Source: a virus
Lineage: Duplodnaviria > Heunggongvirae > Uroviricota > Caudoviricetes
Virus record (IMG/VR): IMGVR_UViG_3300037042_007115
Length of the DNA: 64,000 nt
Reading direction: 5' to 3' (one strand)
Shown piece after piece: positions 1 through 64,000 of this stretch (positions are counted from its first letter, which is position 1; each line of letters opens with the position of its first letter). Under the pieces are notes generated by a model that worked only from the letters and a program-made list of their open reading frames with translations, did not search any database and had not been told where the DNA came from. The position numbers and the translations under genes were made by a program.

Positions 1-201
1 TCAGTACCTGACTGTGATGTTCATATTGCTACAGGATATGCTTTTTCTTCTGGGTTGTGGTTTAGGCACACCTGGGTGGTAAATCCTGCAGATAAGACTT
101 TGTTAGAATGTACACCTACAAAGTTTGACGAGTATTATGGGGTTTGTCTCTCCCATAAAGAGTGTGGTGAATTCATAGAAATACTTGGGGAGGCATAAAC
201 T

Positions 202-468
202 ATGGTTGAGCGAGCTGGGTGTGTTACAGGACCCCGGGGTTTTGGGCCCCGTAAATTTAAGGGGATTATGTATGATCCCTATAAAGTCTACCTATCTAAA
301 CAATGCGACTCTTTCAATCATGAAATACAAAAGCAATATGATTTGGAGAGTCTTGCACAAGCAGAACAAGACCGAGCTACTTTGGTATCAGCAGGAAAGA
401 TAGCCAAACTTGTTAAGAAGAACTTAGGTTCTATCTTAGTTCTTTATATAAGGAGAGTTGAAGTATGA
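202..468 (+). CDS. hypothetical small protein
   Basis: 88-aa ORF from the six-frame track, leading a chain of co-directional, tightly abutting or overlapping ORFs; no recognisable motif. Confidence 0.3.
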   Translation: MVERAGCVTGPRGFGPRKFKGIMYDPYKVYLSKQCDSFNHEIQKQYDLESLAQAEQDRATLVSAGKIAKLVKKNLGSILVLYIRRVEV

Positions 469-875
469 TAGACTATGAAAAAGAACTTAAAAAACTGCCG
501 GAATATCAGGAGCAATATAAGGAACTTCAGAAAGAAATGAAGAAGCTAATAGGGCGGGCTACTAAACTTGAGGAAAAGATTATCGAACTTGAACGGATTT
601 CAGAAGTGTATCTTAAAGTGCCCTTGCATATTTCCTTCTCAAGTGATTATGCCCTTGATGTCGCCGACCTCAGCTACATCAGACATGCACATATCTATCA
701 TAATGCGACTGTACACTCTACCGTTGACAACTGGGGCCTTGAGATCGGAGCCAGAGAGGGGCTAGGACCTTTGGGAACGCACTGGTTGGGTACTGGTCAT
801 ACCAAAGTAGCAGCTATTAATATAGCTAAAGACTGGATTGCCCTGGGCACCTATCCTAAAGAACTTGATGATTAG
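465..875 (+). CDS. hypothetical protein with coiled-coil N-terminus
   Basis: 136-aa ORF; ATGA stop-start overlap with the upstream ORF; N-terminal KELKKLPEYQEQYKELQKEMKK heptad-like pattern. Confidence 0.4.
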   Translation: MIDYEKELKKLPEYQEQYKELQKEMKKLIGRATKLEEKIIELERISEVYLKVPLHISFSSDYALDVADLSYIRHAHIYHNATVHSTVDNWGLEIGAREGLGPLGTHWLGTGHTKVAAINIAKDWIALGTYPKELDD

Positions 876-923
876 CTAGCTTTATATGGTTTTACGCCAT
901 ATTTCTATGTATATAAAGGTGTC
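875..923 (+). promoter_or_regulatory. promoter-family copy A (TAGCTTTATATGG...TATGTATATAAAGGTG)
   Basis: One of five related ~40-50-bp elements immediately upstream of a start codon. TATA-like box plus AAGGTG Shine-Dalgarno. Confidence 0.5.
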
Positions 924-927
924 AAAA

Positions 928-1407
928 ATGGAGAATACAACCAACCCCTGCCCATATATCCCAGTTGATGGGATTGCGGCAGATAAAAACCACCCTGGTT
1001 TAGGAAGCTGCCGGACTTGTATAGGAATTTATGACTGCCCAACTCGCCTCCAGGAAACCTTCTATCCGAGGCCTAACCATACCTGGGAAGCCAAAGCTAC
1101 CTTTGAGTACGCTACCCTACTCTGGGTTAAAGAAATTCCGCCCATGAAAACACAGAGGGCCCGCTGGTGGCTCACTGTCTGGATAGGGGGCAGCGAGTTT
1201 GTAACAGACTGTGCAGAGAAAGAGGATGATTACAAGTGCGATGCTTCTGGCCGGTTTGCTGAGGAAGCAGCCAAGAAGCGGGCTCTTATGGATATGATAG
1301 AGGAATTATCCAGCTCGCTTATTGCTGCAGTATCTGTACCACACGGAATTAACTCGCTCACCTTGACAATTCTCAGGACAAAAGATGGTTCGGGAGCCTG
1401 GGGTTAA
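928..1407 (+). CDS. hypothetical Cys-rich protein (first gene behind promoter-family copy A)
   Basis: Track ORF is 886..1407. Start is placed at the ATG that follows the conserved AAAGGTGTCAAAAATG Shine-Dalgarno-like element shared with copy B. The protein has many Cys/His (CRTCIGIYDCP). Confidence 0.45.
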   Translation: MENTTNPCPYIPVDGIAADKNHPGLGSCRTCIGIYDCPTRLQETFYPRPNHTWEAKATFEYATLLWVKEIPPMKTQRARWWLTVWIGGSEFVTDCAEKEDDYKCDASGRFAEEAAKKRALMDMIEELSSSLIAAVSVPHGINSLTLTILRTKDGSGAWG

Positions 1408-1595
1408 TGTCAAACTCTGACAGCCCCAACTCTTGCCCCCAGTGTGGGAAAGCAGACCACATCAACTGGGTTGCCCCACTGGGCGACCTTTGGAGTGAGG
1501 TTCACAATCGCCGGGTCAACGCCCAGCTCTACCAGTGTGCCGACTGTAAATCCGTCTTCCCCTTCCCAGCTCTAGAGCCCTACGGGAGGTCTTAA
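1407..1595 (+). CDS. zinc-ribbon protein
   Basis: 62 aa with CPQCGK...CADCKS (two CxxC pairs); ATGA-type stop/start overlap. Confidence 0.4.
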   Translation: MSNSDSPNSCPQCGKADHINWVAPLGDLWSEVHNRRVNAQLYQCADCKSVFPFPALEPYGRS

Positions 1596-1597
1596 TC

Positions 1598-1837
1598 ATG
1601 GCTAAGAATTTTAGCCTAATGTTAAATGGGGAATCAATCCCAAGAATTTCTTATCTCCCAGTGGATGGTGTAGAGAAGATAGAGGCACTGATGGACAAGA
1701 TGGCTGAATTACTCCAGCAGGGAAAAATATTCCAGTTTACCCTTGTTCCACTCGACTACGGGAACCGCTCAACCCTTAAGATCCCCGGAGACTTCAATAG
1801 TACTCATGTTTGTATTACAGCAAGGGATGGTTATTAA
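1598..1837 (+). CDS. hypothetical protein
   Basis: 79-aa ORF with a GGAGG-like sequence upstream. Confidence 0.4.
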   Translation: MAKNFSLMLNGESIPRISYLPVDGVEKIEALMDKMAELLQQGKIFQFTLVPLDYGNRSTLKIPGDFNSTHVCITARDGY

Positions 1838-1839
1838 AT

Positions 1840-2115
1840 ATGGATATCTATAGGGAACTTGGTATACCTGCTCATCCGACCCAGAGGTATTTAACTGTGG
1901 TGGTTGAGCTAGGCTATTATGCCGTGATGGACATCCTTCAGCAACATGTTGCTCTGGATCATGGGATTAAAAAGAAGCAGGTTGAGGTTAATTCGATGGA
2001 TGGGAATGGCGGGAAAAGAACCCAGGTTCGTATCCCCCTATATTTGGCCGACTTTTCCGGGATAGGTAAAGTTCTCTATGACCTTGATGACAAGGAGGCT
2101 AATGACCCCCGTTGA
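1840..2115 (+). CDS. hypothetical protein
   Basis: Track ORF is 1810..2115. Internal ATG at 1840 (MDIYRELGIP...) is chosen because it lies just after the upstream stop. Confidence 0.35.
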   Translation: MDIYRELGIPAHPTQRYLTVVVELGYYAVMDILQQHVALDHGIKKKQVEVNSMDGNGGKRTQVRIPLYLADFSGIGKVLYDLDDKEANDPR

Positions 2116-2248
2116 AGAGACTAGAGCAGCTGCTTTGCAGGCAGCTTGCATTTGGTCTCAGGGTAAGCAAATTCCAGTAGAACTGGTTGTTGGTATTGCA
2201 GCAAAATATTTTTGGCCCTATATCAAGAATGGGAGTGTACAATAGATT

Positions 2249-2587
2249 ATGGTCCGTGACTTAGGCAGAATTACGCTAGGTGTATACCCCCGCAAGGTTG
2301 TGGGTAAAGATACATCTTTTGAATATGACTATGAAAATAAAGCCATTCTTCGTGGGCCCAAAAAGGGACGAATCTATCAGGAGAGAAAAAGGAATGGTAA
2401 GAAAACCATTTATCTTTATTTTGATGAGATTATTCCGGTTCTTCCCATAGGCAACCAAGATTATATTGCCCTTGACTCAGATGAGTATGAGTGCGAATTA
2501 ATTCACATCAAGAAAGGGACTACAATATTAGTTGGTATTGGTGAAACCCCAGGGGGACACCCGATAGTTGTTCATATAGGAGTATGA
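2249..2587 (+). CDS. hypothetical protein
   Basis: 112-aa ORF. Confidence 0.4.
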   Translation: MVRDLGRITLGVYPRKVVGKDTSFEYDYENKAILRGPKKGRIYQERKRNGKKTIYLYFDEIIPVLPIGNQDYIALDSDEYECELIHIKKGTTILVGIGETPGGHPIVVHIGV

Positions 2588-2664
2588 TCAATTACCCTGG
2601 GTTCTCCTTCATATAGTCTGACATCAATATTTTTTTAATTACCACCAATTGAGGTTTTCTTTAA

Positions 2665-3438
2665 ATGCAACCTTTTATCAATATGACCACACAAGATGGC
2701 CGCTGTATCCTAGGGGGTACTACTCGGGCTTGTATTGCAGATTGCATTGAGTGCAGTACTTACCAGCGGCATCTTAAAAAACTAGAGAAAACTCTAGTTT
2801 CTGAACAGCAAGATACAACTACTGTTGGAGATAAGATCTCTGGGGAACTTGTCTTTCGCTTTGATGCAATAGATATTACAGACTTTTTAAAATATCGTAG
2901 ATTAATCCGGGAGATTACTGGGTTCAAAGATAGAGTTAAGATGGCTTATTTTATGGTAGAAGAGCAAGCTCTTTTGAATTCTATACACCCAGAAAAGACT
3001 ATGCCTGCTCAAGGCTTAACCTTAGAAGAAAAGGAGGAAAAATTCCGGAAGCTTGTTCATCCAAACCCTAGTGGTAGTACGGGTAAGAAAATCAGTGTAG
3101 ATGTAACCTTCAGAAAAGACCGTTGTGATGATGGTAGGAGACTCCTTAGAGGCCAGCACCAAGAGCCTACCCTGGGAATTTATGGTGGACCAAAAGGTAA
3201 AGCTAGGACTTTCTGTATGACCTTCCCAGGCCCAGAGGAAGAAGTTATCAATGCTTATTTGAGAGCTTTTAAGTTGACCCGGGTTCCGCATCATGTTATC
3301 TTAGCAGGCTGGAAATTTTATCATCCATCCGTAATTATGCCTGGACAGATTGTCACGAAAGAGCCCGGGCAACAAGGGGGGATGGTAACTACCCCGGACC
3401 AGACTAATACCTCAACTAGAAAAGAATTTAAGGGATAA
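2665..3438 (+). CDS. hypothetical protein (257 aa)
   Basis: Long ORF preceded by an AT-rich region and GAGG; no recognisable domain. Confidence 0.5.
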   Translation: MQPFINMTTQDGRCILGGTTRACIADCIECSTYQRHLKKLEKTLVSEQQDTTTVGDKISGELVFRFDAIDITDFLKYRRLIREITGFKDRVKMAYFMVEEQALLNSIHPEKTMPAQGLTLEEKEEKFRKLVHPNPSGSTGKKISVDVTFRKDRCDDGRRLLRGQHQEPTLGIYGGPKGKARTFCMTFPGPEEEVINAYLRAFKLTRVPHHVILAGWKFYHPSVIMPGQIVTKEPGQQGGMVTTPDQTNTSTRKEFKG

Positions 3439-3458
3439 CTCCTCATTTTCTTTATATC

Positions 3459-3698
3459 ATGTCTGGCACACGCCGTATCTACAACCGGGCCAAGCAGTGG
3501 TTCAAAGTCCAGATCACTAGCTGGGCTGATGGGTATGAAGATGGAATGTTCAGCCTAAGGCACTGGGGTCTCCACCCATACAAGCAGTATGATACCTTTC
3601 ACTGCCATTGCAGTTGGTGCAGGCCTAAATCATATGAACACGGTTCACTGAGGGTACAGCACAAGGCTGAGATCCGCAGGGAATTGGCAAACCTCTAA
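3459..3698 (+). CDS. hypothetical protein with His/Cys cluster (HCHCSWC)
   Basis: 79-aa ORF. Confidence 0.4.
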   Translation: MSGTRRIYNRAKQWFKVQITSWADGYEDGMFSLRHWGLHPYKQYDTFHCHCSWCRPKSYEHGSLRVQHKAEIRRELANL

Positions 3699-3715
3699 TT
3701 TCTGCTTTTTTGGTT

Positions 3716-3753
3716 AGATATATATGTTTTAGCGTAGCATAGCTATGTATACA
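3716..3753 (+). promoter_or_regulatory. promoter-family copy B (ATATATGTTTTAGCGTAGCATAGCTATGTATACA)
   Basis: Shares GTTTWRCG...AGCATAG.TATGTATA...AAGGTG with copies A and C-E. Confidence 0.5.
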
Positions 3754-3764
3754 AAGGTGTCAAA

Positions 3765-3971
3765 ATGGAAAACTCACTCAACGTAAATAATAGCCGGGTC
3801 TTTGTCCCCTGTGTCTTACCCGGGTTCACTCCCTGTGACCACCGCTGTGTTGCTACTGGTAGGCCTTCAGAAAATGTAATGCGGGTTGAAGTCTGGTGTA
3901 TGTGCTGGCGAGAAAACCACTCAAAGGATAAGGTATTCCACCACTGCGAGAAGGAGTTTAAGGTTGGTTAA
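3765..3971 (+). CDS. hypothetical Cys-rich protein (behind promoter-family copy B)
   Basis: 68 aa. Starts right after the conserved CAAAGGTGTCAAAATG element. N-terminus MEN... resembles the copy-A gene. Confidence 0.45.
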   Translation: MENSLNVNNSRVFVPCVLPGFTPCDHRCVATGRPSENVMRVEVWCMCWRENHSKDKVFHHCEKEFKVG

Positions 3972-3974
3972 ACT

Positions 3975-4175
3975 ATGCGGAAAATAGTTCCCATGAGAAT
4001 AATCGCAACTCTCTACCCAGACAGGACAGAAGATTGTTCACGGGCTTGTTATCGGTATGACACTTGTAAGTGTTGTGATGCACCTACTTGTAAGTGCAGT
4101 GACCCCTCAACAAATCATTGTTATCATTGTGGGAAAGTATGTGGAACGTGTCCAATACGGACTAGAAGATGCTAG
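3975..4175 (+). CDS. Cys-rich small protein (about 12 Cys in 66 aa)
   Basis: CxxC, CKCC and CKCS clusters; metal-binding-like. Confidence 0.4.
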   Translation: MRKIVPMRIIATLYPDRTEDCSRACYRYDTCKCCDAPTCKCSDPSTNHCYHCGKVCGTCPIRTRRC

Positions 4176-4435
4176 GTGGAACTATAATGGATGAACGAGT
4201 ACAGGAATGGCTTAATACTCTTGAGGATGATGATAGGCTTCACCACCTGGGAGAGTTTTATACCCATTTAACAAAGAAAGCTTGGAGGACACCTCGGGGT
4301 AAGAAAACAAAAGCCTTTATGGTGTGGTATCACCGGGAGTTTCCTCAGCTCATAGATTACCCGCTTGTTCTTCCCGGGTTTATGATCATCCAAGACTGGG
4401 ACAGTACAGATTTTATCCAGAGAGTGAAATCATGA
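4169..4435 (+). CDS. hypothetical protein
   Basis: 88-aa ORF; overlapping start. Confidence 0.4.
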   Translation: MLGGTIMDERVQEWLNTLEDDDRLHHLGEFYTHLTKKAWRTPRGKKTKAFMVWYHREFPQLIDYPLVLPGFMIIQDWDSTDFIQRVKS

Positions 4436-4764
4436 ACAACCAAACTTTGAGAAAAGAGTGTCCCATTGCTTGGACAAAAGAAGATGGCCCATACCCTTGT
4501 GCCTTCTTCCAGGGGGGTAGGATATGCATCTGGCCCGCAGATGTAGTTAAGGGCCCATGTGTTCCGATGCACCTCCCTAAGTATCGCCATGCACAGACTA
4601 CTACCACTGTTCCCTGCTGTGAGTGCGGCGGACCAGCAGAGATACAGACAGGCCTCCTTGAAAGGTACCAAGCTACAGGCGGCTTAAAGGTTTGGTGCCG
4701 TGGATGTAGCAAGGTAGTTCTTGACGGTGAAGCTTTAGCTGCCCATATTAGAGGTGATTACTGA
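4432..4764 (+). CDS. hypothetical Cys-containing protein
   Basis: Track ORF is 4324..4764. Internal ATG at 4432 gives an ATGA overlap with the upstream stop. CCECGG motif present. Confidence 0.4.
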   Translation: MNNQTLRKECPIAWTKEDGPYPCAFFQGGRICIWPADVVKGPCVPMHLPKYRHAQTTTTVPCCECGGPAEIQTGLLERYQATGGLKVWCRGCSKVVLDGEALAAHIRGDY

Positions 4765-5165
4765 TGGTACGTGTTGAAAGATGGGAAATGTGCCCCGATA
4801 CTGTTCTGGTTTACCCAGAGTGCCCTTATGCAGGAAAATTTAGGCCTGCTTGGGGAGGAGAAACTGGCGGTGAATGCCCCTGTCACCATATAGATGCAGT
4901 TTGGCCTCATTGCGGCTTGAACTACGCCGAGGGTTGTCCCTTTGACCTTAAAGCAGAACTATCAAGTATGGTGCCACAGGGGTTTGCTGAAATAATAGTA
5001 ACCCGTAGGGAGAGAGATTTCCATGCTTGCTTGAAAGACCACCCAGGAATCTGGGGTTGTGGAAGATCTCACTATGAAGCGGTAGGAAATGTAATCTCCG
5101 CTCACTGGGAAATATTCAAAGTAAGGGTGAATCATCAGTGGGGTGTAGATGACTGTAAAGCATAA
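4764..5165 (+). CDS. hypothetical Cys/His-rich protein
   Basis: 133 aa with CPxC and CPCHH motifs. Confidence 0.4.
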   Translation: MVRVERWEMCPDTVLVYPECPYAGKFRPAWGGETGGECPCHHIDAVWPHCGLNYAEGCPFDLKAELSSMVPQGFAEIIVTRRERDFHACLKDHPGIWGCGRSHYEAVGNVISAHWEIFKVRVNHQWGVDDCKA

Positions 5166-5670
5166 GGCCCAAACTACCCAGTCTGGCTATGGGCTTAGGC
5201 ATATTAAGTATGGTAGGTTACTTACTTTTTCATGCCGGCCCACAGAGCGTGGGTGCGATGGTCCATCTGAGATTTATGAGCTCTCCTACTGTAGCGGGGG
5301 TTCCGAACCCATTTGGGTAGTCGAAGATAAATTATCCGCCTCCTTGGCCAGAGTTCATACTCCGGTGTGGTATGCTTGCTCATATGATGCCCCTATGAAT
5401 CCGTATAGTCCAGAAGAACTTGAGGTTGTTAAGGTAGAAATCCAAACTAATCTGGAAGAGCCCTCAGATATTCCAACAGAGCTTGAGTATTTAGCTCAGA
5501 GATATAATGACCCGCGACTCAGATCCTACCAGCCCCAACACTATGAGTATGTCTTATCAGAGATGGCAAAGTGGCCCCATAGGTATGAGAAGACCCACTA
5601 TTCCATAGGTGAACTCAAGATGCTGCGCTGGGACCAGGAAGCAGCAGATAAGGTGGACTATGACAAATAG
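5149..5670 (+). CDS. hypothetical protein
   Basis: 173-aa ORF. Confidence 0.4.
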   Translation: MTVKHKAQTTQSGYGLRHIKYGRLLTFSCRPTERGCDGPSEIYELSYCSGGSEPIWVVEDKLSASLARVHTPVWYACSYDAPMNPYSPEELEVVKVEIQTNLEEPSDIPTELEYLAQRYNDPRLRSYQPQHYEYVLSEMAKWPHRYEKTHYSIGELKMLRWDQEAADKVDYDK

Positions 5671-6178
5671 AATCCCACTAATCCGAGTTATTTCTGGGGG
5701 TCAGACCGGTGCTGATCAAGGCGGGCTTCAAGCAGCTTATGAGCTTAGCATTCCCACCGGGGGTTGGACAATTAAAAACTATGGTACAGAAGTAGGCCCA
5801 ATGCCTGAACTAGCCAAATACGGCTTACATTGTCTTGATACTAATAACTATGTGGCAAGAACTGCTCTTAATGCTCAGCAAGGTCACCTAACTATCTGGT
5901 TCGGCTCTATGGACTCAAGGGGATTTCAAGCTACTCGGAGGGAGTGTCAATTAGCTCATAAGCCTTTTGAGGTTATGACCAATAAAGCTAGGAGTATCAT
6001 AGAGACTAGAATCTTTTTATATTATAGGAATTGCAAAGACCCTGAGTTTATTTTGAATGTAGCCGGGAACCGTGAATCAAGCAGCCCGGGAATCCACCAG
6101 GAGGTTTATCAGTCTCTTCTGGCTGTTCTATCTTCTTTAGTTTTATTGCGGGATCAGGGCTGGGACACCATTAAGTAG
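5660..6178 (+). CDS. SLOG-superfamily protein (YpsA / molybdenum-cofactor-carrier-like Rossmann fold)
   Basis: N-terminal VISGGQTGADQGGLQAA matches the SGGQTG(A/V)D signature of the YpsA/MoCo-carrier SLOG family. Start is moved to the ATG at 5660, which overlaps the upstream stop. Confidence 0.5.
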   Translation: MTNRIPLIRVISGGQTGADQGGLQAAYELSIPTGGWTIKNYGTEVGPMPELAKYGLHCLDTNNYVARTALNAQQGHLTIWFGSMDSRGFQATRRECQLAHKPFEVMTNKARSIIETRIFLYYRNCKDPEFILNVAGNRESSSPGIHQEVYQSLLAVLSSLVLLRDQGWDTIK

Positions 6179-6237
6179 CATAACATGATATTTAGTTATA
6201 CCAACCGATTGATAAATAGGGCTGGTATGGAATAAGT

Positions 6238-6441
6238 ATGACAAAAACGACAACTAAAGTAAATAGGGCAGAATGCCGGATTGGCGATAATGTTTTCTGC
6301 TTAATTAGTACCGTGTATAACCAGATGTGCCGGGATGGCTTTGAGAAGGAGGCAAATGAGATGCAGAAGAAGATAGATTCTGATGCTGAATCCCCCGCTG
6401 ATGTACTCAAAATTTGTAAAGAGTATGTTACTTTCATCTAA
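6238..6441 (+). CDS. hypothetical small protein
   Basis: 67-aa ORF. Confidence 0.35.
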   Translation: MTKTTTKVNRAECRIGDNVFCLISTVYNQMCRDGFEKEANEMQKKIDSDAESPADVLKICKEYVTFI

Positions 6442-6450
6442 GGTGATAGA

Positions 6451-6801
6451 ATGCCAGCCGATGGGAAATGTTATTCGGATACTTGGAAGTTTTTGTTAGA
6501 GGGGTCAAAACAATTCCCCCATGACAAACTTTCTACCATGGACTATGTACGCGTAGTGCATGGTAAAGTTCTTGGTGGGTGTGGTAAGAGGATTGACCAT
6601 GCCTGGGTTGAGTTTGGTACTGGGCCATTCAAGTGGGTTTGGGAACCGCAGCTTGACTGTGTCTTTAACGCCGAGAAGTATTACACTGAGACTAGTGCTA
6701 TTCCGGCCTATCAGTTGACCTCGGATGAGCTCTTAAAGCTTAGTTTCCGATTCAAGAACTACGGGCCATTCTCAGTTAAAGAACGGTTGGTGTTAAAATG
6801 A
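6451..6801 (+). CDS. hypothetical protein
   Basis: 116-aa ORF with GGTGATAGAATG Shine-Dalgarno-like sequence. Confidence 0.4.
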   Translation: MPADGKCYSDTWKFLLEGSKQFPHDKLSTMDYVRVVHGKVLGGCGKRIDHAWVEFGTGPFKWVWEPQLDCVFNAEKYYTETSAIPAYQLTSDELLKLSFRFKNYGPFSVKERLVLK

Positions 6802-7009
6802 CCCTTTGTACTGAATGTGAATATGGTAGCTTGTGTTTAATGGCTCGAACAGTGGAGGATTATACTGCCAAAGATGGGCGGTTGCATCATATTATTGGTT
6901 GTACCGAGACAGAGATGCTTCATGGAGCCGAGTTAACCGCGGGTGAAGCATATGCGGCAATTAGGTGCCACAGGTAGGCACTAGATTACAAGAATATGGA
7001 GGTAAATGA

Positions 7010-7360
7010 ATGGCACTTGAAGCATATCAACATGAGATTGGTATTGTAAAAGCAAAGATTATCGAACAAAAGGTACCCACCAAGTATGCGAAGGGGTTAG
7101 CAATTTTGAGTGTCTTTGCTTGTAATTATGGCGGGGGAGATGCTCTGGCCGGAATATTTCTTGATACTGCTATGAGGCAGGATATGGAACTTGTACAGAT
7201 CTTTGAGATCGAGGCTGGACTAGAGCCTGGAGTAGGACTGGGGTGGAGCAGAATACGCGGGATTTGGGGGGCCTATAAGAAGGATTACCAGATTTTTAGG
7301 GCCCTTGATCTTGGTGCTGTTCAAGGTAACTTATTAAAAAGCATAAAGGATACGGAATAG
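7010..7360 (+). CDS. hypothetical protein
   Basis: 116 aa; GGAGGTAAATGAATG ribosome-binding site. Confidence 0.45.
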   Translation: MALEAYQHEIGIVKAKIIEQKVPTKYAKGLAILSVFACNYGGGDALAGIFLDTAMRQDMELVQIFEIEAGLEPGVGLGWSRIRGIWGAYKKDYQIFRALDLGAVQGNLLKSIKDTE

Positions 7361-7366
7361 GTCTTT

Positions 7367-7561
7367 ATGGACTACTACCCGCCCTTAGTTGGGAATAGAG
7401 AAAAGAAGATGTGTGGGGCCAAGAAGCGGCATCTTACCCATAAATCTGCTTTGGATGAGAGGAGTGCTCATATGAGTCAAGATTCTACTGCAGATATTCG
7501 TATCTATGAATGCCCTTATTGCCACTATTTCCATGTAGGTAGGCACAGGGATATGCCATGA
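7367..7561 (+). CDS. zinc-ribbon protein (CPYCHYFH)
   Basis: 64-aa ORF. Confidence 0.35.
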   Translation: MDYYPPLVGNREKKMCGAKKRHLTHKSALDERSAHMSQDSTADIRIYECPYCHYFHVGRHRDMP

Positions 7562-7712
7562 CTCTGGGTTGTACATTACTTCCCCAGCTAGGGAGTCCAT
7601 GTGATATCTGTAATTTTGCCAACTCCCACTGTTCTGTGTGTCCAATAGGGTTTAACAAGATTGCAGAAGAACCCTTTAAGTCTCAGAAATCTAATAAGAA
7701 TAATACACATAG

Positions 7713-8018
7713 TTGTGTTATCTATCGGAGATAAATATGTCTACAAAAACTATTAAATGTAATTGTTCCAACGAATACCAAGATGAGGTATATGGTGTGG
7801 GGAATAGAGCCGCCAATGAGACAAGCAATGGTCAGTATCGATGTACCGTCTGTGGAGTGGTAGTAGGATCTGCCCAAACTGTTACAGTATCTAAGAAAGA
7901 GGCAACTAAAGAGAGTCCTACTAAGGCTGGGCCTAGTAAGAGTAAAAAGGCGGAGAAGAAGGGGGAGAAGTCTACAAAGCTTTCAGCAAAGAAAAGTCTG
8001 AAAGGGGGAAAGAGGTAA
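7713..8018 (+). CDS. zinc-ribbon protein with histone-H1-like Lys-rich C-terminal tail
   Basis: CNCS...CTVCG ribbon followed by KSKKAEKKGEKSTKLSAKKSLKGGKR. Confidence 0.45.
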   Translation: MCYLSEINMSTKTIKCNCSNEYQDEVYGVGNRAANETSNGQYRCTVCGVVVGSAQTVTVSKKEATKESPTKAGPSKSKKAEKKGEKSTKLSAKKSLKGGKR

Positions 8019-8150
8019 AACTATGAATGTTGTTACTCTTTGTAGGTGGGAGTTTTTTTGTCCCTTCTGTAGAGAGCCAGAGGCTAAATTTCCCGGTGCA
8101 CCGTTAGTTTATTATTGCTGCCAGAAACCCTGTGAATACCCAGGCAGAAT

Positions 8151-8576
8151 GTGTATGTTTATCCAGAAGGGTGGGCAGCGACCATGATTATATATATTAT
8201 TGCCGGTATTATCATGTCCTCAGTACTCATGATAATTCTTTGTGCTGGAATTATTTCTTTTGGGAAATTAATTGCTATTACCCCGGATGGTAGAGAGTTG
8301 CGCGGTGAAGTTAGAGATATAGAAGCAAAGAAGCTATGGAGTTCACCTGAGCAAATGCCAAAATACTTTGCAGGGGGCCTGGGGATTATTTTTGTCTGTG
8401 GATGCGGGATATTGCTATCTGGGGGTTCGATAATACATTATATTTTTGGGGGCATGACAATTTTTACTTCCCTCTTTTTTGCAGGGGGTCTTATGGCTCA
8501 TGAATTGTTAATGTATAACCAGATGATATCTAACATTAAGAGTCAAAGGGATTATGCGGAGGCGATTAGGTCATGA
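8151..8576 (+). CDS. membrane protein (multiple TM helices)
   Basis: 141 aa, hydrophobic segments. Confidence 0.4.
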   Translation: MYVYPEGWAATMIIYIIAGIIMSSVLMIILCAGIISFGKLIAITPDGRELRGEVRDIEAKKLWSSPEQMPKYFAGGLGIIFVCGCGILLSGGSIIHYIFGGMTIFTSLFFAGGLMAHELLMYNQMISNIKSQRDYAEAIRS

Positions 8577-8755
8577 AGGGCCACCTTTTTTTAGTTACTA
8601 GGAAAGAGCTGATACCACACCCGATGCATATCCCAGAACCCCTCGAATATTTAATAGGGGGAATTTTGATTATAATCAGTATCCCAATATGGATTGCAAT
8701 AGTGACCTATGTGGTCATAAAAGCATTGATTAACAAAGGTGATTTTTATGCATGA
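8573..8755 (+). CDS. small membrane protein
   Basis: 60 aa with TM segment IGGILIIISIPIWIAIVTYVVI. Confidence 0.35.
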   Translation: MKGHLFLVTRKELIPHPMHIPEPLEYLIGGILIIISIPIWIAIVTYVVIKALINKGDFYA

Positions 8756-8948
8756 TTGTTTTAAAACAGATACCCCTCCAAATAGGAGAATTGCAGCGTG
8801 TTGTTATTCGTGTGCGAGTGGAGTATTTAATATAAAGTGTGGGTGGTATTGTGGATGCTATTGTACAAAATATGATAGTGAGATATCAGATACTTCGATA
8901 TGCGACGAATATGTAAGACGGAATATGAATGGAGGGAAGAGAGTGTGA
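8739..8948 (+). CDS. Cys-rich small protein
   Basis: 69 aa with CCYSC and CGWYCGCYC. Confidence 0.35.
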   Translation: MIFMHDCFKTDTPPNRRIAACCYSCASGVFNIKCGWYCGCYCTKYDSEISDTSICDEYVRRNMNGGKRV

Positions 8949-9112
8949 CGGAACTTGAAGATATTGTAATTGAACTGGACAAACGAATTATTAAGACGAA
9001 TAATCTTATTGCCGCAAAACCATCTCTACTGCGAGATGGGATGAAACTTGCATATCAAGATATACGGGAGTATATTCAATACAAGCGAAAAATAAAAGGA
9101 GAGTTGCCGTGA
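8900..9112 (+). CDS. hypothetical protein
   Basis: 70-aa ORF. Confidence 0.35.
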   Translation: MRRICKTEYEWREESVTELEDIVIELDKRIIKTNNLIAAKPSLLRDGMKLAYQDIREYIQYKRKIKGELP

Positions 9113-9297
9113 CGACTACTATCACATCACTTGTGCTATCAGTGCTAGGTGCTGTGATTATGCTATTGGCAGTTAAGGACGGTGTGGTTTTCGATATGAA
9201 ATTATTGATTATGGTTGTCGTTTCATCTACAGCAATTATTTGTTCGTGGTTGGCAAGAATTGAAGCGTCGATGGAGTATCACGGAAATGAACTTTGA
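9109..9297 (+). CDS. small membrane protein
   Basis: 62 aa, two hydrophobic helices. Confidence 0.35.
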   Translation: MTTTITSLVLSVLGAVIMLLAVKDGVVFDMKLLIMVVVSSTAIICSWLARIEASMEYHGNEL

Positions 9298-9475
9298 TTA
9301 TCTTATCGGTTGTGAATCTAAAGCAAAACACCTCTCAAAAAACGCTGCTTTAGTTGCAATGAAGAAATGCGTACCCAAAGAAGAATTGCCAACATTCGAT
9401 GTGTATCAATGCAAATGTTGTAATTTCTGGCATATAGGACACAAGAAGGGAACCCGCACCAAGGAGCAACCATGA
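9287..9475 (+). CDS. zinc-binding small protein ending ...RTKEQP
   Basis: Track ORF is 9215..9475. Start is set at the ATG at 9287, which overlaps the upstream stop. CKCCNFWH motif. The 3' end lies inside the 23-bp repeat. Confidence 0.4.
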   Translation: MNFDYLIGCESKAKHLSKNAALVAMKKCVPKEELPTFDVYQCKCCNFWHIGHKKGTRTKEQP

Positions 9476-9476
9476 C
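9454..9476 (+). repeat. 23-bp direct repeat CCGCACCAAGGAGCAACCATGAC, copy 1
   Basis: Encodes the ...RTKEQP* terminus of the upstream gene, an AAGGAG ribosome-binding site, and the ATG of the downstream gene. Confidence 0.6.
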
Positions 9477-10026
9477 ACCCCCACAAAAAGAATACATTGA
9501 GATTAAAAAAGATGATCTAATTGAGTTTATTAAATCCGTTGGTTTTAAGATTGAAGAACAAATCTCTGTAAATACTGGACAGCACACTTTAGAAGTAAGT
9601 GGATATCCAAACACAGGAGATATATTTTTATTTGATTATACCCGTTCCCGTTCCCACCCCGCCACCCCCCTTGCACTACAGAAAAATGAAAAGGTAATCA
9701 AAAATGCCAAACTCCGTATTCGTCAATTATTCCTTGATGATAGCAAATGCGAACTCTGTGAAAAGGTTACGGAAGAGGATGGTTATGATGGGAATAATGA
9801 AGGGTGTGAAAAAGGACTATGCATAGAATGTGCAATCCACAAATCGTTGGTAGAGTTATCAGCCACCATCCGCAACGCCACGCTGGATTTACTTAAACCC
9901 GCACTTCTGTGTTTTTGCCCTCACAATTATGGATACACCGGTAGATGTCTCAATGATAAGTTGCATTGCGACGAGTGCATAAAATTATGGGTGGAAGAAT
10001 CCCTCCGCACCAAGGAGCAACCATGA
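9472..10026 (+). CDS. Cys-rich protein ending ...RTKEQP
   Basis: 184 aa. CELCE, CEKGLCIEC, CFCPHNYGYTGRC and CDEC clusters. The 3' end lies inside the second copy of the 23-bp repeat. Confidence 0.45.
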   Translation: MTPPQKEYIEIKKDDLIEFIKSVGFKIEEQISVNTGQHTLEVSGYPNTGDIFLFDYTRSRSHPATPLALQKNEKVIKNAKLRIRQLFLDDSKCELCEKVTEEDGYDGNNEGCEKGLCIECAIHKSLVELSATIRNATLDLLKPALLCFCPHNYGYTGRCLNDKLHCDECIKLWVEESLRTKEQP

Positions 10027-10027
10027 C
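10005..10027 (+). repeat. 23-bp direct repeat CCGCACCAAGGAGCAACCATGAC, copy 2
   Basis: Exact second copy with the same coding arrangement. Confidence 0.6.
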
Positions 10028-10153
10028 TACTAAAATACGATTTGAAGTATTAATGGCAGTTAAAGATGGTAAGGACTTTAATAAAGTGTGTACTAAAGCA
10101 GAGGAACGACTTAAGAAAGTGGTTGGTGTAAAAGAAGTCACACTACTTGTTGC

Positions 10154-10453
10154 GTGGGGGAATGTCTGATGACTGACCAGAAGCCCAACTGCTCTGATTG
10201 CACAAACGACGACTGCCCGATTCACCCAAACGGATTACCATTTCCAGAGGAAGTACGGTATGAAATCAACGTCATACAAGAACACACAAAAGAGATGGGT
10301 TGCCTCTCTAATCCCGGTGCAAGGGAATGGTTGATGAAAGATGTGATCGAGGAACTGGAACGCCGGGGGAATGGGCATCCAACATCTAGTTATATCGAAG
10401 GGTTATTTGACGGATATGACGAGGCAATTCCCTTGATAAGAGGTGAGAAATGA
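10154..10453 (+). CDS. Cys-containing small protein (CSDCTNDDCP)
   Basis: 99-aa ORF. Confidence 0.4.
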   Translation: MGECLMTDQKPNCSDCTNDDCPIHPNGLPFPEEVRYEINVIQEHTKEMGCLSNPGAREWLMKDVIEELERRGNGHPTSSYIEGLFDGYDEAIPLIRGEK

Positions 10454-10704
10454 GCGCATTTAAAAAATGGGTCTACTGGCACCGCGTTATATGGGCTGAC
10501 AATGATAGTGAAAAAGGCGCGGAATTAAAACTCAGCTCTTTACTGGGATTAAACGGGAAAACTCCATCATGTGCTCGCATGGTCACAGATGACGTGAAGA
10601 AATCTATTGAACTCAAAGACTATGTTAAACTCCAGTATCTTGGCCGGCTGCTGCGTACTGCAACCGCTGAAGAGGTTGTTGCAGCATTCCCAAAGGAGAA
10701 ATGA
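10450..10704 (+). CDS. hypothetical protein
   Basis: 84-aa ORF; ATGA overlap. Confidence 0.4.
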   Translation: MSAFKKWVYWHRVIWADNDSEKGAELKLSSLLGLNGKTPSCARMVTDDVKKSIELKDYVKLQYLGRLLRTATAEEVVAAFPKEK

Positions 10705-10740
10705 TCTTGCAGATTATCCCCTCAATAACACGAATGGTAC

Positions 10741-11011
10741 AATGCCCCGAAAAATCAGAGAGCGTGAAAAAATGACAAAACACGGAGCAGACACAGTAGA
10801 ACAAGATTTTATACCACCAACTGCAGAAGAGAATAGGCTGGCACTACGCATACCAGAATATACTATCAATGAGTTGATAACGAAACTTTCAAGCCAATAT
10901 TCTGTCCGTGTGCTCACAGTGGATAAAAACGAGCCATATGTTATTGCCAGCAAAGAAAACCACTGTATTTTCGGAGAGGGGGCAGTAAAAATATTGGTGG
11001 TGAAAGAATGA
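10741..11011 (+). CDS. hypothetical protein
   Basis: Track ORF is 10607..11011. An in-frame ATG at 10741 is chosen to avoid a ~100-nt overlap. Confidence 0.35.
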
Positions 11012-11193
11012 GACTTTTTTCTACATATCTTTGCCGATACTGTAAAAAATACCTTCAATCGAGAGGTTGCGCCTACGAACTCAAATATGAAGAAACTGGA
11101 TTATGCGAAGGGTTTGAACAGAAGTTGGTGGGTGTTAAGATGCCAAAAGAAAAACCATATGACAAATCTACATGGTTGGGTGAGAAGGAATGA
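11008..11193 (+). CDS. Cys-containing small protein
   Basis: 61-aa ORF with CRYCKK. Confidence 0.35.
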   Translation: MRLFSTYLCRYCKKYLQSRGCAYELKYEETGLCEGFEQKLVGVKMPKEKPYDKSTWLGEKE

Positions 11194-11448
11194 TAACACG
11201 ACAAGGAGTATGCCCCATTGCGGCACAAAATCTATTGGAGCAAACCACCTTGTGTCCGGTATGCTGTCTGCGAGAAGTTAAGATGGACGGGGTGAAAGAA
11301 TGAACTTTGAACCAATTTACGCTGAGTGTAAAAAGGTTAAATTAACCTGGGAAACATGCAATGAAAAATACTGCTGTGATGAAGGAGAAGAATGTTGGTT
11401 CGCCTCCAAAGATTACTATAATGACTGCGGAAAAGGGAGTGTGAAGAA

Positions 11449-11700
11449 ATGACTTATAATGCAAGTGATCCTTTAGTTTATGAAAGAATACGGGGAGATA
11501 TGCAAGAAATTCGTGAAATTGCCGATTATATAAAGGCGGCTACAATTCAGGCAGAAAATCTATTACTTTCCTCAAAGATTGACTCTTATGAGTGGGAACG
11601 GCAGATGGGTAAGATCCACACTGCACGAAAAAGAATACGGTGGATAATCTGTGATAAACGTGGAAGATTTGATGAGAACAAATGGTTGGTGTTACTATGA
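11449..11700 (+). CDS. hypothetical protein
   Basis: 83-aa ORF. Confidence 0.4.
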   Translation: MTYNASDPLVYERIRGDMQEIREIADYIKAATIQAENLLLSSKIDSYEWERQMGKIHTARKRIRWIICDKRGRFDENKWLVLL

Positions 11701-11954
11701 GTAATTGTGATAAATGTGGTAAAGAGGTGGGTAATTTGTTTTGCGGGCATTGCAGGGCAGAAATACAGAACCGACATAATTTGGTTCCATTGCTATATTA
11801 TGACAAACTATCAAAGGGGTATCGTGCAGGATGTTCTTGTATCGAGTGTCCTAGCAATGAAAATCGAGTTTGTATAGCTGTAAATATGAGTATTGAACAA
11901 ATTGCATTTCATGAATATGATGGTGACAATTGTATTCGTCAAGTGTGTGGATGA
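11697..11954 (+). CDS. zinc-ribbon protein (CDKCGK...CGHC)
   Basis: Track ORF is 11682..11954. Start is set at the ATG at 11697, which overlaps the upstream stop. Confidence 0.4.
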   Translation: MSNCDKCGKEVGNLFCGHCRAEIQNRHNLVPLLYYDKLSKGYRAGCSCIECPSNENRVCIAVNMSIEQIAFHEYDGDNCIRQVCG

Positions 11955-11989
11955 TGCACCGAAACTATCACTTTAACACTACTTTAGTG

Positions 11990-12028
11990 AGCTTTATAAG
12001 GTTTAGCGCAGCATTGTAGAGTATAACA
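11990..12028 (+). promoter_or_regulatory. promoter-family copy C (AGCTTTATAAGGTTTAGCGCAGCATTGTAGAGTATAACA)
   Basis: Near-identical to copies D and E over about 35 nt. Confidence 0.55.
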
Positions 12029-12039
12029 GGTGAAACTCT

Positions 12040-12594
12040 ATGGCGGACATAACCTTTCAAGAGCAGTCCCTATCCCGGTTGAAAAAACTTAAGGCATTGG
12101 CCGAAAGGGGAGTAGGCGGAGAGAAAGAGAATGCACAGATGCTCCTTGAGCGGCTTTGTGACAAATACCAAATCTCACCAGATCAGGTTGAATCTTCAGA
12201 TGAGAAGAAACTGCGTTGGTTCCGCTATAGGAAGGGACCAGCTCTTAGGAAGCTTCTTGCGCAATGCATATTTAAAACTCTTGGGAAGGATAGTAAAACA
12301 TTTGGACATGCACATACCAGAGCTAGGGAGTTTGCTGCAGAGTGTACAGCAGCGGAAGGAATAGAAATAGAGCTGGACTATGATTTCTATGCTGATGCTT
12401 TACAGAAAGAGATGACTAGAATGTTAGAGATGTTCATCCAGAAAAATAGCATCTTTCCACCTAACGTAGATTTAGACAGCAGTGGGAAAGAGATTTCAGA
12501 AGAGGATATGCTCCTATACCGGAGTATCAAGAAGCAGACTCGGGTATTACGGATTGGTAACTCCCCGGAGGAAGTTATAGAGGAGAGAGAATAA
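12040..12594 (+). CDS. DUF2786-like protein (behind promoter-family copy C)
   Basis: N-terminal LKKLKALAERGVGGEKENAQMLLERL resembles the DUF2786 signature (LxKLLALAExxxxExEAxxAxxKAxxL), common in phage and plasmid proteins. Confidence 0.5.
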   Translation: MADITFQEQSLSRLKKLKALAERGVGGEKENAQMLLERLCDKYQISPDQVESSDEKKLRWFRYRKGPALRKLLAQCIFKTLGKDSKTFGHAHTRAREFAAECTAAEGIEIELDYDFYADALQKEMTRMLEMFIQKNSIFPPNVDLDSSGKEISEEDMLLYRSIKKQTRVLRIGNSPEEVIEERE

Positions 12595-12783
12595 TGGGCC
12601 AGCAAGAAGCCATAGATGCATTACGTGAAAAGCGTGATGAATGCGACAGAGAAATTAGTCATGAGATGGATGAAAACTTCCAGAAAAGCTGGAAGGATAA
12701 GAAAGAAGCATATCAGTACGCTCTTAAAGTGCTAGGGGCTATTTGATACACTGGCCAAATCTTGGCCTTATTCTCTTTTAGTA

Positions 12784-12821
12784 AGCTTTATAAGGTTTAA
12801 CGCAGCATAGTTGTATGTAAC
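12784..12821 (+). promoter_or_regulatory. promoter-family copy D (AGCTTTATAAGGTTTAACGCAGCATAGTTGTATGTAAC)
   Basis: Identical to copy E over 38 nt. The ATG follows directly. Confidence 0.55.
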
Positions 12822-13133
12822 ATGACGTACTCAGAGAATGGAAGAGATCAGTGGGACCAGGCAAGCTTACTTGCTCGTAAGAATTCAGAGCAGTTAGTTT
12901 CCCTTAGGGGCCGCTGGGAAGATGAGCAGGAATATGAAAACTTTGATGAATACATCAAGGTTATTACAGCCCTGTTTCCGGGCTTTGAACTTTTTGCCTT
13001 CAAGAAGTCGAAGTTTAGCTTTAAGATCAAGATGCCAAGGCCGGTCCCGGATATGATTGTTCGGGTAGGTTTGACTCAAGTTACTTGGAAAATGGACATT
13101 ACCAAGGAACAGCGAGCTAGCATCAAGAAATAA
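12822..13133 (+). CDS. hypothetical protein (behind promoter-family copy D, near-leaderless)
   Basis: 103 aa. The ATG directly abuts the conserved ...GTATGTAAC element with no Shine-Dalgarno sequence. Confidence 0.45.
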   Translation: MTYSENGRDQWDQASLLARKNSEQLVSLRGRWEDEQEYENFDEYIKVITALFPGFELFAFKKSKFSFKIKMPRPVPDMIVRVGLTQVTWKMDITKEQRASIKK

Positions 13134-13155
13134 CTCAATCCCTCTTCTTTTAACT

Positions 13156-13194
13156 AGCTTTATAAGGTTTAACGCAGCATAGTTGTATGTAACA
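13156..13194 (+). promoter_or_regulatory. promoter-family copy E (AGCTTTATAAGGTTTAACGCAGCATAGTTGTATGTAACA)
   Basis: Identical to copy D. Followed by AGGTG and an ATG. Confidence 0.55.
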
Positions 13195-13204
13195 AGGTGT
13201 TGAA

Positions 13205-13327
13205 ATGACCGAGGACAGTATGAAAGTTTGGAACCTATGTTGGAACGAGCCCCCAGTAGGGCTGGCGATATACATAACCTGTATGGTCTTGATTGTAACG
13301 GGTTTAACTTTTTGTGGGGTCATTTAA
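13205..13327 (+). CDS. 40-aa hydrophobic peptide (behind promoter-family copy E)
   Basis: ATG 11 nt after AAGGTG. The peptide is MTEDSMKVWNLCWNEPPVGLAIYITCMVLIVTGLTFCGVI. It is not in the ORF track (under 60 aa). Confidence 0.35.
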   Translation: MTEDSMKVWNLCWNEPPVGLAIYITCMVLIVTGLTFCGVI

Positions 13328-13329
13328 TT

Positions 13330-14295
13330 ATGACTGAGGACAACCAAACCCCCGAAGTAGTTCAGGTATTAACCCCTGAGCAGCTTGAGCAGGAAAAGAA
13401 AGACTTGCTCAGCAAGTATTGCCACCTGAATTCCAGGATGACCTATCCAGATGCAGAGGATATTCTCAAGGCGCAGGGTATCGACTACATCCGGAAGCGT
13501 ATCAAGAAGTTGGAAAAACGCCAGGCAAAGCCTAAGGTGCCTAAGGACCTCTCAATCCTTATCAAGGGGATTGCCACAGCCTACTACTTGAATGACCAGC
13601 CGGATATGCTTGATTTCATTATGAAGGACCTGCAGTACCTCGGATTCACCGACATTACCTGTGCTCCCAAGAAAGAGGGCGACTATATATTCGAGCATAT
13701 CATCACCTTCTCAGGCCGGCACTCAGACCCCGACATCCAGGCTGTCTTCGCAAAGACTCCCCGGACAGATGTACTGTACCAGTACAAACTCGCCTATGGT
13801 AAACTGCTCAGCATACCTTTCGGCTCTACCGGTCAGAAAGAAGCAGACTGCAAGAATATCCAGGGGATCAGCAACCTGGCCTACAAGATCTCCGGCAATG
13901 GCTCAAAGGACCATCCAACCTATCTCCAGAAGACTCTCGGAATTACCGAGGCAAAAGACCATGTTCGGGATACCTACCACTGGACACCCATCTGGGAAGC
14001 AGAAGATGTAGCCATCCAGCAGGCACAGCGGGAGGCAGATGAGCTTAAAGAAGCAAAGCGGGTACAGCAAAGCCGGGCAACAGAGGAACTTGACCGAGCA
14101 GCAGCAGCCATTATCTCATACCTAAGCAAAGCTCAAAGGTATTATGATGAGTTCAATGAAGAGATGCCAGTACAGAAAGGTCACTCAGGCGGATATTCAG
14201 TTGGGGTACCTATGCTCACACTTACCTCCACTGGGACGGTTCTGCCAACTCTTGCCTTGACTCTCAACGGCCAAGAATGTATCCCAGAAGAATAA
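13330..14295 (+). CDS. hypothetical protein (about 321 aa)
   Basis: Track ORF is 13228..14295. Start is moved to the ATG at 13330, immediately after the stop of the 40-aa peptide. It also begins MTED. No recognisable domain. Confidence 0.45.
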   Translation: MTEDNQTPEVVQVLTPEQLEQEKKDLLSKYCHLNSRMTYPDAEDILKAQGIDYIRKRIKKLEKRQAKPKVPKDLSILIKGIATAYYLNDQPDMLDFIMKDLQYLGFTDITCAPKKEGDYIFEHIITFSGRHSDPDIQAVFAKTPRTDVLYQYKLAYGKLLSIPFGSTGQKEADCKNIQGISNLAYKISGNGSKDHPTYLQKTLGITEAKDHVRDTYHWTPIWEAEDVAIQQAQREADELKEAKRVQQSRATEELDRAAAAIISYLSKAQRYYDEFNEEMPVQKGHSGGYSVGVPMLTLTSTGTVLPTLALTLNGQECIPEE

Positions 14296-14598
14296 CTTTT
14301 TTCTTTCATTTATTTAGACTACCGTTTTTAGACCCCCTAAACTCCGCCTATGGGTTTAGGCCTTGTGTGGGTATCTTTTTCCCAATAAGGGGCATCTACG
14401 CACTTCAGCTGGTAGGTAAAGCTCAACCCAAAGATGAAACGGGACGTTTTAAAACTTTCATGGGATTTTGCTCTTGTGCCGCTAGTCTGACCTATTCAAA
14501 AACAGTGAGTTCCGGTTATAATATATAACGGAGAAATTCTCTCTCAGGATGCAAGTCTTTACTCGGAGGGTGCAAGTGTGTCCGTGGGGTATTGGTCC

Positions 14599-14647
14599 CC
14601 GTTTGGGTGGATAACAGGAACGATTGATACCGTTCTCCACCAAACGG
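14599..14647. terminator. long imperfect hairpin at the convergent junction of the + and - transcription blocks
   Basis: CCGTTTGGGTGGA...GGAACG-attgatac-CGTTC...TCCACCAAACGG, with T-rich tracts on both sides. Candidate bidirectional terminator. Confidence 0.35.
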
Positions 14648-14693
14648 AGAAAGCTCAAAAAAAGCTAAGGAAAAAGCTATCGCTCTTTCAATT

Positions 14694-14891
14694 TTAAAGG
14701 TCTGGTTTTTCTTGGGTAAATTTTTCTTCTTTGCGGGGTTTGGCTCCGCTTTTGTTTTTGGGGAAAGTAAAGCAGAGGAAAATCAGCGCCATTATAGCCC
14801 AAGGGATACTTAGCCACCAAGTCCATCTTGCGTATAGAACTGCATTAAAGACATAGAGAAATACTAAGCCAAGTATCTGATAGTCTATCAT
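14694..14891 (-). CDS. small membrane protein
   Basis: 65 aa, two hydrophobic helices. Confidence 0.3.
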   Translation of the reverse strand: MIDYQILGLVFLYVFNAVLYARWTWWLSIPWAIMALIFLCFTFPKNKSGAKPRKEEKFTQEKPDL

Positions 14892-14903
14892 ATTTTGGGT
14901 ACC

Positions 14904-15698
14904 TCAACCAAGTTGATCCCACTTTGACTTTTGGGGCGGCATTTCTTCGACTTTAACCACAGCCTCTGCGCTGGGCTCCTGATCATGGGGGATTTCAGCG
15001 ATATACTCTAAGTGGTCTTGTATAGCTGATTTGAATTGTTCTTCTTTTAGCTCTGATATTTCTATCTTCTTATTCTTAGTAGGTTTGGTTCTACGATTTG
15101 ATTCTTTTATTTCCTCGATGTTGCTATCACGGCTAAAGAAAATTATAAAGGCATTATATACAAGGATACTTGCTATTGCAAAGGTTCCCCACCCGCCCAA
15201 ACTGGGGAGCCATCCAAAGTATGCTCCTAACCAGTAGAGTAGAACTGAGAGCATTAAGGCAGTATTCATTCTTATTCCTATGGCCCAGAGCATTAAAATT
15301 AAAAATATGGGGACCATCATTGGAACCGCAGCAGAAGTTATAATGGGGGGCGATATTGGATATTCCGGAAAATGAATTATGCTAGACTCTGCTTGTAGGT
15401 GTGGTAAGGCTTCCGGTATAGTGGGTATTACTACTGCAGATTCAGTAGTATAATTATTAATTACTATTCCTTCACCGCCTCCGCCTCCGGGATAATACCC
15501 ACTAGCACCGCTACCCCCACCCCCAGCAACAAGAACTACTTGTGTAATCCTCGCAGAAGAGGTATTCCACATTACTACTGTCCTTGAATCATTAGAGGTA
15601 GTCCATTGGGTTTCTCCTAATACCGGAATAATCAGTAAGCTTAGACACAATATGATTACAGATACAACTATTTTTAGCTTCATTATAAGGACTCCCAA
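14904..15698 (-). CDS. secreted/membrane protein with Gly-rich ectodomain
   Basis: N-terminal signal or TM segment, VAGGGGSGASGYYPGGGGGEG, several TM helices, then a charged cytoplasmic tail. Confidence 0.5.
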   Translation of the reverse strand: MGVLIMKLKIVVSVIILCLSLLIIPVLGETQWTTSNDSRTVVMWNTSSARITQVVLVAGGGGSGASGYYPGGGGGEGIVINNYTTESAVVIPTIPEALPHLQAESSIIHFPEYPISPPIITSAAVPMMVPIFLILMLWAIGIRMNTALMLSVLLYWLGAYFGWLPSLGGWGTFAIASILVYNAFIIFFSRDSNIEEIKESNRRTKPTKNKKIEISELKEEQFKSAIQDHLEYIAEIPHDQEPSAEAVVKVEEMPPQKSKWDQLG

Positions 15699-16171
15699 CG
15701 ACTTTTATATTCTTTTTCTTCTGCTTTGGTAGGGTCAGATTTTTTACCCATAGCAATTTGTACATCTTCTGGGGGATTAAAAGTTTTACATTTTAATGAT
15801 TCTAGTTTTGTGTACCTAGACTTAGTTTCCGGTGGTATATTTGTATAGTGTTCGAAGCCCGACACTATATTTAACTCTCTGGTTGCAATCCGCCTCTCAT
15901 TTTTTCGTTGATTAAGTAGGGATTCTTGTTCATTAGGAATACAACTAGCAATTTTAACTAAGACTGCCATACCAGAAAGGATAAACACTGTTGGTAATAC
16001 TAGAAGCATAAGATTTACAATGGTTTGGATCAGGGGGTAACCCCCAAAAACTATTAAATTTTTTCCAAAGAAAATAGTGGTTATATAAGGTAATACTGTT
16101 ACTACTAATAATGACCAGAGTAGGCCTATTCCAAATAATAAACTATAAGCAGCTAGGCGTTCAAATCGCAT
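15683..16171 (-). CDS. membrane protein
   Basis: 162 aa with four hydrophobic helices; overlaps the downstream gene by 16 nt. Confidence 0.45.
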   Translation of the reverse strand: MRFERLAAYSLLFGIGLLWSLLVVTVLPYITTIFFGKNLIVFGGYPLIQTIVNLMLLVLPTVFILSGMAVLVKIASCIPNEQESLLNQRKNERRIATRELNIVSGFEHYTNIPPETKSRYTKLESLKCKTFNPPEDVQIAMGKKSDPTKAEEKEYKSRWESL

Positions 16172-16376
16172 AATTACTCTCCAGGGGTAATTTTAACATT
16201 ATTTGTCTTTTACAAGACTTATTCAAGTTAGGCCATAAGCAGTAAGTTTTTCTAATAGTGGGTGCCATCTATCCCTCCAATAATTTGATCTCTCAAACTC
16301 TATATCTAATTTGGGGTATTTAAGCTATTAAACCTAGCTCGAGTCACCTTTATAATATAATACGCGGTATACTTAT

Positions 16377-17027
16377 GTGATGACATCAGTTACCTACAAA
16401 AAAGCTGGTATTCACAATCTCGGGATAACCAAACTCATAAGTAATCCCGAACTCCTCTTCGTATACTTAGGGGTCCCCATGTCCCTAGTTTTTATTTATC
16501 TCCTCCCTACCAGTATAAAGACACAGTTCTTCACTCTTCACTTAGAGAGCCCCACTGCCTTCTCACTTCTGACCAGTGCTTTCAGCCATAACCTCTACTC
16601 ACACCTCTCCAATAACCTCGTTTACTATCTGATAGCTATTACTGCCATCCTTATTATGGAGACTAACATCAGGAGGTTTAGGTATGTAATGCTGTTATCA
16701 TTTACCTTAGTCCCGGTAATAACTTCAGCAGCCTCCTTTGTTTACTTCAGCGGCGGAGTATACACTCAGATGCTTGGGTTCTCATGCATAGGAACGGCGT
16801 TAATAGGTTATGTGGTTTATCTTATCGTAGAGAAAATGTACCAAGTAACACCAGTAGCACGCCCGCATGCCTTCTTACTTTGGATTAGTGCAGCAGCAAC
16901 AATCGTATTCTTTGTAGGACTCAGCTTAGGTGCAATATCCATCTATCAGGCCGGTCACCTTTCAAACGGAGTAGGGCACTTAGTAGGATACATGCTAGGT
17001 TTAATTCTAGCATATCTTTTTAGGTAA
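16377..17027 (+). CDS. rhomboid-family intramembrane serine protease
   Basis: Six or seven TM helices. FSHNLYSHLSNNL matches the GlpG H..H..N TM2 motif. LGFSCIGTALIG matches the G-x-S-G catalytic Ser motif. AGHLSNGVGHLVGYMLGL matches the TM6 catalytic His AHxxGxxxG. GTG start. A TATA-like TTTATAATATA sits ~25 nt upstream. Confidence 0.6.
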   Translation: MMTSVTYKKAGIHNLGITKLISNPELLFVYLGVPMSLVFIYLLPTSIKTQFFTLHLESPTAFSLLTSAFSHNLYSHLSNNLVYYLIAITAILIMETNIRRFRYVMLLSFTLVPVITSAASFVYFSGGVYTQMLGFSCIGTALIGYVVYLIVEKMYQVTPVARPHAFLLWISAAATIVFFVGLSLGAISIYQAGHLSNGVGHLVGYMLGLILAYLFR

Positions 17028-17037
17028 GTTAAAAAAG

Positions 17038-17283
17038 TTAACTTCTAAAGCGATGTGGCTGTAAGGCCTTTCCATCCTCATCATAGAAGTCATCATGGAT
17101 TAAGAACTCCCGGGGTGAGTGACCACTTTTTAGGAGATTCTTGTACTGCTTTTTAGTTAGGCTAAGATTTACTAACTGACCCAAGCAATTTTGACAAAGC
17201 TTGTAAGGCTTATCCGGGTTTTTGCTAGCATCACTTAATACCACCTGGTTCTCGTGATCTTTGCATGCTTGACAAAGTACCAT
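17038..17283 (-). CDS. zinc-ribbon protein (CQAC...CQNC)
   Basis: 81-aa ORF. Confidence 0.4.
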   Translation of the reverse strand: MVLCQACKDHENQVVLSDASKNPDKPYKLCQNCLGQLVNLSLTKKQYKNLLKSGHSPREFLIHDDFYDEDGKALQPHRFRS

Positions 17284-17588
17284 TAGTGCCTCATCTCTTT
17301 AGTCCAAACCATGAGTCGGTAGATAACTCCACCATTCTTACTATTTTTGTGTTTTACAATTTTAGTTTGGTAGCCTTTTCTTTCCCAGGTTAAAGCACGC
17401 TTTTCTAGTGCTGCTATAGTGATAGGCTGATGCTTACCATAGGCCTGCCAGAAGAGTTTATGTAGTTTTTTATCTTCTGCGGATACTGCGATTTCACCAG
17501 TATTTGCAAAGACCTTTTGTCCAAATTTAATGGCATATACCCCATCATCAAGAGTATCCTTCCCCATGCTTGCAGAAATATGTTCCAT
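17283..17588 (-). CDS. hypothetical protein
   Basis: 101-aa ORF. Confidence 0.4.
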   Translation of the reverse strand: MEHISASMGKDTLDDGVYAIKFGQKVFANTGEIAVSAEDKKLHKLFWQAYGKHQPITIAALEKRALTWERKGYQTKIVKHKNSKNGGVIYRLMVWTKEMRH

Positions 17589-17608
17589 GTAAACTCCAAA
17601 AAGAGAAG

Positions 17609-17800
17609 TTATTTCCGGGCCTTCTTAGGGGCACCGCGCCAGAGAACCTTGAAACCTTTTTCAGTTTTCTCTGTCTTTACTTCTTTCCAGCCTTGTTTCT
17701 TCAGCTGTGTTCTCACTGTCTCTGCTTGACCACGAGTATTAACATTCTCGTAGTAGTATTTTTCTCCGTCTTTGACGTATCTCCAAACCATTTGACTCAA
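17609..17800 (-). CDS. hypothetical basic small protein
   Basis: 63-aa ORF. Confidence 0.35.
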   Translation of the reverse strand: MSQMVWRYVKDGEKYYYENVNTRGQAETVRTQLKKQGWKEVKTEKTEKGFKVLWRGAPKKARK

Positions 17801-17853
17801 CTCCTAGCTAGGTGTCCAACAGAATTTTTTTCTGTTATCATCCACAGAGCTAT

Positions 17854-18090
17854 TTAATCCTCAATCCAAACTTCAGTGGGCCATTGCCGCGGCCATCGGG
17901 AAACCCTTACCCAGAACCCCACTGCGGTTTCCCCACTTGGGTAGTGAGCAAGGGTAATACGGTAGGCATCGGGGCCTATTCCCCATCCAGCCAAGTCCTT
18001 CTTGATATTTTCCATATTTCCCGGGGTAGAAGAAATATAGGATCTGTATGAGATCCCGCCCAACCTTTTTACATCTTTAGATACATACAT
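17854..18090 (-). CDS. hypothetical protein
   Basis: 78-aa ORF. Confidence 0.35.
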   Translation of the reverse strand: MYVSKDVKRLGGISYRSYISSTPGNMENIKKDLAGWGIGPDAYRITLAHYPSGETAVGFWVRVSRWPRQWPTEVWIED

Positions 18091-18473
18091 TAGCTTCCCT
18101 CACGGTGTTTTCTGGGTACCAGTCGCTTTGTGCCATCATCAGAACTATAATACCCTAGCTTATAGTGGGCAGCAATTTTGTTAATAGCTTTTTCCCCAGT
18201 AAAATTGCTGCCAAATCTTGAGAAGCAGGCAATCTTATCTGGGTCTCCTTTGATTACCCCAGGGACCCCTTCTTGGAAAATATGTATAATGTTTCCACGT
18301 GGAACTTTCTTCTGGCCTTTAGGGAAGTAGCCAAGGCACTTACTAGCGACGCCGTCATATTCCGGTAGGGAAACCACTCCAGGGATCTTGCCCGCTTTAA
18401 TATCACGCATTAGCCGGGCTAAACCCGGCTGTCCTCTTCCTCTAAGGTGAAAGTTCTCTACCATTTTCATCAC
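18090..18473 (-). CDS. hypothetical protein
   Basis: 127-aa ORF. Confidence 0.4.
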   Translation of the reverse strand: MMKMVENFHLRGRGQPGLARLMRDIKAGKIPGVVSLPEYDGVASKCLGYFPKGQKKVPRGNIIHIFQEGVPGVIKGDPDKIACFSRFGSNFTGEKAINKIAAHYKLGYYSSDDGTKRLVPRKHREGS

Positions 18474-18482
18474 CGTAAATAC

Positions 18483-18731
18483 TTAATCCCAATCCCCAGT
18501 AGTTTCTGCATAAGCATAGATTTGTTTTACCAAATCTTTGCCAAGCAATTTTTCATCTAAGTAGGCATCAAGTTGATCTAGATCATCTGTCATATAATTA
18601 CTTATGACATTTAGGAGTCCCTTTAAAGTTTTTGGCTTTTTAGCTGCAACAATGCTACTTCGACACTGGGAAATAATTGCTTGGCGGATTATTTCTAATT
18701 TTCTTTCTGAAATTTCTGGTGCTTTTGCCAT
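18483..18731 (-). CDS. small paralogous protein (LKGLL motif), copy 1
   Basis: 82 aa. AGGAAG Shine-Dalgarno-like sequence. Preceded by the 47-bp conserved element. Confidence 0.45.
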   Translation of the reverse strand: MAKAPEISERKLEIIRQAIISQCRSSIVAAKKPKTLKGLLNVISNYMTDDLDQLDAYLDEKLLGKDLVKQIYAYAETTGDWD

Positions 18732-18751
18732 TTTTACTTCCTGCCTACTTA

Positions 18752-18798
18752 GGCATTCCCATTTCTGGAACTTAACCAGATCTCTTAAAAAGAATGGG
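18752..18798 (-). promoter_or_regulatory. 47-bp conserved element R1 upstream of LKGLL-paralog copy 1
   Basis: Gene-strand reading is CCCATTCTTTTTAAGAGATCTGGTTAAGTTCCAGAAATGGGAATGCC. The 47 bp are identical to R2. Inverted termini CCCATT/AATGGG flank a TTTTTAAGAG TATA-like core. Confidence 0.5.
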
Positions 18799-18803
18799 AT
18801 AAT

Positions 18804-19028
18804 TTAGCGGTAATTAGCCGGGTCTTGTGTGAGCCTACCTATTTTATTGGCGATAGCTTGGCCCGCTTTAGAAGGGCCCTTATATTTCATTGAGCCCATA
18901 ATCGGGAAGGTATCAAGTTCTTTTAGGAGCCCCTTGAGCTTGGAAAGTGCAGAAGGTTTCATCCCGTCATTCTTGGCCGCTTCATATATCTCTCTAGAGG
19001 TAACTGTATCTTTAAGTGGGTTTGACAT
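18804..19028 (-). CDS. small paralogous protein (LKGLL motif), copy 2
   Basis: Track ORF is 18804..19058. Start is set at the internal ATG (MSNPLKD) with GGAG 8 nt upstream, so the 47-bp element stays upstream and is not translated. Confidence 0.45.
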   Translation of the reverse strand: MSNPLKDTVTSREIYEAAKNDGMKPSALSKLKGLLKELDTFPIMGSMKYKGPSKAGQAIANKIGRLTQDPANYR

Positions 19029-19047
19029 AATTTTCTCCGCCCTTGTG

Positions 19048-19094
19048 GGCATTCCCATTTCTGGAACTTAACCAGATCTCTTAAAAAGAATGGG
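19048..19094 (-). promoter_or_regulatory. 47-bp conserved element R2 upstream of LKGLL-paralog copy 2
   Basis: Exact copy of R1, in the same position relative to the Shine-Dalgarno and ATG. Confidence 0.5.
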
Positions 19095-19481
19095 TTATTT
19101 CTTTGATTTCTTCTTCTTGTCTGATTTTTTTACGGGCCAAAGTTTGTCTTTTACTTTTTTAGGGAGCATAGCCATACCAATGGGCCCCGGGAGATTACTT
19201 ATACCCAGGCTAGATTGAAGACCATAAATGAAATCTTTCTTCTTGGGATTATAATCCTCATCATCATCACTAGCAGCTTCACAGAAGTCGTCCCAAAGCT
19301 CCTCATCCTTTTTAGCCTTTTCAAATATCTGCCATGCTTTAGTTATAGCCTTTGAGTCTCCATCATCCACTTTATCAATGAGAATTCTGGTAACGCCATA
19401 CTTCTCTTCTAGTCCATCATCAATGGCATCTTGGCTACCATCAGACCAAAATCTTCCTTTACCCATCTTCATTTGTCCCAT
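19095..19481 (-). CDS. acidic protein with poly-Lys C-terminal tail
   Basis: 128 aa, Asp/Glu-rich, ending KKSDKKKKSKK. Confidence 0.4.
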   Translation of the reverse strand: MGQMKMGKGRFWSDGSQDAIDDGLEEKYGVTRILIDKVDDGDSKAITKAWQIFEKAKKDEELWDDFCEAASDDDEDYNPKKKDFIYGLQSSLGISNLPGPIGMAMLPKKVKDKLWPVKKSDKKKKSKK

Positions 19482-19491
19482 TTTAAGCTCC

Positions 19492-19791
19492 TTAGGCTAC
19501 AGTTTTAAGGAAACCCGGCAGGTGGCTGATATTTCCTTCCTTGTAGCTCTCGTTGTGCTCTAAATACCTCTTTAAGAAGGCATTGTGAGCATCCCGCTTA
19601 TTCCGATAGGAGTAACCACCAAAGGTTGCGCCTGATTTATCTTGCCAGCGTACTGCGAACTCATCATATTTGGTATAACCAATAACCACAAGTCGCATGG
19701 GTTTTTCTCCGCGCCCGCCTTTGGACCAGCGGGTTGCAAAGTCAATCGTATATGAACTACTCTCATTAGGGTTAGTGTGTGTTTTAGGCAT
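19492..19791 (-). CDS. hypothetical protein
   Basis: 99-aa ORF. Confidence 0.4.
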   Translation of the reverse strand: MPKTHTNPNESSSYTIDFATRWSKGGRGEKPMRLVVIGYTKYDEFAVRWQDKSGATFGGYSYRNKRDAHNAFLKRYLEHNESYKEGNISHLPGFLKTVA

Positions 19792-19797
19792 AATATC

Positions 19798-20007
19798 TCA
19801 CTTTTTCCTGGCCCAGACTTCATTGTCTACAATTCTTACCAAATAGCCAAGGGCTCTGATCATCTCTGTTTTTTCTCGATCAGGGTATCCCGGCCGGCCG
19901 ACCCTACCAATAGAGTAGAAAGTCTTCTTATCAATCTTTCTTGTATTACCAAGCTCTTTAGACCCGGCAATAACTCTGTTTACATTTTTTCTGGTAACTG
20001 TTAACAT
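19798..20007 (-). CDS. small protein, tandem paralog X' (IRALGY motif)
   Basis: 69 aa. Shares IRALGY(L/Y)VR with the upstream gene. ATGTTAA start-stop overlap. Confidence 0.4.
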   Translation of the reverse strand: MLTVTRKNVNRVIAGSKELGNTRKIDKKTFYSIGRVGRPGYPDREKTEMIRALGYLVRIVDNEVWARKK

Positions 20008-20297
20008 CGGGACCTCACTTCTTCCTGGCCCAGACCGTGTGTCTTATACATAGGGACTTCATCCGTTCTGACATAATAGCCAAGGGCTCGGATCCTATTA
20101 AGCCGGCGAGTTACTGCTGGGCTTATGCCCTGGTAGACTGTTCCTATCCAGCCAAAAATGCGACCATCAAACTTTTTGGTCATCTTAGATTTTTTGGACC
20201 ACTCGATGGTTTCATCCAGACTTTTCTTAGTAACTTTAACTCCAGAGCCTTCTAAAATATCCTTAGTCATCTTCTTCCTCCAAAAACATATGAACAC
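20001..20297 (-). CDS. small protein, tandem paralog X (IRALGY motif)
   Basis: 98-aa ORF. Confidence 0.4.
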   Translation of the reverse strand: MFICFWRKKMTKDILEGSGVKVTKKSLDETIEWSKKSKMTKKFDGRIFGWIGTVYQGISPAVTRRLNRIRALGYYVRTDEVPMYKTHGLGQEEVRSRC

Positions 20298-20587
20298 AAC
20301 TGGAATGCAGCTCCGGGAGACATTGCGCCTTTGTATGCAACTAAGAGGCTGGGATCTTCAGAATGAGTACCCAGCCATCTCCAGCCAATACTTTCTGATT
20401 TAACCCGCCTCTTGGCCCAGAAACCCACAAAAGTCTTTGTTGCTGCCTTAGGGTATGTAAGACCCAGGATAGGCTTGATGTCTATAAGAGTAAATCCCTT
20501 ATAAAGCCCGTCTTGTTTGAGCCTTTCAATCATTGCTTGGGCAGCTACTGTAGGCCCAACCTGCACCATCTGTGTCACATAGATCAA
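20267..20587 (-). CDS. hypothetical protein
   Basis: 106-aa ORF. Confidence 0.35.
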   Translation of the reverse strand: MIYVTQMVQVGPTVAAQAMIERLKQDGLYKGFTLIDIKPILGLTYPKAATKTFVGFWAKRRVKSESIGWRWLGTHSEDPSLLVAYKGAMSPGAAFQLCSYVFGGRR

Positions 20588-20725
20588 ATAATATTACAGG
20601 TAGAAGTTATTAAAAGTTTCTATTTTAGTATTTAATGCATCTCAACCTGTTTCTAAGGAAATACTCTTAAGAAAACCTGATATAAATTAGTGGGTAGTTG
20701 AAAATAAAAATAGATTATTCTGGGG

Positions 20726-21877
20726 TCAGAATTTAATGCCTTTTTGCTTTCCTATCAATTTTGTAATCTTACCCGTAAGATCCTCGAGTGTTTGTTTTGT
20801 CTTTTGGCTACTCCGGGTTAAATTTATCATTTTTGGGCCTTGCATAGCTTTATTTAGGGCTTTTTGGAAATCATAGGGTTTTAGCAATTGCGTCTTTTTT
20901 TCTACTTGTTTCCCTTTATTCATCTTTTGTACGTCAGCTTTTACTGCTCCAAACTGCCCAAGCACCATGCCAGACATACTCCTCCCAACCGGCAGGCGTT
21001 GTGCCTCAGGGGGCATCTGACTCATTTGAGCCAAAGGTGTAAGAAGGGTAGTCTGCGAGATGGGTACGGGGTCTCTAGTAGGTCCTCTGGGCATCAGTGT
21101 TTCATACATACTAATATTTCTTGCATTTGGATTAAAAGTTGCCATTCCTACAGAAACTGTTCGGTCTAGTGTTGATTTAGAATTAAAATCATCGGGGCGT
21201 CTTGAGATATTTTGGTTGGATCTTTCTCCACTAATAACTGGGTTTATTGACATGGGTCCATTAGGAAGGTATCTGGGGTTTTCCTTAATAATAGGACTAA
21301 CAGGTGATATCATATTGGTAGAGGTTTTAGGCCGATATGGTATTTTACCTTCAACATTTGCTATATTAAGGTTGATTCTAAGCGCTTGTGTGGGTTTTAC
21401 AATATCTGGGGCCCGGGCCTTTATAGTGCTCACCTCGAGGGGTAGGGGCATTTTATTACCATATATTTCACCTCGGGGTCCATTGTAGGGCTGTTCTGTT
21501 TGCGCAGCATATTCTGATCTAATATCATATCCAAGCCCGCCGGGCTCTTGGTTTATCCAGTAAGCATAATCTAGTGTTTTTCTGGCATTTTCCCAGGCCT
21601 CCATTCTTGCGCGGTAGTCTTTCATGGCCGGAGTACCCTCTAGGTGTGAGATATCACCATAAATATCCACCCCCTTAATTCCTGGGGCAAAAACCTTATT
21701 CCCGCCATTGTCTAGGTAATATAGTCCAACATTGAGACCAGTCTTTCTGCTTTTTTCATGCAAGTCATTAAATTTTGATGGGTCACTATAATAATCTGTG
21801 TAATGTACGCTCCCAGGAATAATTGGTGCACTAATTTTCTTTCGATATAGCTTTATAATTTCGTCTTTTGTTACCAT
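20726..21877 (-). CDS. hypothetical protein (383 aa, Pro/Ser/Asn-rich low-complexity C-terminal half)
   Basis: Long ORF; no recognisable catalytic motif. Confidence 0.5.
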   Translation of the reverse strand: MVTKDEIIKLYRKKISAPIIPGSVHYTDYYSDPSKFNDLHEKSRKTGLNVGLYYLDNGGNKVFAPGIKGVDIYGDISHLEGTPAMKDYRARMEAWENARKTLDYAYWINQEPGGLGYDIRSEYAAQTEQPYNGPRGEIYGNKMPLPLEVSTIKARAPDIVKPTQALRINLNIANVEGKIPYRPKTSTNMISPVSPIIKENPRYLPNGPMSINPVISGERSNQNISRRPDDFNSKSTLDRTVSVGMATFNPNARNISMYETLMPRGPTRDPVPISQTTLLTPLAQMSQMPPEAQRLPVGRSMSGMVLGQFGAVKADVQKMNKGKQVEKKTQLLKPYDFQKALNKAMQGPKMINLTRSSQKTKQTLEDLTGKITKLIGKQKGIKF

Positions 21878-22237
21878 TTATCTGTCCCCCTGATAGGCTT
21901 CTGCGCAACCTAGCATCCAAGCCACTACTCTAAAGCCAGAGTCATGCTCTCCCGGTTGAACAATATGTGCTAACTCATGAGAAATAATGTTTTTTATTAC
22001 ATAGGCATTGTGCTTGTGTTTATTATAAAACTTAGCAGAGAAGAGTACAGCATAGGACCGGGGATATTTAATAAGTTCTGCATATGACTTTATATCTCTA
22101 TCTTCTATTTTAAGCAACACCCTTGCATAGGTAACCATTCTTGCTTTAGTTTTGGTATATTGTTCATATTCTTTGAGTAATGAATCTTGCTTAGCTTTTA
22201 TACTCATTTTTCCTCCGGAGGCCCGCCATTCTACCAA
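21878..22237 (-). CDS. YgjP/DUF45-like (SprT/WLM-type) zinc metallohydrolase
   Basis: IISHELAHIVQPGEHDSGF matches HExxH followed by a third metal-ligand region. Confidence 0.5.
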   Translation of the reverse strand: MVEWRASGGKMSIKAKQDSLLKEYEQYTKTKARMVTYARVLLKIEDRDIKSYAELIKYPRSYAVLFSAKFYNKHKHNAYVIKNIISHELAHIVQPGEHDSGFRVVAWMLGCAEAYQGDR

Positions 22238-22680
22238 GGTTTAATCTGTTTTATGGGCTTTCGAATTATCCCTGTTATTTTTTCAGTCATATTTTTTAGT
22301 TTAATCCGAGTTTGGGGATTATGGCTGAAAAATCCCTTAAGGTTGGGTCCTTTAGTTACCCGTTTAATTGAATATTTAAAATTGTACATTACAGGGGAGT
22401 TTTGGGGTCTTGCCAATACTGGGCTGGGTTTAGTCTTCCTATTTCCTAGAAATGTCTGGTCCATATTATGTCTGTCTTGTTGTTGAGTTTCAACCTGTAA
22501 CTGATTAAGTAGAGCTTGTGGTTGTAAAATACTTGTTTGAGTTGGGGGTACTGAGACCCACTTTGAACGACCAGGAACCAAGGCTGCATATACTGCTGCA
22601 GTCTTCTTATCAGGATTTTCTACCAATAAAAACCTATTTCTTGCTCGAATTTGGTCTTGTGTGTCCACTACTATCACCAC
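22231..22680 (-). CDS. hypothetical protein
   Basis: 149-aa ORF. Confidence 0.4.
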   Translation of the reverse strand: MVIVVDTQDQIRARNRFLLVENPDKKTAAVYAALVPGRSKWVSVPPTQTSILQPQALLNQLQVETQQQDRHNMDQTFLGNRKTKPSPVLARPQNSPVMYNFKYSIKRVTKGPNLKGFFSHNPQTRIKLKNMTEKITGIIRKPIKQIKPW

Positions 22681-22992
22681 TATAAAATTCCTCTAGGAAA
22701 ATTTTTAGATATATTATCTATGGGCCAGAAGATATTAAAGTTTGCTGTCATTATATTTATAGGTTTTCTAACTTAGAAAAGACTAAACCCGTGGTGAGGG
22801 GTGACTACCCCACCGTGCCCCTTTCTGTTAAACCCGGCAATTGAGAAGTCTGTATCAATCAGATTGATTCTAGTTTTTACTTGTCCGGGACAGCTTGGGA
22901 ATTTGGGTTATAATTTTATGTGGGGGATACCTGCTTAAATAAATTTCTATCACAGCAACCCATTTACTGAGAGGGGTTTCCCCACCGGAACC

Positions 22993-23256
22993 TTGATAAG
23001 TTTTAACCCCCTATATTCTTATATGTCTATCGGAGAGGGAATTAAGAGGAAAGCCGCGGGGCTCGCCGCTCGGGCAGTGGCTAAGGCTGAAGCAGCAAAG
23101 GGGGCTAATAAGGCAACTGATAATGATAAAATCATTGATATAGATAAAAAGATTGCTGCTCTTCAGGCACAGGGTGGGTTTGAGAGTACTATCAAGAGGC
23201 TTGAGGCACAAAAAGCGCAGATTAAAAACAAGCTTCGTAATGAAATGAGGAAATAG
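22993..23256 (+). CDS. coiled-coil Ala/Lys-rich protein
   Basis: 87-aa ORF. Confidence 0.35.
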   Translation: MISFNPLYSYMSIGEGIKRKAAGLAARAVAKAEAAKGANKATDNDKIIDIDKKIAALQAQGGFESTIKRLEAQKAQIKNKLRNEMRK

Positions 23257-23262
23257 ATCAAT

Positions 23263-23859
23263 ATGGACTGGTCCGTCTTAAAGCCAGAAAAGAGTACCTT
23301 AAAGTCTTTATCTTGTATGGTTAGGGTTACCAGAGACTTAATCTGGGAAGAGTTCGGACCGGAACTAGCACAACATACTCAAATTTCTTTTAGTAGGCGG
23401 ATGTATTTTACTCTTGGTCGCTGTTGGCCTGAAGAGAAGCGTATTTCCTTCAATCTGGCCTGGGTCGTACTAAACCGTAAGAACCCGGGATGCTTAAAGT
23501 CTTTGTTAGTACATGAGGTGGCACATCTACAGGACCCCACACACGGGATTATCTTTGAGTCTTTCTGTCTAAAGTATGGGGTGAATCCTATAGATATTCC
23601 CGGGTCAATAAGCCTTCCACCGGTAGCTTGGCTTTTATGTGTTACTTGCGGGGATGATCAGGGATTTCAATTTAGTACTCGTTTAACTTCTGAGGAAGTA
23701 CAGAAGAAATTTAGTGGTACTCTTTGTAGGACTTGTGGGAGTGAGGTCGAATACCGAGAACTATCCGATACCGGTCTTAGGCGAGTCTCTAGTAAAATTC
23801 GGAAACTCCGGCTTTCAGAGACGCGCACTTGGGAAAGTTTAAAGAGGAGTACATGCTAA
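23263..23859 (+). CDS. SprT/DUF45-like zinc metallohydrolase (paralog of 21878..22237)
   Basis: LLVHEVAHLQDPTHGIIFESF (HExxH...H), with C-terminal CxxC...CxxC zinc ribbons. Confidence 0.55.
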   Translation: MDWSVLKPEKSTLKSLSCMVRVTRDLIWEEFGPELAQHTQISFSRRMYFTLGRCWPEEKRISFNLAWVVLNRKNPGCLKSLLVHEVAHLQDPTHGIIFESFCLKYGVNPIDIPGSISLPPVAWLLCVTCGDDQGFQFSTRLTSEEVQKKFSGTLCRTCGSEVEYRELSDTGLRRVSSKIRKLRLSETRTWESLKRSTC

Positions 23860-23865
23860 TACTTA

Positions 23866-24249
23866 GTGAGGGAGATCTTCATGCGACTATTAGTTACTGC
23901 CCCGCTCAACTTAGACCCGAAAGTAATTGCTGAGAAGATTAAGGAATTTATGCCCCCGGCCCAGCATTTAATTATGACAGAGGAATTCCAGAAAGTTTAT
24001 GGTATTGAACTTCTTCCCCTTGTTGCTCCGGGTAACTGTCATGCTTTACCCCTTGAACTAAGAGATTTCGATTCCCGAGCAATTTCTATTCGGCAAATAG
24101 AGATGATTCACCTTTCAACCGCTATTTTGGTCATCTCCCCCACAGTTTCTCAAGATCGATTTGCTCCCCCGGAGCCTAATGTTAATCTCCCCGGACTAAT
24201 AAACCTGGCTAGCAAAAATCATCTTCATGCTCAGGTCATAGAAGTTTAA
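23866..24249 (+). CDS. hypothetical protein
   Basis: 127-aa ORF. Confidence 0.35.
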   Translation: MREIFMRLLVTAPLNLDPKVIAEKIKEFMPPAQHLIMTEEFQKVYGIELLPLVAPGNCHALPLELRDFDSRAISIRQIEMIHLSTAILVISPTVSQDRFAPPEPNVNLPGLINLASKNHLHAQVIEV

Positions 24250-24275
24250 TCAGAGCCCCCTCTTTTACTAAAAGG

Positions 24276-24509
24276 ATGACTGTTGCAACTTTTAAATATA
24301 CATCACAGGAATGTTTCCGGTGTGGCACCCGTGTGCCTAAGACCTTAAAGGAGCGGACACACAACTGTCCGGTCTGCGGATACATCGAAAACAGGGATTT
24401 GAATGCCGCCTTCAACATTAGAAAAAGAGCTTTCAACGTAGGGTGGGGTACACCCGAATTTACGCTTACGGAAACTTGCGCCTCTATTCCTCTCAACGTA
24501 TTGGAATAA
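24276..24509 (+). pseudogene. tnpB: TnpB (IS200/IS605 OrfB-like) C-terminal fragment: RuvC-III segment plus zinc finger only
   Basis: 77 aa: QECFRCGTRVPKTLKERTHNCPVCGYIENRDLNAAFNIRKRA matches the TnpB/Cas12 C-terminal CxxC...CxxC...RDxNAAxNI block. The N-terminal ~300 aa of a full TnpB are absent. Confidence 0.55.
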
Positions 24510-24589
24510 GCATAGGTCTATGAAGTAAGAATTTTCTTCACATAGAAAACTATCAAATATATATACTCCCCATAGAGATAAGATTTTTT

Positions 24590-25039
24590 ATGGTACTCTG
24601 GAATGATGCACAACTAGGGATTATTCAGGCGGTAAAGGAGAACCGTCTTGCCTCGCTGAATTTAGCTAAGCGATATAAATGCCATGTCTGTTACCACGTC
24701 AGGTATGAGGATGAGGTAGAACAATCTCCTACAGGTAAGCTTCTTTGTATAGTTTGCAAGTCGCCTGTTTTTGAGATGTGCCCACTAGATCATACCCACT
24801 GTTCTCATTCTATAGAATCCGGCTTAGCGTATTGTCCCATTTGTGGCGTCGCTGTGTGTCCCTCTTGTGGTAGTCATGACGTAGAGCAAGTTTCTCGTGT
24901 AACGGGGTACCTTGCTTCCGTAAACGGCTGGAATAATGCCAAAGCTCAGGAACTTAAAGATAGAGTCCGAAGTAATGTCGTAAACTCAGAGCCAGTCCTT
25001 GTGTCTGCCCTCAAAGGTTCTTATTATCCTCTAGGATAA
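24590..25039 (+). CDS. multi-zinc-finger protein
   Basis: 149 aa with CHVC, CIVC, CPIC and CPSCG pairs. Confidence 0.4.
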   Translation: MVLWNDAQLGIIQAVKENRLASLNLAKRYKCHVCYHVRYEDEVEQSPTGKLLCIVCKSPVFEMCPLDHTHCSHSIESGLAYCPICGVAVCPSCGSHDVEQVSRVTGYLASVNGWNNAKAQELKDRVRSNVVNSEPVLVSALKGSYYPLG

Positions 25040-25041
25040 TT

Positions 25042-25359
25042 ATGAAAGAATCTGCTTTAACTAAGAAGATTCGTCTTAAGCTTACAGAGAAGTTTGGTGG
25101 AGTCTGGGTGAAAGTACCCGGCGGGCCCTATTTAATAACCGGGTTTCCAGATTTAATCGGGGTTGTTGGGGGTTATATGATAGCGATAGAGGTTAAACTC
25201 CCGGGGAAGGAGAAGAATCTTACTGAAAGACAAGCATTAGTTTTAAAAACTTTAACAGAGAGGGGTAAATGCCTAGCCTTTATGACAACTTCCGCCGAAG
25301 ATGCTATAGATAGGGTCGGAGCCTATCTCAAACTTAAAACTGTACCTACCCGGGACTAA
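25042..25359 (+). CDS. VRR-NUC domain nuclease
   Basis: GFPDLIGVVGGYMIAIEVKLPGKEKNLTERQ matches the VRR-NUC PD-(D/E)xK core (GxPDL...IEVK...Q). Confidence 0.6.
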   Translation: MKESALTKKIRLKLTEKFGGVWVKVPGGPYLITGFPDLIGVVGGYMIAIEVKLPGKEKNLTERQALVLKTLTERGKCLAFMTTSAEDAIDRVGAYLKLKTVPTRD

Positions 25360-25371
25360 GCATTAAAAAAG

Positions 25372-25674
25372 TTATGCAGTATTGGCGGAGGCGGGTGATG
25401 GAGCTGTTTCCAGTTCAGTCGGCTCGGCCAATTTTTTCCTTGCTTTTCTCTCTCGATGTTCCTTGACTTCTTTAGCCATACGCCCCTGTACCAAGGTGAA
25501 GACAATTTGTGCTTCCCTCTTCAGCTTGTCAGTCCGGACACTGGCATGGAACTTGATCTTACCTGCAATACCAAGTGAAGCCACCTCATCTGGGTGTTGG
25601 CCCACATACTCCTTGACCTGTTGGATCAAGGGATCAATCGCAGTCTTCATCCTGCGTTCCTTTCGGGTTGACAT
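25372..25674 (-). CDS. basic small protein, possible DNA-binding
   Basis: 100 aa with KERRMK and RERKARKK patches. Confidence 0.4.
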   Translation of the reverse strand: MSTRKERRMKTAIDPLIQQVKEYVGQHPDEVASLGIAGKIKFHASVRTDKLKREAQIVFTLVQGRMAKEVKEHRERKARKKLAEPTELETAPSPASANTA

Positions 25675-26015
25675 CTGGTTCGTCTCCTTTATCTATGGCA
25701 AGCATAGTGGTCATATGCATTGCTCTCTTGGTTGATTCCAAGAGTAATATAATCTTTCGAGTATTTCTATAAAAGAGTTTTTATTTCACACACTACCAGG
25801 AATAACCCTAGTGCGGTAACAAATTTAAAAGAGAAACAACAAAATAAAGATATCCGGGAATGAGGCTACCCGGTTTTGGTTGGTGGATAAAACTTAGTGG
25901 GGATGTGCAAGTTAGGAGTTCATATTGTGCTAGTTTAGTTTCACCTCCAGTTGTTACATATAGCTATGGGCTGCTTCCGCTATTAAACATTGTGGTTTGA
26001 AAGAATTAAAAAAAG

Positions 26016-26045
26016 ATTTGGGTCTGGTTAAGACCTGTTTCACGA
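26016..26045 (-). terminator. hairpin plus T-run downstream of the 26076..26516 gene
   Basis: GGTCT-GGTTA-AGACC hairpin, followed on the - strand by CAAATCTTTTTTT. Confidence 0.4.
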
Positions 26046-26075
26046 GGGTATTGAAGTGAGCGCTCTTGAAAGAAG

Positions 26076-26516
26076 TTACGCCGGGGGGGCTGCAACTGCT
26101 GCTTTCTTCTCGGCTGCCGGTTTCTTCTCGGCTGCCGGTTTCTTCTCAGCTGCCGGTTTCTTCTCTGCACCCTCTACTGCGGGTTTCTTTGCTTTCTTCT
26201 TACGTGGGGCGCCTTCTCCAGGAACTGCGATTCCGAAGAATGTCATGATGTTAGTGACACGCACTGAGATGTTGTCTTTGCTGTAGTCAGCGAGGTGCTC
26301 ACAAATGTCCTTGAGGTCATTGAGTGCTGCCATCTCTTCTTGTGCCCGGCCGAGTTCAACGAGTTTAAGGTCGATGATCTTCGAGGTTTCAGTAATACGC
26401 TTCTGCGCAAGTGCTTCAACCTTTGCAAGTTTGTTCCCACGCTTTGCAGTCCGGAATTTCTTGCTGCTCAGTACTCTGAGGAGCATACCGATTTTCTTGA
26501 GAGTTTTGCGTTCCAT
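26076..26516 (-). CDS. histone-H1-like protein with (KKPAAE)n Lys/Ala/Pro-rich C-terminal tail
   Basis: 146 aa with a globular N-terminal part, then RKKKAKKPAVEGAEKKPAAEKKPAAEKKPAAEKKAAVAAPPA. The tail is encoded by about 3.3 tandem 18-bp repeats. Confidence 0.5.
   Translation of the reverse strand: MERKTLKKIGMLLRVLSSKKFRTAKRGNKLAKVEALAQKRITETSKIIDLKLVELGRAQEEMAALNDLKDICEHLADYSKDNISVRVTNIMTFFGIAVPGEGAPRKKKAKKPAVEGAEKKPAAEKKPAAEKKPAAEKKAAVAAPPA
26093..26166. repeat. tandem 18-bp repeat (CGGCTGCCGGTTTCTTCT, about 3.3 copies) inside the H1-like CDS
   Basis: Direct reading of the sequence. Copies differ by a single C/A substitution. Confidence 0.7.
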
Positions 26517-26894
26517 GATATGATTTCTCCAAATTGTTTTGTCACCCTTTTGCTTTGGGTATAATTAGTATGGATCACTTAAGTATATAATGCTTCCTGA
26601 GTTTGTAATGCCTTTCTCTCATAAATGTTTAAATTTAATTTAAAGTTGGGGCTAAAACACTTGAGATTGGTGACGATTATATTAAAAGATCCGTTTAATG
26701 TTTCCCTACCTAACAGGGATTGGCTTATTACGCCGAGTTTTTGTCTAGACTAATAATTGTTTGGTGGGTCTCATGGTTGTACTGGGGGGTATTCCCAGAA
26801 AATTTTTCCATAAATACAGAGAAGAAGAAGAGTAGTGTTTTAAGTTCAAAAACCTTTATGAGCCTATGCGCCCCACTCTATTATTGGTATAATT

Positions 26895-27088
26895 ACCCCT
26901 GTAGTGTAGCGGTCAATCATCTCGGACTTTGGGCGATGAAAAAATCTGTAACTCAAGATTAAGACTTGAAATCTAATCTTGTTACTGCCGTGGGCGTCAA
27001 CCCATCACAGTTATCGGACCTGTTTTCTTGACGGTCAGCAGGCATCGGAAGACATCCGGGGACGGCAGTTCAAATCTGTCCAGGGGGA
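26895..27088 (+). tRNA. tRNA-Gln(UUG)-like gene with a candidate ~121-nt intron at the canonical 37/38 position
   Basis: 5' half ACCCCTG-TA-GTGT-AGCGGTCAA-TCAT-C-TCGGA-CTTTGG gives acceptor, U8-A9, D arm with G18-G19, and anticodon stem-loop with C32-U33 and anticodon TTG. 3' half A-TCCGG-GGAC-GGCAG-TTCAAAT-CTGTC-CAGGGGG-A gives anticodon stem 3' strand, T arm with canonical TTCAAAT loop, and acceptor 3' strand. The two halves are separated by 121 nt (26933..27053). Position 1-72 is an A:G mismatch. Confidence 0.4.
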
Positions 27089-27387
27089 TTGCACGGACAG
27101 CTTCCATTTGGTATAGGGGAGTGGACCTCTACCCAGGCCGGTGTTTGGTAGGGTTATGTTCTTACGTGCGGTGCATAAGATGCCTAGAGGGCGCTGCAAC
27201 CCTCCAACATGCAGTAGGTTCTGTGGGAGCAAGACCCACCTTATGTATGAATTCTATGTTTAAGCCTAAAGAGTCTCGGGCCATCTCCAGACAACCTACG
27301 AGCAAGTATCCCGGCTCACCGAGGGTTCCTAGTTTATGGGAGAGATTTAAGTATTGGCTACACGGTCTTCTTTCATAAGGTGATTTT
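27089..27387 (+). ncRNA. candidate structured noncoding RNA or leader downstream of the tRNA
   Basis: About 300 nt that is GC-rich relative to its surroundings with no protein-like ORF. Several local and long-range complementarities: GGTATAGG...CCTCTACC, TTGGTAGGGTT...AACCCTCCAA, GTGGG...CCCAC. Confidence 0.3.
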
Positions 27388-28059
27388 ATGCGTTATATCT
27401 TTTTGTTTCTTTTGTTTATATCTGTTCTTTTTCCCCTAGCCTCTGCAAGTATTTATGTAATGCAGGGAGATACTCTTTACTGGGGCGATAATGCTGATTT
27501 AACCGGAGTCTATGGTTGGGAATGTACAGTTGCTTGGTGGAAAGGTGGAATTACAACTGCACAATGGCCAGATAGAACTGAAGAGGTTTGTTATCAGGCA
27601 CACAATATTGCTATTACACCAGAAAGATTCCCAGCAGGTACCTGGTATAAATGGAATGGTAAAGTAGAGGGGGCTGGAAATGATATAGCTTTCCATGTTG
27701 TGGGGGTATTACGCCCTATAGTCATTACACCTACCCCCAATACTACAGTAAATGTTACTAGTAATACAACTTTAGTCACCCGAGTACCCACAACTATAAT
27801 TACTAAGGCCCTAATAGCGCCTATTGCTCCCACACTTACAGCCCTACCCACAAGAATAGCTACACCTGTGCCTACTACCCAGGCTTCTTTTATACCGCAG
27901 ATTCCAACTCTTGCGCGTGTCCCCGTTGCTACTCCTACAGAAGAGGTTCCAGCAGAAGGAATTATTCCTCCAACTAAGTACCCGCCAATTCCAGTACTGA
28001 TTGTTGGCTTCTTTGGCATAGGATTAGTTGCATATTGGTGGGTACGCGGCAATTTTTAG
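27388..28059 (+). CDS. secreted Thr/Pro-rich glycoprotein-like protein with C-terminal TM anchor (PGF-CTERM-like)
   Basis: Signal peptide MRYIFLFLLFISVLFPLASA. Globular domain. Long Thr/Pro/Val-rich stalk. C-terminal hydrophobic helix PVLIVGFFGIGLVAYWWVRGNF. Confidence 0.55.
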   Translation: MRYIFLFLLFISVLFPLASASIYVMQGDTLYWGDNADLTGVYGWECTVAWWKGGITTAQWPDRTEEVCYQAHNIAITPERFPAGTWYKWNGKVEGAGNDIAFHVVGVLRPIVITPTPNTTVNVTSNTTLVTRVPTTIITKALIAPIAPTLTALPTRIATPVPTTQASFIPQIPTLARVPVATPTEEVPAEGIIPPTKYPPIPVLIVGFFGIGLVAYWWVRGNF

Positions 28060-28377
28060 GTGTTTACAGTGAGTCAGCTTGGTTTCATCACATATGACCC
28101 TCTGTCAATGGAACCTCGCGGCCCAGTTGTTAGGCTAGTTTTCTGGCTTGGGGGGCCACTACAACTTTTAGCTACTATTTTAACTGCTGTTGGTACATTT
28201 CTAGTAGCTCAGACTGATGCAAACTTAAGGTTTATAGGTTTTGGTGTTTGGTTCTGCAGCAATTTGCTTTGGATGGCTTGGGCAGCACGCACTAAAAATG
28301 CCGGGGGCATCCTAGTTACCTACTGCCTCAACTTCAGTTTGAATCTCCTGGGCATCTACAATAATTGGCCTTGGTGA
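28060..28377 (+). CDS. membrane protein
   Basis: 105 aa with three or four hydrophobic helices. Confidence 0.4.
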   Translation: MFTVSQLGFITYDPLSMEPRGPVVRLVFWLGGPLQLLATILTAVGTFLVAQTDANLRFIGFGVWFCSNLLWMAWAARTKNAGGILVTYCLNFSLNLLGIYNNWPW

Positions 28378-28415
28378 ATAGGTTAATTAGGTCCCACGAC
28401 CCATATTTAAATATC

Positions 28416-28498
28416 GGGAAGATTGTCGAACGGCTAAAGACATGTGGCCCAAGATCACATCTCGCAGGAGTTTGGGAGTTCAAATCTCCCTCTTCCCA
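28416..28498 (+). tRNA. tRNA-Leu(CAA)-like, class II with long variable arm
   Basis: Acceptor GGGAAGA/TCTTCCC pairs 7/7. D arm contains GG. Anticodon stem TGTGG/TCACA with loop CCCAAGA (anticodon CAA; position 33 is C, not U). Variable arm is 14 nt with a CTC/GAG stem. T arm is GGGAG-TTCAAAT-CTCCC. Discriminator is A. Confidence 0.55.
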
Positions 28499-28514
28499 TC
28501 CATTAAGGTGATTT

Positions 28515-28874
28515 ATGGTTATTTGTCCTAGGTGTACAAAAGAGACTCCAGATTTGGAGAAGTCCTGCCAGTGGTGCGGACATGTATTGACAGGTGTTCC
28601 TTCAGTTTCGTCTGAGGTAGACCCAAGAACTGGGGTTCCGTTATACCCAGAGTCCATTTTACAGCAACCTATGGCTGGCCCAAAAAGGCTTGTAGGTGGT
28701 ATCCCTATTAGAGTAGCCATGGCCGGAATTATCTTCACTGTCTTGCTGCCTGTATTAGGCTTCCTGATAGGCTATTTCCTCTACAATGGCTTAGTAGATG
28801 GACTCATCTGGCTTGGTTGGACCTTCATAGTCAGTTTCTTTACCGGAAGAGTAATTGGTTGGATGGTTAAATAA
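28515..28874 (+). CDS. zinc-ribbon membrane protein
   Basis: CPRC...CQWCG at the N-terminus, then two TM helices. Confidence 0.45.
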   Translation: MVICPRCTKETPDLEKSCQWCGHVLTGVPSVSSEVDPRTGVPLYPESILQQPMAGPKRLVGGIPIRVAMAGIIFTVLLPVLGFLIGYFLYNGLVDGLIWLGWTFIVSFFTGRVIGWMVK

Positions 28875-28893
28875 TCTCTTTTTAAAAAAGTTT

Positions 28894-29466
28894 TTATTTT
28901 TCTGGTAGAATCCAGTGGAGTTCTGGTGTACCAGTAAAGCCTTTCTCCCATAGGTACCATGAAAATGCCATTATGCTCACACCCTCTGCGGAGCAAGTTA
29001 CTCGCTTAGAGAATATATACACACGCTTGGGGGGAAATTTACTCCACAGAGCGTTATAGCGTTCCTGAGACTCAAGTAATTGTATCCTAGCAAACATCGC
29101 AATCTTTTCTACACTGGGTTCCTCCAGGGCGCGCAGAATAAACGGTAGTGCTAATTTGAATGGCGGGTTGGTAATAATGGATTTAGGATAGAAAGCGGGT
29201 ATACTATTCTGAAGGAAATCTACTCCAGGGTATTTTCCATAGGTATCTTCCCGAATATCCGAGCTTACTACTTCATACCCGTATTTCTCTAGGATTTTAG
29301 AGATAGCACCAGCACCACTGGCAGGTTCCCAGATTGGCCCAGGAAATTTCTCCCTTTTCAAGAGTTCTTCTATGGCTAAAGCTGGGGTTTCATAAAAGTC
29401 ATCTTTTTGCCTATTCTCTGGCTGAGAATACCCAACAGCCCTCTGAGCCCCTGTGCCTATTGGCAT
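28894..29466 (-). CDS. DNA methyltransferase (N6-adenine or N4-cytosine type, NPPF motif)
   Basis: DFYETP...WEPASGAGAI (motif I) and IITNPPF (motif IV). 190 aa with no obvious separate target-recognition domain. Confidence 0.65.
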   Translation of the reverse strand: MPIGTGAQRAVGYSQPENRQKDDFYETPALAIEELLKREKFPGPIWEPASGAGAISKILEKYGYEVVSSDIREDTYGKYPGVDFLQNSIPAFYPKSIITNPPFKLALPFILRALEEPSVEKIAMFARIQLLESQERYNALWSKFPPKRVYIFSKRVTCSAEGVSIMAFSWYLWEKGFTGTPELHWILPEK

Positions 29467-29468
29467 AT

Positions 29469-29903
29469 TTAATCCACCATTATATTGCGGGTTTTATTAC
29501 TAGCTAAGAACATTACAAAATTAGCCACATCCCCAGCTTCCATCCAGACCTCTTCTGAGGACTTTCCTTCTTTTATTACCTCAATGAATTCGCAGAGCTC
29601 ATTATTAAGCCTACGTATAGCATCTTCAGTAGAAAGGTATTTCCAAGTATCACCACGTGCTTTATCCTGGGTAGTGAGTTTCATCTCCATAGCAATAGCA
29701 AGCTGTAAAACTTCAGGTCTAATATAAGAGGCAAGTAACTCCAGAGACTGTTGGTGAAACTCAGACTTCAGTAATTGACCCGGCTTCATATTCATTATGG
29801 CATCCATTTCTTGGGCTAATGAGAAAGCTCTTGCAGAAATTTTTATGGGTGGCGAGCAGTGTATCCCATCAGCATCAGTGATATAAATGAATTTTTCCAG
29901 CAT
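29469..29903 (-). CDS. MazG-like NTP pyrophosphohydrolase (small all-alpha type)
   Basis: EEVWMEAGDVANFVMFLA matches the MazG EExxExxDxxxxxxxLA metal-binding helix. Confidence 0.5.
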   Translation of the reverse strand: MLEKFIYITDADGIHCSPPIKISARAFSLAQEMDAIMNMKPGQLLKSEFHQQSLELLASYIRPEVLQLAIAMEMKLTTQDKARGDTWKYLSTEDAIRRLNNELCEFIEVIKEGKSSEEVWMEAGDVANFVMFLASNKTRNIMVD

Positions 29904-30079
29904 GGTTCTTCATCTCAACAAATATAAATATATTTGGGGTTTCTGGGCATAAAAGGATATTTATTTTCGGAGTTTTTGCTCAGCCAGACGATCTCTTTCT
30001 CTCTTAAGAAAAGGCAGACAAAGGTTAGGCTGGCAAAGTTTAACCCGACAAGTTTCACACTCGGGTATTGGTTTAAGAA

Positions 30080-30367
30080 TCATAGTTCTTCCCTCACATC
30101 ATAAGTTTTCATATCTAGTTCTGCCCTCTTCCAAGTTATCCGGCAGTTTTTATATCTGTCACATTTGGATCCCACACACTTTCTACTAGTGGCTCTTGCC
30201 ATGCTTCTGTGGCAGATTTTTTCAAGGGGCGAAGGTGACTGAGCTCTTTCCATAATATGGTCTCTAAGCAGAGCAAGATCAAATACAACTACCCCAAGGT
30301 GTTGATACCGGTCAATAAGTTTTTCTATCTCAAGAATAATAGGGTCTTGTGGGTCCATGCTATTCAC
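30080..30367 (-). CDS. hypothetical protein
   Basis: 95-aa ORF. Confidence 0.35.
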   Translation of the reverse strand: MNSMDPQDPIILEIEKLIDRYQHLGVVVFDLALLRDHIMERAQSPSPLEKICHRSMARATSRKCVGSKCDRYKNCRITWKRAELDMKTYDVREEL

Positions 30368-31017
30368 CCACCTTTATGCTTCTTCATTACACTATGGAGA
30401 TCTTTCATCTCTTGGCGGATTTCCAAGATGTTTCCATTCATTGCTGAGATATTTGTATTTAGGTTTTTAACTCCGATAGAGATTTCTTTCAGTATTTTAA
30501 GCATCTCTTCAAATAGTTCATTTTTACTCGGGCCAGGAGATGGGACCCTTGATTCATTAGCTAGAATTACTGGAACTTCCTCAATGGGTTTAAGTGAATT
30601 CTTCCCGTAATATTCATCACTCACCTCTAGGAAAGATTTTCCTCTCTTTCTACACAGGTAGTAGGCCCGCGAGTAGCCAGGTGTACCTGCTTCAAAAGGT
30701 ATTTTTAATTTACTTTTTACTCCGGTCTTGGGGGAAAGGTCTGGTTCAGCAACTTTTTTCTTTTTAACTAGCTCAGCAGCCATCTGTGGGGTTATGGTCT
30801 CTGCATGGCCTGGGAAAATAACTGTGGGTAGTTCTTGTTTATGTGTTTCTACCTTGTTCTTTACTTCTTGTGAAGAAAGCATTGCTACTTGGCACCTTAC
30901 TTGATCTAGGCAGACTCTACAGAATAGTCCACCCTCCTTGTAGTTTCTTCCAAAATCCATACAAAGTTCTGTTGACCTATGGGAGTTTCTGTGTAAGAGG
31001 TTTTCCATCTCGTTCAC
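30364..31017 (-). CDS. hypothetical protein with N-terminal zinc ribbon
   Basis: 217 aa with CRVCLDQVRC; lies immediately upstream of the SPFH gene. Confidence 0.4.
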   Translation of the reverse strand: MNEMENLLHRNSHRSTELCMDFGRNYKEGGLFCRVCLDQVRCQVAMLSSQEVKNKVETHKQELPTVIFPGHAETITPQMAAELVKKKKVAEPDLSPKTGVKSKLKIPFEAGTPGYSRAYYLCRKRGKSFLEVSDEYYGKNSLKPIEEVPVILANESRVPSPGPSKNELFEEMLKILKEISIGVKNLNTNISAMNGNILEIRQEMKDLHSVMKKHKGG

Positions 31018-31082
31018 CTGAATTTTTACATTCAGATGTTAGGTGTTTAGGAATAATAAGCTTGCTAAAAAAGATTGTGAAT

Positions 31083-32873
31083 TTATTTTACCTGGGCTTC
31101 AGGTTTATTGCCCGGCATTTCTGCTAGAGTTTTTGCCATGAAGGCGTTGAACAGGTTGGCACTCTGTCCTTCTCCGTTACCCCCCTGGACGAGGAAGTTG
31201 GGAGTAATCTGAACATGGCCATCTGCTACCTTCTTCATCACTTCAATCATAGTGATAGAAGAGGAACCCAGGACCTGCTTTTGTGCCTCATAAGCCGCCG
31301 CTGCACCTTCACCTACTTTCTGGGCGGCATATGCATCACCATCTGCTTTAGCGATTGTTGCATCACGGATACCGGCTGCTTCTTTCCTAGCTGCTTCGGC
31401 TTTGTCAAAGGCAATGTCGATTGACAACTTTGCAGCAATGATATCTGTCTGTTTGTCTGCCCTTGCTGTTTTTTCTGCTACTTCAATACGGCTCTCTTGG
31501 GCTTTGGCTTCTTCACCATACTGCTGTTGCTGCTGGACCGCAATCTCTTTCTTGGTCTGGGTTTCGAGTAGAGCTGCTGGAGTCTGGATATATGCAATTA
31601 ACAGGCCCTGAACTTCTACATGGTACCGGCTGAATTCTTTACGGGCTGCTGCAAGTGCCTGTTCCTGAAGAAGTGTCCTACTCCTGACGAATTCAATTGC
31701 CTGCTTTTCACCTGCTGCATTCCTGAATGAGGAATCAATCAATGGATGAGCAACCTGTTCAATCAAGTTAGCCACTGTACCAAACCTAGCGATGACTGCT
31801 GATGCATTAGCCGGGGGAATACGAATGATAAGCCGGACATCAACTTCTAGACCAAAACCATCCTGAGAGGTAACTTTTAACTGGCTGAACTTATAGAACT
31901 CAGTAGATTTCTCTCCGGATGCTTTTCCTGTTTGGCTTTGGGTTGCAATATCAGTTTCCTTATTACCTGAGCTTGCTGCCCAATCAATAGTTACTGCACT
32001 GGTTGGTACAAGTACCGCTTTATAGCCCCTGGTATTCAAGTTATATTTACCTGCGGTTACCGGAGACTTCAAAATACCCCGCTGGGTTTCATCAGTGATA
32101 AGAACTACTTCCACATCCTCTACATTAGGCTGTTGTAGGCTTGGGGCCAGACTGATTCCTGGTGGAATAGCTCTCTTCTCTAGCTCTTTCCCGACACTAG
32201 AAATGATGACTGCTACATAACCCGGCGGAACTTGGGCGACATTCTCTGATTGTACCTCAAACAGTAATGGGTTAATGTAATATTCCCCGGGCTGCAGAGT
32301 TTCCAGTTGAATACCCCTATGTCCTCCTGAGACAATAAAAGCATTCCCATCTGCAAAGTGCTGAGTATTTGCAGCAGGAGCAGGAGCAATCATATATTCA
32401 GCAGACAGAGGAATACCATCCTGAGCCGTAAGAATTCCTATCTTGTCACCGGGGATAACTACCGCGGGTGAAACTTTCACTGTAAACATAGCCCGGTTGA
32501 TCCTATGCGTTCCTGGGAGCAATATCCCAACTTGTGGGCCCTTGCATCCCCCGGCCTGTACAAAGGCTTTCGCATCCTGGAACCCATTGCACTCTACCAC
32601 GTCTCCCAGCAACCTGCCTGCCGGAATAGGCTTTCCTTCAATAGACCCCACGACACCTACTTGCCCGGGTGGAATCTCAACTACCGATGCCTTACGCACG
32701 GAAAAGACAATCGGCATCCTCCAGTAGAGCCCAGGCACAAGTGTGTCAGCCTGGACGCCGACTTCACCGTGTAATGCAATAATTTGCCCGGGAGACATTG
32801 TAGCACCAAACATATTCTTGGTGACAAGGCCAACTTCGTTATCTCGTATGAGATTAAATCCAAAGAATGACAT
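31083..32873 (-). CDS. SPFH/band-7 (flotillin-like) protein
   Basis: 596 aa. N-terminal hydrophobic segment. SPFH core. Long Ala/Glu/Lys/Gln coiled-coil flotillin-type region. Confidence 0.7.
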   Translation of the reverse strand: MSFFGFNLIRDNEVGLVTKNMFGATMSPGQIIALHGEVGVQADTLVPGLYWRMPIVFSVRKASVVEIPPGQVGVVGSIEGKPIPAGRLLGDVVECNGFQDAKAFVQAGGCKGPQVGILLPGTHRINRAMFTVKVSPAVVIPGDKIGILTAQDGIPLSAEYMIAPAPAANTQHFADGNAFIVSGGHRGIQLETLQPGEYYINPLLFEVQSENVAQVPPGYVAVIISSVGKELEKRAIPPGISLAPSLQQPNVEDVEVVLITDETQRGILKSPVTAGKYNLNTRGYKAVLVPTSAVTIDWAASSGNKETDIATQSQTGKASGEKSTEFYKFSQLKVTSQDGFGLEVDVRLIIRIPPANASAVIARFGTVANLIEQVAHPLIDSSFRNAAGEKQAIEFVRSRTLLQEQALAAARKEFSRYHVEVQGLLIAYIQTPAALLETQTKKEIAVQQQQQYGEEAKAQESRIEVAEKTARADKQTDIIAAKLSIDIAFDKAEAARKEAAGIRDATIAKADGDAYAAQKVGEGAAAAYEAQKQVLGSSSITMIEVMKKVADGHVQITPNFLVQGGNGEGQSANLFNAFMAKTLAEMPGNKPEAQVK

Positions 32874-32958
32874 ATTTTCTCCGCCAGTATGAACTGGTAC
32901 CTTACAAGATGGGTTTTACTACCATTTAAAGGTTCTAGAAAAGGTTTGGGGTTTTGGG

Positions 32959-33582
32959 TTAGGTTTGGTGCAGGATTAAGTCGAGATCTTGTAGGACTTT
33001 ATCAAATACTTGAACGTGAGTAGAATTTTCGGTGCTAATTTGGATTACTATGTTAGTGAAAGCACATTCCCGGTAGAACTTTTGGTAGTTAGCTTCTACT
33101 TTTGCTAAGAAATTAGCCTTCTCATAATTATCAATTGTAGTCCTAGAGGCTGCTCGGATACGGGCTTCTGATGTTTCTGGCTTAGCTGTGAGGTGGATAA
33201 CTACATCAGGAGGCAGGATCCATGAGCCATTATAGATATTCCAGAGCCAGATATCCGGGTGCTCCATGTATCCTTCAAGCGTAGCAGTCTGATAGGCAAG
33301 ATGTGAGTGTAGATACCTATCAGTGATAACTATTTTTCCTTTAGCTAAGGCTGGTTTTACTACATTCTCAATATGGTGCCTATGGTCAGCTGCGAATAGC
33401 AAAGCAGAAAGAACCTCATCATTCTGGTTAATGCACTGTTTAATGAGGTTTCTGTACCCGGTATCTGAAGGCTCCCTGCTAAAGACTGCTTGGTTACCCC
33501 TTAAAGCATCTCTCAATAGCTCTACTAAGCCGGATTTGCCTGTTCCATCTACTCCTTCAATTGCAATAATTATTGAACTCAT
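32959..33582 (-). CDS. tmk: thymidylate (dNMP) kinase
   Basis: IAIEGVDGTGKSGL P-loop and overall dTMP-kinase layout, including an R-rich lid region. Confidence 0.7.
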   Translation of the reverse strand: MSSIIIAIEGVDGTGKSGLVELLRDALRGNQAVFSREPSDTGYRNLIKQCINQNDEVLSALLFAADHRHHIENVVKPALAKGKIVITDRYLHSHLAYQTATLEGYMEHPDIWLWNIYNGSWILPPDVVIHLTAKPETSEARIRAASRTTIDNYEKANFLAKVEANYQKFYRECAFTNIVIQISTENSTHVQVFDKVLQDLDLILHQT

Positions 33583-33737
33583 AAGTTTTCTCCTATCTTA
33601 AAGTAATTTTCTGCCCATTTGGAAGACGGATTGATTTTGGCAATCTTGAAATTTTCTTTTTGTGCTCATCTTCCTCTCTACTAGTAAGCATATTGATGGG
33701 CATCTCAGTTGTATATGTCATGGAGAAAGTTAACAGT

Positions 33738-34268
33738 TTAGGTAATGTCATTTTTATCACCTTTTAAGAGTCTTTCTTGCTCTTTTATGAGTGCATCATC
33801 ATATGCCGCATGAATTAGCTGATGGACAGCACGAGCAGTACTATCTGAAAACTTGATCATCTTCCGGTCTTTGCCAATGATTATTCTTTTTTCTAGCAAA
33901 GATAATACTTTAGACACTCGGGTTTGAGACATGCCTGTAGCAGTTATAATTTCTGCTTCAGAAACTGTATGGTTCAATGCATAAGGCACTAGTACTGACC
34001 AGACTTTTATCTCATCAGTATTTCCAAACAGTTCAGCAAGCGGTGATTTCAGTTTCTCTTCATCATTACACAGCCACTCCAGTACGGTATGAGAACGAAC
34101 ATCTTTGCATATCAATGCTGGGTAGTCATCTTGTTCAATTCCTCTGAGTTCTTTCTCAGTAATAACATAAGGTCCTTGGGGTTTTTTCATTTTTTCTTCT
34201 CCTGGATTGGGCATTCTCGGCATTTTTCTGTTGCTGGGGCAATACACCAGAACCCTTCTTTTATACAA
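33738..34268 (-). CDS. winged-helix (MarR/PadR-like) transcription regulator
   Basis: Helix-turn-helix GMSQTRVSKVLSLLEKRIIIG. Confidence 0.45.
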   Translation of the reverse strand: MYKRRVLVYCPSNRKMPRMPNPGEEKMKKPQGPYVITEKELRGIEQDDYPALICKDVRSHTVLEWLCNDEEKLKSPLAELFGNTDEIKVWSVLVPYALNHTVSEAEIITATGMSQTRVSKVLSLLEKRIIIGKDRKMIKFSDSTARAVHQLIHAAYDDALIKEQERLLKGDKNDIT

Positions 34269-34696
34269 GATACTTTACGGCAGGCACAACAGTCACTATG
34301 GATACCACTAAATGACATATCTTTAGCTGGGAACTCTTTAATATGCTTAATTTCCCCGCAGATCTTACATTTGCTAGTCTGTTGCTTAAGATCGGGTGAT
34401 CTATCCTCTATCCAAGGAAGGTGAAGGTTAGACTCCCTAAGGTATTCCATAATCTGTTTTGCAGTTACTGGATGTGCAGCTCTGAACTCAGCGACGGTTT
34501 GATAAATCTTAACACTGACTCCCTGACCTACTCTTTCCCTACTTACTCCTTGCCGCTTATAGGTCTCCTGTCTTACAAAGACTTTGCCATCTTGGTAGAT
34601 ATCCACAACGTCATATGTATGGTCTCCAAAATAAGAAGAGTAGCCGCGTGGTACTATAAGCCGTGTAGCTGATACAACAATTAAATCTTCTTCCAT
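34187..34696 (-). CDS. hypothetical protein with Cys-rich C-terminus
   Basis: 169 aa with CKICG...CCACRKVSC...CRECP. Confidence 0.4.
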   Translation of the reverse strand: MEEDLIVVSATRLIVPRGYSSYFGDHTYDVVDIYQDGKVFVRQETYKRQGVSRERVGQGVSVKIYQTVAEFRAAHPVTAKQIMEYLRESNLHLPWIEDRSPDLKQQTSKCKICGEIKHIKEFPAKDMSFSGIHSDCCACRKVSCIKEGFWCIAPATEKCRECPIQEKKK

Positions 34697-34697
34697 A

Positions 34698-35201
34698 TTA
34701 CGCCTCCACTGATTGTGATACTTGCTTTATGAGAATAGGGCACTGTAGGTAATCCTCTTCAAACAAAGCTCTAGCTAAATCATCCCGGTTTAATCTGCCA
34801 GATATACTTAAACTCCGGTATTTTGTGATAAACTCAAAACCCTCGGGGGAATGAGAAATCAAACCAGCCCGTGTGTCTAGGTCCCCTAAGATATCTACTG
34901 GGGGTATTAATTCGCGCTTCTTAGCCAGAGCCGAGAATTTAATCATAGGTACCCGGTAGATTGCAACAAAGTCCCTATATGTATGGTCAGTTGGAATGAG
35001 AGACCATTTACCGTAACAAGTAATCTGCAAAAATTCTTTATCTTTAATAGAGATTTTTTCAATAGTAGCAGAGCTTTCATATCCATCAGTATAGGTTGGT
35101 ATTGGGAGAATAGGAAGAATTTCACCTTTTCTGGCTCGCTTAAGGCGCCTACGCTCTTTTCGTCTCATATTTTCATTTACCGCCAGAGTTAGCATAAACA
35201 C
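34698..35201 (-). CDS. hypothetical protein
   Basis: 167 aa; basic N-terminus. Confidence 0.4.
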   Translation of the reverse strand: MFMLTLAVNENMRRKERRRLKRARKGEILPILPIPTYTDGYESSATIEKISIKDKEFLQITCYGKWSLIPTDHTYRDFVAIYRVPMIKFSALAKKRELIPPVDILGDLDTRAGLISHSPEGFEFITKYRSLSISGRLNRDDLARALFEEDYLQCPILIKQVSQSVEA

Positions 35202-35270
35202 TATGGGGTGTATGGGTATTTAAGGATGCTTAAAAATATAAAAGAGGGTTTTTTGATAGGTTAATACCTA

Positions 35271-35699
35271 CTATTTGCATTTTTTGATAACCACTACAGT
35301 AGTTGGGGTAAATGTTGCCTCAACCGTATATTCTCCATCTCCCCCCATCTTGTCCAGGACAAGAATACCTGTAGGGGGCTTGCGGAGGAAATCAGTTTCT
35401 TTGAGGATGCGATCCCATTCGCTATAATTTCGTATTACATAACAGGGGTCGCATACCAATACTTCACCAGAGGTAACATAAAGCTTACCTCTGCCACTTA
35501 CATTACCCCTCCAAGTATTAGCTATGCTCCAATCAACATTATACTTCCCAATGGGTAGGGTAATTTTCTTACCCAATTTGGAATAGTCTTCTGATACTCT
35601 ACCCTTGTATTCCCGATAGAAGTCTCTATCTGCAATAGCAATGATTCCGGCATCTACACCGATATGTGTAAAGGTTTTTTCAATACTTTTTGCTACCAT
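35271..35699 (-). CDS. hypothetical protein
   Basis: 142-aa ORF. Confidence 0.4.
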   Translation of the reverse strand: MVAKSIEKTFTHIGVDAGIIAIADRDFYREYKGRVSEDYSKLGKKITLPIGKYNVDWSIANTWRGNVSGRGKLYVTSGEVLVCDPCYVIRNYSEWDRILKETDFLRKPPTGILVLDKMGGDGEYTVEATFTPTTVVVIKKCK

Positions 35700-35715
35700 T
35701 TTTTACTCCATAACC

Positions 35716-36009
35716 TTAGATATGGCCCCGCCTTTTAAGTTCTGTGGTTAAAGTTGCTTGGTATTTTTTAAGTTGTGATGTTTGAAGTTCAAACTCTGAC
35801 CAACCCAGTAATGGGATGTATATTGGGGTTAACTTTGCTAGGTCTCCAAGACTGAGCGCATATAACATTAAGTATTTTGTTCCTACCTTTAGGAAAGTTG
35901 AATTCATACTGTTGAGAGGGGACACTCTTTTCAACTGTAGTTCCTTCTCGGCTTTCTCCCTGGGGGTAAGAAGGGTAAGTTTTACCCCATTTATAGTTAT
36001 TTTTTTCAT
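35716..36009 (-). CDS. hypothetical protein
   Basis: 97-aa ORF. Confidence 0.35.
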   Translation of the reverse strand: MKKITINGVKLTLLTPREKAEKELQLKRVSPLNSMNSTFLKVGTKYLMLYALSLGDLAKLTPIYIPLLGWSEFELQTSQLKKYQATLTTELKRRGHI

Positions 36010-36011
36010 GT

Positions 36012-36341
36012 TTATCTTCTGGGTTTTAATCCGCCCATAAATCCTCGCTGGAAAGCACTGTTGACGGTGTACTTTTTCTCATTCAGGTATTGTTTAATAC
36101 CCAAGAAAAGGCCAACTTGATACTTTTCCATAACGCTTGCGGGCATCATGAGGTAGTCTCTATCTTCTCTCAAGGCTAGTGTGTAGCATTTCCCAATGAA
36201 ATTGTCAACACTTACTGCTGCAGCAACAGATCTTCCTGAAATTAATTTGTTGGACTTGTGCTGGTCTTTTGCAACTAGGTACCCAAGTTTCTGGCCCTGT
36301 TCTTTTGCTAGTATTTCTTTAGTAGTTACCATGATTATCAC
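36012..36341 (-). CDS. hypothetical protein
   Basis: 109-aa ORF. Confidence 0.4.
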   Translation of the reverse strand: MIIMVTTKEILAKEQGQKLGYLVAKDQHKSNKLISGRSVAAAVSVDNFIGKCYTLALREDRDYLMMPASVMEKYQVGLFLGIKQYLNEKKYTVNSAFQRGFMGGLKPRR

Positions 36342-36637
36342 CCGCAGGGAGGGATATCCCGCATTTCATCACATCGTGCACGGCGCATTGGGCTACATTT
36401 CTTTTGAGCATTGCATTCTTTGCACTCTTCTTCGCGGTGAGCTTTTTCCATCCGCAGGCAATGTACATGATATTTGCGGATTTCAATAATCTTGTCGCGA
36501 GCCCACTGGGGTAATGTATTGAGTGACCCAAGACGCGGTTCTTTTCCTTCAATACCACCAGTAATAATAAATAGCCTTGCCCACTTTGGCAGGGTATTTT
36601 CATTATGGTGTGTTCTTTTTGTGCCGTAGTTTACCAT
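36338..36637 (-). CDS. hypothetical His/Cys-containing protein
   Basis: 99 aa with HCLRMEKAHREEECKECN; could be HNH-like. Confidence 0.3.
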   Translation of the reverse strand: MVNYGTKRTHHNENTLPKWARLFIITGGIEGKEPRLGSLNTLPQWARDKIIEIRKYHVHCLRMEKAHREEECKECNAQKKCSPMRRARCDEMRDIPPCG

Positions 36638-36640
36638 AAT

Positions 36641-37036
36641 CTAGTCCTCATACTTAATAATTTTTGGCTTGTAGTCGAAATCCTTTACTCCACCCTTTAG
36701 GATCCTTCTAAATGCTGCTGTAGCAGTCTTCTTTTTAGTAAGATCATAGCCTGCGTATGGATACCACCGCCAGGATTTTCTAAAGTCTTCTTCTTTCGAA
36801 GCTGGAGCTGACCAGGAGCCATAGATGATAGTGAGTCTACCCTCAGCTTCTGCTAAGATCAAGTAGCCCCAGCCCTGATTCCACGGTGTTCCATGATAAT
36901 TAAAGGTAGGCTTTAATACAGTTGCTTCAGCCGTCATTAGAATTTTCTTAGGGCTAAATCGGCCACCAGAGCCAGCTTTTAGATCTTTAATAACTGTTTT
37001 TAATTCGCTTTTTAAACTTGAGATAGAATAACCCAT
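36641..37036 (-). CDS. hypothetical protein
   Basis: 131-aa ORF. Confidence 0.4.
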   Translation of the reverse strand: MGYSISSLKSELKTVIKDLKAGSGGRFSPKKILMTAEATVLKPTFNYHGTPWNQGWGYLILAEAEGRLTIIYGSWSAPASKEEDFRKSWRWYPYAGYDLTKKKTATAAFRRILKGGVKDFDYKPKIIKYED

Positions 37037-37039
37037 AAC

Positions 37040-37327
37040 TTACCATCCAATTTGTAATAACTTCTCAAGTTGAATACTTTTACCCTTCCAGTTGATCCAT
37101 ATGGGTGAGAAGTTTCCCATCATTCTTATGTCTCCAACCCTTTTCATTATTTTACCTTGGGGTACTTGAGTAAACTGCGTGGGATGAGCTCGTTCTCTAA
37201 TGAGTACGGTGCATGTAGCCCGGCTCTGTTCCTGGTTAAGATACTTAATATCATTCTTAACCACAACCTCATATATACCACCCCTAGTTTCCCAAGGAAG
37301 ATTAGCATATTTGTCAATTTCTTTCAT
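37040..37327 (-). CDS. hypothetical protein
   Basis: 95-aa ORF. Confidence 0.35.
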   Translation of the reverse strand: MKEIDKYANLPWETRGGIYEVVVKNDIKYLNQEQSRATCTVLIRERAHPTQFTQVPQGKIMKRVGDIRMMGNFSPIWINWKGKSIQLEKLLQIGW

Positions 37328-37335
37328 CAGTTACC

Positions 37336-37608
37336 TCACTTTTTCTTAACCCAGATCTCAGCTAGGCATCTACCCCTATCATCTGCTCTAATCTCTACCA
37401 GATAAGGAAAATGGTTAGAAATATAGTTGCCCCTTTCCTCCGCATTTTTCCAGGTGAGGTTTGATGTCTCACCCTGGGTATGGGTAAAAAGGAAATACTT
37501 CTTTCCACCTATCATTCTGGTCTTGCTAAATCGGTTATGAGTAGTTGCCTCTTTGAGGTGTTCAGCGATTTCGTCTCTGTATTGTCGAGCTTGTGCGAGT
37601 TTTTGCAA
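37336..37608 (-). CDS. hypothetical protein
   Basis: 90-aa ORF. Confidence 0.35.
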   Translation of the reverse strand: MQKLAQARQYRDEIAEHLKEATTHNRFSKTRMIGGKKYFLFTHTQGETSNLTWKNAEERGNYISNHFPYLVEIRADDRGRCLAEIWVKKK

Positions 37609-37611
37609 GTT

Positions 37612-37899
37612 TCACTTCCTGGAAGTCTTTTTAACCTGGGCTGCTGGGTGATAGCCATAGACTACATTCACCTCTAGAGCCCCCAGCCGCTTGTATGCCG
37701 TAAGCCTGTGTCTGCCATCTTGTAAGTAACCCGATGGGCTTACTAGAATCGGTGGCATCTTTTCTCCCCGCTCTATTGCTGCCTGTATTTCTCGAACGTC
37801 CTTGTGGCCCTGGGCACCAAAGTCCATATCTTGGAATTCTACATTAATATCTTTAACTTTCATTTTGCCAAGGGTACCAATTTTGGGCAGTCTTATCAT
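37612..37899 (-). CDS. ParB-like nuclease domain protein
   Basis: ILVSPSGYLQDGRHRLTAYKRLG matches the ParB/Srx GxxRxxA box. Confidence 0.55.
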   Translation of the reverse strand: MIRLPKIGTLGKMKVKDINVEFQDMDFGAQGHKDVREIQAAIERGEKMPPILVSPSGYLQDGRHRLTAYKRLGALEVNVVYGYHPAAQVKKTSRK

Positions 37900-37911
37900 A
37901 CGGATTTCTCC

Positions 37912-38172
37912 TTAAAATAACTGCTCTATAGTAGAATCAAACTTGTCCCACACCAAGGATTTGTTGGGCCGGGCCCAGATAGAGTAGTTATTTGGGAGCC
38001 CCACTACCTTATAAGAGTGTTTTACTATATGGACTTTGATTGTTCCAACCTTTTCCAGGCGGATTTTTAATGCTTCTGCTTTTTCTTCTGATGATCGGAA
38101 TGCTATACACTTGTACTTTTTACCATAAAAAGTATAAAATTTTCCAATTGAGACTTCTTTATTATCTTTCAT
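37912..38172 (-). CDS. hypothetical protein
   Basis: 86-aa ORF. Confidence 0.35.
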   Translation of the reverse strand: MKDNKEVSIGKFYTFYGKKYKCIAFRSSEEKAEALKIRLEKVGTIKVHIVKHSYKVVGLPNNYSIWARPNKSLVWDKFDSTIEQLF

Positions 38173-38181
38173 AGTTTTACT

Positions 38182-38373
38182 TCACTTCCGGCTCTTTATT
38201 TTTTCATAAATAATATTGGGGGAAGCTTTGTACTTGTTGGTAGTAATAATTTGGGATTCCCCGGTAGATCCACATACTGCATAAGCTTTTCCTTCTGTAC
38301 TTCGATCCTTACTTCCCATCTCTACGATTTCATAGAAAAGGCCCTTGATAATTACAGCATCCCCTTCTTTCAT
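38182..38373 (-). CDS. hypothetical small protein
   Basis: 63-aa ORF. Confidence 0.3.
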   Translation of the reverse strand: MKEGDAVIIKGLFYEIVEMGSKDRSTEGKAYAVCGSTGESQIITTNKYKASPNIIYEKIKSRK

Positions 38374-38876
38374 AAGTACCTCACTACAGTATATTTTTCT
38401 GTATTTTCAGGATTAATAACTTCATCCCAGTTAGAGATATTCTTTGGCAAATAATCACTGGGGAACTGATTCTTGGTCTTTTTATTTGCTCCTCTCTTGA
38501 CCACCCGGATTACGGTATAGTCTTCTCCGTAGAGACGAGCTTTATCCCCAATTTTTGCCGATTTTTCTAATATAAGGCCTAGTTCTTCTTCGCCTACTTG
38601 TGCTTTGGTGAGCCTTTTAACTGTAAGGTCTAGGGCATTTACTTGTGCAGCGGTGAGTGCATGTTCCCCATAACTTCTCCGGTAATCAGTAAATAGACGC
38701 TTTGCTTGTTTTAATGCACTTTCCTGGTCTTGGGCTGGAACAAAGAATCCAATATTTCTACTTTCTCCATAAAACCCGGGAATTGTACCAGGTATAACTC
38801 CGGCTATATATTTCTTCGGGCGTTTATACGTTATTCCATACCATACAGTTTTTGTTGACTCCCCTATAAGGCTCAT
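38370..38876 (-). CDS. hypothetical protein
   Basis: 168-aa ORF. Confidence 0.4.
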   Translation of the reverse strand: MSLIGESTKTVWYGITYKRPKKYIAGVIPGTIPGFYGESRNIGFFVPAQDQESALKQAKRLFTDYRRSYGEHALTAAQVNALDLTVKRLTKAQVGEEELGLILEKSAKIGDKARLYGEDYTVIRVVKRGANKKTKNQFPSDYLPKNISNWDEVINPENTEKYTVVRYL

Positions 38877-39217
38877 TCTGCAGTCTCCTTAAGATTATAC
38901 TTTTTTGTAAAGGTTAAGAGGTCTTTTCTGTCATGGAAGTAGAGTGTCTCACCTTTTACAGTTTTTGTTTTTGCATCCCGGGGGTGGCCTAATAGTACCC
39001 AATGTCCGGGACTGCAATTACAGTGTCCCATTCCACAGCCCCCATGGGGTGCAGACATCGTAATAGCGGCTTTTACTCTAACTGCTCCAAGCTCTTTGTA
39101 GAAAGTTCCATCGGGTTTTACTCCGCGGTTAGTGAAGCGTTCAATATTCAGTACCTTGTCTTCAGGGGTTACTTTGATATTCTTGTTTCCCCACTTTAAA
39201 GTTGCATTGTGTATCAT
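38873..39217 (-). CDS. hypothetical zinc-binding protein
   Basis: 114 aa with HGGCGMGHCNCSPGH. Confidence 0.4.
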   Translation of the reverse strand: MIHNATLKWGNKNIKVTPEDKVLNIERFTNRGVKPDGTFYKELGAVRVKAAITMSAPHGGCGMGHCNCSPGHWVLLGHPRDAKTKTVKGETLYFHDRKDLLTFTKKYNLKETAE

Positions 39218-39225
39218 TTTTTCAC

Positions 39226-39495
39226 CTATCTAGAACAGAATTTTCTTAGGCTGTTTTTAGATGTTCCCCAGACTACATATCTTGGGCCAAATCCAGGACC
39301 CTCACCATAATTCTCTGTACTTACATTTGTGGGCCAAGGTAAGATTCTATAAGAACCTTTTGGTGAGCCAGCTTTAAATCTGTCTGCCTGTTCTTGTGCA
39401 ATTGTCTTGTTCTGTGCTATGGCCCACCAGGTGTATGTTTTACCATCAATAACCTTGGTTGCCGGTAATTTTTTTAAAAACTTTGCCATATTCAC
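39226..39495 (-). CDS. hypothetical protein
   Basis: 89-aa ORF. Confidence 0.35.
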   Translation of the reverse strand: MNMAKFLKKLPATKVIDGKTYTWWAIAQNKTIAQEQADRFKAGSPKGSYRILPWPTNVSTENYGEGPGFGPRYVVWGTSKNSLRKFCSR

Positions 39496-39770
39496 TTCCT
39501 CCGTTTTCCATTATGTACTTCTTTCTTCGGGATTGATTCTGGAGCGTCTAAAGTTACGGTGTCCATATTCACATGTGTAATTTCACCCTTTTCATACAGA
39601 CCACGCTTTACAGGGATCCTAAACTCTTCCGGGCGTGTCTTCCAGAACTGGATCCTGCCACTCTGCTTATAATTCATCGGACTTCCATCTGCATTGTAAT
39701 GATTAATCACATAGATAGTCTCTCGACCAGTCATTTTTTTTACTTGTGCCACTGTTAATGCTTTTACCAT
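39492..39770 (-). CDS. hypothetical protein
   Basis: 92-aa ORF. Confidence 0.35.
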   Translation of the reverse strand: MVKALTVAQVKKMTGRETIYVINHYNADGSPMNYKQSGRIQFWKTRPEEFRIPVKRGLYEKGEITHVNMDTVTLDAPESIPKKEVHNGKRRK

Positions 39771-39843
39771 GTTACTTCACCTCTTTGATATTTACAACTC
39801 TTTTTTCAATGCTGCTTCACTGGGTTATTTTTACTCATTTTAC

Positions 39844-40311
39844 TCACTCCGAGATTAGGTGGTTACCTTTAGGTTTATTTCGCTTAGCTGACATGAAGGA
39901 GGTATAGGTAATACCCGTTTTAGTAGCAGACCAGGATGCAATAGGTTCTATTCTATTTGTTCTGGCAGACTTCGGCATCATAAGGATCTCAATTCTGCCC
40001 CAAGTCTCCCACCTAGTGTCTCTGGTATCTGGCCTTATTGTGATATCCACCCGGAGGATAGCTTCCTTTAAATCTTTAGCTAAGATACCCAAGTGGTTTG
40101 CAATGGGTCCAGTTGAAAAAGAGCCAGAAAGTACTCCTGGTTTGTCATCATCGTAGGCCCTAGTTTGATAATTGTATCCACGTTGATATGATAATTTTGT
40201 TTGGTTCAGTTTCAACCCACTAATACCAAAGAAGCGAATGATTTCTTTCTCAAGTTCCTTCCTATTTTGCTCAGCCCAGGCTCTTAATTGCTTTTCACTA
40301 AGTAGTTCCAT
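39844..40311 (-). CDS. hypothetical protein
   Basis: 155-aa ORF. Confidence 0.4.
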   Translation of the reverse strand: MELLSEKQLRAWAEQNRKELEKEIIRFFGISGLKLNQTKLSYQRGYNYQTRAYDDDKPGVLSGSFSTGPIANHLGILAKDLKEAILRVDITIRPDTRDTRWETWGRIEILMMPKSARTNRIEPIASWSATKTGITYTSFMSAKRNKPKGNHLISE

Positions 40312-40313
40312 AA

Positions 40314-40523
40314 TTATACCCTCTTGAAGATTGGTGGAATGTCATCACCAACAACTTTCAGTGCGACTTTCAGCATGTCTTTTACTCCTCGGATTGCTCC
40401 GCCCCAGTAAGCCATGCCCTCTTTATCCTTGTTCCGCTTTGCATCATTGTACTGCTCTTTAAGATGCTGAATAAGTGGTTGAGCATCTCCCTTTAAAATC
40501 GGTTTGTATTCAAATACTGCCAT
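40314..40523 (-). CDS. hypothetical small protein
   Basis: 69-aa ORF. Confidence 0.35.
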   Translation of the reverse strand: MAVFEYKPILKGDAQPLIQHLKEQYNDAKRNKDKEGMAYWGGAIRGVKDMLKVALKVVGDDIPPIFKRV

Positions 40524-40525
40524 AG

Positions 40526-41254
40526 TTACATCTCCTTCTTCAGATTAATTTCACTTGCTGGCTTAATAGCTGTTCCATTAGCTTTGAAGGCATTGTGAAA
40601 GGTAGTGGGGAACTGCCAGAAGCGTTTTCCTTTGGGTGACATCTTCCAGACTATCTGAGTCTTCATCAGGAATTTAGACCCATCTTCAAGAACAAAATCA
40701 AAAGTTCCCTCTAAGTTAGCATAGACCCGGCTCTTAACATGTACTTTACGGCCTTTTAAGATGCCGTTTACTTTTTCTGTTTGCTTCAGGATAAAACTTT
40801 CGAACATACTTCTAAGGTCATCTTCTACGACCTGCCCAATTATTCTCTTGATTTCCGCTGCGGGCTTTAAACTTGTTATCCCAGACATAAAACTATCATT
40901 AGAAAAGTTGAGCAATCGGTACTGAAACCGGGTAACATCATTACTATAGTATCCACCACCCCACCTAAGTCCATAAGTCTTATCGAGTAAGTATGTGGCT
41001 TTATCATGCGTGAGGCCTTCTACTATCTTAGCTCCTTCTGCTAGTTTAGTATAGTGATGAGTAAGGTTAGTCTCTGCTTCCTTTCTCATGCCGGCTAGGA
41101 CCTCTTCAAAGACCTTTCTCACCGACGCCCCCTCTTTACCCTTAAGGCCTAGGGCATCGGGCCTCTGTGCCTCCTTACGCGCCTGGCGACGAGTACGCTT
41201 TGCTTCCCACTGGGCGAGTAAAGTTGGGTTTCCAATTATATCAGCTTTCCGCAT
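40526..41254 (-). CDS. hypothetical protein (242 aa)
   Basis: Long ORF; basic N-terminus. Confidence 0.45.
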   Translation of the reverse strand: MRKADIIGNPTLLAQWEAKRTRRQARKEAQRPDALGLKGKEGASVRKVFEEVLAGMRKEAETNLTHHYTKLAEGAKIVEGLTHDKATYLLDKTYGLRWGGGYYSNDVTRFQYRLLNFSNDSFMSGITSLKPAAEIKRIIGQVVEDDLRSMFESFILKQTEKVNGILKGRKVHVKSRVYANLEGTFDFVLEDGSKFLMKTQIVWKMSPKGKRFWQFPTTFHNAFKANGTAIKPASEINLKKEM

Positions 41255-41420
41255 GAGTCTAATCTACCTCTTTTCCTTTTTTATTCACAATTCTTACTGA
41301 CCCACAGTCACAAAGATACTCAAAATGAGTAGTGATTTTCTTTCCGGTATCAAAAGGATAAGATGCTACACATTCCATACGTTTCCCGCACTTACATTTC
41401 TGCATGTTGGTTCCTCACAT

Positions 41421-41774
41421 TTACTCGTTCCAATTAGTTCCTCGGAAATATGCAACGCGGATTTCCAATCTATGGAGGGTAACAGTGGGATTAGTATACT
41501 TAAGAGGCTGGTATTTTAGTTTGAATCCCGCCGATTTTAGTGTTTTAGCTATTTTGGTAGCATTGGTCTTGTCTTTACAAAGAAGGTATACATATGATTC
41601 ATCACCATAGGTTTCTTCATCGAATCCATACTCCTTTACGATCGGGAGTCGCAATCCAGACTGTATATCTCCAACACCAAACTCTTCTGTTGCAATCCCT
41701 AGTTTTACCAGTTCTTTGGACAGGGACCTTACTGTTTTAATTTTTTGTATCATTTTAGCTCCTTTTCTGTTCAA
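41421..41774 (-). CDS. hypothetical protein
   Basis: 117-aa ORF. Confidence 0.4.
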   Translation of the reverse strand: MNRKGAKMIQKIKTVRSLSKELVKLGIATEEFGVGDIQSGLRLPIVKEYGFDEETYGDESYVYLLCKDKTNATKIAKTLKSAGFKLKYQPLKYTNPTVTLHRLEIRVAYFRGTNWNE

Positions 41775-41937
41775 TTAGTTCTCCGCCACACTTTCGGCAG
41801 GTTTTAGGGATGCGTCCATAATGCCCCTCTAGGGTATTTTTACACTTAGGGTTAGTGCATTTGAGCTTTACAAAGGTTGACACATCACAGCCAGTCATAT
41901 AATGCTTGCCGTAGTTTTTTCCCCCACTTCTGCTCAT
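41755..41937 (-). CDS. zinc-ribbon small protein
   Basis: 60 aa with CTNPKC...CRKCGG. Confidence 0.35.
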   Translation of the reverse strand: MSRSGGKNYGKHYMTGCDVSTFVKLKCTNPKCKNTLEGHYGRIPKTCRKCGGELIEQKRS

Positions 41938-41940
41938 ATT

Positions 41941-42180
41941 TTACTCCTTATTGTACGGTTGCTTCTTGGACTTCTGGGCTTCTATATACCAGGCGGTTCC
42001 AACCCTATCTTCCTTGATCCGGGTAGCACAGCCGAAGTTTTTATTTATCCAGTGGGCTTTTCGCTTGGCTACAAGTTGTATAGGTGACCCGCCTACTACA
42101 GCCCACTCTCCAGGTTTTGCTACCTGCAGTTGTTCCGCCAGTATAACCGCAAAAGTTTGAACTTTTTCCCTGTCTTCCAT
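41941..42180 (-). CDS. hypothetical protein
   Basis: 79-aa ORF. Confidence 0.35.
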   Translation of the reverse strand: MEDREKVQTFAVILAEQLQVAKPGEWAVVGGSPIQLVAKRKAHWINKNFGCATRIKEDRVGTAWYIEAQKSKKQPYNKE

Positions 42181-42288
42181 AAGTCACTACCTCACAATTA
42201 ATAATATCATTTATATCCCCAGAGTATATAAATTTTTCTAGCTGTGATTTTTAGAGAAAACTTGAGATCAAGAAAAAAGAAAAAGTGA

Positions 42289-42576
42289 TTAGTTTGCTTT
42301 ACCGAAGTCCGGGTCTGTCATCCACTTCTTGTGGTCATCCCAGTGGTGAAGGTGCGGAATTACCAATTCTCTTGCACGCTTCTTCGTGGTTGCTCTTTCC
42401 ATCTTTTGTGGAATGACAATACCATTGTACCCGGGGTGGGTATGATAAATAAAGTATGAGGCATTCACAGGATCATGCGACTTCAATATTTTAACAACCA
42501 TATTAGGGTTGAACTTATGTGCATAAGTTGTCTCCTTCTTGTTGGCTGTCCAGTTCTTTTTCCAGAATTCTGACAT
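42289..42576 (-). CDS. hypothetical protein
   Basis: 95-aa ORF. Confidence 0.35.
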   Translation of the reverse strand: MSEFWKKNWTANKKETTYAHKFNPNMVVKILKSHDPVNASYFIYHTHPGYNGIVIPQKMERATTKKRARELVIPHLHHWDDHKKWMTDPDFGKAN

Positions 42577-42660
42577 AGCTGTTCTCCCATTTAATATTAT
42601 TTTATTATTGCACGGGCAAATAAAGGTTTTTAATGGAGAGAAAAAAGAGAGTGATGAAAG

Positions 42661-44859
42661 TTAGAAGAGGGAGTTATTCTTTAAAGTGTCAACAAGAAGT
42701 GTCGCCACATCTTTCTTATCTTTGAGCGCCTTTAAAACAACCTCGTCAATTGTGCCAGCAGCCAAAATGTGGATGTAGTTAACTTTGTTAACCTGGCCAA
42801 TGCGGTGGGCACGGGCTCTTACCTGATCATACCCAGCAAAGGAGTAGTCTAAGGAGAAAAAAACCATCGTAGAGGCCCTGTGTAGAGTAATACCTGTGCC
42901 CCCCGTTGCTATCTGCAAAATTAATACATTGGGGTTGTCTTCCTCTTGGAATTTCCTAACCAACTCACCGCGATTCTGCGTTGCTCCGTAAAATGTTGCT
43001 GCTGTGCGTCCTGCTTCTTCACATACCTTTTTAATTGCTAACAATTCGGGAACAAAGCGGGCTACGATAATTAATTTCTTGTCTTTTGGGAAATCTTCTA
43101 CGAGTTCCTTGAGTACCTTAAGTTTTTCACTTCCTACTTCTACCGGGTTGCCGGTTTCCTGAGGTAAAAAGCCCCCTGTAATTTGACTCAACCTCAGTAA
43201 TTGTGTTAAAACAATAGGTGCTGTTACTGAGTCGCCACCTTTGATGGTAGCTACCATGTTTTTTTCCATTTCATCATATATCTTCTGTGATTCATCAAGG
43301 TAGGCATAGAGGTTTTGGTCAGTTGTCTCGGGTAAGTCAAGTGCTTCCGCTTTGGTCATTCGATAAGACACAGAATGAGCTTTGGCTGTAAGTGTTTCTA
43401 AGTTTTTGAACCCTACTACAGAGTGATTCATGTACCCGCCCATAATTGCATACTGGTCGCGGTATTTCGGAAAGCTTTTCCCAAAAATTCGGCTATCTAA
43501 AAATCGAAATTGGCTAAAAAAGTCCATCGGGCCTTGTGAGATAGGAGTTCCTGTAAGGATAAGTCTGTATTTGGCTACTGCACCAATAGCTGTGCATCCC
43601 CTGGACTGGTTAGCCTGCCCATTTTTAAGGTTCTGGCTTTCATCGGCTAGCATAAGGTCCGGGGCCCAGTGGATTAACTCAGGTTGAAGTCTCCAAGCTG
43701 ATGCATAGTTAATGATCATAACAATTAATGCCCCATCTGGTGAACTTGCTTCGAGGATAGCTTCTTTTTTCAGAGACATTTTCCGCTGGTCCATAGTAAT
43801 AGTCCTGAAGGGGAAGTCTGCAAATTTTTCAAACTCCGCTTTCCAGACTGGGAGAACACTCTTGGGGCAGACTATGAGTACTTTTTTAACCTGGCCATCT
43901 AAATATCTCTTTCCTATCACAGCAATACTTGCTGCAGTTTTCCCGCAGCCCATTTCAAGTAAGAGGGCGGAGTGGTCTAAGGTGGTGCTTAGTGCAAATG
44001 CTTTGCGCTGGTGGTCAAATAACTTAATCTTGAGTGGTACCGGGATGTCAGGTACTGCGCCTTCTTTGATGGCTTTGGCCTGGCGTTTCTGGTCCTGTTG
44101 AGCAAGGGCGTCTTTAGCCATCTTGTTGAAGAAGGTCCTTGCTGCTGGAGTGAGCTGGACATCATTGTTGTCCATCACTTTATTCCAGGCATCTACAACT
44201 TCTGCCACAGGTAAATATTTCCATTGCTTTGTTTCTGGCACCCAGCGCCTGTTGGGGATTGATTTTGCCTGCTCTTTGAATTCGAACGGAGAGGTGAGGA
44301 GTAAGTGCTCACCGTTGTAGTCTAACTCTACGGTGTTGTTCCTGACCTGGGGGGTGGGGAGAACTGTGTCGATGTTTATTGCATTGAGTACTTCTGCTGC
44401 TTTTGGCTCGATGTCTACAACGTTTGCTTCCTGAAGTCCTTTGATGGCTGCTACTGCAGCTATTGTCGGCTGTACTTCCCACTGCTTGATTTGCCCATTG
44501 AATCTTGCTGTAGGTATTGCCCTGAGATTTTCCCTATGGTCATAATGCGCGCGTATTTGGAACAGCTTGACTGTTGGGTTCCAGTCTACTAAGGGCTTTC
44601 CAGTTGATTCTACCGGTTTGGGTGGCTCCTGTATTGAGTCATAGTCAATGCCGAAGTTTGTAAGCTGCCTCTTGTACTTGCGAATCATAATATAAGCAGC
44701 CGATAGTTGGGCATCTGTCCAAGCTGGTTGACAGTGTAAAGTTCTTGCCCAACCAGTATCTCTACCATTAAAGCCCTGCCCATCCTCTGTTACTGCCCCA
44801 TCACATACCGAAAGGAGTGAAGAGATTGCTTCCCTAACTTGGTCTTCAGTTTTTGACAC
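42661..44859 (-). CDS. SNF2-family (DEAD/DEAH-like) helicase with N-terminal extension
   Basis: Motif I LLEMGCGKTAASIA. Motif II LMLADESQNLKN. C-terminal helicase domain with LHRASTMVFFSLDYSFAGYDQVRARAHRIGQ. Likely start is a GTG (VSKTEDQ...) with GGGGAG 8 nt upstream. The track's first ATG would extend the gene to 44919. Confidence 0.75.
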   Translation of the reverse strand: MSKTEDQVREAISSLLSVCDGAVTEDGQGFNGRDTGWARTLHCQPAWTDAQLSAAYIMIRKYKRQLTNFGIDYDSIQEPPKPVESTGKPLVDWNPTVKLFQIRAHYDHRENLRAIPTARFNGQIKQWEVQPTIAAVAAIKGLQEANVVDIEPKAAEVLNAINIDTVLPTPQVRNNTVELDYNGEHLLLTSPFEFKEQAKSIPNRRWVPETKQWKYLPVAEVVDAWNKVMDNNDVQLTPAARTFFNKMAKDALAQQDQKRQAKAIKEGAVPDIPVPLKIKLFDHQRKAFALSTTLDHSALLLEMGCGKTAASIAVIGKRYLDGQVKKVLIVCPKSVLPVWKAEFEKFADFPFRTITMDQRKMSLKKEAILEASSPDGALIVMIINYASAWRLQPELIHWAPDLMLADESQNLKNGQANQSRGCTAIGAVAKYRLILTGTPISQGPMDFFSQFRFLDSRIFGKSFPKYRDQYAIMGGYMNHSVVGFKNLETLTAKAHSVSYRMTKAEALDLPETTDQNLYAYLDESQKIYDEMEKNMVATIKGGDSVTAPIVLTQLLRLSQITGGFLPQETGNPVEVGSEKLKVLKELVEDFPKDKKLIIVARFVPELLAIKKVCEEAGRTAATFYGATQNRGELVRKFQEEDNPNVLILQIATGGTGITLHRASTMVFFSLDYSFAGYDQVRARAHRIGQVNKVNYIHILAAGTIDEVVLKALKDKKDVATLLVDTLKNNSLF

Positions 44860-44970
44860 GATAAGTTCTCCCCTGTAAATTTGTACTAGGTTATAGTGAT
44901 ATTTGCTGTGGATGCACATATACTTAGCCCCTTAGTGAGGCTTATTTGGTTTGGGGGTATATATACATTA

Positions 44971-45438
44971 ATGACAACTGAGGAGAAGACTGAGAGTTAT
45001 TTACCCGGGGTATTTGTCGCTATAGTTCTGATAGTTCCCACCATGCTAATCCTGGCCATTGTTGCTTGGGGCATATATTCTCCTATTCCCTTTATGGCTG
45101 AGTTTAACAAATTAACATATGTAAATACCACAGCCCTTGTGCCAGACACCCAGATTACTTATAGTATATCAGAGGATTATCCTAGCGGATTTTTTTCTAA
45201 GGTTTTAGCTATCTCGGACTCTAATCGCCATGAGTATTATTCAGTGCGAGTTGTTGAGGGCCCAGATTTTGGGAGTATGCTCCCTATTCCGCCAAAAGAA
45301 GTAGTTAATCAATCTGGGGGTTCAGAATCTATTGTTTTACATCATCATTTGAACCCATGTACTTTTACTCGCCTTGTTATTACTACAGAAGCTAGTTATT
45401 TTATCAAGGATTTTCCACAAACTGCTGTGTGTGGGTAA
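44971..45438 (+). CDS. membrane protein (short + strand island)
   Basis: Track ORF is 44896..45438. Start is moved to the ATG at 44971 (MTTEEK...) to avoid overlap with the SNF2 start. One TM helix. Confidence 0.3.
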   Translation: MTTEEKTESYLPGVFVAIVLIVPTMLILAIVAWGIYSPIPFMAEFNKLTYVNTTALVPDTQITYSISEDYPSGFFSKVLAISDSNRHEYYSVRVVEGPDFGSMLPIPPKEVVNQSGGSESIVLHHHLNPCTFTRLVITTEASYFIKDFPQTAVCG

Positions 45439-45441
45439 GTA

Positions 45442-45993
45442 TCAATTCTTGAGCTTGGTCATTTCTGCTGACTTGCTGACCCTGGTGTGGATTTCATTCA
45501 GCTCATTAAGCTCTTTGGTAAGACCTTCAATAATGCCTATCCGGCTCTGGGAAGTATCATTCAGCATTTCAATGATCTGTTCCTGCTTGTGTTCAATACT
45601 AGCCATAATAAGGCAAGCTTCATGGTGGTTCACAGCAATGAGTGGTAGCCGAATAAGCTCAACAAGTTCATCTGCCCACCACTTAACTTCATGGAGACCA
45701 GAACTGTGGCCATTTTCCCAGGCAATCCGGTATAAGATATCCCGCATTGGGTGGTTCTCAATATTTAACTCTTTGAACAACTGTTCTTTGAAGCGTTTTT
45801 CTTCCTCAGCTTCAAGTTTGCGGGCTTCAATAAGAGCGGCCCTTTCTTCTTCAGTAAGTTTTCTCATAATTTCACCTGTTATACCTAACAGTGTGCTGTG
45901 AAACCAATTAAATATAGTTAAAACAGAGAAAAAGAGATTAGATGTCGGTTTCTGGGTCTTGTGGATCAACTGCTGCAGGGGTAGGTGCCCCAT
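45442..45993 (-). CDS. hypothetical coiled-coil protein
   Basis: 183-aa ORF. Confidence 0.4.
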   Translation of the reverse strand: MGHLPLQQLIHKTQKPTSNLFFSVLTIFNWFHSTLLGITGEIMRKLTEEERAALIEARKLEAEEEKRFKEQLFKELNIENHPMRDILYRIAWENGHSSGLHEVKWWADELVELIRLPLIAVNHHEACLIMASIEHKQEQIIEMLNDTSQSRIGIIEGLTKELNELNEIHTRVSKSAEMTKLKN

Positions 45994-46444
45994 CTACCTC
46001 AGCTGCACCCTCCGGTGATTCATCATAGTGAATCGGTGCCTGGTCTACAACTTTAGCTTTGATAGTGCCGTTGTACTCCTCATGGTCTACTTCAACATTC
46101 ATCTGGGCCCCAGCCAGCTTTTTGAGGTCTACCTGCATTGAACTTGTTGGAACCTTGACGCCTAGTGCTTCCAATGACTTTCTAAATCCGAAGAGAGCGT
46201 GTGGCTGCAGGGAATTGTTCAAGTAGAGACGCCGGCCCATGAATTCACCGTTGAGAATTTCAAAGGTAAAGACAACCATCGGCTGATTTGCAGCACTCAT
46301 CTTTGCTACGGCTGACACAACCTTGACCTGGTAGATACCTTTCTCTACAAGACCTGAGTTGCTAGTCTGGCCGAAATCAACCTTGACTACACTTCCAGAA
46401 ATGGTTGATGGGGCCGGTTCTGCCCCTTTCTGTGTTGGGCTCAT
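45938..46444 (-). CDS. putative ssDNA-binding protein (DUF669-like), partner of the Sak4-like ATPase
   Basis: 168 aa, beta-rich with an acidic C-terminal tail. Lies directly downstream of the Sak4-like gene, as in phage DUF669-Sak4-Cas4 modules. Confidence 0.4.
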   Translation of the reverse strand: MSPTQKGAEPAPSTISGSVVKVDFGQTSNSGLVEKGIYQVKVVSAVAKMSAANQPMVVFTFEILNGEFMGRRLYLNNSLQPHALFGFRKSLEALGVKVPTSSMQVDLKKLAGAQMNVEVDHEEYNGTIKAKVVDQAPIHYDESPEGAAEVDGAPTPAAVDPQDPETDI

Positions 46445-46755
46445 TCTAGTTTCTCCCCGGGGGCCTCATCTACATCTGTCCAGAGAGTGAAGTGCATTGC
46501 AATACCCACGATGAATACCATCCACATTACGGCAATCTGGGTAAGATACATATTACGAGTTACAAGATCCGTGATACTGGGGAGAGTATTTAAGTAGATA
46601 GTCGTCATTCCAGTAGCGATAAGACCTACTCCAATTAGGAGTACAGTTGGGGTCAGGATATTGAAGAGTTTTCTTGCAAGACCCTTAACCGTCTTAGTAG
46701 TTTTCTTGATCATGGTTTCCTCCAAAGAAGCTCTGTTGTGCCATGGGCACCCCAT
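46441..46755 (-). CDS. membrane protein
   Basis: 104 aa, two TM helices. Confidence 0.4.
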   Translation of the reverse strand: MGCPWHNRASLEETMIKKTTKTVKGLARKLFNILTPTVLLIGVGLIATGMTTIYLNTLPSITDLVTRNMYLTQIAVMWMVFIVGIAMHFTLWTDVDEAPGEKLE

Positions 46756-46796
46756 TCTTCATAACAATATGGTTCCCCGAACCTAATAAAGGTTCT

Positions 46797-47672
46797 TTAA
46801 TTAGTTGGGGGGTTATTCACATGCGGTTCTTCTAATACCGGGATAGGAGCTTTAGGCGATATGGCCTTCATCAGCTTGTCATAGGTTGGGTCATTGATAG
46901 AGTTCGGTAAAATTATGCTTTTTGCCTTTCTAACTTTAGTTAAATACAGCGCATGAGGACCGATTCTGAGTCTAAAGCTGTAAATCTTCTCAGTTTTACC
47001 ATCAGAAGTTACTTTTACAAACTCTTTGATATAGGTGTTGCCTATGATTTTGACCGCGGCAGTGAGAGATGCTGCGACACTAGGGCTTAGCCTGGGGCCA
47101 ACTTCCTGAATTACCTGGTCTTCATTTGCATTTTCCTCTTCATCAGTGCTTCTATCTTGAGCTGTGAAGACAGTGTGCATGGGTAAGTCTCGATAATTAA
47201 TGAGCCAGGCACTTAAGAGGTGAGCAACCTGACCCCAGAGGCTTCGGTTCATTACTCCATTTTTTTCCTTACCATTCTGCTCTAGGATATACTCCCGGGC
47301 AAACTTCTGCAGCATGGTTACGGTATCCACAACCACTGTTTTATACGGGTGATTGCCGGCACGCAGGAACCAGTACATAGTTTCAAAGTCTTCCCAGTTC
47401 TCTACCCGGAAACCCTTCCCTCCTACAACATCTGAGACAGAGGAGGTCCCCTTCTCTGCTATATCTAGGAAGATTACCGGTCCCGGGAAGGTACCAGCAA
47501 TTGTAGTTTTACCCGTACCAGACCGGCCATAAAGGAGGACAGATTGAGGTCCATCCATGTCAGCTAGTGACTGGATCCGAGATTCTATATCTTTCATTCT
47601 CTCAGGATTACTGAGCGAGAGTATTGGATCTTCAACTTTGGTCTTCATCATCTGAACCTTCCTGGATTTCAA
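46797..47672 (-). CDS. RecA-fold ATPase, Sak4-like
   Basis: Walker A VLLYGRSGTGKTT. Walker B-like hhhhD at VVVDTV. Confidence 0.65.
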   Translation of the reverse strand: MKSRKVQMMKTKVEDPILSLSNPERMKDIESRIQSLADMDGPQSVLLYGRSGTGKTTIAGTFPGPVIFLDIAEKGTSSVSDVVGGKGFRVENWEDFETMYWFLRAGNHPYKTVVVDTVTMLQKFAREYILEQNGKEKNGVMNRSLWGQVAHLLSAWLINYRDLPMHTVFTAQDRSTDEEENANEDQVIQEVGPRLSPSVAASLTAAVKIIGNTYIKEFVKVTSDGKTEKIYSFRLRIGPHALYLTKVRKAKSIILPNSINDPTYDKLMKAISPKAPIPVLEEPHVNNPPTN

Positions 47673-48720
47673 CTAGCTCTTCTTTAGCACCCTTGAGTTT
47701 ATAATCTCTGCTGATGATAAATTCAGCATCTAAGTCAAAGAGCTCTGCCCGGCAAAGAGATGCAAATGAGCAACCCTTACAGGTGAAGGGAGATAGGGCC
47801 CTTGTCTTCTTTGTTCTACCTTGCTCCACAATTTCATGGGCAGATTCTAGGAAGTCACTCACCACTTCATTAATAACATGCTGTGATGGTGCTGGGAAAT
47901 ATACCCGCTTATAGAAGTTATCTTGCTTTACCCTAAGGCTATTTAAGATATCTTGGTAGTCTTCTTGCTGTAAGCCCAGCCGGTTAATCTCTCCTAGGTA
48001 AACATGGTAGGTAGAGTCAATGTTCTTTCTCTTTGTTAAACCGCCGTTCTTAAGTTGCTCAGGTACCGTCGGTGCTTTGGTCCTTAAATAGTCCCAACAG
48101 ATGCCAGCAGGCTTAGGGTAGCCAGCTTTGGGTAAGGCCCAAACGTATAAGATGGCCTGGAGGGCCGAGAGTCTTACCTCATCATCTGGTATTTTCTTAG
48201 CGGTCTTATGCTCAACAACCCAGATGTTTCCTTGGGTGTCTTCTGCTGGAGCATCCATAAAACCCTTGAACTTCGCTCCTGGAAATAGCTCGAACTCGAG
48301 AGGTAACTCACTGTGTCTAAGAACATCAATCGTGGTACCATCTTCCTGTTTCTCTTTAACAGTGAATGGAAGATATTTGATTCTGTCGTTTTCATACTTT
48401 CTACAGTATCCATCAAAGATTTTCCTGATATCACCGGGGATATCACCGAATTCTTCTTGCTCTTCACTGAAGAGTTTTGCATACTCTTTTTCATACTTGA
48501 GTATTATGGGCTCTGTAGGCTGCTTTTCAATCCTAGCTTCCATAAGTTCATGTATGATTTTACCTCTTACCAGGGGTATAGGCTGGGATTTTTTCTCCAG
48601 CTTCATAACCCATTTGTAAAAGTGTTCCCGGGGGCAACGTCTCCAGACTTTTACTCGACTATAGGAGATGTTCTCAACGTGGATATCTCCTTCTTTTCGC
48701 ACGGGCGCTACTAATTCCAT
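47632..48720 (-). CDS. Cas4-like PD-(D/E)xK exonuclease with Fe-S cysteines
   Basis: N-terminal Cys (WRRCPREH), C-terminal CKGCSFASLC four-Cys pattern, and a central D...EhK core (WVVEHKTAKK). Confidence 0.65.
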   Translation of the reverse strand: MELVAPVRKEGDIHVENISYSRVKVWRRCPREHFYKWVMKLEKKSQPIPLVRGKIIHELMEARIEKQPTEPIILKYEKEYAKLFSEEQEEFGDIPGDIRKIFDGYCRKYENDRIKYLPFTVKEKQEDGTTIDVLRHSELPLEFELFPGAKFKGFMDAPAEDTQGNIWVVEHKTAKKIPDDEVRLSALQAILYVWALPKAGYPKPAGICWDYLRTKAPTVPEQLKNGGLTKRKNIDSTYHVYLGEINRLGLQQEDYQDILNSLRVKQDNFYKRVYFPAPSQHVINEVVSDFLESAHEIVEQGRTKKTRALSPFTCKGCSFASLCRAELFDLDAEFIISRDYKLKGAKEELVEIQEGSDDEDQS

Positions 48721-48767
48721 AAAGGGTCTCCCCTATAAATACAAAATGAAATGGGCAGTATTAAATA

Positions 48768-49427
48768 TTAAAGGTCACTTCTGACTGAATTTTTCCCGAA
48801 GAAAGATTGTATGTAGACCTCCCCCGGCCCAGTGAGGTGTGTGGTGAATAAACCTCTTCCGCTGAAGAGGATATTGTTAACTGTTTTTACGAATTTAACA
48901 TCTAGTGTGATAGTGGTACTGAAAGCTAGTAAGCGACTGCTAGTTACTTCCAACTCTTCCCCGGGGCCTAATATTTTCTTATGAAGTTCCCCCCAGCCGT
49001 GGAGCACTACTTTACCGTTTCCAGATAGTCTCTCTAGGACCAAACCTTCACCACTGAATACTGCCATCCTAATTCGCTTCATAAAAGCTATGTCAAGGTC
49101 AACCCCGGGTTCAGCACATAGGTAAGCCGCCCTGTCACATAGGTAGTTGTGGTCCTTGTCTATTTCAAGAATCAGCATATTACCACAGACCCTATCAGCA
49201 AGGGAGATTACTTGCCCATCTTCTAATGCCGTGAAGGTGGTCATATATAGCGAATCACCTCCGGCAAGCCTTCTTACTGCTTTAAGCATTCCCCCATAGA
49301 TTTCAGTTTCCATCTCTACCTCTTTGGTCATAGAGAGGAGAGCATTGGTTTGCGCTATTAGTTGTTCACCCTTGTTTAGCTCAATTGAAACAATGGGGTA
49401 TAAGTTTCCATCAATAATATACTTCAT
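48768..49427 (-). CDS. AIM24/TIGR00266-family protein
   Basis: 219 aa, Gly-rich beta-strand repeats typical of the family (GEGLVLERLSGNGKVVLHGWGEL...LLAF). Confidence 0.45.
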   Translation of the reverse strand: MKYIIDGNLYPIVSIELNKGEQLIAQTNALLSMTKEVEMETEIYGGMLKAVRRLAGGDSLYMTTFTALEDGQVISLADRVCGNMLILEIDKDHNYLCDRAAYLCAEPGVDLDIAFMKRIRMAVFSGEGLVLERLSGNGKVVLHGWGELHKKILGPGEELEVTSSRLLAFSTTITLDVKFVKTVNNILFSGRGLFTTHLTGPGEVYIQSFFGKNSVRSDL

Positions 49428-49428
49428 G

Positions 49429-50073
49429 TTACACCGCGTAATTTAATATACTTAGATCTAGAGAGGCATTTCCTATAGTTATTGGGTCTACTGTTGTGGT
49501 ATTCATTTTAAAGAATGTGGCCATAGCTAAATTGGGCCCAATTATAAGGCATATGGATAGAATGATAACTACTATGATTAAGATATACATCCATATTTTT
49601 CCCTTAGCTTCATCCGAGGTGATTAACATCATGGAATTCTCTTCCAGGCCCCTCAGCTTATAGTACCCCCACAGCATTACTATTAAAATGTCACCAAAAA
49701 CCCGCCTAAAATGTACCCAAGAGACTTTTACCAGTTTATACAGCTTAGTTACAATAACACACCCTAGGAAAAATAGGACCACATCTGCTGGTGATATCGG
49801 GCGGCTTAATATATCCACTTGTGGGGAGAAAAACCAAGTATAAATCCAGAAATCTTCATTGATTAGTTTATGTATCAGCGTACTCACCAGGAGTCCTGCA
49901 TTAAAATCATAGAGGTATAACCCTACAAGGATTATGGCTCCTGACCAGAACATCGTTGCATTATCTAAGATAAATAGCCAAAATGGGATAATAAAGGTCT
50001 TAAATGGGTAGATGATAAGTATAAACACAGCTAATGATATGAAATATTTTAGTTCTTCAATGTAGTTTACCAT
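49429..50073 (-). CDS. membrane protein (five or six TM helices)
   Basis: 214 aa, hydrophobic. Confidence 0.45.
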   Translation of the reverse strand: MVNYIEELKYFISLAVFILIIYPFKTFIIPFWLFILDNATMFWSGAIILVGLYLYDFNAGLLVSTLIHKLINEDFWIYTWFFSPQVDILSRPISPADVVLFFLGCVIVTKLYKLVKVSWVHFRRVFGDILIVMLWGYYKLRGLEENSMMLITSDEAKGKIWMYILIIVVIILSICLIIGPNLAMATFFKMNTTTVDPITIGNASLDLSILNYAV

Positions 50074-50177
50074 ATTTCTCCTAAAAATTAAAGCTTAAGA
50101 CTCCTGGGAAATAAACCATAACTAAATAGAGAGCACTGATGATGATGATAGCAATAATCACTAGTAATTTTTCATCC

Positions 50178-50393
50178 TCAGGGTGCATGTGTGTCAGCTT
50201 CCGCGGTGGTTCGATAAGTGTCATTCTTATACCAGGCGCGAAGTTTGGTAGAATAGACTGCACCTTCTTCAATTTTTTTCTTGCTCATATTAATTCCATG
50301 GTGACAGCCACAGTTTGGGCACCACGCGTCTTTTCTACTTTTTGTATACTGGTGCCCACATAAAAGGCATTCAGTTTTGTGTTTGGGCTCCAT
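50178..50393 (-). CDS. zinc-ribbon small protein
   Basis: 71 aa with CLLCGH...CPNCGCHHG. Confidence 0.35.
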   Translation of the reverse strand: MEPKHKTECLLCGHQYTKSRKDAWCPNCGCHHGINMSKKKIEEGAVYSTKLRAWYKNDTYRTTAEADTHAP

Positions 50394-50700
50394 CCTTCAC
50401 CCCTTTAAGCTGTTCAATCTTCTTTGCTAAGTAGTCACCATGACACCGTTCGGGAGAGCACCAACATCCAAGTCTTTTAGCATTAAGTAGGTCACTGATA
50501 TTTACTTCCCCCATATCTATTCGTTGTTCTATGTAGATTTCATACTTATCAAGTACTGTATCTCTACTTTCTCGACTAGAAATATGGAAGGGGTTAGCCC
50601 AAGCACTTCCTGGGAAGTTTCTAAACTCTCTTCCAATGTAAATATCACCAATTCTCTTTCCAAAATCTTTGCAGCGTGAAATGTTTATTACTTCTATCAT
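50371..50700 (-). CDS. DUF4326-family protein
   Basis: ANPFHI...GCWCSPERCHGDYL matches the conserved CWC.P..CH.D block of DUF4326. Confidence 0.5.
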   Translation of the reverse strand: MIEVINISRCKDFGKRIGDIYIGREFRNFPGSAWANPFHISSRESRDTVLDKYEIYIEQRIDMGEVNISDLLNAKRLGCWCSPERCHGDYLAKKIEQLKGVKDGAQTQN

Positions 50701-50859
50701 AATTTATCCCCAAAATTGCTAGTATCACCAAGAAAATCCCCAACGATAAAAACTATACTTAGTACAAAAAGCCCTAAAGTTATAGGGACTACCGATATCG
50801 GATAGAGTAAATGTAACAGTATAGAGCTTATCAACAAAATAACGCCTATTACGGCTGTT

Positions 50860-51132
50860 TTATGTTCCATCATTCACCAGTTTTTTAGTTTCAAATAGCT
50901 TTGTGTGGTAGTGCTTAATTAAAATTTTTAGAGTATCTTCTTCTAGGTCACCAAAAATAGCCAAAGTGGTTAGAAATCCATTAATAATTAATAGTTTTGC
51001 ACCAGCTTCTAGTTTGTAATTCTTGGGAAATAAGTCTTTTGGAAGTAAGGAGTCTTCTAGGACAGTATCTGCTACCAGTCCACACCTTTCCATAATTTCA
51101 TCCATGGTGAGAGTCATTTTATTAGTCCCCAA
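50860..51132 (-). CDS. hypothetical protein
   Basis: 90-aa ORF. Confidence 0.35.
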   Translation of the reverse strand: MGTNKMTLTMDEIMERCGLVADTVLEDSLLPKDLFPKNYKLEAGAKLLIINGFLTTLAIFGDLEEDTLKILIKHYHTKLFETKKLVNDGT

Positions 51133-51428
51133 AATATAAAAACCATACCAAGTATTACAAAACTTACTGCTGGGCCGCCGAAACCTCTAGTTATCGGGTA
51201 GAGCTTCATTAAGAGACCGAGTATTAATCCTAAAGATAATAGTGCAATACCCAAGCTTATTTGTTTATTAATGGTGGGTATAAGTTTCTTCCAAGTAGTT
51301 TCTTGTTTATGATCTAAATATATGACACACTCTGAACAGTTTCCAGCCGGGGGTGAGCAGGCTTTGCTATCTATTAGGCAAGAGCCATCAGAGTTATACA
51401 TTTTAATAGTTGCATTTGGGTCCATCAT
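51114..51428 (-). CDS. small membrane protein
   Basis: 104 aa, two TM helices. Confidence 0.4.
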   Translation of the reverse strand: MMDPNATIKMYNSDGSCLIDSKACSPPAGNCSECVIYLDHKQETTWKKLIPTINKQISLGIALLSLGLILGLLMKLYPITRGFGGPAVSFVILGMVFIFWGLIK

Positions 51429-51546
51429 TTTGCCTCATTTATTATCTTTCGTAGATCATTGCATACACAGGCGAGTGTAGCAGCTGTACCAATTAATTCT
51501 CCAAGCAGAAAAAGCATAAATAGTAGAGTGAAAGAAGGCCAGTCCA

Positions 51547-54500
51547 TCATTCACTCCCCCAATCCCCGAAGTGTGTATCTGTTACAATGGGTACTGTAAG
51601 ATTCACCCCCAACTTGGCCAATAGTGGCGGACACTCTATGAGCTTCTTTATCTCGGGTAGAAGTTTATCTGCTATATCATCACGTATTTCCATAAGGATA
51701 GCATCATGAATAGTTCCTACGATGTTTAATACATCCTTTCCATAGGTCGTACTTAGTGCAACCACAGCCATCATCGTCATATCACTTGCAAATCCCTGAA
51801 CAGGCGCGTTTATTGAGTTGCGTTCTGCCTGTGCACGTACTCCCTCATCGGGTGACATAATCTCCGGCAGGTGTCTAATACGCCCATCAAGGCATTTTAC
51901 CTGTCCATACTGCCTTACCATCACTTTTTGCCGCTGGTGCCACTTTGGAAGCTCAGAATAGGTTTCAAAGAACCTCTGTCTAAATGCGGTAGCTTCCTCT
52001 ATTGTGAGGTCCGTTTCATATTTATCCCGGGCGTATTCCTGGAACTTCTTCTCCCGCATGCCGTAAAGGAACCCAAAATTACAGTTTCCCTGTATTCCCA
52101 CTTTATTGTCTCTTCTTATAACGATATTTTCTGCCTGGACTTGTACACAATATGCCATATGACTGCCGGGTATCTTTTGGAAGCTTAGGTGTGTTCTCGA
52201 GTCGAGTCGTCCGCCGGGCCTATAGGTAATTTTGTACCCCTCAGTTCTTTTCTTATCTCTAGGGGGCATAACATATAGTACTGCTCGTGTCCCAGAAGTA
52301 CAGGCCATAGCTTGCATTATATCCGCACTTTGTCGAACATGTGTAGTAAATTTTGTATATTTTTGAGCAAATTTTTCACTTGACCAAGAGTCCCAGTAAG
52401 CTGCTTCATCGAGATAAACTATTGCCGGGATGTCTGTTAGGCAGGACCAGGAGAGATTTTTATTATCATCAAGATACGGCTTTATCATCCCCATAATTTT
52501 CGGTGAGTTCATTTCAAAGATAGTTGCTCCATCAGCCCTTGTTCTACGGGTATAACTTACCCCATAGGCATCTAGAAGTTGTTTACATCTGTCTATTTTG
52601 TGCTGCTTTTTAAACCCAAATCTAAGGCGGGTGTGGTCTTTAAATGACCCATCAGCTGCGATCATAGCTAAGATTCGAGTTTCAGTTTCTGTTAGTTTAT
52701 ACTCCGTTCTTTTAAGGAGCCCAGCAGAGAATAGATAAGTATTTTGAGGAACTGAATCTGCGCGCCTCTTCTCTACACGTTCCGTGTTCCTATTGAAATA
52801 CAAAATTTCGTGATCTGCTGTTACTAATAGATCATTATTTCTATCTATGAAACTATACAGCTCTCTATTATTTTGGGATTGAAAAGCTATAGGCTTAGTA
52901 AACGATATTTCTTGCGTTTCTTGGAAATACTGCGCTACTTCATCTGTGCCATTATATTTATCAAATCTTACCCAACCGGCTTTTGTGAGTATTTCAGTAT
53001 CCCCTGAGAAGCATGCCTTGGCTTTCTTTCGCTCATCCTTAGTAATTAGCTCAGGGGGTTTTCCAGTGATAAGGGAAGCTGTCTTCCGGTGTATGTCGCC
53101 CTTCGGGTCATTGAAGATACCTATCATTGTTGGGTCCCCGCTTACCATAGCTGCTATCCTAAGCTCAACTTGGGAGTAATCACACTCTAATAGTCTCCAT
53201 CCTGGTGGGGCGCCTATAAGAGTTCTAATCTTTTTGTCACGTGGAACCTGCTGGAGGTTAGGGTCACTACATGAATTATGAACACAGAGCTCATTTGCTA
53301 TAAAATTATGCGTATCTTCTACCTCTATATCATACACAGGGAAGATTCCCGGTAGTTTCTCCACATAAGTAATCATATGATTCTGGGGCTTGGGCTTGGC
53401 GTTATCTGGTAGTTTGGCCAGTGTTCGGGTCCTACCATAAACTACTCTAGCTTCCTTAGTTTTACTTACAGTTTCCCCAGTAAAATGTAAATAGTTATAA
53501 TCACCGCGTGACCTATGCAGGGCCATAACATGCTCCCCATGATGATATCGTTTTCTCCATTTGATATATTTTCCCCCCGCTAGATCTTCTACTTTGATAT
53601 AACTTCCGGAGGTTAACCGAATTGGGTGGTTCCCTGTAGCATCCAGAAAACCCTCAGTATGCCCCCCTTGCCCCACCCAATGCACTCTATAACAGGGCTT
53701 GCTGCCCGTAAGCCCAGAACTCTTGACTTTTTTCAAAGTTAACTTTAATTCATCATCAAACGAATATACTAAGTCTCCCGTCTTTATATCTTGGATGGGC
53801 CTAGTTCCACCCGGTATCATGACTTCTGTACCTTCTCTTAAGCAGAGTCTGCCAGTAACGGTCCCGTGCAGCTTAAAGTTAGGATGTAGTCTTTCGTGCG
53901 GACCTAAGAATTTCTTCCACCCCTCAATAAAGCTCGATACCTGCTTAGCCAGCTCCCTATGTTTGAGTAATAAATCAATTCCTTCGTGTTGACCTTTCAG
54001 TCGTTGAAGAATACCTTCTGCAGTAGAGGGTGCACCAGACTTAGTAAGTTCTAATGGTACCAACTTCCAATCCTCGAATAAGATCTTACCAACCTGCTTA
54101 GGACTGTTCCAGTTTACCCCAGGAGCCATAGCCTCTAGTTTATCATGTACCTCAGCGAGTTCAGCTTTAAGGACAATTTCCAGTGCGGCTAGACGCTCTT
54201 TATGGACGAATACGCCATGACACTCAATATCTTCAAAGGCTTCAAACGCCGGCATAATAAGGAACTTAAAAAGCTTAAGGAGATCAGCATTCTTCATTAA
54301 CTGACCACGCTGCATTTTATATAACCTGAGAGTGTACAAAACATCATAGCCACAATACTCATACATCTTCTCTAGGTCTGGGCCTTGTCCTCTTTTATCT
54401 TCAGATGAGATATCATAAGCTGGAGCATTAAGATGAACCTTAGCCAGATACTTTAGGCCACATGGCTCATTCTCATTCAAGATATGGGCTGCCATCATGG

Positions 54501-55419
54501 TATCAAAAGTAATTGGGAACCTAATATCATAGTGTACCCGGAGCCACCTATTATCAAACTTCCCATTCTGAGTGACAATCTTCTTGCCTTTCATCATAAG
54601 TAAGATTTCTTGGAGGCCTTCCTTCATGCCACCTTTAGTCTTGAAGATAAGATTCTCACCAGACATAGGCAGCACCCACTGTCTCTCCTGTGTCAGCTCA
54701 TTATCCGCATATCTGGAGATGCCCAAACAGTTAATATCTGCGCCTTCTTCTCTCGGGTCTAAACAAGTGGTTTCTAAGTCAAAGCCAATTACTGGGCAGT
54801 CTTTGAGGTCATGCAGCATTTCTTTGAACTGCTCTACATTTCTTATGATAGTAAGGTTTAAGCCGGTACTAGGCTTCCAGGTACCATTGATTATTTCAAA
54901 GAACTTTTTCATATCTGATTTAAGCGGGGCTTCTTTCTTTGGATCCCGGAGTGCTGCAGCTGGATGAAATGCAGGTAAGTATGTTATACCCTCTTTTTCA
55001 ATAGGAACCCCATGAATATCCATAATCCCGCTGGCTCCTTTGCCTAAGACGCCTTTTAAGGCTACCGCACCCATAACAATGATGAATTTAGGTTTAACCT
55101 CATCTATTTCTCTTTGAAGATGCACCTTACATGCTTTAATTTCAGCTTGTGTAGGAGATTCATTTTCAGGTGCAGAACAGTGAATTAAATGAGTCAAATA
55201 AAGGGTATCTCTACTTACTCCATTCTCCATCAAAATTCGGTCTAGGAGTCGCCCGGCATTTCCGGGGAAGGGTTTTGTAAGCTCTGATTTATAATTAGTG
55301 GGTGCCTCCCCTATTATCATAACATTACAGGGGGTAGGGCCCTGGCCCATAACGCATACTAACGGGGAACTTGCATACCGGGTGCAAAGTTTGCAACTTG
55401 AATCTCCAAAAACAGGCAT
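51547..55419 (-). CDS. family-A DNA polymerase with N-terminal family-4 UDG-like domain and 3'-5' exonuclease domain, interrupted by two inteins
   Basis: UDG-like region: CKLC Fe-S Cys pair, GEAPT (GE[AG]PG-like motif A), F.GNAGRLL, HPAAALR (HPSxxLR-like motif B). Exonuclease motif I IGFDLETT. PolA pre-motif A TGRL//SCSDPNLQQVP. Motif A CDYSQVELRIAA. Motif B RKKAKA//CNFGFLYG. Motif C IHDAIL (HDA rather than HDE). Confidence 0.9.
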   Translation of the reverse strand: MPVFGDSSCKLCTRYASSPLVCVMGQGPTPCNVMIIGEAPTNYKSELTKPFPGNAGRLLDRILMENGVSRDTLYLTHLIHCSAPENESPTQAEIKACKVHLQREIDEVKPKFIIVMGAVALKGVLGKGASGIMDIHGVPIEKEGITYLPAFHPAAALRDPKKEAPLKSDMKKFFEIINGTWKPSTGLNLTIIRNVEQFKEMLHDLKDCPVIGFDLETTCLDPREEGADINCLGISRYADNELTQERQWVLPMSGENLIFKTKGGMKEGLQEILLMMKGKKIVTQNGKFDNRWLRVHYDIRFPITFDTMMAAHILNENEPCGLKYLAKVHLNAPAYDISSEDKRGQGPDLEKMYEYCGYDVLYTLRLYKMQRGQLMKNADLLKLFKFLIMPAFEAFEDIECHGVFVHKERLAALEIVLKAELAEVHDKLEAMAPGVNWNSPKQVGKILFEDWKLVPLELTKSGAPSTAEGILQRLKGQHEGIDLLLKHRELAKQVSSFIEGWKKFLGPHERLHPNFKLHGTVTGRLCLREGTEVMIPGGTRPIQDIKTGDLVYSFDDELKLTLKKVKSSGLTGSKPCYRVHWVGQGGHTEGFLDATGNHPIRLTSGSYIKVEDLAGGKYIKWRKRYHHGEHVMALHRSRGDYNYLHFTGETVSKTKEARVVYGRTRTLAKLPDNAKPKPQNHMITYVEKLPGIFPVYDIEVEDTHNFIANELCVHNSCSDPNLQQVPRDKKIRTLIGAPPGWRLLECDYSQVELRIAAMVSGDPTMIGIFNDPKGDIHRKTASLITGKPPELITKDERKKAKACFSGDTEILTKAGWVRFDKYNGTDEVAQYFQETQEISFTKPIAFQSQNNRELYSFIDRNNDLLVTADHEILYFNRNTERVEKRRADSVPQNTYLFSAGLLKRTEYKLTETETRILAMIAADGSFKDHTRLRFGFKKQHKIDRCKQLLDAYGVSYTRRTRADGATIFEMNSPKIMGMIKPYLDDNKNLSWSCLTDIPAIVYLDEAAYWDSWSSEKFAQKYTKFTTHVRQSADIMQAMACTSGTRAVLYVMPPRDKKRTEGYKITYRPGGRLDSRTHLSFQKIPGSHMAYCVQVQAENIVIRRDNKVGIQGNCNFGFLYGMREKKFQEYARDKYETDLTIEEATAFRQRFFETYSELPKWHQRQKVMVRQYGQVKCLDGRIRHLPEIMSPDEGVRAQAERNSINAPVQGFASDMTMMAVVALSTTYGKDVLNIVGTIHDAILMEIRDDIADKLLPEIKKLIECPPLLAKLGVNLTVPIVTDTHFGDWGSE
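52084..53013 (-). mobile_element. intein 2 (310 aa) with LAGLIDADG-type homing-endonuclease domain, inserted in PolA motif B
   Basis: Residues 803-1112: N-terminal CFSGDTEILTKAG (block A), ILAMIAADGSF (LAGLIDADG), C-terminal ...VGIQGN, with +1 Cys. Removing it restores RKKAKACNFGFLYG. Codon-level check: the Cys-1 codon TGC lies at 53011..53013 on the - strand. Confidence 0.7.
53275..53844 (-). mobile_element. mini-intein 1 (190 aa) inserted within the PolA TGRL|SS motif
   Basis: Residues 526-715: N-terminal CLREGTEVMIPGG (block A), GFLDATGNHPI (block B, T..H), C-terminal VYDIEVEDTHNFIANELCVHN, with +1 Ser. No endonuclease domain. Removing it restores TGRLSCSDPNLQQVP. Confidence 0.75.
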
Positions 55420-55547
55420 AAATTATCCTATTAATGTTCGGATTACGGGATAATAAAGGTCACTAAATTTTTAGTGAGAGAAGGAGTAGGACAGTATATG
55501 GGAGTAAAAATCTATGGGGGTAGTCATGACTATCCCCATCTGTTGCT

Positions 55548-55832
55548 TTATTCAGGCTCTTCACCAGAGGTATCAACTATTTTGACAACCAAGCAAGAAC
55601 TATTAGCTTTAACTACTTCTACGGAAATACATAATTTATTTCCTCTGAAGCATACATTTCCTTCCTCAATATGGGCAGTATGTGCCCCGAAATAGGCCAG
55701 TATCACCCCGATATCTTCATACTCTTTAGAGTGGTGAGTTTCACCATCCATATCAACCGGAGTAATAAAGGCTTTCCCATTTAATCGGCTGATTAAAACT
55801 TCTTTCATTGTTCTTGGCCAAGTTTTTAACAT
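55548..55832 (-). CDS. hypothetical protein
   Basis: 94-aa ORF. Confidence 0.35.
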   Translation of the reverse strand: MLKTWPRTMKEVLISRLNGKAFITPVDMDGETHHSKEYEDIGVILAYFGAHTAHIEEGNVCFRGNKLCISVEVVKANSSCLVVKIVDTSGEEPE

Positions 55833-55841
55833 TTTAATTCC

Positions 55842-56102
55842 TCATCTGTAACTATTCATCATAGTTTCAATTAGTAAACAGCCTTTTTTGTTTAATATAA
55901 TATGTTGATGGATGACTGCAACTAATCCAATTTCCAGAAGATCTGTTACTAGTGAGGGTAATACCCCCGTACAGTCATCACCCAGATACAAGTCTTCTCT
56001 AAGTTCTTTGTAGGTACAGGTACCCGAATAAAAAAGAAGAAGTAGTACCTCTATAGCACATGTTTTGTTTACTAAGTATTGAGAAGTTTCATAGTTGTCC
56101 AT
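55842..56102 (-). CDS. possible winged-helix small protein
   Basis: 86-aa ORF. Confidence 0.3.
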   Translation of the reverse strand: MDNYETSQYLVNKTCAIEVLLLLFYSGTCTYKELREDLYLGDDCTGVLPSLVTDLLEIGLVAVIHQHIILNKKGCLLIETMMNSYR

Positions 56103-56118
56103 AGTTAAGTACCTATAT

Positions 56119-56391
56119 TTAGTCTCCTACTGCCTCTATTACTAAATTTCCGTCTAGTTTTCCTTTCGGAAATATAGTATTTGATTCATAGAAAAAGATT
56201 TTATCTCCATCTACAATCTGTAGCACGGGAGCTTCTACAGCAAAACAGCCCTCTACTCGAAGATCAGTGATAGCTGCCGGTTCTTCCATGTTAGCCTCTG
56301 TGAAGGCCATTTCAGCACCACCTAAGAAGCTCTTCAGTTCATCACACCTTGGGCAGCAGGGCAAGGAATAAACAGTAATTTTTCTTATCAT
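56119..56391 (-). CDS. glutaredoxin/NrdH-like thioredoxin-fold protein
   Basis: ITVYSLPCCPRCDELKSFL carries a CPxC redox motif in thioredoxin-fold context. Confidence 0.5.
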   Translation of the reverse strand: MIRKITVYSLPCCPRCDELKSFLGGAEMAFTEANMEEPAAITDLRVEGCFAVEAPVLQIVDGDKIFFYESNTIFPKGKLDGNLVIEAVGD

Positions 56392-57575
56392 GATCCACCT
56401 GAACCGTTGATTTCTCCACTAGGGATTAAAAATCCCCCCGTTTGGATAGTGGGGTAGGGGTCAAGCAGGAGTTTCCACTTATCAGTCTTATACCCTAAGG
56501 TACTGGCGATAAGTGTCCCGGGAAAATAAGCTGTAGCTCCCATATATTCACGAACAGCTAAATTATACTCTGCCCGTATATAGGGGTTTTCAGGATCTTG
56601 GGCAAGCTGACTTGCTACCTTAAGTACTTCCGCATCTTTAGCATAGATAGTATCATAGGTATAGATGAAACTCATACCTATAACAAGCAGTAGTGCTGCA
56701 ATTATTACCATTGCTAAATATGATCGGTTACTAGCACTAATGTTTACCATGATCCTACCCATACCGGGGAATTCACAGTTTTCAATTTCAGAGGCAGCAT
56801 CAGACAGATCTTGGGCTAGTTGCTCAAGCTCATCAGCAAAGCTATTGAGGTCTTTCCCATCATATTCCGGGAATGAGAGGTTATCCAGGGTGCTCACGGC
56901 ATTCTCAAGTGTGTCTGCTGTCTCACTTACCGTCTGCATTTTGTCGGTGTTCTCAAGGTTGGTGCCCTGAACATTGTCACTCCAGCTTCTCATCTCATCC
57001 GCAAGGTCCTGGACCTCACTGGTAGAGAAGGCTTCATCGAAGAGTGTGCTGATTCGTGAGATTTCCTCATCAATATCCTCAGCAAGTTGTTCAAAGTCTG
57101 CTCCGTCCTCTTCATCTTGAGAGTCAGCTTCCGGCTCAGTTGCTGGCACAGTTTCAGGTTTTACTTCTGGTTCTGGTTCCTCTTCTGTTTCTTCATCTTC
57201 AAGTTGCTTTGCAAGTTCTCGAAGCGTAGAAACTGCTCCATCTAGTTCTTCCCCAAGCATTGTGAGGGCGCCTGCTGCATCTGCTGCGCGTGAAGCACGG
57301 CTGTGGCTTTTCTTTTTCCGTCGCTTCCTCTTCTTTTTCTCCTCAGATACTGGAGCTTCTTGGGTTATTAGTTCCGGGGTAGCTTCTGGCCTCGGGGGTT
57401 TGACATATCCTAAAGCATCTAGCTTATCCCGTACTGTGTTTAGTTCATCCAAGATTGCCTCTTCATTTTCCTGCATCTGGGGCGTTCCGGCATTCTGGTT
57501 CACATTAAGTTTAAAGGCGGCGACTAGTTCGGCCTCTAACTTTAAGAGTTCTTCAATTGTGTTTGGTAGTTCCAT
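56388..57575 (-). CDS. acidic coiled-coil protein with polybasic patch and one TM helix
   Basis: 395 aa. EEKKKRKRRKKKSHSR patch, long Asp/Glu-rich region, TM helix YLAMVIIAALLLVIGMSFIY. Confidence 0.45.
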   Translation of the reverse strand: MELPNTIEELLKLEAELVAAFKLNVNQNAGTPQMQENEEAILDELNTVRDKLDALGYVKPPRPEATPELITQEAPVSEEKKKRKRRKKKSHSRASRAADAAGALTMLGEELDGAVSTLRELAKQLEDEETEEEPEPEVKPETVPATEPEADSQDEEDGADFEQLAEDIDEEISRISTLFDEAFSTSEVQDLADEMRSWSDNVQGTNLENTDKMQTVSETADTLENAVSTLDNLSFPEYDGKDLNSFADELEQLAQDLSDAASEIENCEFPGMGRIMVNISASNRSYLAMVIIAALLLVIGMSFIYTYDTIYAKDAEVLKVASQLAQDPENPYIRAEYNLAVREYMGATAYFPGTLIASTLGYKTDKWKLLLDPYPTIQTGGFLIPSGEINGSGGS

Positions 57576-57658
57576 AATTATTCCTCAAATTTGAATTCAA
57601 TACCTAGTTCCCTTTCTTAAACTCTTTCAAGATGATGTTTCTCATCGGGGTTTCTAGG

Positions 57659-57880
57659 TCATTTCTTAGTCTCTTGCACCTCATAGGTCGCAATTGTATC
57701 CGGATCTTCAATCAGAAAGTAAACCATATCATTTTCAGCCTTGAGTCCAGCAACATCCATGGCTTTTACTTCCTCGAGTGTTTTGCAGTTTTCATATGCT
57801 TCCCCGAGATCATCCAGATCCACTTCATAGGGCTTACCCAGGAGTGTTACTTTAGCCTGAAGCATTACCTTGTGGGTCAT
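57659..57880 (-). CDS. hypothetical small protein
   Basis: 73-aa ORF. Confidence 0.3.
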   Translation of the reverse strand: MTHKVMLQAKVTLLGKPYEVDLDDLGEAYENCKTLEEVKAMDVAGLKAENDMVYFLIEDPDTIATYEVQETKK

Positions 57881-58102
57881 CTATTACTCCTAAGATGCTG
57901 GACATATTCATTGAATGGCTCACAAGGACCGGGCTCGGGTCCAAGACTTGCAGGATTGCGGCTTTTAGCCAAAATATTCCGGCTTCCCCGGCAAAGGGTA
58001 GGTGTTTTACATTCTAAACAGGGGTGCTCCATAATGTTCCTCGTTATACTTTAATATGGAGGACGATTCTATTTAAGTATTCCTGATCCTGAGAAAAGAT
58101 AG

Positions 58103-58327
58103 TTATGGCCAGAGCCGGGGTTCTGAAATAGGTATTAAGCCGAAGGTTTTACTGGGAGTTTTAGAGTCTGGCTTGTTGATTTCTAGGAGTTTTATTCCTA
58201 TGACCCTGAGTACACAACCACCGGGGATATTTACCCATACTGTATATTCACCTTTGTCATTTCTGGTACTGATTTCAACCTGTACAGCTTCTGCTGTTAT
58301 ATCTCTTAGGAGTCCTTTGTCTGCCAT
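58103..58327 (-). CDS. hypothetical small protein
   Basis: 74-aa ORF. Confidence 0.3.
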   Translation of the reverse strand: MADKGLLRDITAEAVQVEISTRNDKGEYTVWVNIPGGCVLRVIGIKLLEINKPDSKTPSKTFGLIPISEPRLWP

Positions 58328-58328
58328 A

Positions 58329-58790
58329 CTACTCCACCGCTATCAGGGCTAATTCTTTAAGCATAAGAATATGCTCTTCATATGTTTTAATTACCCAGTG
58401 AGATTCAGAGATCTTTTCTTCAAGGTCTTTTTTGCCTGTTATTTTGAGCTGCAGTTGACCTAGAGTAACTAGCAGATTCCTAGTAGGAACAACAAGTTTA
58501 ACTTTATTCCCATCACCCGGGAGGAGGCGGGAACCATACTCTACCGGGTAGTTTTCCCAGATATGAAGATTCTTTACAACCTCGGGGAAAGCCCGGGTAG
58601 ACTCAAACATAATAGAGTCTTGGTGGGGCATAGCCAGTACAAGCTGCCAACTACCCTTTTTCCAGAACTTTGACTCAATGATATTTTGTAACTTGCGTCT
58701 TTTAAGCGCCTCTTCCCGCTTTTCCAACTCCAGTGCACACTGGTGTACAAGTTTTTCAATTTCTTCTTGGGTTTTATTTTTAAGTTCCAT
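58329..58790 (-). CDS. hypothetical protein
   Basis: 153-aa ORF. Confidence 0.4.
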   Translation of the reverse strand: MELKNKTQEEIEKLVHQCALELEKREEALKRRKLQNIIESKFWKKGSWQLVLAMPHQDSIMFESTRAFPEVVKNLHIWENYPVEYGSRLLPGDGNKVKLVVPTRNLLVTLGQLQLKITGKKDLEEKISESHWVIKTYEEHILMLKELALIAVE

Positions 58791-58816
58791 GATTTGCTCC
58801 TCTTGTTGCTAGTAAG

Positions 58817-59101
58817 TTACCAGTCCGTAAATGTGCCTTGAAAGCGTTTCACATCATATTCAAGTGCCAACTCGACCCAATCTTTTTCTGGTACCTCAAT
58901 GAGTACCAGCTCAACTGGGCTTCCAGGCTTAAGATTCCACCAGATATATAATTCTCCAGCATAGAAATGATAATACCTGTGGATGTTTCCAAAGCAGTCA
59001 TGCACCGATAGGCGGTCATCCCTCACCTGGTGTGTCTTCTTCCCCACGTATCCAGTTTCGGGGATTTCGAATCCAGGTATTTCTAGCATCCCTTTTACCA
59101 T
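58817..59101 (-). CDS. hypothetical protein
   Basis: 94-aa ORF. Confidence 0.35.
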   Translation of the reverse strand: MVKGMLEIPGFEIPETGYVGKKTHQVRDDRLSVHDCFGNIHRYYHFYAGELYIWWNLKPGSPVELVLIEVPEKDWVELALEYDVKRFQGTFTDW

Positions 59102-59103
59102 TT

Positions 59104-59742
59104 TTAATCATCTCCTTTTTTGATTTCAATAACGGGTCCCGTCTCAATCACCGGTACATACCCCCGTTCTCTAACCTTAGCTAGGAATTTTTCATCAGAA
59201 GCTTGGGCGGCAGTTAATACCTGCTGGATTTCTTGTACCATAAATGCATAGACAATACGTTCTGGGTGGTCAATATCAAACTCATTTGCATTTGGATGGG
59301 CTAAGAATACCCAAGATCCCGGAGCAATTCCCTTAGGCACAGATGGAATACGTTTTGATACTCCTGTTTGTATAGCTTCCCTGATGAAGTCTTTGGGTGT
59401 TGGATAGAACCTTTCTCCTATCCACATTAAACCCGCTGAATTAGGCGGGTAACATACTGGACAACTTGTATCACACTCACAGGTTTGTTCTGGAAGAACC
59501 GGAATATCCGCTTCCTCGGCTTCTTCAGCAAGGTGGATTCCAAACATCTTCATTGGGTCAAAGATACGGACACTTCTAAGAGACCGTATTGTTTCCCCAC
59601 AGCAAGGACAGACTGGTATTTTCATAGGGAGCCTGTCGCACTTAGTAGATACCCCCATACCGAAAAGGTACAGTCCTGGGTATCTAAATCCGCATCCCCT
59701 CTTGACTCGGGGAATTTCTTTTACTTCGGCTTCAGTATTCAT
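59104..59742 (-). CDS. zinc-finger protein
   Basis: 212 aa with CPCCGE and CECDTSCPVC. Confidence 0.4.
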   Translation of the reverse strand: MNTEAEVKEIPRVKRGCGFRYPGLYLFGMGVSTKCDRLPMKIPVCPCCGETIRSLRSVRIFDPMKMFGIHLAEEAEEADIPVLPEQTCECDTSCPVCYPPNSAGLMWIGERFYPTPKDFIREAIQTGVSKRIPSVPKGIAPGSWVFLAHPNANEFDIDHPERIVYAFMVQEIQQVLTAAQASDEKFLAKVRERGYVPVIETGPVIEIKKGDD

Positions 59743-60074
59743 TCATGCCTCCATGATTACATCATAATGGCATGCAGGACCATATTAAGGTTACTCTAAA
59801 AAGGCTAGAGATCTAGCAAAAACCGAGAAAATTAAGCGTATTTGGATAGTGGGGTAAGGGTCAACGTACCCAAGCTTCTAAAGTTCTTTGATCAAAAGGG
59901 CGGATCTGCAGTTTGCAGGCTGAGGGTTTCTTCTTTTTCTGTTCACCTAAAAATTTAGGGGTAATTTCTATGAGTTTAGGTTTAGCGTCTGTCATAAAAT
60001 CATCACCAAAGGATAAAATTATATGGGGAGTTTAAATACTTAAAGGTTTTTGGCCCCCGGGGCCGGCCGGAGAG

Positions 60075-60509
60075 TTATTCCGGTAAAGGTGCCTTTTTAG
60101 TTCTTTTAATAAATTCTACAAGTTTAGGATGAAGTTTTCTAAGGACTACTAAAAACTGTGCGTCAGACTTATAGTAATGTACAGGTTTATAGGAGAGCGT
60201 AGTGTACTCGGGTCTCATCTTAAAATACTCCAGGGCCCCCATAGGTAGTCCTTTCTGGGTCGGAGGTATATAGTCCCAAATAAGGGTAGCATATTCCCCG
60301 GAGCTTCCTGGAGTGGGCTCAGCAAAGAACCTGATCTCATAGACGCTGCGACCAAACTCAGCATAAAAATCTCTTGATGGGTAGAAGCCTAAGAGGTCGC
60401 CCTCCAAGTGTGTCTGTCGAGAGTCTAGGAATTTTTGGAACCTATCCCAGATAACTTGAGATTTATGGTTTAGGTTCAAAAATAGTAAATTATTGTCTAT
60501 TTCGAGCAT
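60075..60509 (-). CDS. hypothetical protein
   Basis: 144-aa ORF. Confidence 0.4.
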   Translation of the reverse strand: MLEIDNNLLFLNLNHKSQVIWDRFQKFLDSRQTHLEGDLLGFYPSRDFYAEFGRSVYEIRFFAEPTPGSSGEYATLIWDYIPPTQKGLPMGALEYFKMRPEYTTLSYKPVHYYKSDAQFLVVLRKLHPKLVEFIKRTKKAPLPE

Positions 60510-61066
60510 GAGATAATACGATTCGGTGTGTAAAGATATACTTTGATACCCGCTTCTATTAGTAACTCTATGCCATCAGTTTTTCGGTACTTTTCCAAGA
60601 AGTATACTGACGAGATACCAGAATTAATTAGTAATTTTGCACAATCGAGGCATGGGGATAGACTACACCACAACTCTGCTCCTTCTACAGAGATACCATG
60701 TCGGGATGAAAAAGCTATTGCATTGCTTTCTGCATGTATTGTTCTGATACATCCACCATTTTCTCCAATTTTACACCCCACATCTATGCAGTGAGGTAAT
60801 CCACTAGGAGATCCACCATAGCCCATAGAGATGATTCGATTTTCTCTTACTATTAAAGCAGAGACTTGGGCTCTTGTGCAAGTAGACCTCTTTTTTACTA
60901 CTTCAAGGATCCCTACAAACATTTCTGCTCGAGATAGGCGAGTTTTTCTTGTAAGGTCAGTTTCAGGTTCATTATTGTGGTTGCATGGGGTTGTTATAGA
61001 GCATGAGCAAAGGTCCCGTTTAAACACTGGTGGATGACGGGCTGCTGCTTTTTTAGCCATAACCAT
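60497..61066 (-). CDS. dCMP deaminase (cytidine/deoxycytidylate deaminase family)
   Basis: HAESNAI (zinc-binding H/CAE) and SPCLDCAKLL (PCxxC). Confidence 0.7.
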   Translation of the reverse strand: MVMAKKAAARHPPVFKRDLCSCSITTPCNHNNEPETDLTRKTRLSRAEMFVGILEVVKKRSTCTRAQVSALIVRENRIISMGYGGSPSGLPHCIDVGCKIGENGGCIRTIHAESNAIAFSSRHGISVEGAELWCSLSPCLDCAKLLINSGISSVYFLEKYRKTDGIELLIEAGIKVYLYTPNRIISCSK

Positions 61067-61545
61067 TATTCATCATCCTCTGGGTCTACCCCTTCATTTT
61101 CAAAATCTTCTGCCTCTGTTTCGGGTTCTGATAATTTTCCTGGACTTGTAGTGGGCCGAGGAGCAGCCGCTTCAGCTTGAGCTTTTTTAGCCTTTCGTAC
61201 CAATCTCCTTTCCTTCCTGCGGCGTTTCTTCTCTTGTTCCTTGTCTTCATCTAATTCTTGTGTTTCTGCTACAGCTTTTGGAATTGGCTCACTTAATACT
61301 TGTGGTACTGCGGGAGTTACTGGAGCAGGTATAGATATATTTGCTTCTTCTGGAATTTCTTCACCTTCATCTGGTTTTACATTAAGAGGTAGTGTTCCTG
61401 TTACATGGGGCTTTCCAGACCGAGTTTGTTTAATTCGGGCTAGGGCAGTATCCCAACTGCCCACTACCGTATGGCTACTTCTGGGGAATGGATAATGGAG
61501 GGAAATATTTTCTGTCTGCTGGAAGACCTCTTGGGGTTGTTCCAT
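61066..61545 (-). CDS. low-complexity acidic/basic protein
   Basis: 159 aa with KKRRRKERRLVRKAKKAQAE patch and acidic termini. Confidence 0.35.
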   Translation of the reverse strand: MEQPQEVFQQTENISLHYPFPRSSHTVVGSWDTALARIKQTRSGKPHVTGTLPLNVKPDEGEEIPEEANISIPAPVTPAVPQVLSEPIPKAVAETQELDEDKEQEKKRRRKERRLVRKAKKAQAEAAAPRPTTSPGKLSEPETEAEDFENEGVDPEDDE

Positions 61546-62228
61546 TAGAATACACCTTTCCCATCCTTCTTGAAAAGGTGCAGACTCATTACGAAATGAG
61601 TAAAGCGGCCAACTCTATAACCTGTCTTTTCTGCGATGTATCTTTGCATCATCACCGCCAGATAAACATCATTGTTGTAGTGGGTTGCAAAGTCACAAGA
61701 CCTTTGAATATAGGTCAAGTGAAGTAGTCCGCTACGAATCTGGATTTGATAGCCAATGGTACAGGGTATACGAGACACTCCGCCCATATACTGAATGTCA
61801 CTGGGTTGATACACTGCTAAAAAGAGCTGCCTGGAGTCTGGATCTACTTTAATTCTTTTGATGATACGTTCAATCTGGTCATACTGTGCAAATCTTTCCG
61901 GGTAGTTATAACCAAACTTCCCATCAGCACATCTAAATTCAGTCCAGACTTCCTTCCTGAGTTCCCAGGCCTCTCCGGGGTTTACCGGGGGTCTAGTAAT
62001 TCTTTCCCTGAATTCCGCATCGGCCCAAGGCTGTGTCGGAGTGAGATCCTCTGTACGCGGGTTTATAACCGTATAGGTATAATTCTGGATCTCAAGAGTG
62101 TCAAACGCCGGGTCATGCTCGACTATTTTGTCCTGATAAGATTTGGGGTGGATTTTTATCCCCATCTCAACCAGGTCTCTTTTGATTTCGCCAAGTGCTT
62201 CCTTTTTGAAATCAACATAAATTCGCAT
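61545..62228 (-). CDS. thymidylate-synthase-family (ThyA fold) pyrimidine-dNMP C5-methylase or hydroxymethylase
   Basis: IPCTIGYQIQIRSGLLHLTYIQRSCDF aligns residue-for-residue with ThyA [26 protein letters not shown] (catalytic Cys, RSxD phosphate-binding). Downstream HYNNDVYLAVMMQRY aligns with ThyA PFNIASYALLVHMM. No ThyX RHRxxS motif. Confidence 0.65.
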   Translation of the reverse strand: MRIYVDFKKEALGEIKRDLVEMGIKIHPKSYQDKIVEHDPAFDTLEIQNYTYTVINPRTEDLTPTQPWADAEFRERITRPPVNPGEAWELRKEVWTEFRCADGKFGYNYPERFAQYDQIERIIKRIKVDPDSRQLFLAVYQPSDIQYMGGVSRIPCTIGYQIQIRSGLLHLTYIQRSCDFATHYNNDVYLAVMMQRYIAEKTGYRVGRFTHFVMSLHLFKKDGKGVF

Positions 62229-62232
62229 TAAA

Positions 62233-62640
62233 TTACTCCCCCTTGGGGATTATGGGTTTTTTCTTTTTATTCATTACACCCCGGCTTAGATTTTCTACTG
62301 ATAAAATATGTCTTATCATTTGATCCGGGTCACTTTTTGATACAGATCGGAATGTATTAGAAGTATCATCTTCTTTAATTTTAGAATAGGAAATAATTAC
62401 TTGGTCTCCTACCATAAACATACTTATAATTCCAGAAGAAGCAAAAAATCTTTTTCCATTCTCTAGATAGACTAGGCCACCCTTGGTATCAACTAGGTAT
62501 TTTTCTATTACTACGCCTATAGTAATTCCATATTTCTTTTTGGTGCTTGGTCGGAGGATGTAAAATAAGCACGTTCCAGCTAATATAGATCCACATATTA
62601 GAAAGGCGAGTGCTACCGGGCTAATTAACAGTTCTTGCAT
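62233..62640 (-). CDS. membrane-anchored hypothetical protein
   Basis: 135 aa with an N-terminal TM helix. Confidence 0.4.
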   Translation of the reverse strand: MQELLISPVALAFLICGSILAGTCLFYILRPSTKKKYGITIGVVIEKYLVDTKGGLVYLENGKRFFASSGIISMFMVGDQVIISYSKIKEDDTSNTFRSVSKSDPDQMIRHILSVENLSRGVMNKKKKPIIPKGE

Positions 62641-62647
62641 ACTTACC

Positions 62648-63418
62648 TCAGTAATTACTTGTTTGTCTGAATTGATTTACTTTGTTCTTACGGAAATACA
62701 GGTCATCCAGGCGGGCCGCATCAATATCATAGGCAATACAAAGAATGAAAAAGTTCTCCCAAGTATAGTAGAGATGCTGTTTGAAAAGATTTTCATCTGT
62801 AACCATGTGGGTATTTTTCCATACCTTATTCTTTAAGGTGTTACACATAAGACCTAAAGAAGTAATTGTTCTTGACATTGCCTCATGCAAATCTCTCCGG
62901 GGCTTTCGGGCATGTACCCGTTCATGTGTGAGTAAATAAAAGATAGTTCCAAGAGGATCTTCCTGTTTCTCAGTACTAGACCCGCTCATAATACCATTAT
63001 ACACCTGTTCTGGAGTAACTCCGGCAAGAATAGTCAGTTCTGTTAAGAAGTGTAATGCATCTGCTACTTCTTCATGGACGTGGTCTAGTAATTCTGGGTG
63101 GATATCATATGCTTCCCGGGCCTCTGCAAGTTCTTCAGTTATACGCCATGCAAAGTCTTTTAATCTAGCTTGCCCAAAGCGGCAATGTAGACTAACAGGT
63201 ATATCTTTAGTTTGGAGGAGTCCATTTTTTTCCTCGATTTCTTCATACTTTTCCATAAGAAGTCTTTGCTTAGTGAATATTTCACGTAGTCGGTCTTCTG
63301 ATGCCGTGGTTTTTGAATCAAAATCTTGGACGTTCATGCTATCAGCTCCACAACTTTTTGCGGGTGTATATAACATGAGGTTTCCATCTATATATGTTTC
63401 ACTTTTTTCCCCGGCCAA
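62648..63418 (-). CDS. MazG-like / dimeric-dUTPase-like all-alpha NTP pyrophosphohydrolase
   Basis: EELAEAREAY and HEEVADALHFLTEL acidic helix motifs. Confidence 0.5.
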   Translation of the reverse strand: MAGEKSETYIDGNLMLYTPAKSCGADSMNVQDFDSKTTASEDRLREIFTKQRLLMEKYEEIEEKNGLLQTKDIPVSLHCRFGQARLKDFAWRITEELAEAREAYDIHPELLDHVHEEVADALHFLTELTILAGVTPEQVYNGIMSGSSTEKQEDPLGTIFYLLTHERVHARKPRRDLHEAMSRTITSLGLMCNTLKNKVWKNTHMVTDENLFKQHLYYTWENFFILCIAYDIDAARLDDLYFRKNKVNQFRQTSNY

Positions 63419-63537
63419 TTTTTACTCCGAGATCCCATGATATATTAATGCGTTTTATGGTCAGGCCCCAGAGAGCTATCTTTATTAGGTTAGGGAGTAT
63501 TATTAGTATATATAATTTTATAATTGGAGTTTGAACC

Positions 63538-63693
63538 ATGGCGAAGAGAAAAGAACAAACCTATGGCGGAATGTCAATTAAACAGGATGCCGGACGCATT
63601 CAGTTTCCAGTAGGGCCAGATGGAAGAGTAAGTATCTGTGGGAAGAAGAAACGGCTTTCCATGAACGATGATGTAAAGAAATTTAGGCAGTAA
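63538..63693 (+). CDS. small basic protein (51 aa)
   Basis: GGAGTTTGAACCATG ribosome-binding site. First gene after the divergent region at 63419..63537. Not in the ORF track (under 60 aa). Confidence 0.3.
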   Translation: MAKRKEQTYGGMSIKQDAGRIQFPVGPDGRVSICGKKKRLSMNDDVKKFRQ

Positions 63694-63724
63694 GTCTGCC
63701 CTTTTACTTATAAGAGGTGATAAC

Positions 63725-64000
63725 TATGTCAAAAAATAGGATGAAAAAGCCCTTGGGGCCCACTAAAGTATGTCCTTATTGTAGCTACGGCGCAGGTATT
63801 GTAGGAGACATTGATCATGGAGTTTGGAATACCCGGGTCCCAGACCCCAAAGAGTGTCCCCGATGCAAAAGGTATTTGAGGAAGAAAGCTCTTACAGTTA
63901 TTTTGCCTCCGCGGATTGAACCAGTAGATGTCATGAGATACTCTGGTCCTCCTGGACCTATTATCGCGGCATTGCTGAATAATGATGCACGGGAAATTCT
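63725..64000 (+). CDS. zinc-ribbon protein, runs past the window end (partial)
   Basis: AGAGGTGATAACTATG ribosome-binding site; CPYCSYG...CPRCK. Confidence 0.35.

Follow-up and report, generated by a model that had tools for sequence, protein, structure and literature searches.

Methanogen-type promoter boxes beside a bacteriophage-type replication module in a virus-like sequence from Lake Zurich suggest an archaeal host

In Methanothermobacter virus PhiF1, a DnaE polymerase of bacterial type is fused to UDG, and the virus also encodes a PD-(D/E)XK nuclease and a ThyA of methanogen type; a provirus on a 1.45-Mb contig of a Methanobacterium MAG carries PolA and SNF2. Promoters of methanogens contain an 'A box' (TTTATATA/TWTATATA), and in a methanogen of the Methanosarcinales the distance between BRE/TATA elements and the start site is 19-22 nt, and about 16% of mRNAs are leaderless. 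We analysed a 64-kb stretch of DNA (here called the window) for which an original prediction had proposed an archaeal host despite phage-like replication genes. The promoter motif, compared with controls, and a DUF3821 domain support this proposal; the tRNA intron and the PGF-CTERM anchor that were also cited for it do not. As the window combines methanogen-like promoters with one such surface protein, its host is probably an archaeon. We consider it likely that the window is an internal piece of a large double-stranded DNA virus or virus-like element of an archaeal host, most likely a Methanomicrobiales-related methanogen of lake water or sediment.

The window (GC ~42%) is identical to a contig from a Lake Zurich metagenome, which extends 13.5 kb beyond it. 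An abundance of Methanomicrobiales is not an obvious expectation for this source, a point against the archaeal reading. An ATP-dependent DNA ligase gene lies on this contig immediately outside the window, and a weak integrase-like match was noticed just past the window edge. Syntenic relatives are located on contigs of 101 kb and 200 kb.

The replication genes of the window are as follows.

51547-55419, minus strand: fusion of UDG, 3'-5' exonuclease and family A DNA polymerase, 1290 aa, with two inteins (Pfam UDG 5.5e-24, DNA_pol_A_exo1 2.5e-18, DNA_pol_A 7.4e-75, Intein_splicing 4.7e-10)
53275-53844, minus strand: PolA intein 1, aa 526-715, TGRL/CLREG...VHN/SCSDPNLQ (Pfam Hint_2 and Intein_splicing; colinearity gap versus CP3 PolA)
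52084-53013, minus strand: PolA intein 2, aa 803-1112, within motif B, AKA/CFSGD...IQGN/CNFGFLYG (insertion relative to the PolA of CP3 and of L009)
42661-44919, minus strand: SNF2-family helicase (Pfam SNF2-rel_dom, Helicase_C)
47632-48720, minus strand: PD-(D/E)XK/Cas4-like nuclease (Pfam PDDEXK_1 1.6e-18; 34% identity to CP3)
46797-47672, minus strand: AAA_24 (Sak4-like) ATPase (Pfam AAA_24 3.6e-25; 35% identity to CP3)
45938-46444, minus strand: DUF669 protein, a companion of Sak4-type modules (Pfam DUF669 2.4e-10; 43% identity to CP3)
25042-25359, plus strand: weak VRR-NUC/Hjc-like small nuclease (Pfam VRR_NUC 15.6 bits, under cutoff; 43% identity to a CP3 ORF)

Together with ThyA-like, dCMP deaminase and dUTPase-like genes, these form a phage-like replication and nucleotide module. 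Pfam confirmed the predicted PolA (as UDG-exo-PolA), SNF2, Cas4-like and Sak4-like members and added DUF669, while a predicted ParB was not detected by Pfam and the VRR-NUC nuclease was recovered as a sub-threshold match only. The inteins, also predicted, number two; they were found through Pfam Hint and intein-splicing domains and placed by colinearity with the PolA of Clostridium phage CP3. As intein 2 has no Pfam match of its own, its putative boundaries come from the sequence. The true start of SNF2 is likely 20 codons downstream, since the public copy has 732 aa.

A bacterial host (e.g. an anaerobic Firmicute or another lake bacterium) seems unlikely to us, but much of this module speaks for it. 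Nine replication and nucleotide genes are common to the window and CP3 (32-49% identity), and the best isolate matches of PolA (bacteriophages, 33-43%, tblastn) and SNF2 all infect bacteria. For the PolA, ThyA-like, dCMP deaminase, Sak4-like and Cas4-like genes, the closest isolate matches are bacteriophages (33-49%), which counts against an archaeal host. So do the SNF2 relatives in 185,579 species-representative genomes, found only in Firmicute and Actinobacterial prophages (Christensenellaceae, Pumilibacter, Atopobiaceae; 39-40%). Best-hit taxonomy, which the original prediction had named as a check, thus returned bacteriophages or bacterial prophages at 32-49%. The sole exception is SNF2, with 48% identity to the Methanobacterium MAG provirus versus 32% to CP3, counted for an archaeal host. 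However, the phage module is found at similar identity in phages of Proteobacteria, Firmicutes and Actinobacteria and therefore does not track host phylum; a replisome of phage ancestry that moves between host phyla is a poor guide to the host.

De novo motif discovery in the upstream regions of the window gave TTAGnAA(G/C)C-TTTATAW (aGaAAcC-TTTAT in the comparison with controls), a BRE-like element followed by a methanogen-type TATA box. It fits both the methanogen A box and the Methanosarcinales arrangement described above. With the PWM learned de novo, 14 sites of the window score 10 bits or more; ten of them are intergenic (intergenic DNA is 9% of the window), and nine of those ten face a downstream gene, with the box starting 35-81 nt before the start codon. 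In upstream regions we counted 14 sense matches and one antisense match versus 0.8 +/- 0.9 in shuffles, so the TTTATA(A/T)(A/G)G-type boxes reported earlier are real and non-random. The earlier spacing of 27-35 nt exists as one class, but box-to-start distances cover 28-75 nt, mostly 35-57, with modes near 35 and 46-48 nt. Individual sites are listed below.

12778-12795, plus strand: box TTAGTAAGC-TTTATAAGG, TATA start 35 nt before the ATG of 12822-13133 (top PWM score, 19.7 bits; member of a four-copy cassette)
11984-12001, plus strand: box TTAGTGAGC-TTTATAAGG, 47 nt before the ATG of 12040, predicted leader with GGTGA (PWM, cassette)
13150-13167, plus strand: box TTAACTAGC-TTTATAAGG (PWM, cassette)
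3715-3726, plus strand: fourth, diverged cassette copy TAGA-TATATATG, upstream of 3765 (PWM, cassette)
55449-55466, minus strand: box TTAGTGACC-TTTATTATC, 38 nt before the PolA start (17.4 bits)
32922-32939, minus strand: box AACC-TTTAAATG, upstream of the Band_7 gene (PWM; conserved in relatives L001 and L012)
16340-16357, plus strand: box CACC-TTTATAAT, TATA at -31 to -24 from the ATG at 16380, leaderless geometry (PWM; TACC-TTTATATC in L012)
42616-42633, minus strand: box AAAAACC-TTTATTTG, 48 nt before 42289-42576 (PWM)
46782-46799, minus strand: box AAGAACC-TTTATTAG, 35 nt before 46441-46755 (PWM)
59780-59797, minus strand: box AGTAACC-TTAATATG, 46 nt before 59104-59742, leader with GGAGG (PWM)

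The gene downstream of the 13150-13167 box probably starts at the ATG near 13204, which is preceded by AAGGTG. Near-leaderless geometry had been proposed for 12822 and the 16377 gene and was found at both: the 35-nt distance at 12822 predicts a near-leaderless mRNA, and the arrangement at 16380 (31 nt) is conserved in L012. Upstream of the Band_7, SNF2 and 16377 genes, the relatives keep a single box, separated by ~23 variable nt from a conserved transcribed region or the ATG; for Band_7 (L001 and L012) this region is a conserved hairpin with a GGAG leader.

With a bacterial host, the boxes would have to be phage-specific or -10 elements without a -35 partner. The final T of the sigma-70 -10 hexamer is invariant. 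Most strong sites of the window end in G (TATAAG, TATTAG, TATTTG, AATATG) and are therefore incompatible with it. No second, -35-like box was present in the phylogenetic footprints, and a -10 reading would give the 35-nt class leaders of ~20 nt lacking Shine-Dalgarno sites. When the same motif procedure was applied to CP3, a bacterial control with the homologous replication module, it returned TTTTCTTTGACATA, the -35 box (TTGACA), unlike the window; PhiF1 gave GAAACA-TTTATATA, a motif like that of the window. Intergenic word counts (observed against expected) were:

Window: TTGACA 3 against 3.5; TTTATA 18 against 7.2
Relatives: TTGACA 5 against 5.5; TTTATA 22 against 7.6
PhiF1 (archaeal control): TTGACA 4 against 3.1; TTTATA 27 against 8.2
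CP3 (bacterial control): TTGACA 17 against 5.0; TTTATA 27 against 12.9

TTGACA is thus not enriched in the intergenic DNA of the window. Sigma-70-type sites outnumbered those in shuffles in just one of the three 20-kb segments; a clear excess of intrinsic terminators over shuffles was seen in none of them. In favour of a bacterial host, a Shine-Dalgarno signal at -18 to -4 was detected at about half of the genes (68/136 versus 11-21 in control windows).

The surface protein provides a second line of evidence.

27388-28059, plus strand: secreted protein anchored in the membrane by its C-terminal TM helix; it also has a signal peptide, a homologue of the first domain of DUF3821 at aa 26-105, a spacer rich in Thr and Pro, and three N-X-S/T sequons

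DUF3821 is an S-layer protein domain reported exclusively from Methanomicrobiales. The match scores 28.5 bits (Pfam cutoff 23) and covers no more than the first 80 of the profile's 204 positions, a point against the archaeal reading. A profile built from three viral copies matched 157 proteins, including ~500-aa proteins, with E down to 1e-25, and the domain aligns with ~500-aa S-layer-like proteins at 31-39% identity. A bacterial host would make it a horizontally acquired, generic Ig-like adhesion domain, for which it speaks that its beta-sandwich fold is a common one and gave no significant structural match; against this, the curated DUF3821 threshold is passed by each of the three viral copies and by most ~500-aa homologues that were tested. 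Counted against an archaeal host, the nearest ~500-aa homologues are in mobile-element-like metagenome contigs without an assigned host, and a pattern scan of representative genomes found no cellular copy. The C-terminus (Thr/Pro-rich spacer, TM helix, short basic tail) has the architecture of the PGF-CTERM anchor that had been suggested, but neither NCBIfam nor Pfam gave a PGF-CTERM match, even when the tail was searched by itself at E <= 1.

The nucleotide-pool genes and other features of the window were annotated as follows.

60497-63418, minus strand: nucleotide-modification block, including two ORFs without assigned function between its members (Pfam)
60497-61066, minus strand: dCMP deaminase (Pfam)
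61545-62228, minus strand: ThyA-like (Pfam; 48.6% identical to its ThyA-like counterpart in the CP3 group)
62648-63418, minus strand: dUTPase_2-like (Pfam)
32959-33582, minus strand: thymidylate kinase (Pfam 3.7e-33; NCBIfam TIGR00041 123.9 bits)
24590-25039, plus strand: small homologue of the glycyl-radical C-terminus of NrdD, the anaerobic ribonucleotide reductase (Pfam NRDD 1.8e-13, covering 505-560 of the 562 profile positions)
31083-32873, minus strand: SPFH/Band_7 protein, 596 aa (Pfam Band_7 1.1e-18; synteny, conserved in L001 and L012)
48768-49427, minus strand: AIM24/TIGR00266-family protein (Pfam 6.5e-55, NCBIfam 115 bits)
16377-17027, plus strand: polytopic membrane protein, ATG at 16380 (no Pfam/NCBIfam match)
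7713-8018, plus strand: Zn-ribbon protein with a Lys-rich C-terminal tail (sequence; TFIIB zinc-ribbon match weak, under cutoff)
19095-19481, minus strand: acidic protein with a Lys-rich C-terminal tail (sequence; no Pfam match)
28416-28498, plus strand: tRNA-Leu(CAA), no intron, C in place of U at position 33 (ARAGORN; Rfam tRNA 45.3 bits, local search)

Three smaller observations were counted for an archaeal host: among isolate viruses, the NrdD-like gene matched only the NrdD of Methanobacterium virus PhiF1 (46-49%), ~2,300 aa of other window ORFs had no match in 50,697 phage records, and PHROGs returned nothing for eight of ten window proteins tested. The best NCBIfam model for the ThyA-like protein is of methanogen type, yet its score of 68 bits is far below the cutoff (174.55 bits). 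The AIM24/TIGR00266 family is rare in viruses (matches in 2 of the 50,697 phage records). The name 'rhomboid' given earlier to the 16377 gene is backed by a weak precomputed match on the L012 orthologue only. The two Lys-rich tails exist but do not diagnose an archaeal host; likewise, the AGA/AGG/ATA-rich codon usage (fractions: Arg AGA 0.29, AGG 0.22; Ile ATA 0.30) is real but overlaps with bacterial controls. The only supported tRNA of the window is tRNA-Leu(CAA), and being intron-less it does not bear out the 37/38 intron. ARAGORN in intron mode also proposed a 'tRNA-Pro' interrupted at position 39/40 by a 99-nt intron, a poor candidate without Rfam support.

No capsid, portal, terminase or tail genes were found in the window, in 8 kb of the Lake Zurich contig past it or in ~65 kb of related loci. 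This, like the integrase-like match, would suit an archaeal but non-viral element: a large plasmid, or extrachromosomal DNA of another kind, with a replication module captured from a phage. We regard such an origin as improbable, as large viruses typically have such gene content (a polymerase of their own with inteins, nucleotide-pool module, tRNA, dense short ORFs in strand blocks) and homologous modules of known context are all in phages or prophages. Moreover, given the sizes of the relatives' contigs, a structural module could lie in the 35-135 kb still unseen in each genome. A eukaryotic host for a giant-virus-like or polinton-like element is highly improbable: TATA-type boxes, Lys-rich tails, the type-I membrane glycoprotein layout of 27388-28059 (signal peptide, N-glycosylation sequons, stalk, TM helix), the ligase just past the window and a lake plankton source would agree with it, but the Shine-Dalgarno signal is clear, 68 of 105 same-strand neighbours are at most 10 nt apart or overlapping, GTG and TTG start codons are in use, the Sak4/Cas4-like/DUF669/SNF2 module is known from prokaryotic viruses and no giant-virus hallmark genes were seen.

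In an archaeal host, the archaeal RNA polymerase would read the viral genes, with TBP and TFB binding TTAGnAA(G/C)C-TTTATAW and transcription starting ~20-23 nt downstream of the box. Boxes 31-38 nt before the start codon would then yield near-leaderless mRNAs and boxes at 42-57 nt short Shine-Dalgarno leaders, while downstream genes of the tightly packed operons would rely on Shine-Dalgarno sites. For replication, the element would rely on a replisome of its own that descends from bacteriophages (UDG-PolA, SNF2, Cas4-like, Sak4-like, DUF669), and the ThyA-like/dCMP deaminase/dUTPase-like/Tmk set would reshape the nucleotide pool. The small viral glycoprotein would display the first domain of a host-type S-layer protein on a membrane anchor. 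It presumably inserts into or caps the host S-layer, and could act in exclusion of other viruses, exit or virion attachment.

A PolA-encoding archaeal virus was originally expected to be an unusual lineage, and to our knowledge it is. Bacterial-type replicases, however, already occur in viruses of methanogens, for which PhiF1 and the Methanobacterium provirus with its PolA and SNF2 are the precedent.

We found that the host of this virus-like element is a prokaryote: a Shine-Dalgarno-like motif was present at -18 to -4 in 68 of 136 genes, compared with 11-21 in control windows, and 68 of 105 same-strand neighbours lay no more than 10 nt apart. The original prediction was that this prokaryote is an archaeon, despite a bacteriophage-like replication module. 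We consider an archaeal, probably methanogen-like host to be likely and the best-supported reading of the data, mainly on the basis of promoter architecture (with predicted start sites), which was analysed alongside archaeal and bacterial controls, and secondly of a DUF3821 domain.

Upstream regions were searched for motifs by expectation-maximisation seeded from 400 random words. The best motif was AACC-TTTATATG, and aGaAAcC-TTTAT was obtained when the last 15 nt were left out; the extended consensus of this box (a BRE-like plus TATA-type element) is TTAGnAA(G/C)C-TTTATAW. A position-weight matrix gave 14 matches of at least 10 bits over the whole window. Ten of them were intergenic, though intergenic DNA makes up 9% of the window, and nine of these ten were oriented toward the downstream gene, 35-81 nt before its start. 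Within upstream regions 14 matches were sense and one was antisense, with 0.8 in shuffles. Identical code applied to PhiF1, a Methanobacterium virus of Methanothermobacter (archaeal control), returned GAAACA-TTTATATA, a textbook BRE plus TATA, and applied to the Clostridium phage CP3 (bacterial control) it returned TTTTCTTTGACATA, the sigma-70 -35 box. TTGACA was not enriched in the intergenic DNA of the window, and simple scans for sigma-70 promoters and intrinsic terminators gave results near shuffled expectation.

Table. Intergenic words, observed versus expected counts.
Window: TTGACA 3 versus 3.5; TTTATA 18 versus 7.2
Relatives: TTGACA 5 versus 5.5; TTTATA 22 versus 7.6
PhiF1: TTGACA 4 versus 3.1; TTTATA 27 versus 8.2
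CP3: TTGACA 17 versus 5.0; TTTATA 27 versus 12.9

Conservation footprints were taken from three sets of homologous genes: Band_7 (window and the related metagenome loci L001 and L012), SNF2 (window, L001 and the related locus L007) and the membrane-protein gene starting at 16377 (window and L012). They consisted of a single conserved A/T box, ~23 non-conserved nt and a conserved Shine-Dalgarno leader or start codon; a second conserved box at -35 spacing was not present. Most strong boxes end in G (TATAAG, TATTAG, TATTTG, AATATG), and the last T of the sigma-70 -10 hexamer is essential, so that the boxes are unlike this hexamer. The TTTATA-type boxes of the original prediction are therefore real, as judged by matrix placement and orientation, shuffles and footprints in relatives. 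Taken with the controls, the TTGACA counts and the sigma-70 scan, they amount to archaeal-type promoters without sigma-70 -35/-10 pairs, the start sites being predicted ones. The promoter box of the Band_7 gene is kept in each copy, together with a leader hairpin (ACCAGnn...CTGG) before GGAG; the 596-aa SPFH/Band_7 protein itself is found in all three relatives (window 31083-32873(-), L001 12281-14071, L012 14119-15912).

The position of the boxes is also informative. At the 16377 gene the box lies at -31 to -24 from the ATG, and at the genes starting at 12822 and 46441 it begins at -35, which bears out the near-leaderless geometry proposed for 12822 and 16377. Methanogens have their TATA box at ~-30 to -23 and BRE/TATA elements ~19-22 nt from the start site, and ~16% of their mRNAs are leaderless. 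Because the box positions fit this spacing, mRNA leaders of 0-5 nt are predicted for 16377, 12822 and 46441. For boxes at -42 to -57 the predicted leaders are 11-26 nt long, and they contain GGTGA, GGAGG or GGAG. A promoter/leader cassette of ~55 nt occurs four times, with column identity averaging 74%. Three copies, preceding 12040, 12822 and ~13204, are almost the same, and the one preceding 3765 has diverged:

11970-12042 (+), cassette copy upstream of 12040, with Shine-Dalgarno leader
12764-12824 (+), cassette copy upstream of 12822, without Shine-Dalgarno leader
13136-13206 (+), cassette copy upstream of ~13204, with Shine-Dalgarno leader
3696-3767 (+), diverged cassette copy upstream of 3765, with Shine-Dalgarno leader

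The cassette is made up of a T-run, TTAGnnAGC-TTTATAAGG and then GTTTARCGCAGCATWG... as far as the start codon. Many stop codons in the window are followed by T runs lacking a hairpin; oligo-T terminators were rejected as evidence, as T5+ follows 18 of 136 genes and A5+ follows 25 of 136, with no T excess.

The second line of evidence is the protein encoded at 27388-28059(+), which has a signal peptide, a DUF3821 domain, a Thr/Pro-rich spacer and a C-terminal TM helix, along with three N-X-S/T sequons. It matched Pfam DUF3821 (PF12863) with 28.5 bits (cutoff 23), residues 26-105 aligning to profile positions 1-80 of 204, and its viral paralogues also matched DUF3821. This family corresponds to domains D1-D2 of the Methanospirillum hungatei S-layer protein, and the study of that protein reports it from Methanomicrobiales only. 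With moderate confidence, and on a single partial-domain sequence match, the window appears to carry an archaea-restricted domain. The full S-layer architecture (D1-D2 plus four Ig-like domains, at least ~500 aa) is absent from the window protein (223 aa). AlphaFold2 modelling of aa 1-135 gave one structured domain (pLDDT 81.5; an earlier model of the protein had reached 49.6), the remainder being linker and TM helix. PDB structure searches and a PDB sequence-profile search with this domain gave no significant match. The PGF-CTERM anchor that had been proposed could not be recovered: TIGR04126 and PF18204 did not match at E <= 0.01 (whole protein) or E <= 1 (42-aa tail), and there is no P-G-F tripeptide in the tail.

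When 1.84 billion cluster representatives were searched with a profile built from the three viral copies, 157 proteins matched, 48 with E <= 1e-10. Many of the matches are ~480-600 aa long, and these combine a signal peptide with the shared N-terminal domain (31-39% identity) and an anchor at the C-terminus; of seven ~500-aa homologues tested, five matched DUF3821, likewise at positions 1-88 only. Three D1-like proteins of 500-600 aa, all with signal peptide and C-terminal anchor, were located on metagenome contigs:

L014 5121-6620, D1-like surface protein gene
L015 6966-8606, D1-like surface protein gene
L027 5520-7307, D1-like surface protein gene

These contigs have small ORFs and are mobile-element-like, with methylases, resolvases, transposases, IS605 OrfB and glycosyltransferases as neighbours; one weak archaeal pilin N-terminal match was found among them, and another contig carries a PKD-repeat surface protein. 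The three proteins may be surface proteins of other mobile elements and not cellular S-layer proteins, and could be spike or surface proteins of small archaeal viruses. A genome scan with the DUF3821-like alignment gave 30 pattern matches, none of which was confirmed, and a second metagenome scan gave five short contigs with DUF3821-like genes, none with a host marker or RNA gene. Immediately upstream of the window gene, ~870 nt (26517-27387(+)) have no gene called in the public contig. Blocks of this region are conserved with L012, including a stretch translating to SLWERFKYWLHG at the end of ORF 27028-27378, and it may hold an unrecognised small gene or RNA.

A doubtful intron-containing tRNA-Pro reported by ARAGORN falls within the same region. 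The candidate 37/38 tRNA intron of the original prediction did not hold up, as the ARAGORN intron-mode candidate has poor stems, its intron at 39/40 and no Rfam support. The sole supported tRNA is a tRNA-Leu(CAA) at 28416-28498(+), without intron, which scored 45.3 bits in a 2.5-kb Rfam run and was missed by the whole-window run at the gathering threshold; Rfam found no second tRNA in the window. Read by eye, its 15-48 pair is A-U, as in L012, and that of L001 is G-C; this identity feature is ambiguous. U at tRNA position 33 is nearly universal; the window tRNA has C33, and its homologues in L012 (~10860-10945) and L001 (~21920-22005) have U33. Lys-rich tails do exist on the two proteins whose tails were described as histone-H1-like, but they have no family assignment or domain specificity. 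A third basic-tailed protein, 26076-26516(-), carries an (AEKKPA)n repeat at its C-terminus and a tail rich in Lys and Ala. Codon fractions for AGA, AGG and ATA (0.30, 0.23 and 0.30) are near those of a Methanobacterium provirus (0.30, 0.24 and 0.37); AGG and ATA also overlap the bacterial controls, and codon usage was dropped as a host discriminator.

Pfam matches in the window comprised a fusion of UDG, 3'-5' exonuclease and family A polymerase (PolA), an SNF2 helicase, a PD-(D/E)XK (Cas4-like) nuclease, an AAA_24 (Sak4-like) ATPase, DUF669, thymidylate kinase, a ThyA-like enzyme, dCMP deaminase and a dUTPase_2-like protein. The genes for UDG-PolA, SNF2, PD-(D/E)XK, AAA_24 and DUF669 are co-located and homologous to phage genes, and L001 keeps their order. 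PolA, Cas4-like, Sak4-like and SNF2 proteins were thus recovered as predicted; ParB was not detected, and VRR-NUC gave a sub-threshold match only. The polymerase contains two inteins (aa 526-715 and aa 803-1112), with limits set by Hint and intein-splicing matches and by colinearity with the intein-free CP3 polymerase. CP3 has homologues for nine replication and nucleotide genes of the window (32-49% identity), and PolA and SNF2 also matched phages of Serratia, Pseudomonas, Yersinia, Streptomyces, Thermoanaerobacterium and Faecalibacterium (27-44%). A circularly permuted YpsA (SLOG) family protein is encoded at 5609-6178(+) (Pfam 2.9e-26). Nucleotides or modified bases are the ligands of SLOG domains, so this gene may be part of the nucleotide-modification set.

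The resemblance of these conserved enzymes to those of bacteriophages speaks for a bacterial host, which we nevertheless regard as unlikely. Phages of three or more bacterial phyla carry the module at comparable identity; its distribution thus does not follow the host and cannot settle whether that host is bacterial or archaeal. The archaeal host has the promoters and DUF3821 on its side, and these bacteriophage-like enzymes against it.

Best-hit taxonomy, proposed as a check on the host, did not come out as archaeal overall: PolA, ThyA-like, Sak4-like and Cas4-like proteins were nearest to bacteriophages, SNF2 was mixed, and an NrdD-like fragment was nearest to a methanogen virus. The ThyA-like protein shares 48.6% identity with its CP3-group counterpart; its best NCBIfam model, of methanogen type, falls far below cutoff. 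By identity, the closest named SNF2 belongs to a Methanobacterium MAG provirus (48% over the helicase core), the remaining named matches being bacterial MAGs. With the SNF2 alignment as query, 185,579 representative genomes yielded prophages of Christensenellaceae, Pumilibacter and Atopobiaceae only (39-40%), and a viral-contig scan with SNF2 gave distant relatives only; the closer one among these, locus L005 (47% identity), carries ordinary tailed-phage genes. No close relative was found in any labelled genome, the distant SNF2 plus PolA provirus being located as follows:

GCA_050950605.1, contig JBMNHX010000005.1, 934-22259, provirus at the end of a 1.45-Mb Methanobacterium sp. MAG contig

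The NrdD-like fragment, 24590-25039(+), is a free-standing protein of 149 aa that corresponds to anaerobic ribonucleotide reductase in its C-terminal glycyl-radical end only; a Zn-ribbon-like part is included, and PhiF1 was its sole isolate-virus match. It implies an anaerobic host. Some bacteria have a spare-part radical domain for pyruvate formate-lyase, and by analogy this protein may be one too. Other ORFs totalling ~2,300 aa had no match in the phage collection, and PHROGs gave nothing for eight of ten window proteins tested. A well-conserved AIM24/TIGR00266-family protein is encoded at 48768-49427(-) (Pfam 6.5e-55); viruses almost entirely lack this family, which occurs in 2 of 50,697 phage records.

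The window has a GC content of ~42% and ~136 mostly short ORFs arranged in strand blocks, and it had no nucleotide-level match among the same 50,697 records. Positions 19065-64000 match contig 88257 of SRR11849211, a run recorded as a Lake Zurich metagenome, without a single mismatch, and this contig extends ~13.5 kb past the window end. Syntenic relatives (SNF2 identity 71%) lie on a 101,656-bp ENA contig and more distant ones (49%) on a 200,826-bp contig; a protein identical to the DUF3821 protein is also listed on a 178,173-bp JGI contig. A metagenome scan with a protein from the window start gave no match. As identical and related contigs reach beyond it, the window comes from the interior of a genome that measures 77 kb or more and probably 100-200 kb. 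Neither the window, nor the 8 kb read past its end, nor the related loci showed an HK97-fold capsid, portal or large terminase, most of each genome lying outside the sequence. Past the window end (~5.1-6.2 kb; L011 6035-7162 of the continuation) an ATP-dependent DNA ligase with adenylation and OB domains is encoded, at most 29% identical to any isolate phage ligase, with a weak integrase-like ORF and a methyltransferase nearby.

Tentatively, we propose that the window and its relatives on 101-200-kb contigs could belong to a lineage not yet described, made up of large viruses that infect freshwater methanogens (Methanomicrobiales or their close relatives). Such viruses would run a bacteriophage-derived replisome (UDG-PolA with inteins, SNF2, Sak4-like, Cas4-like) under archaeal BRE/TATA control and display a membrane-anchored copy of the host S-layer domain D1. 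A D1-like domain also stands at the N-terminus of the surface proteins (500-600 aa) of L014, L015 and L027, a further class of mobile elements with small genomes. If so, D1 in both classes would suggest that viruses share a way of docking into the S-layer of Methanomicrobiales or of imitating it. Viruses of methanogens are scarce, the known isolates numbering about a dozen. If the host has been called correctly, this would be a methanogen virus with a large genome, a phage-derived, intein-bearing PolA replisome, archaeal promoters and an S-layer D1 mimic. We know of no methanogen virus isolate that combines a genome of at least 100 kb with a family A polymerase, and a literature search for published PolA-encoding archaeal tailed viruses matched 'Santa Pola' only. 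The replication module would then have crossed the bacteria-archaea divide almost intact, with promoters rewritten for the transcription of the new host, so that control-checked promoter architecture would be usable as a predictor of host domain where gene homology misleads. The virus would also add top-down control on lake methane producers, and its D1-like protein offers a handle for host finding and for entry or exit through a proteinaceous archaeal envelope.

Among known systems, the CP3/CPD4 group of Clostridium perfringens phages has in common with the window UDG-exo-PolA, SNF2, PD-(D/E)XK, AAA_24 and DUF669, as well as VRR-NUC-like, ThyA-like, dCMP deaminase and dUTPase_2-like proteins; similar module types occur in Serratia phage Serbin, Pseudomonas phage PMBT14 and Yersinia phage P744. 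CP3 has 52 kb, 34% GC, recognisable terminase, tape measure and amidase genes, and TTGACA/TATAAT promoters, whereas the window belongs to a much larger genome, has two PolA inteins and BRE/TATA-type boxes, and structural or lysis genes are not seen in it. The Methanospirillum hungatei S-layer protein (Mhun_2263/2513) likewise has a signal peptide, D1, sequons, a Thr/Pro-rich spacer and a C-terminal anchor; the window protein differs in having one domain instead of six Ig-like domains, covering the first 80 profile positions only, and ending in a plain TM anchor.

Methanogen BRE/TATA promoters (M. jannaschii TWTATATA; 'A box' TTTATATA) resemble those of the window in the A/T octamer TTTATAWR after an A-rich element, and the window geometry, with predicted start sites, is compatible with methanogen start sites ~20-23 nt downstream and some leaderless mRNAs. 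Unlike them, the window has (G/C)C adjoining the box and an extra conserved TTAG upstream, and the last two box positions are often AG or TG instead of TA.

The Methanobacterium provirus L009 shares with the window an SNF2 gene adjoining exo-PolA, showing that the pairing of SNF2 and family A polymerase exists inside an archaeal genome. Its PolA (only ~30% identical) has neither UDG nor inteins, and an N-terminal region of 290 aa present in the window SNF2 is missing from its own. The provirus is small and integrated, and it carries a serine recombinase, a DpnII-type restriction-modification system and Bro-N/ANT genes. An NrS1-like primase-polymerase domain protein is also encoded there. PhiF1 has a pseudomurein endoisopeptidase for the Methanobacteriales wall and a DnaE-type polymerase with N-terminal UDG where the window has PolA. 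Its promoter motif, GAAACA-TTTATATA, is of the same type as the aGaAAcC-TTTATA of the window. Beyond the NrdD fragment (46-49% identical) and weak UDG/ThyA similarity (24-28%) the two have no common genes. Like the window, it carries UDG fused to a replicative polymerase, a PD-(D/E)XK nuclease and ThyA, bacterial-type replication genes in a methanogen virus, and this gene set shows that methanogen viruses can carry bacterial-type replicases.

Follow-up and report, generated by a model that had tools for sequence, protein, structure and literature searches.

A repeated family of TATA-box promoter-like cassettes ahead of small ORFan genes in a large tailed virus, probably of methanogenic archaea

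Introduction

Repeated promoter modules are already known in large viruses. Those of T4-type phages have been described as promoter-early stem-loops, or PeSLs (Arbiol et al. 2010, PMC2839356; Comeau et al. 2014, PMC4122927). We analysed a 64,000-nt stretch of viral DNA (the window) in which promoter-like cassettes of ~40–60 bp precede small genes. Like PeSLs, the cassettes are short conserved intergenic repeats that would join a host-type promoter to a signal terminating the upstream unit, they cluster in a plastic part of a large viral genome that is rich in ORFans, and their mosaic of sub-blocks is compatible with recombination between copies. PeSLs, however, combine sigma-70 promoters (-35/-10) with a stable G/C-rich stem-loop, whereas the cassettes are of the TATA-box type and only cassette D has a hairpin. 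Cassette density is also much lower, with 5-7 copies for ~44 or more genes, and recombination and mini-circles would both be putative for the cassettes.

The haloarchaeal myovirus HGTV-1 has a conserved left-arm motif which, as summarised from Sencilo et al. 2013 in PMC3950731, contains an inverted repeat and stands ahead of most left-arm ORFs. By that summary description, both are motifs of large tailed viruses of archaea (probably, in our case), but the cassettes share no inverted repeat and precede few ORFs, and the hosts differ, Halobacteria for HGTV-1 and putatively Methanomicrobiales here.

Archaeal core promoters consist of a BRE and a TATA box at about -26/-27, an A/T-rich proximal element and an initiator, and archaeal mRNAs are either leaderless or SD-led. 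The cassettes resemble them in the box TTTAWWW with a purine-rich stretch 5' of it, in a G/C-richer spacer followed by an A/T-rich start region, in an inferred start ~30 nt past the first T, and in the coexistence of leaderless and SD-led genes. Unlike ordinary promoters, which are not conserved there, the cassettes are up to 100% identical from the TATA box to the start; an ACC...GGT quasi-palindrome that surrounds the box also lies outside the textbook consensus. In 2004, Kessler et al. reportedly described virus-specific promoter elements of the Sulfolobus rudiviruses SIRV1/2, in which the TATA box is directly followed by a conserved trinucleotide. The cassettes likewise have an extra conserved element right after the box, GGTT(T), but its sequence and the host phylum are different from those of SIRV1/2.

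Results and Discussion

The cassette family and its borders

Five cassette copies were located on the + strand at 878, 3716, 11990, 12784 and 13156 (nhmmer E = 6e-14 to 7e-18), within 3 nt of where the first-pass annotation had placed a five-copy family. All five are near-identical and intergenic, and each has the same orientation as the gene 3' of it, whose ATG (928, 3765, 12040, 12822 or 13205) follows 0-8 nt past the end of the copy. The earlier view of them as promoter-type intergenic modules with a TATA-like box, heading units of small ORFan genes, was borne out. The cassettes and adjoining features are as follows.

866..927, + strand: cassette A, with BRE-like TAGCTAGC, TATA box at 881-888 (TTTATATG) and a spacer with TACGCC; in its 3' part, TATGTATATAA where transcription is predicted to start (~911), SD AAGGTG at 916-921, then ATG 928
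3704..3764, + strand: cassette B, with a T6 tract at 3706-3711, TATA box at 3719-3726 (TATATATG) and spacer TTTTAGCGTAGCATAG; in its 3' part, TATGTATACAA and SD AAGGTG, then ATG 3765
11978..12039, + strand: cassette C, with TTTAGTGAGC, TATA box at 11993-12000 (TTTATAAG), spacer GTTTAGCGCAGCATTG and GTATAACAGGTGAAA (SD), leading to ATG 12040 of a 184-aa protein
12753..12781, + strand: hairpin GGCCAAATCTTGGCC followed by a pyrimidine/T-rich tract, adjoining cassette D on its 5' side; candidate terminator of the preceding unit, of a kind found at D only
12772..12824, + strand: cassette D, with TATA box at 12787-12794; no SD
13144..13204, + strand: cassette E, with TATA box at 13159-13166; in its 3' part, a predicted start at ~13189 and SD AAGGTG at 13193-13198, then ATG 13205 (40-aa hydrophobic peptide) and ATG 13330 (321-aa protein)
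45868..45932, - strand: member F, with TTTTAACTATATTTAATTGGTTTCACAGCACACTGTTAGGTATAACAGGTGAAATT before ATG 45867; shares GTATAACAGGTGAAA with C

Cassette A contains the stop codon (873-875) of the upstream ORF. The mechanical ORF start at 886 falls within this cassette, and ATG 928, after AAGGTG, is the plausible start.

A repeat search returned the family as units 868-916, 3706-3754, 11980-12028, 12774-12822 and 13146-13194. Over this 49-nt unit, identity to copy D (100%) was 61% for A, 69% for B, 82% for C and 94% for E. The 16-nt core GTTTAACGCAGCATAG had four matches with at most 3 mismatches, a number reached by 0 of 100 shuffles (shuffle mean 0.47), and the five-copy profile had no match in the window with E < 0.01 besides the cassettes. 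Further copies were sought in the window and its flanks, and two diverged members were found. Member F (minus strand, about 45932-45868, profile E = 0.012) lies ahead of the gene for a 141-aa protein in the replication/recombination arm. The seventh member, G, lies at 1408-1456 of L006, 8.4 kb upstream of the window; beyond G, the 9.8 kb left of the window and the 9.2 kb right of it yielded none.

Repetition, and nothing further, would speak for the cassettes being non-regulatory leftovers of a mobile element or of coding sequence that was duplicated. Against this stand their intergenic position and common orientation with the downstream gene, and the similarity does not extend past the cassette borders: D and E match perfectly for exactly 39 nt (12784-12822 and 13156-13194), and within 10 nt on either side identity falls to 10-40%. 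The proteins downstream and upstream of the cassettes showed no similarity that would indicate paralogy, and neither terminal inverted repeats nor target duplications were found at the cassettes. We consider this origin, which would have contradicted the first-pass annotation, extremely improbable.

A general promoter motif beyond the cassettes

The family had been described as unlike the signals elsewhere in the window, which does not apply to its 5' half. The TATA box with GGTT, AGCTTTATAAGGTT, fits a general motif A(C/G)CTTTAWWWGGTT that precedes the DNA polymerase gene and many others in both arms, and the conservation of this motif in two related viruses also counters the claim. Gibbs sampling of 55 upstream regions gave the consensus ACCTTTATAAGGTT; the highest scores went to the cassettes and to the promoters of PolA, of Band_7 and of genes 42576, 46755 and 59742. 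A weight matrix trained on non-cassette sites only, with 128,000 positions scored, gave cassettes A, C, D and E 11.2-11.5 bits and ranked them within the top ~25 positions. Sites of the general motif are listed here.

16346..16379, + strand: rhomboid-like gene, motif without the cassette body; ACCTTTATAATATA; no SD
55447..55460, - strand: UDG-PolA gene (start 55419); ACCTTTATTATCCC, with TTTAGTG 5' of the motif, like cassette C
46780..46793, - strand: ACCTTTATTAGGTT, a 14-mer of the type that makes up the 5' half of the cassettes, starting 38 nt before ATG 46755; no SD
42614..42627, - strand: ACCTTTATTTGCCC after a T-rich tract, starting 51 nt before ATG 42576; SD present
32920..32933, - strand: Band_7/SPFH gene (start 32873); ACCTTTAAATGGTA, with ACCTTTAAGTGTTA at the equivalent place in relative L008

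The TATA box of the rhomboid-like gene begins 28-31 nt ahead of GTG/ATG, and the box and spacing of this leaderless promoter are conserved in relatives L008 and L010 (47-48% GC), whose flanks have diverged. What is specific to the cassettes is confined to the ~30 nt that separate the TATA box from the ribosome-binding site.

Distance from box to start codon and the predicted start site

Where the box lay 28-35 nt ahead of the start codon, as in six genes (those of cassette D, 16380, 46755, 20587, L006 677 and 6769), no SD was present, and the PolA gene, with the box at 38 nt, had a borderline AGGA only. With the box at 42-59 nt, an SD (GGAG, GAGG, AGGT or GGGA) was present in 11 of 13 genes, the exceptions being 35201 and 22993; the rule is drawn from about 20 sites, some with uncertain gene starts. 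Archaeal TATA boxes are centred near -26/-27, and the rule points to a predicted transcription start ~30 nt past the box, the geometry of archaeal BRE/TATA promoters. Such a rule would be expected for initiation at that distance and not for a bacterial -10 element. The ATG of cassette D (12822) lies 35 nt past the first T of the box, so that its mRNA is predicted to be leaderless or to have a leader of at most 5 nt (predicted start ~12817).

In the model that we prefer, the core GTTTAACGCAGCATAG lies upstream of the predicted start and would hence be untranscribed. The suggestion of a 5'-UTR RNA element found no backing in the cassettes, which do not share a fold and gave neither a consensus structure nor an Rfam match.

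We judge it rather probable that each cassette is a copy of one and the same TATA-box promoter, including a short leader, and heads a unit for the RNA polymerase of an archaeal host, probably of Methanomicrobiales. A cassette would often open with a T-rich tract that may terminate the upstream unit; T5+ runs are about fourfold enriched in the intergenic 8% of the + arm (7 of 23, with 16 of 23 inside coding sequence). The tract would be followed by a purine-rich BRE-like stretch (TAGTRAG) and C, the TATA box (TTTATAWG), a ~22-nt spacer and an A/T-rich start region (GTATRTAA). Initiation is predicted about 30 nt past the first T of the box, giving a leader of 15-17 nt that bears the SD (AGGTG); in copy D the coding sequence would open almost at the predicted start. 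In the ORFan-rich + arm, the units headed by the five copies would measure about 2.8, 8.2, 0.75, 0.35 and 1.2 kb. The BRE/TATA half would be the ordinary promoter type of this virus, and a conserved spacer, start region and leader would set the family apart.

Were the virus bacterial, which we think unlikely, the box TTTATAAG would be a -10-like or phage-specific element for a phage-encoded sigma factor or RNA polymerase, transcription would start a few nt past the box, and GTTTAACGCAGCATAG...GTAACA would form a common ~30-nt 5' leader. The replication proteins are indeed nearest to bacterial phages in a phage collection that holds few archaeal viruses (polymerase and SNF2 helicase, 36-43% identity), the 14-nt motif with its nearly invariant first A recalls dedicated phage promoters, and a polymerase gene could be elsewhere, as 83 of ~178 kb were inspected. 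However, neither a viral RNA polymerase nor a sigma factor was found with Pfam in the window, among the precomputed Pfam hits of the flanks or with PHROGs on 10 large ORFs, a result that also speaks against the element-specific promoter put forward in the first-pass annotation. The + strand of each cassette had no sigma-70-like -35/-10 pair and no TGn extension, and most copies lack the A-11/T-7 pattern of -10 elements. The supposed leader has no conserved structure, and an SD is systematically missing where the box lies 28-38 nt ahead of the ATG, though a 20-nt leader would have room for one.

Virus and host

A domain match in one secreted protein bears on the host.

27388..28059, + strand: host marker; secreted protein that carries the N-terminal part of DUF3821, then a linker rich in Thr and Pro, and a membrane anchor at the C-terminus

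The match scored 28.5 bits (Pfam cut-off 23) and recurs in both relatives. DUF3821 has been described as an S-layer domain exclusive to Methanomicrobiales S-layer proteins (PMC11641113), and thus points to a methanogen host and away from a bacterial one. An anaerobic NrdD fragment, also encoded, fits an anaerobic host. The identity of an MC1-like ORF was not confirmed on checking, matches to DUF7239 and DUF7339 were under threshold, and two genome-collection scans bearing on the host gave no matches. Mainly from the one domain match and the promoter geometry, this novel virus of ~178 kb probably infects methanogenic archaea, with Methanomicrobiales as the probable host.

Conservation beyond the core promoter

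We attribute the extra conservation to putative spread and homogenisation of one promoter module by recombination between copies, in a PeSL-like manner, and binding of a shared regulator between the TATA box and the start site may reinforce it.

Archaeal repressors that act downstream of the TATA box block polymerase recruitment. It is possible, if doubtful, that the block from about -21 to +10 is the site of a putative viral or host regulator that switches the units of the ORFan arm together; the cassette-specific core, already proposed as a factor-binding site, is a candidate for this and a live sub-hypothesis. The conservation goes well past core-promoter needs, as in the 39-nt D/E block and in C. 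In A-E, an ACGC(C/A) element stands at a fixed distance from the box (+14 to +17). G carries the element displaced by 1 nt; F has ACAG in its place, and the element recurs in the rhomboid promoter of both the window and relative L010. CATA-N2-4-TATG dyads are seen in 4 of the 5 copies, and among the many small Zn-ribbon proteins of the + arm there may be candidate regulators. On the other hand, no dyad or direct repeat was conserved across all copies, half of the spacer positions separate A and B from C, D and E, the regulator is putative, and recent duplication or gene conversion would explain the pattern equally well. Such an operator would be compatible with the TATA-box promoter that we favour.

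So would a role in recombination, which we put forward tentatively: the cassettes may be homology patches for insertion, deletion and shuffling of ORFan genes, their similarity being kept by recombination. The sub-blocks shared differ from pair to pair. Over the spacer, B matches C, D and E at 81% identity and A at 50%; over the 3' sub-block, B and A share 92% identity, and C and F share 85%. This mosaic suggests recombination among copies. The + arm holds ~44 small genes with almost no database relatives, and no related virus covering this arm was found; the cassettes are far sparser for such a number of genes than PeSLs, which is a point against this role. The public assembly breaks at cassette D, but any 39-nt repeat breaks short-k-mer assembly, and the break is therefore not evidence of rearrangement. 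Precedents are the PeSLs (PMC2839356, PMC4122927) and, as far as the summary describes it, the HGTV-1 motif (PMC3950731). Gene 12822-13133 lies between the two identical 39-nt direct repeats of D and E, and the virus encodes a Sak4/PD-(D/E)XK/DUF669 recombination set.

Cassette family and further copies

The five cassettes constitute a real, non-random repeat family. Repeat finding recovered them where the first-pass annotation had reported near-identical promoter-like copies, as a single family (868-916, 3706-3754, 11980-12028, 12774-12822 and 13146-13194) with 61-100% identity to copy D. The 16-nt core occurred four times with at most 3 mismatches, against a mean of 0.47 in shuffled sequences, and none of 100 shuffles reached four. 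The motif search proposed in the annotation was run with a profile of the five copies. All five were recovered (E = 6e-14 to 7e-18), and no other site in the 64 kb scored better than E = 0.01. Two diverged members were added, F (E = 0.012) and G. The arm and the family members are as follows.

1-14.3 kb, + strand: + arm, ~44 small genes, with cpYpsA as the sole confident Pfam domain
878, + strand: cassette A, before ATG 928
3716, + strand: cassette B, before ATG 3765
11990, + strand: cassette C, before ATG 12040
12784, + strand: cassette D, before ATG 12822
13156, + strand: cassette E, before ATG 13205
~45868-45932, minus strand: diverged member F, before ATG 45867
L006 (same virus) 1408-1456: diverged member G, 8.4 kb left of the window

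Elsewhere in the left (9.8 kb) and right (9.2 kb) flanks of the window, the profile search found no additional copies. Cassettes A to E were all intergenic, all located in the + arm beside ORFans, and preceded just 5 of its ~44 ORFs. Exact-pattern scans of IMG/VR and JGI metagenome contigs for the cassette gave only two chance matches, in high-GC coding DNA. The contig carrying the nearest cpYpsA homologue was not syntenic and had neither the cassettes nor the promoter motif.

Copies D and E were identical across exactly 39 nt (12784-12822 and 13156-13194), and identity fell to background within 10 nt on either side. The public Logan contig SRR11849211_127948 terminates within cassette D (~12813-12822) because the 39-nt perfect repeat breaks short-k-mer assembly; this end is not evidence for a genome end.

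The cassettes might alternatively be remnants of a duplicated coding segment. This reading was rejected: the copies are intergenic, their similarity stops at the borders and the surrounding proteins are mutually unrelated. All-against-all blastp of 69 proteins gave one weak, unrelated pair.

The 5′ half of the cassettes and the general promoter

The box of all five cassettes was TTTATAAG, TTTATATG or TATATATG, an A/T-rich sequence of the TTTAWATA type, and the same type of box was found before at least 15 other genes. Upstream of genes that follow an intergenic gap, a purine-rich stretch, CC and TTTAWWW were repeatedly seen in this order. Directly 5′ of the box stood AGTGAG, AGTAAG, AACTAG or AGCTAG plus C in the cassettes, and AGTGAC, AAGAAC, AAAAAC or TAGAAC plus C in the general promoters. 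Gibbs sampling of 55 upstream regions yielded the consensus ACCTTTATAAGGTT, with the cassettes and the promoters of PolA (55419), Band_7 (32873) and the genes at 42576, 46755 and 59742 as top scorers. A matrix built from non-cassette sites only placed A, C, D and E within the best ~25 of 128,000 positions, and the sequence preceding PolA, TTTAGTGACCTTTATTAT, nearly matched TTTAGTGAGCTTTATAAG of cassette C. The 5′ half is thus the general promoter of the virus, and therefore the distinctness from the rest of the window that had been claimed for the cassettes applies only to the ~30 nt that follow the box.

The promoter motif was quasi-palindromic about the TATA box (ACC/AGC-TTTATAA-GGT) at 878-891, 11990-12003, 12784-12797 and 13156-13169 as well as in general promoters, so that its reverse complement also scores as promoter-like. 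Symmetric protein contacts or bidirectional activity are candidate causes.

A sigma-70 promoter was defined as a TTGACA-like -35 and a TATAAT-like -10 element, 16-18 nt apart and co-oriented with the gene. No + strand pair of this kind was present in any cassette by manual or automated inspection, including a consensus scan of positions 1-17000, in which the sole match within a cassette lay on the opposite strand of B. Likeness to the T4 MotA box or late promoter was rejected on inspection, as sequence and spacing do not fit. A dedicated promoter of the T7, N4 or phiKZ type would need a viral RNA polymerase. Within the 83 of ~178 kb covered, no RNA polymerase or sigma factor was found in the window (Pfam), among 10 large ORFs (PHROGs) or in the flanks (precomputed Pfam matches).

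The downstream part had also been proposed to be a 5′-UTR RNA element. This proposal was not borne out, as Rfam gave no match in the window and RNAalifold predicted zero pairs for the seven-member alignment. The individual folds of the five leaders differed, with unremarkable z-scores of -2.05 to +0.93. No inverted repeat common to the cassette copies was found and no dyad was kept in all of them; a hairpin occurred only at D (12753-12767).

Distance from box to start codon

Each distance given here runs from the box's first T to the start codon. Six genes had a distance of 28-35 nt and all were without a Shine-Dalgarno (SD) sequence; they included the gene behind cassette D (35 nt) and a rhomboid-like gene (28-31 nt). 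The PolA gene, at 38 nt, showed a borderline AGGA only, so that a clear SD was never seen at 28-38 nt. At 42-59 nt, 11 of 13 genes had an SD, the exceptions being those at 35201 and 22993. The four other cassettes, at 46-47 nt, all had one. This pattern is as expected if transcription starts ~30 nt after the box begins, since the mRNA would then have room for a ribosome-binding site only at distances above ~42 nt, and genes at shorter distances would be leaderless.

In archaeal promoters the TATA box is centred near -26/-27. The geometry of SD and distance points to initiation of the archaeal type, unlike that at a bacterial -10 element, and as far as sequence allows the cassettes appear to conform to the archaeal core-promoter type. 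Two contigs of related viruses, L008 and L010, were recovered via their DUF3821 protein (47-48% GC, syntenic with window 16-38 kb). In both, the box of the rhomboid promoter and its 28-31-nt spacing were kept within diverged neighbouring sequence, and the Band_7 box was likewise kept. Pyrimidine or T tracts often preceded promoters, and runs of five or more T were enriched about fourfold in the intergenic DNA of the + arm, which makes up 8% of the arm. This enrichment is weakly suggestive of oligo-T termination as in archaea.

Gene content and host

The window comes from a metagenomic contig of 178,173 bp that belongs to an uncultured tailed-virus-like genome. Proteins identical to those of the window occur in the assembly of run SRR11849211, which is listed in a paper as a Lake Zurich metagenome. 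No nucleotide match to the window was present in the phage collection, and protein-based scans of IMG/VR, including two ORFs queried individually, found no relatives of the + arm. Beyond this arm the window is mainly minus-strand and carries genes for replication, recombination and nucleotide metabolism. Among them are a UDG-PolA with intein, an SNF2 helicase, a PD-(D/E)XK nuclease, Sak4 and DUF669, as well as an NrdD fragment and genes for a thymidylate-synthase-like protein, dCMP deaminase, dUTPase_2 and dTMP kinase.

32959-33582, minus strand: dTMP-kinase-like protein
51547-55419, minus strand: DNA polymerase A with an N-terminal family-4-type UDG domain and a 3′-5′ exonuclease domain
60497-61066, minus strand: dCMP deaminase
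61545-62228, minus strand: thymidylate-synthase-like protein
62648-63418, minus strand: dUTPase_2

The intein (Intein_splicing/Hint) is inserted in the polymerase domain of DNA polymerase A. The dCMP deaminase, thymidylate-synthase-like, dUTPase_2 and dTMP-kinase-like proteins form a set characteristic of base replacement or hypermodification involving thymidine or deoxyuridine. Both the polymerase and the helicase are similar to counterparts in Serratia and Pseudomonas phages, whose polymerase genes adjoin dCMP deaminase genes. ARAGORN called a tRNA-Leu(CAA) at 28416-28498 (+) with a 3-bp D stem, below the Rfam tRNA gathering score; L008 and L010 had a tRNA-like sequence at the equivalent place.

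The ORF at 27388-28059 matched the N-terminal part of DUF3821 with 28.5 bits (Pfam cut-off 23), and its homologues in both related contigs were also above the cut-off. All three proteins carry a signal peptide, a linker rich in Thr and Pro, and an anchor at the C terminus. DUF3821 is exclusive to Methanomicrobiales according to a study in which the S-layer of Methanospirillum hungatei was examined by cryo-ET (PMC11641113), and this S-layer-type gene suggests a host in that order. Genome-collection scans for the host with AIM24 and with the DUF3821 alignment were both empty, and an NCBIfam scan for archaeal-specific families was uninformative.

Archaeal-flavoured matches to MC1, DUF7239 and DUF7339 were all sub-threshold. 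The MC1 (archaeal chromatin protein) match was to an 86-aa basic protein at 37915-38172 (-), with 20.3 bits against a cut-off of 23. Homology to MC1 was not confirmed: a word-index search returned the protein itself only, and an exhaustive search returned a small family (84-101 aa) without the Pfam MC1 domain or any other Pfam assignment. A profile search against PDB placed MC1 at E = 0.19.

A bacterial host would agree with the polymerase and helicase, which in the phage collection were nearest to proteins of bacterial phages (36-43% identity). This resemblance is not decisive because the collection holds few archaeal viruses. An archaeal host is likely, short of proof. In that case ~178 kb would be unusually large; the largest archaeal virus genome described by 2014 was that of HGTV-1 (review, PMC3950731). 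A putative methanogen virus of ~178 kb without close relatives in IMG/VR or the phage collection is more notable than the cassettes.

Proposed function of the cassettes

The cassettes are best explained as copies of one host-type promoter module, the host type being probably archaeal. Each would form the head of a transcription unit, beginning at its 5′ end with a T tract (in D, a hairpin and T tract), followed by purines resembling the TFB-recognition element (BRE) and the TATA box. A 22-nt spacer would then lead to an A/T-rich start region (GTATRTAA) and a 15-17-nt leader with AGGTG, which is missing in D. Start sites are predicted at ~911, 3749, 12023, 12817 and 13189.

Two non-exclusive explanations may account for the cassette-specific conservation, namely recombinational homogenisation and a shared regulator that would bind between the box and the start site. 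Under homogenisation, recombination would keep the copies alike, with different pairs sharing different sub-blocks. The spacer of B was 81% identical to those of C, D and E but only 50% identical to that of A, while the 3′ parts of B and A shared 92% and those of C and F 85%. The identical 39-nt repeats of D and E lie on either side of one gene, and the virus carries recombination genes of its own. A common regulator, on the other hand, would occupy the block between box and start. In A to E, an ACGC(C/A) element follows the box at a constant distance; in G its position differs by 1 nt, and F carries ACAG instead. The rhomboid promoters of the window and of L010 contain the element as well. 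We regard it as a rather doubtful possibility that the ~30-bp block from TATA box to start is the operator of a viral regulator timing the expression of the ORFan arm, the same modules doubling as recombination linkers. If true, a ~178-kb methanogen virus would have an archaeal equivalent of the early-gene regulons of phages.

Comparison with known systems

The closest counterparts of the cassettes overall are the promoter-early stem-loops (PeSLs) of T4-type phages, which are repeated modules of promoter and terminator in ORFan-rich regions and mediate modular shuffling (PMC2839356, PMC4122927). The cassettes are similarly intergenic and lie beside ORFans, in an arm where 1 of 42 ORFs has a confident Pfam domain. 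However, they lack an adjacent stable stem-loop terminator, with a hairpin at D only and no common fold. The PeSL promoter is a strong early one of host consensus and of the sigma-70 class, whereas the cassettes match the consensus of this virus's own promoter, which is of another class. As for recombination between copies, which in PeSLs yields indels or mini-circles, they show mosaic sub-block similarity only.

Within archaeal viruses the closest analogue is the motif of the haloarchaeal myovirus HGTV-1, where, according to PMC3950731, a conserved TATA and inverted-repeat motif precedes most left-arm ORFs. The cassettes share the TATA-like region but have no common inverted repeat and precede 5 of ~44 ORFs. 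They are far sparser than either PeSLs or the HGTV-1 motif. The cassettes would work like the modules of both systems while falling outside both definitions.

It is nothing unusual for the ORFan arm of a virus to carry repeated promoter modules, and by themselves the cassettes change little. Together with the A(C/G)CTTTAWWW motif and the rule linking distance and SD, they provide a testable promoter model and a transcription-unit map for an uncultured ~178-kb virus with a probable host among the Methanomicrobiales. To our knowledge, almost nothing is known of viral gene regulation in Methanomicrobiales. Should the host assignment prove correct, a candidate viral regulator could be sought with the 39-bp block as a probe, and the gene flanked by D and E could be used to test whether PeSL-like shuffling occurs in an archaeal virus.

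Other repeats in the window

A 38-nt repeat (74% identity) spanned two gene junctions, at 6782-6819 and 11681-11718. At both, a gene ending in ...LV(L)K/L overlapped the beginning of a small protein rich in Cys (CxxC), which hints at an old gene-pair duplication within the ORFan arm; protein-level paralogy was not detected by blastp.

A second intergenic module lies in the minus-strand arm at 18752-18804 and 19048-19100, as a direct repeat of 53 nt whose copies are 96% identical. This module has a T5 run and an imperfect hairpin (CCCATT...TCTGG / CCAGA...AATGGG) but no TATA box, overlaps the starts of two neighbouring small genes and may be a terminator or regulatory hairpin. At 26096-26167, within the minus-strand ORF 26076-26516, ~4 copies of a tandem 18-nt repeat, CTGCCGGTTTCTTCTCGG, encoded a short peptide repeat.

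Follow-up and report, generated by a model that had tools for sequence, protein, structure and literature searches.

The window, that is, the whole stretch of 64,000 nucleotides that was analysed, contains in a crude gene map about 140 ORFs, mostly small and densely packed. One of them, on the + strand at 16377..17027, is listed as an open reading frame of 216 amino acids when read from GTG 16377, and its product carries the motifs of rhomboid intramembrane proteases. The features of the locus are given below, and residue numbers are counted throughout from GTG 16377.

16347..16355, + strand: promoter-like box of TATA type, CCTTTATAA, seen in the sequence and conserved in relatives
16380..17027, + strand: rhomboid-family coding sequence, 215 amino acids from ATG 16380 (with the alternative GTG 16377, 216 amino acids)
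16587..16616, + strand: TM2 motif H71-x4-H76-x3-N80, placed by the hhalign register to GlpG and by family conservation
16659..16661, + strand: E95, cytoplasmic end of TM2; it pairs with GlpG E166 and is Glu in 63 of 71 family sequences
16776..16811, + strand: TM4 motif G134-F-S136-C-I-G-T-A-L-I-G144-Y145, aligned with GlpG G199/S201/G209/Y210
16965..17000, + strand: TM6 motif N197-G-V-G200-H201-L-V-G204-Y-M-L-G208, aligned with GlpG H254/G257/G261

Gene, strand setting and upstream box

A public protein of 215 amino acids, P0001, present in JGI and Logan data on a contig of 178,173 bp, is identical to the window protein and starts at ATG 16380; its JGI name is 'membrane associated rhomboid family serine protease'. 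Translation probably begins at this ATG rather than at GTG 16377, because in the alignment of five distinct relatives the ATG is constant, in contrast to the preceding codon, which can be GTG, TTG or ATG. The preliminary description placed the gene on an isolated + strand island inside a − strand block, and the gene map agrees with it. A + strand block ends at 14528, three − strand genes occupy 14694..16171, the rhomboid gene stands alone on the + strand, and a second − strand block covers 17038 to 22680. Between the rhomboid gene and the divergently oriented 15683..16171 there is a spacer of 205 bp, and the convergent 17038..17283 is only 10 bp away. A run of five T residues lies at 17017..17021, immediately 5′ of the rhomboid stop codon.

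The two adjacent genes at 14904..16171 had been described as encoding Gly-rich membrane or secreted proteins. This was right for the product of 14904..15698, which contains a Gly-rich stretch and gives a borderline match to PF21722 (23.2 bits, against a cut-off of 24.3); the product of 15683..16171 is instead a protein of about three TM segments for which no family match was obtained. These membrane proteins were considered as conserved partners or substrates of the rhomboid and rejected as partners, no homologues being detectable at the same position in relatives. An AAA ATPase gene adjoins the rhomboid gene in two of the relatives, L004 and L016, and is missing from the window. Hence, since the homologues of one set are missing in the relatives and the ATPase is missing here, the immediate neighbours are not conserved partners.

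A TATA-like element about 25 nt upstream of the start had also been noticed, and it proved to be real and conserved. Counted from the last A of its TTTATA (16354), the A of ATG 16380 follows after 26 nt; the box CCTTTATA is invariant among relatives at this distance, and TTTATAATATA is found at 16349..16359. In the upstream alignment, the five distinct relatives all have CTTTATA at an unchanged distance from the ATG, whereas the flanking bases and those further upstream differ. The box resembles CTTTATAAGGTTTARCGCAG, three copies of which lie upstream of the + strand genes at 11992, 12786 and 13158; with weaker copies included there are five matches, a number reached by none of 100 shuffles. 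The motif CCTTTAWWW is over-represented in the zone 20-65 nt ahead of gene starts, where 6 of its 17 copies lie although 5% would be expected (P = 1.2e-4); these six include those of the polymerase, SPFH and exonuclease genes. A sigma-70 scan of the + strand upstream of the rhomboid gene found no −35/−10 site. A −10-like TATACT is located 7 nt before the ATG, and TATAAT is contained in the box.

An archaeal TATA box at this spacing sets the transcription start at or beside the start codon, generating a leaderless mRNA. By analogy with such promoters, the strictly fixed distance between box and ATG argues for an archaeal reading, and the element fits a TATA promoter from which a leaderless mRNA would be made. 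A bacterial leaderless promoter may alternatively operate through the TATACT that precedes the ATG. In the best overall explanation, which we regard as highly probable as a whole, the rhomboid gene would be a monocistronic unit transcribed from the conserved CCTTTATAA box.

Membership in the rhomboid family

Recognition by the Rhomboid profile had been proposed as a check of the assignment, and with the window protein alone the profile did not recover it. The single sequence gave no Rhomboid match in Pfam even at E ≤ 10, no match in NCBIfam and none to PDB sequences; both family profiles, searched against the PDB sequences, also retrieved no rhomboid (GlpG was not reached). This failure was not taken as a refutation, because orthologues with 47-60% identity pass PF01694 and the window copy differs from them at positions scored by the profile, for instance in reading GFSC instead of GFSG. 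The orthologues P0002 to P0006 are full-length, with E values from 1e-52 to 1e-78. Four of them (P0002, P0004, P0005 and P0006) score 31-32 bits on PF01694, whose cut-off is 22.6, and P0007 scores 22.7. Overall, full-length orthologues at 43-60% identity occur in other samples, of which at least five are independent. The membership of the window protein in the Rhomboid family is thus one of transitive homology via its orthologues.

An exhaustive profile search extended the wider family to 766 cluster representatives, and a search of a set of 5.8 billion proteins added only P0157 and P0148 amid very many candidates. Seventy-one sequences taken from the 766 representatives made up the family alignment, and 30 of them match Pfam Rhomboid. 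When the profile of this alignment was compared with Escherichia coli GlpG by hhalign (E 5.5e-5, probability 66%), residues H71, H76, N80, E95, G134, S136, G144, Y145, H201, G204 and G208 were paired, respectively, with H145, H150, N154, E166, G199, S201, G209, Y210, H254, G257 and G261 of GlpG. The seven-sequence viral clade alone gives a weak match to GlpG (E 0.015, probability 2.9%) in an unchanged register. With the 71-sequence alignment as input, AlphaFold produced a model with a pLDDT of 92 and a pTM of 0.88, in which a six-TM core has the rhomboid fold. The top 37 Foldseek matches of the model in the PDB are all GlpG or iRhom, with moderate TM-scores (0.5-0.66), and beyond them the E value jumps to about 2. 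The early assignment as a rhomboid is in this way supported by the Pfam matches of the orthologues, by the family profile against GlpG and by fold matches to rhomboids only. As judged from homology and from the predicted fold, the window protein is a divergent but genuine member of the family with the full catalytic apparatus.

The comparison with known systems defines the position of the protein further. GlpG of E. coli and Haemophilus influenzae (PF01694, MEROPS S54) is only 13-20% identical to it. Unlike GlpG, the window protein has no N-terminal cytoplasmic domain and no WR in loop L1, reads GxSC instead of GxSG and is encoded by a virus-like carrier; on its own it falls below the threshold of PF01694. 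Rhombosortases are small six-TM rhomboids of proteobacteria that process C-terminal membrane-anchor signals. Their model, TIGR03902, is the best NCBIfam model for the wider family and is matched by 45 of the 71 members. A rhombosortase identity was nevertheless rejected, as the cut-off of 84 bits is far above the 18-31 bits scored by family members, and for the window protein no match was obtained. [quoted passage not shown] Rho1 and Rho2 are products of cellular genes, whereas the window protein is a member of a distinct subfamily of short proteins.

Rhomboids had been stated to be very rarely encoded by viruses, which agrees with the content of BFVD, where seven viral proteins of rhomboid fold were found. 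Three come from uncultured tailed phages, three from eukaryotic giant viruses and one is unnamed, none belonging to an archaeal virus; examples are A0A8S5Q3G3 of Siphoviridae sp. ctLqe90, A0A076FGD9 of Aureococcus anophagefferens virus, and proteins of a Megaviridae sample and of Yasminevirus. These proteins have the rhomboid fold in common with the window protein (E 9e-5 to 1.5e-2), but they are at most 17% identical to it and share neither its clade nor its synteny. A weak match (26 bits, E 1e-5) aligns residues 18-214 with profile positions 21-211 of the 217 of phrog_16931, a family of unassigned function that is also matched by P0002, P0005 and P0014; tblastn found no member of phrog_16931 in the deposited phage collection. 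A literature search on virus-encoded rhomboids retrieved no relevant paper.

Conservation, carrier element and host

The same syntenic position and the same lone + orientation of the rhomboid gene are found in relatives from independent samples: L002 (ENA, 101,656 bp), L004/L005 (Logan, 34 kb), L016 (from an activated-sludge metagenome) and L017/L018 (JGI). The position is conserved in at least five related virus-like contig lineages. In the syntenic relatives the rhomboid is 43-57% identical to the window copy, a range like that of the neighbouring conserved genes. As part of the overall explanation that we favour, and with the same high probability, a lineage of large virus-like elements, represented by contigs of 101-178 kb, would have kept the rhomboid as one of its core genes.

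The seven virus-associated sequences group as a single clade in a neighbour-joining tree, inside a subfamily that is otherwise archaeal; each is at least 41% identical to the window protein, and cellular members of the family reach at most 31%. This topology suggests a single capture of the gene from a divergent archaeal rhomboid subfamily. The wider family was located in genomes at six loci, all archaeal (two Micrarchaeota, one Bathyarchaeota, two Methanolobus and one Nanoarchaeia), by a scan with patterns derived from cellular long forms only. The contexts of the cellular homologues, at the P0007 locus and at a Methanolobus locus, consist of housekeeping genes and were uninformative. The family as a whole, with its approximately 766 cluster representatives, is a divergent archaeal rhomboid subfamily devoid of the WR motif and only partly detected by standard profiles.

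The window encodes a replication and recombination module with a fusion of UDG, exonuclease and PolA, an SNF2 helicase, a PD-(D/E)XK exonuclease and a Sak4-like ATPase; PolA is a family A DNA polymerase interrupted by intein sequences. It also carries genes of nucleotide metabolism (dNMP kinase, dCMP deaminase, a ThyA-like protein and dUTPase). A tRNA was predicted by ARAGORN; the search of the window against Rfam gave no match, including none for this tRNA. Three large unannotated ORFs of the window have no relatives in the PDB. At 27388..28059 a protein is encoded with a signal peptide, a match to the first 80 positions of Pfam DUF3821 (28.5 bits, cut-off 23), a Thr/Pro-rich linker containing NxT sequons and a C-terminal membrane anchor. 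A search with this DUF3821 protein retrieved viral relatives only, and no direct link to a host. The G+C content of the window is about 42%, close to that of Methanospirillum. DUF3821 corresponds to domains D1-D2 of the Methanospirillum hungatei S-layer protein and has been reported as exclusive to Methanomicrobiales (PMC11641113).

The closest phage matches of the helicase and the polymerase are to bacterial phages (of Thermoanaerobacterium, Faecalibacterium, Pseudomonas and Clostridium) at 33-44% identity. They would be accounted for if the rhomboid belonged to a bacteriophage and the upstream box were a bacterial or phage-specific promoter, an explanation that also draws on the TATAAT inside the box, on the TATACT before the ATG and on the origin of the few prokaryotic-virus rhomboid folds of BFVD, all in uncultured tailed phages. 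However, the phage collection searched is mostly of bacterial phages and poor in archaeal viruses, so its best matches are biased to bacteria. The wider rhomboid subfamily, moreover, was located by the pattern scan only in archaeal genomes, at six loci, the window has a gene with a domain reported only in Methanomicrobiales, no −35/−10 pair precedes the gene on its strand, and the strictly fixed spacing of the box fits a leaderless start positioned by a TATA element. A bacteriophage origin is on balance rather unlikely. Because the rhomboid subfamily has an archaeal distribution, boxes of TATA type occur, sigma-70 sites are missing upstream of the gene and a DUF3821 gene is present, the host is very probably archaeal; its placement within Methanomicrobiales is conceivable, at somewhat below even chances.

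The 64-kb window yielded no recognisable capsid, portal or terminase gene. When 50,697 deposited phage genomes were searched by tblastn with the window protein and with P0005, no true match appeared, and scans of IMG/VR found no relative of the rhomboid clade. These results would be anticipated if the gene were not encoded by a virus and resided in a plasmid, in another non-viral mobile element or in a cellular genomic island. The search for virion genes, however, covered 36% of the 178 kb contig. Strong matches link the replication module to phage families (phrog_17 at 1e-136 for the UDG-exonuclease-PolA fusion, phrog_62 at 4e-121 for the SNF2 helicase, and also phrog_1218 and phrog_124), and the dense packing of about 140 small ORFs, the polymerase with its intein and the nucleotide-metabolism genes, which are typical of large lytic tailed viruses, also speak against a non-viral element. 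We consider a non-viral carrier to have a low probability and the element to be, very probably, a virus. The elements carrying the rhomboid gene are probably head-tailed viruses of methanogenic archaea, possibly of Methanomicrobiales.

Predicted catalytic residues, membrane topology and putative substrates

The three rhomboid hallmarks first reported for the protein, in TM2, TM4 and TM6, are all present in the sequence. Residues H76 and N80 of TM2 align with GlpG H150 and N154, the oxyanion-stabilising pair, and H71 aligns with GlpG H145; in the 71-sequence alignment these three residues are kept in 70, 68 and 69 sequences, respectively. The G134-F-S136-C stretch of TM4 is encoded at 16776..16787, with the codon of the predicted catalytic Ser136 at 16782..16784, and both G134 and S136 are kept in all 71 sequences. 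The position that follows, 137, is Gly in 34 and Ala in 30 of the 71 sequences and Thr, Ser or Asp in six, Cys occurring only in the window copy. In TM6 the predicted catalytic His201 (codon 16977..16979) forms the A/G-H signature with G200, which aligns with GlpG A253, and is followed by a GxxxG packing motif. Among the ungapped sequences, H201 is conserved in 66 of 66, G204 in 63 of 66 and G208 in 63 of 64.

A hydropathy scan delimits six hydrophobic segments (residues 26-44, 76-94, 104-122, 133-151, 166-184 and 197-215), and the helices predicted in the AlphaFold model at 74-94, 136-157 and 198-214 agree with them. Segments 2, 4 and 6 carry the motifs at their N-terminal ends, all on the same, outer, side. 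A misalignment of Ser or His relative to the TM helices had been named as grounds for doubting the assignment; both residues are correctly placed relative to the predicted helices. The N-terminus is rich in Lys and the TM2-TM3 loop in Arg, and the motif-bearing ends would for this reason lie outside. GlpG has an N-in/C-in topology, and the same arrangement is predicted for the window protein.

Departures from the rhomboid canon comprise the missing WR motif, the Cys that follows Ser136 and the lack of any extra domain. The positions of GlpG W136-R137 in loop L1 are occupied by F62-S63, by I-L in close orthologues and by variable residues across the family. Active rhomboids display the GxSx and A/G-H signatures, GxxxG serves as a structural packing motif, and WR is present in about 80% of the members (PMC12615303). 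The WR motif is hence characteristic but not obligatory.

The protein could have the rhomboid fold without performing proteolysis, acting as a pseudoprotease of the iRhom or Derlin kind, whose role would be to scaffold, to thin the membrane or to bind clients. Known pseudoproteases have lost Ser and/or His. The near-invariance of Ser136 and His201, both present in the window protein, led to the rejection of the iRhom/Derlin class, and together with that of G134, H76 and N80 it is hard to explain without catalysis. In addition, position 137 varies in the family, so there is no obvious reason why Cys in the window copy should be disabling. We therefore regard a pseudoprotease as very unlikely, and from the conservation of these residues we infer protease activity for the window protein. 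A chance hydrophobic ORF mimicking rhomboid motifs, for which the negative single-sequence profile searches could be invoked, is contradicted by the full-length orthologues in at least five independent samples, the 766 cluster representatives and the confident model, and is effectively refuted by the Pfam matches of the orthologues, the alignment of the family profile to GlpG and fold matches that are exclusively rhomboid.

Within the highly probable overall explanation, the protein would be a compact intramembrane serine protease that spans the membrane six times and has its N- and C-terminus on the cytoplasmic side. Its catalytic dyad would consist of Ser136 and His201, located at the outer ends of TM4 and TM6, respectively. 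By analogy with GlpG, Ser136 activated by His201 would attack a peptide bond of a TM segment entering laterally between TM2 and TM5, His76 and Asn80 of TM2 would stabilise the oxyanion, and G204 and G208 of TM6 would pack against TM4. Because the active site would face outwards, in the outer leaflet, the substrates are expected to be single-pass proteins, cut within or just above the anchor near its outer boundary with release of the ectodomain. Cutting of surface proteins in this manner would remodel the cell surface during infection.

Few candidate single-pass proteins are encoded in the window. Our best guess for the substrate is a type I membrane glycoprotein of the envelope, either the S-layer-like protein of the virus (27388..28059) or surface proteins of the host. 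The former is the most attractive candidate in the window, host surface proteins being equally possible. Cleavage of the Thr/Pro-rich protein at 27388 or of a host S-layer protein had already been suggested as a candidate role in the preliminary description, and the 27388 protein proved to have an S-layer-protein domain and a C-terminal TM anchor. It is a type I protein whose anchor consists of PP[IL]P, a Gly-rich hydrophobic stretch and WWV[RQ]G, a pattern conserved in two relatives. Rhomboid substrates often contain helix-destabilising Pro or Gly residues; in the anchor of the 27388 protein (PPIP, the hydrophobic stretch and WWVRG) helix-destabilising Pro and Gly are present, and a Gly-Gly dipeptide is absent.

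A 596-amino-acid SPFH/flotillin-like protein is encoded in the window at 31083..32873. Membrane proteases are known to work together with SPFH scaffolds and with AAA proteases. The rhomboid YqgP partners with FtsH (PMC7231995). By analogy, a functional link of the SPFH protein, and of the AAA ATPase of the relatives, with the rhomboid can be proposed as a speculation. A more elaborate scenario, to which we give little credence, is that of a rhomboid dedicated to envelope remodelling. The enzyme would clip the anchor of the S-layer mimic, or those of S-layer, pilus or receptor proteins of the host, in a proteolytic microdomain organised by the SPFH protein and, in the relatives, by the adjacent AAA ATPase, opening or re-dressing the surface of the methanogen for egress or for superinfection exclusion. 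If true, this would be the first host-surface manipulation based on an intramembrane protease described for an archaeal virus, and an archaeal rhomboid would have its natural substrate identified for the first time.

Few membrane proteases are as widespread as rhomboids. The natural substrates of those of archaea are unknown (PMC11985538), and a broad review of the superfamily from 2025 mentions neither viruses nor archaea (PMC12615303). The protein described here is a probably viral rhomboid in an unusual carrier, a gene type that is rare but known and that had already been named rhomboid by JGI, and it defines a divergent archaeal subfamily without WR that standard profiles detect poorly. 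Current understanding is not overturned by it. However, since membrane proteins are few in the viral proteome and an S-layer-like type I glycoprotein is one of them, a core-gene rhomboid in probable methanogen viruses offers a small, tractable system for finding a substrate and a role, and the presence of the S-layer mimic in the same genome makes the substrate hunt attractive. Moreover, if envelope proteins are its targets, the enzyme would be relevant to the ways in which viruses get across the archaeal S-layer or alter it.

Surroundings of the rhomboid gene and its promoter-like box

The cumulative GC skew peaks at window 12000..16000, where the + strand gene block gives way to the - strand block, and it is at this boundary that the rhomboid gene is located. 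Two overlapping genes for membrane proteins lie beside it in divergent orientation:

14904..15698, - strand, membrane protein
15683..16171, - strand, membrane protein

One of the two products carries a signal or anchor segment, a Gly-rich stretch (borderline match to PF21722) and further transmembrane segments, and the other has about three transmembrane segments. For neither protein was a homologue detectable at the same position in the relatives; the slot is thus variable.

A promoter-like element some 45 nt long, AGTnAGCTTTATAAGGTTTARCGCAGCATAG, recurs upstream of + strand genes:

11992..12011, + strand, copy of the repeat
12786..12805, + strand, copy of the repeat
13158..13177, + strand, copy of the repeat
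near 3715, + strand, weaker copy
at 16348, + strand, weaker copy

The TATA-like box preceding the rhomboid gene is a diverged copy of this repeat.

Genes for an SPFH protein and an AAA ATPase

A flotillin-like SPFH/Band 7 protein of 596 amino acids, without a predicted transmembrane segment, is encoded at 31083..32873 on the - strand, and a CCTTTAAAT box of its own lies 51 nt before the gene. Since SPFH proteins often scaffold membrane proteases, a link between this protein and the rhomboid is conceivable. In two related contigs, L004 and L016, an AAA ATPase of 566-570 amino acids (PF00004 plus lid) is encoded directly upstream of the rhomboid gene and divergently from it; the window contains no counterpart.

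L004 6025..7725, - strand, AAA ATPase
L016 8186..9898, - strand, AAA ATPase

Replication, nucleotide metabolism and other genes

The family A DNA polymerase (51547..55419, - strand, 1290 amino acids) carries, as fused parts, an N-terminal uracil-DNA glycosylase and a 3'-5' exonuclease. Intein sequences (Intein_splicing and Hint matches) break it up, and a second inserted segment matches PhoH/RNR-like PHROGs. A set of - strand genes at 32959..33582, 60497..61066, 61545..62228 and 62648..63418, comprising a thymidylate/dNMP kinase, a dCMP deaminase, a thymidylate-synthase-like protein and a dUTPase_2, is compatible with dTTP supply or DNA base modification. Other features are:

5609..6178, + strand, circularly permuted YpsA SLOG-domain protein
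23263..23859, + strand, SprT/YgjP-like metallopeptidase, kept in all relatives
28416..28498, + strand, tRNA-Leu(CAA) called by ARAGORN
48768..49427, - strand, AIM24-family protein (186 bits)

The tRNA is divergent or doubtful, because the Rfam tRNA model reaches its gathering score nowhere in the window.

An S-layer-like protein and the host

A candidate type I membrane glycoprotein of 223 amino acids is encoded at 27388..28059 on the + strand. Its features are a signal peptide, a match to the first 80 positions of DUF3821, a linker rich in Thr and Pro that bears NxT sequons, and a membrane anchor at the C-terminus that is conserved. In the S-layer protein of Methanospirillum hungatei, DUF3821 makes up domains D1-D2; this domain family has been reported from Methanomicrobiales only (PMC11641113). 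For these reasons the protein looks like a virus-encoded mimic of an S-layer protein, and it hints at the host.
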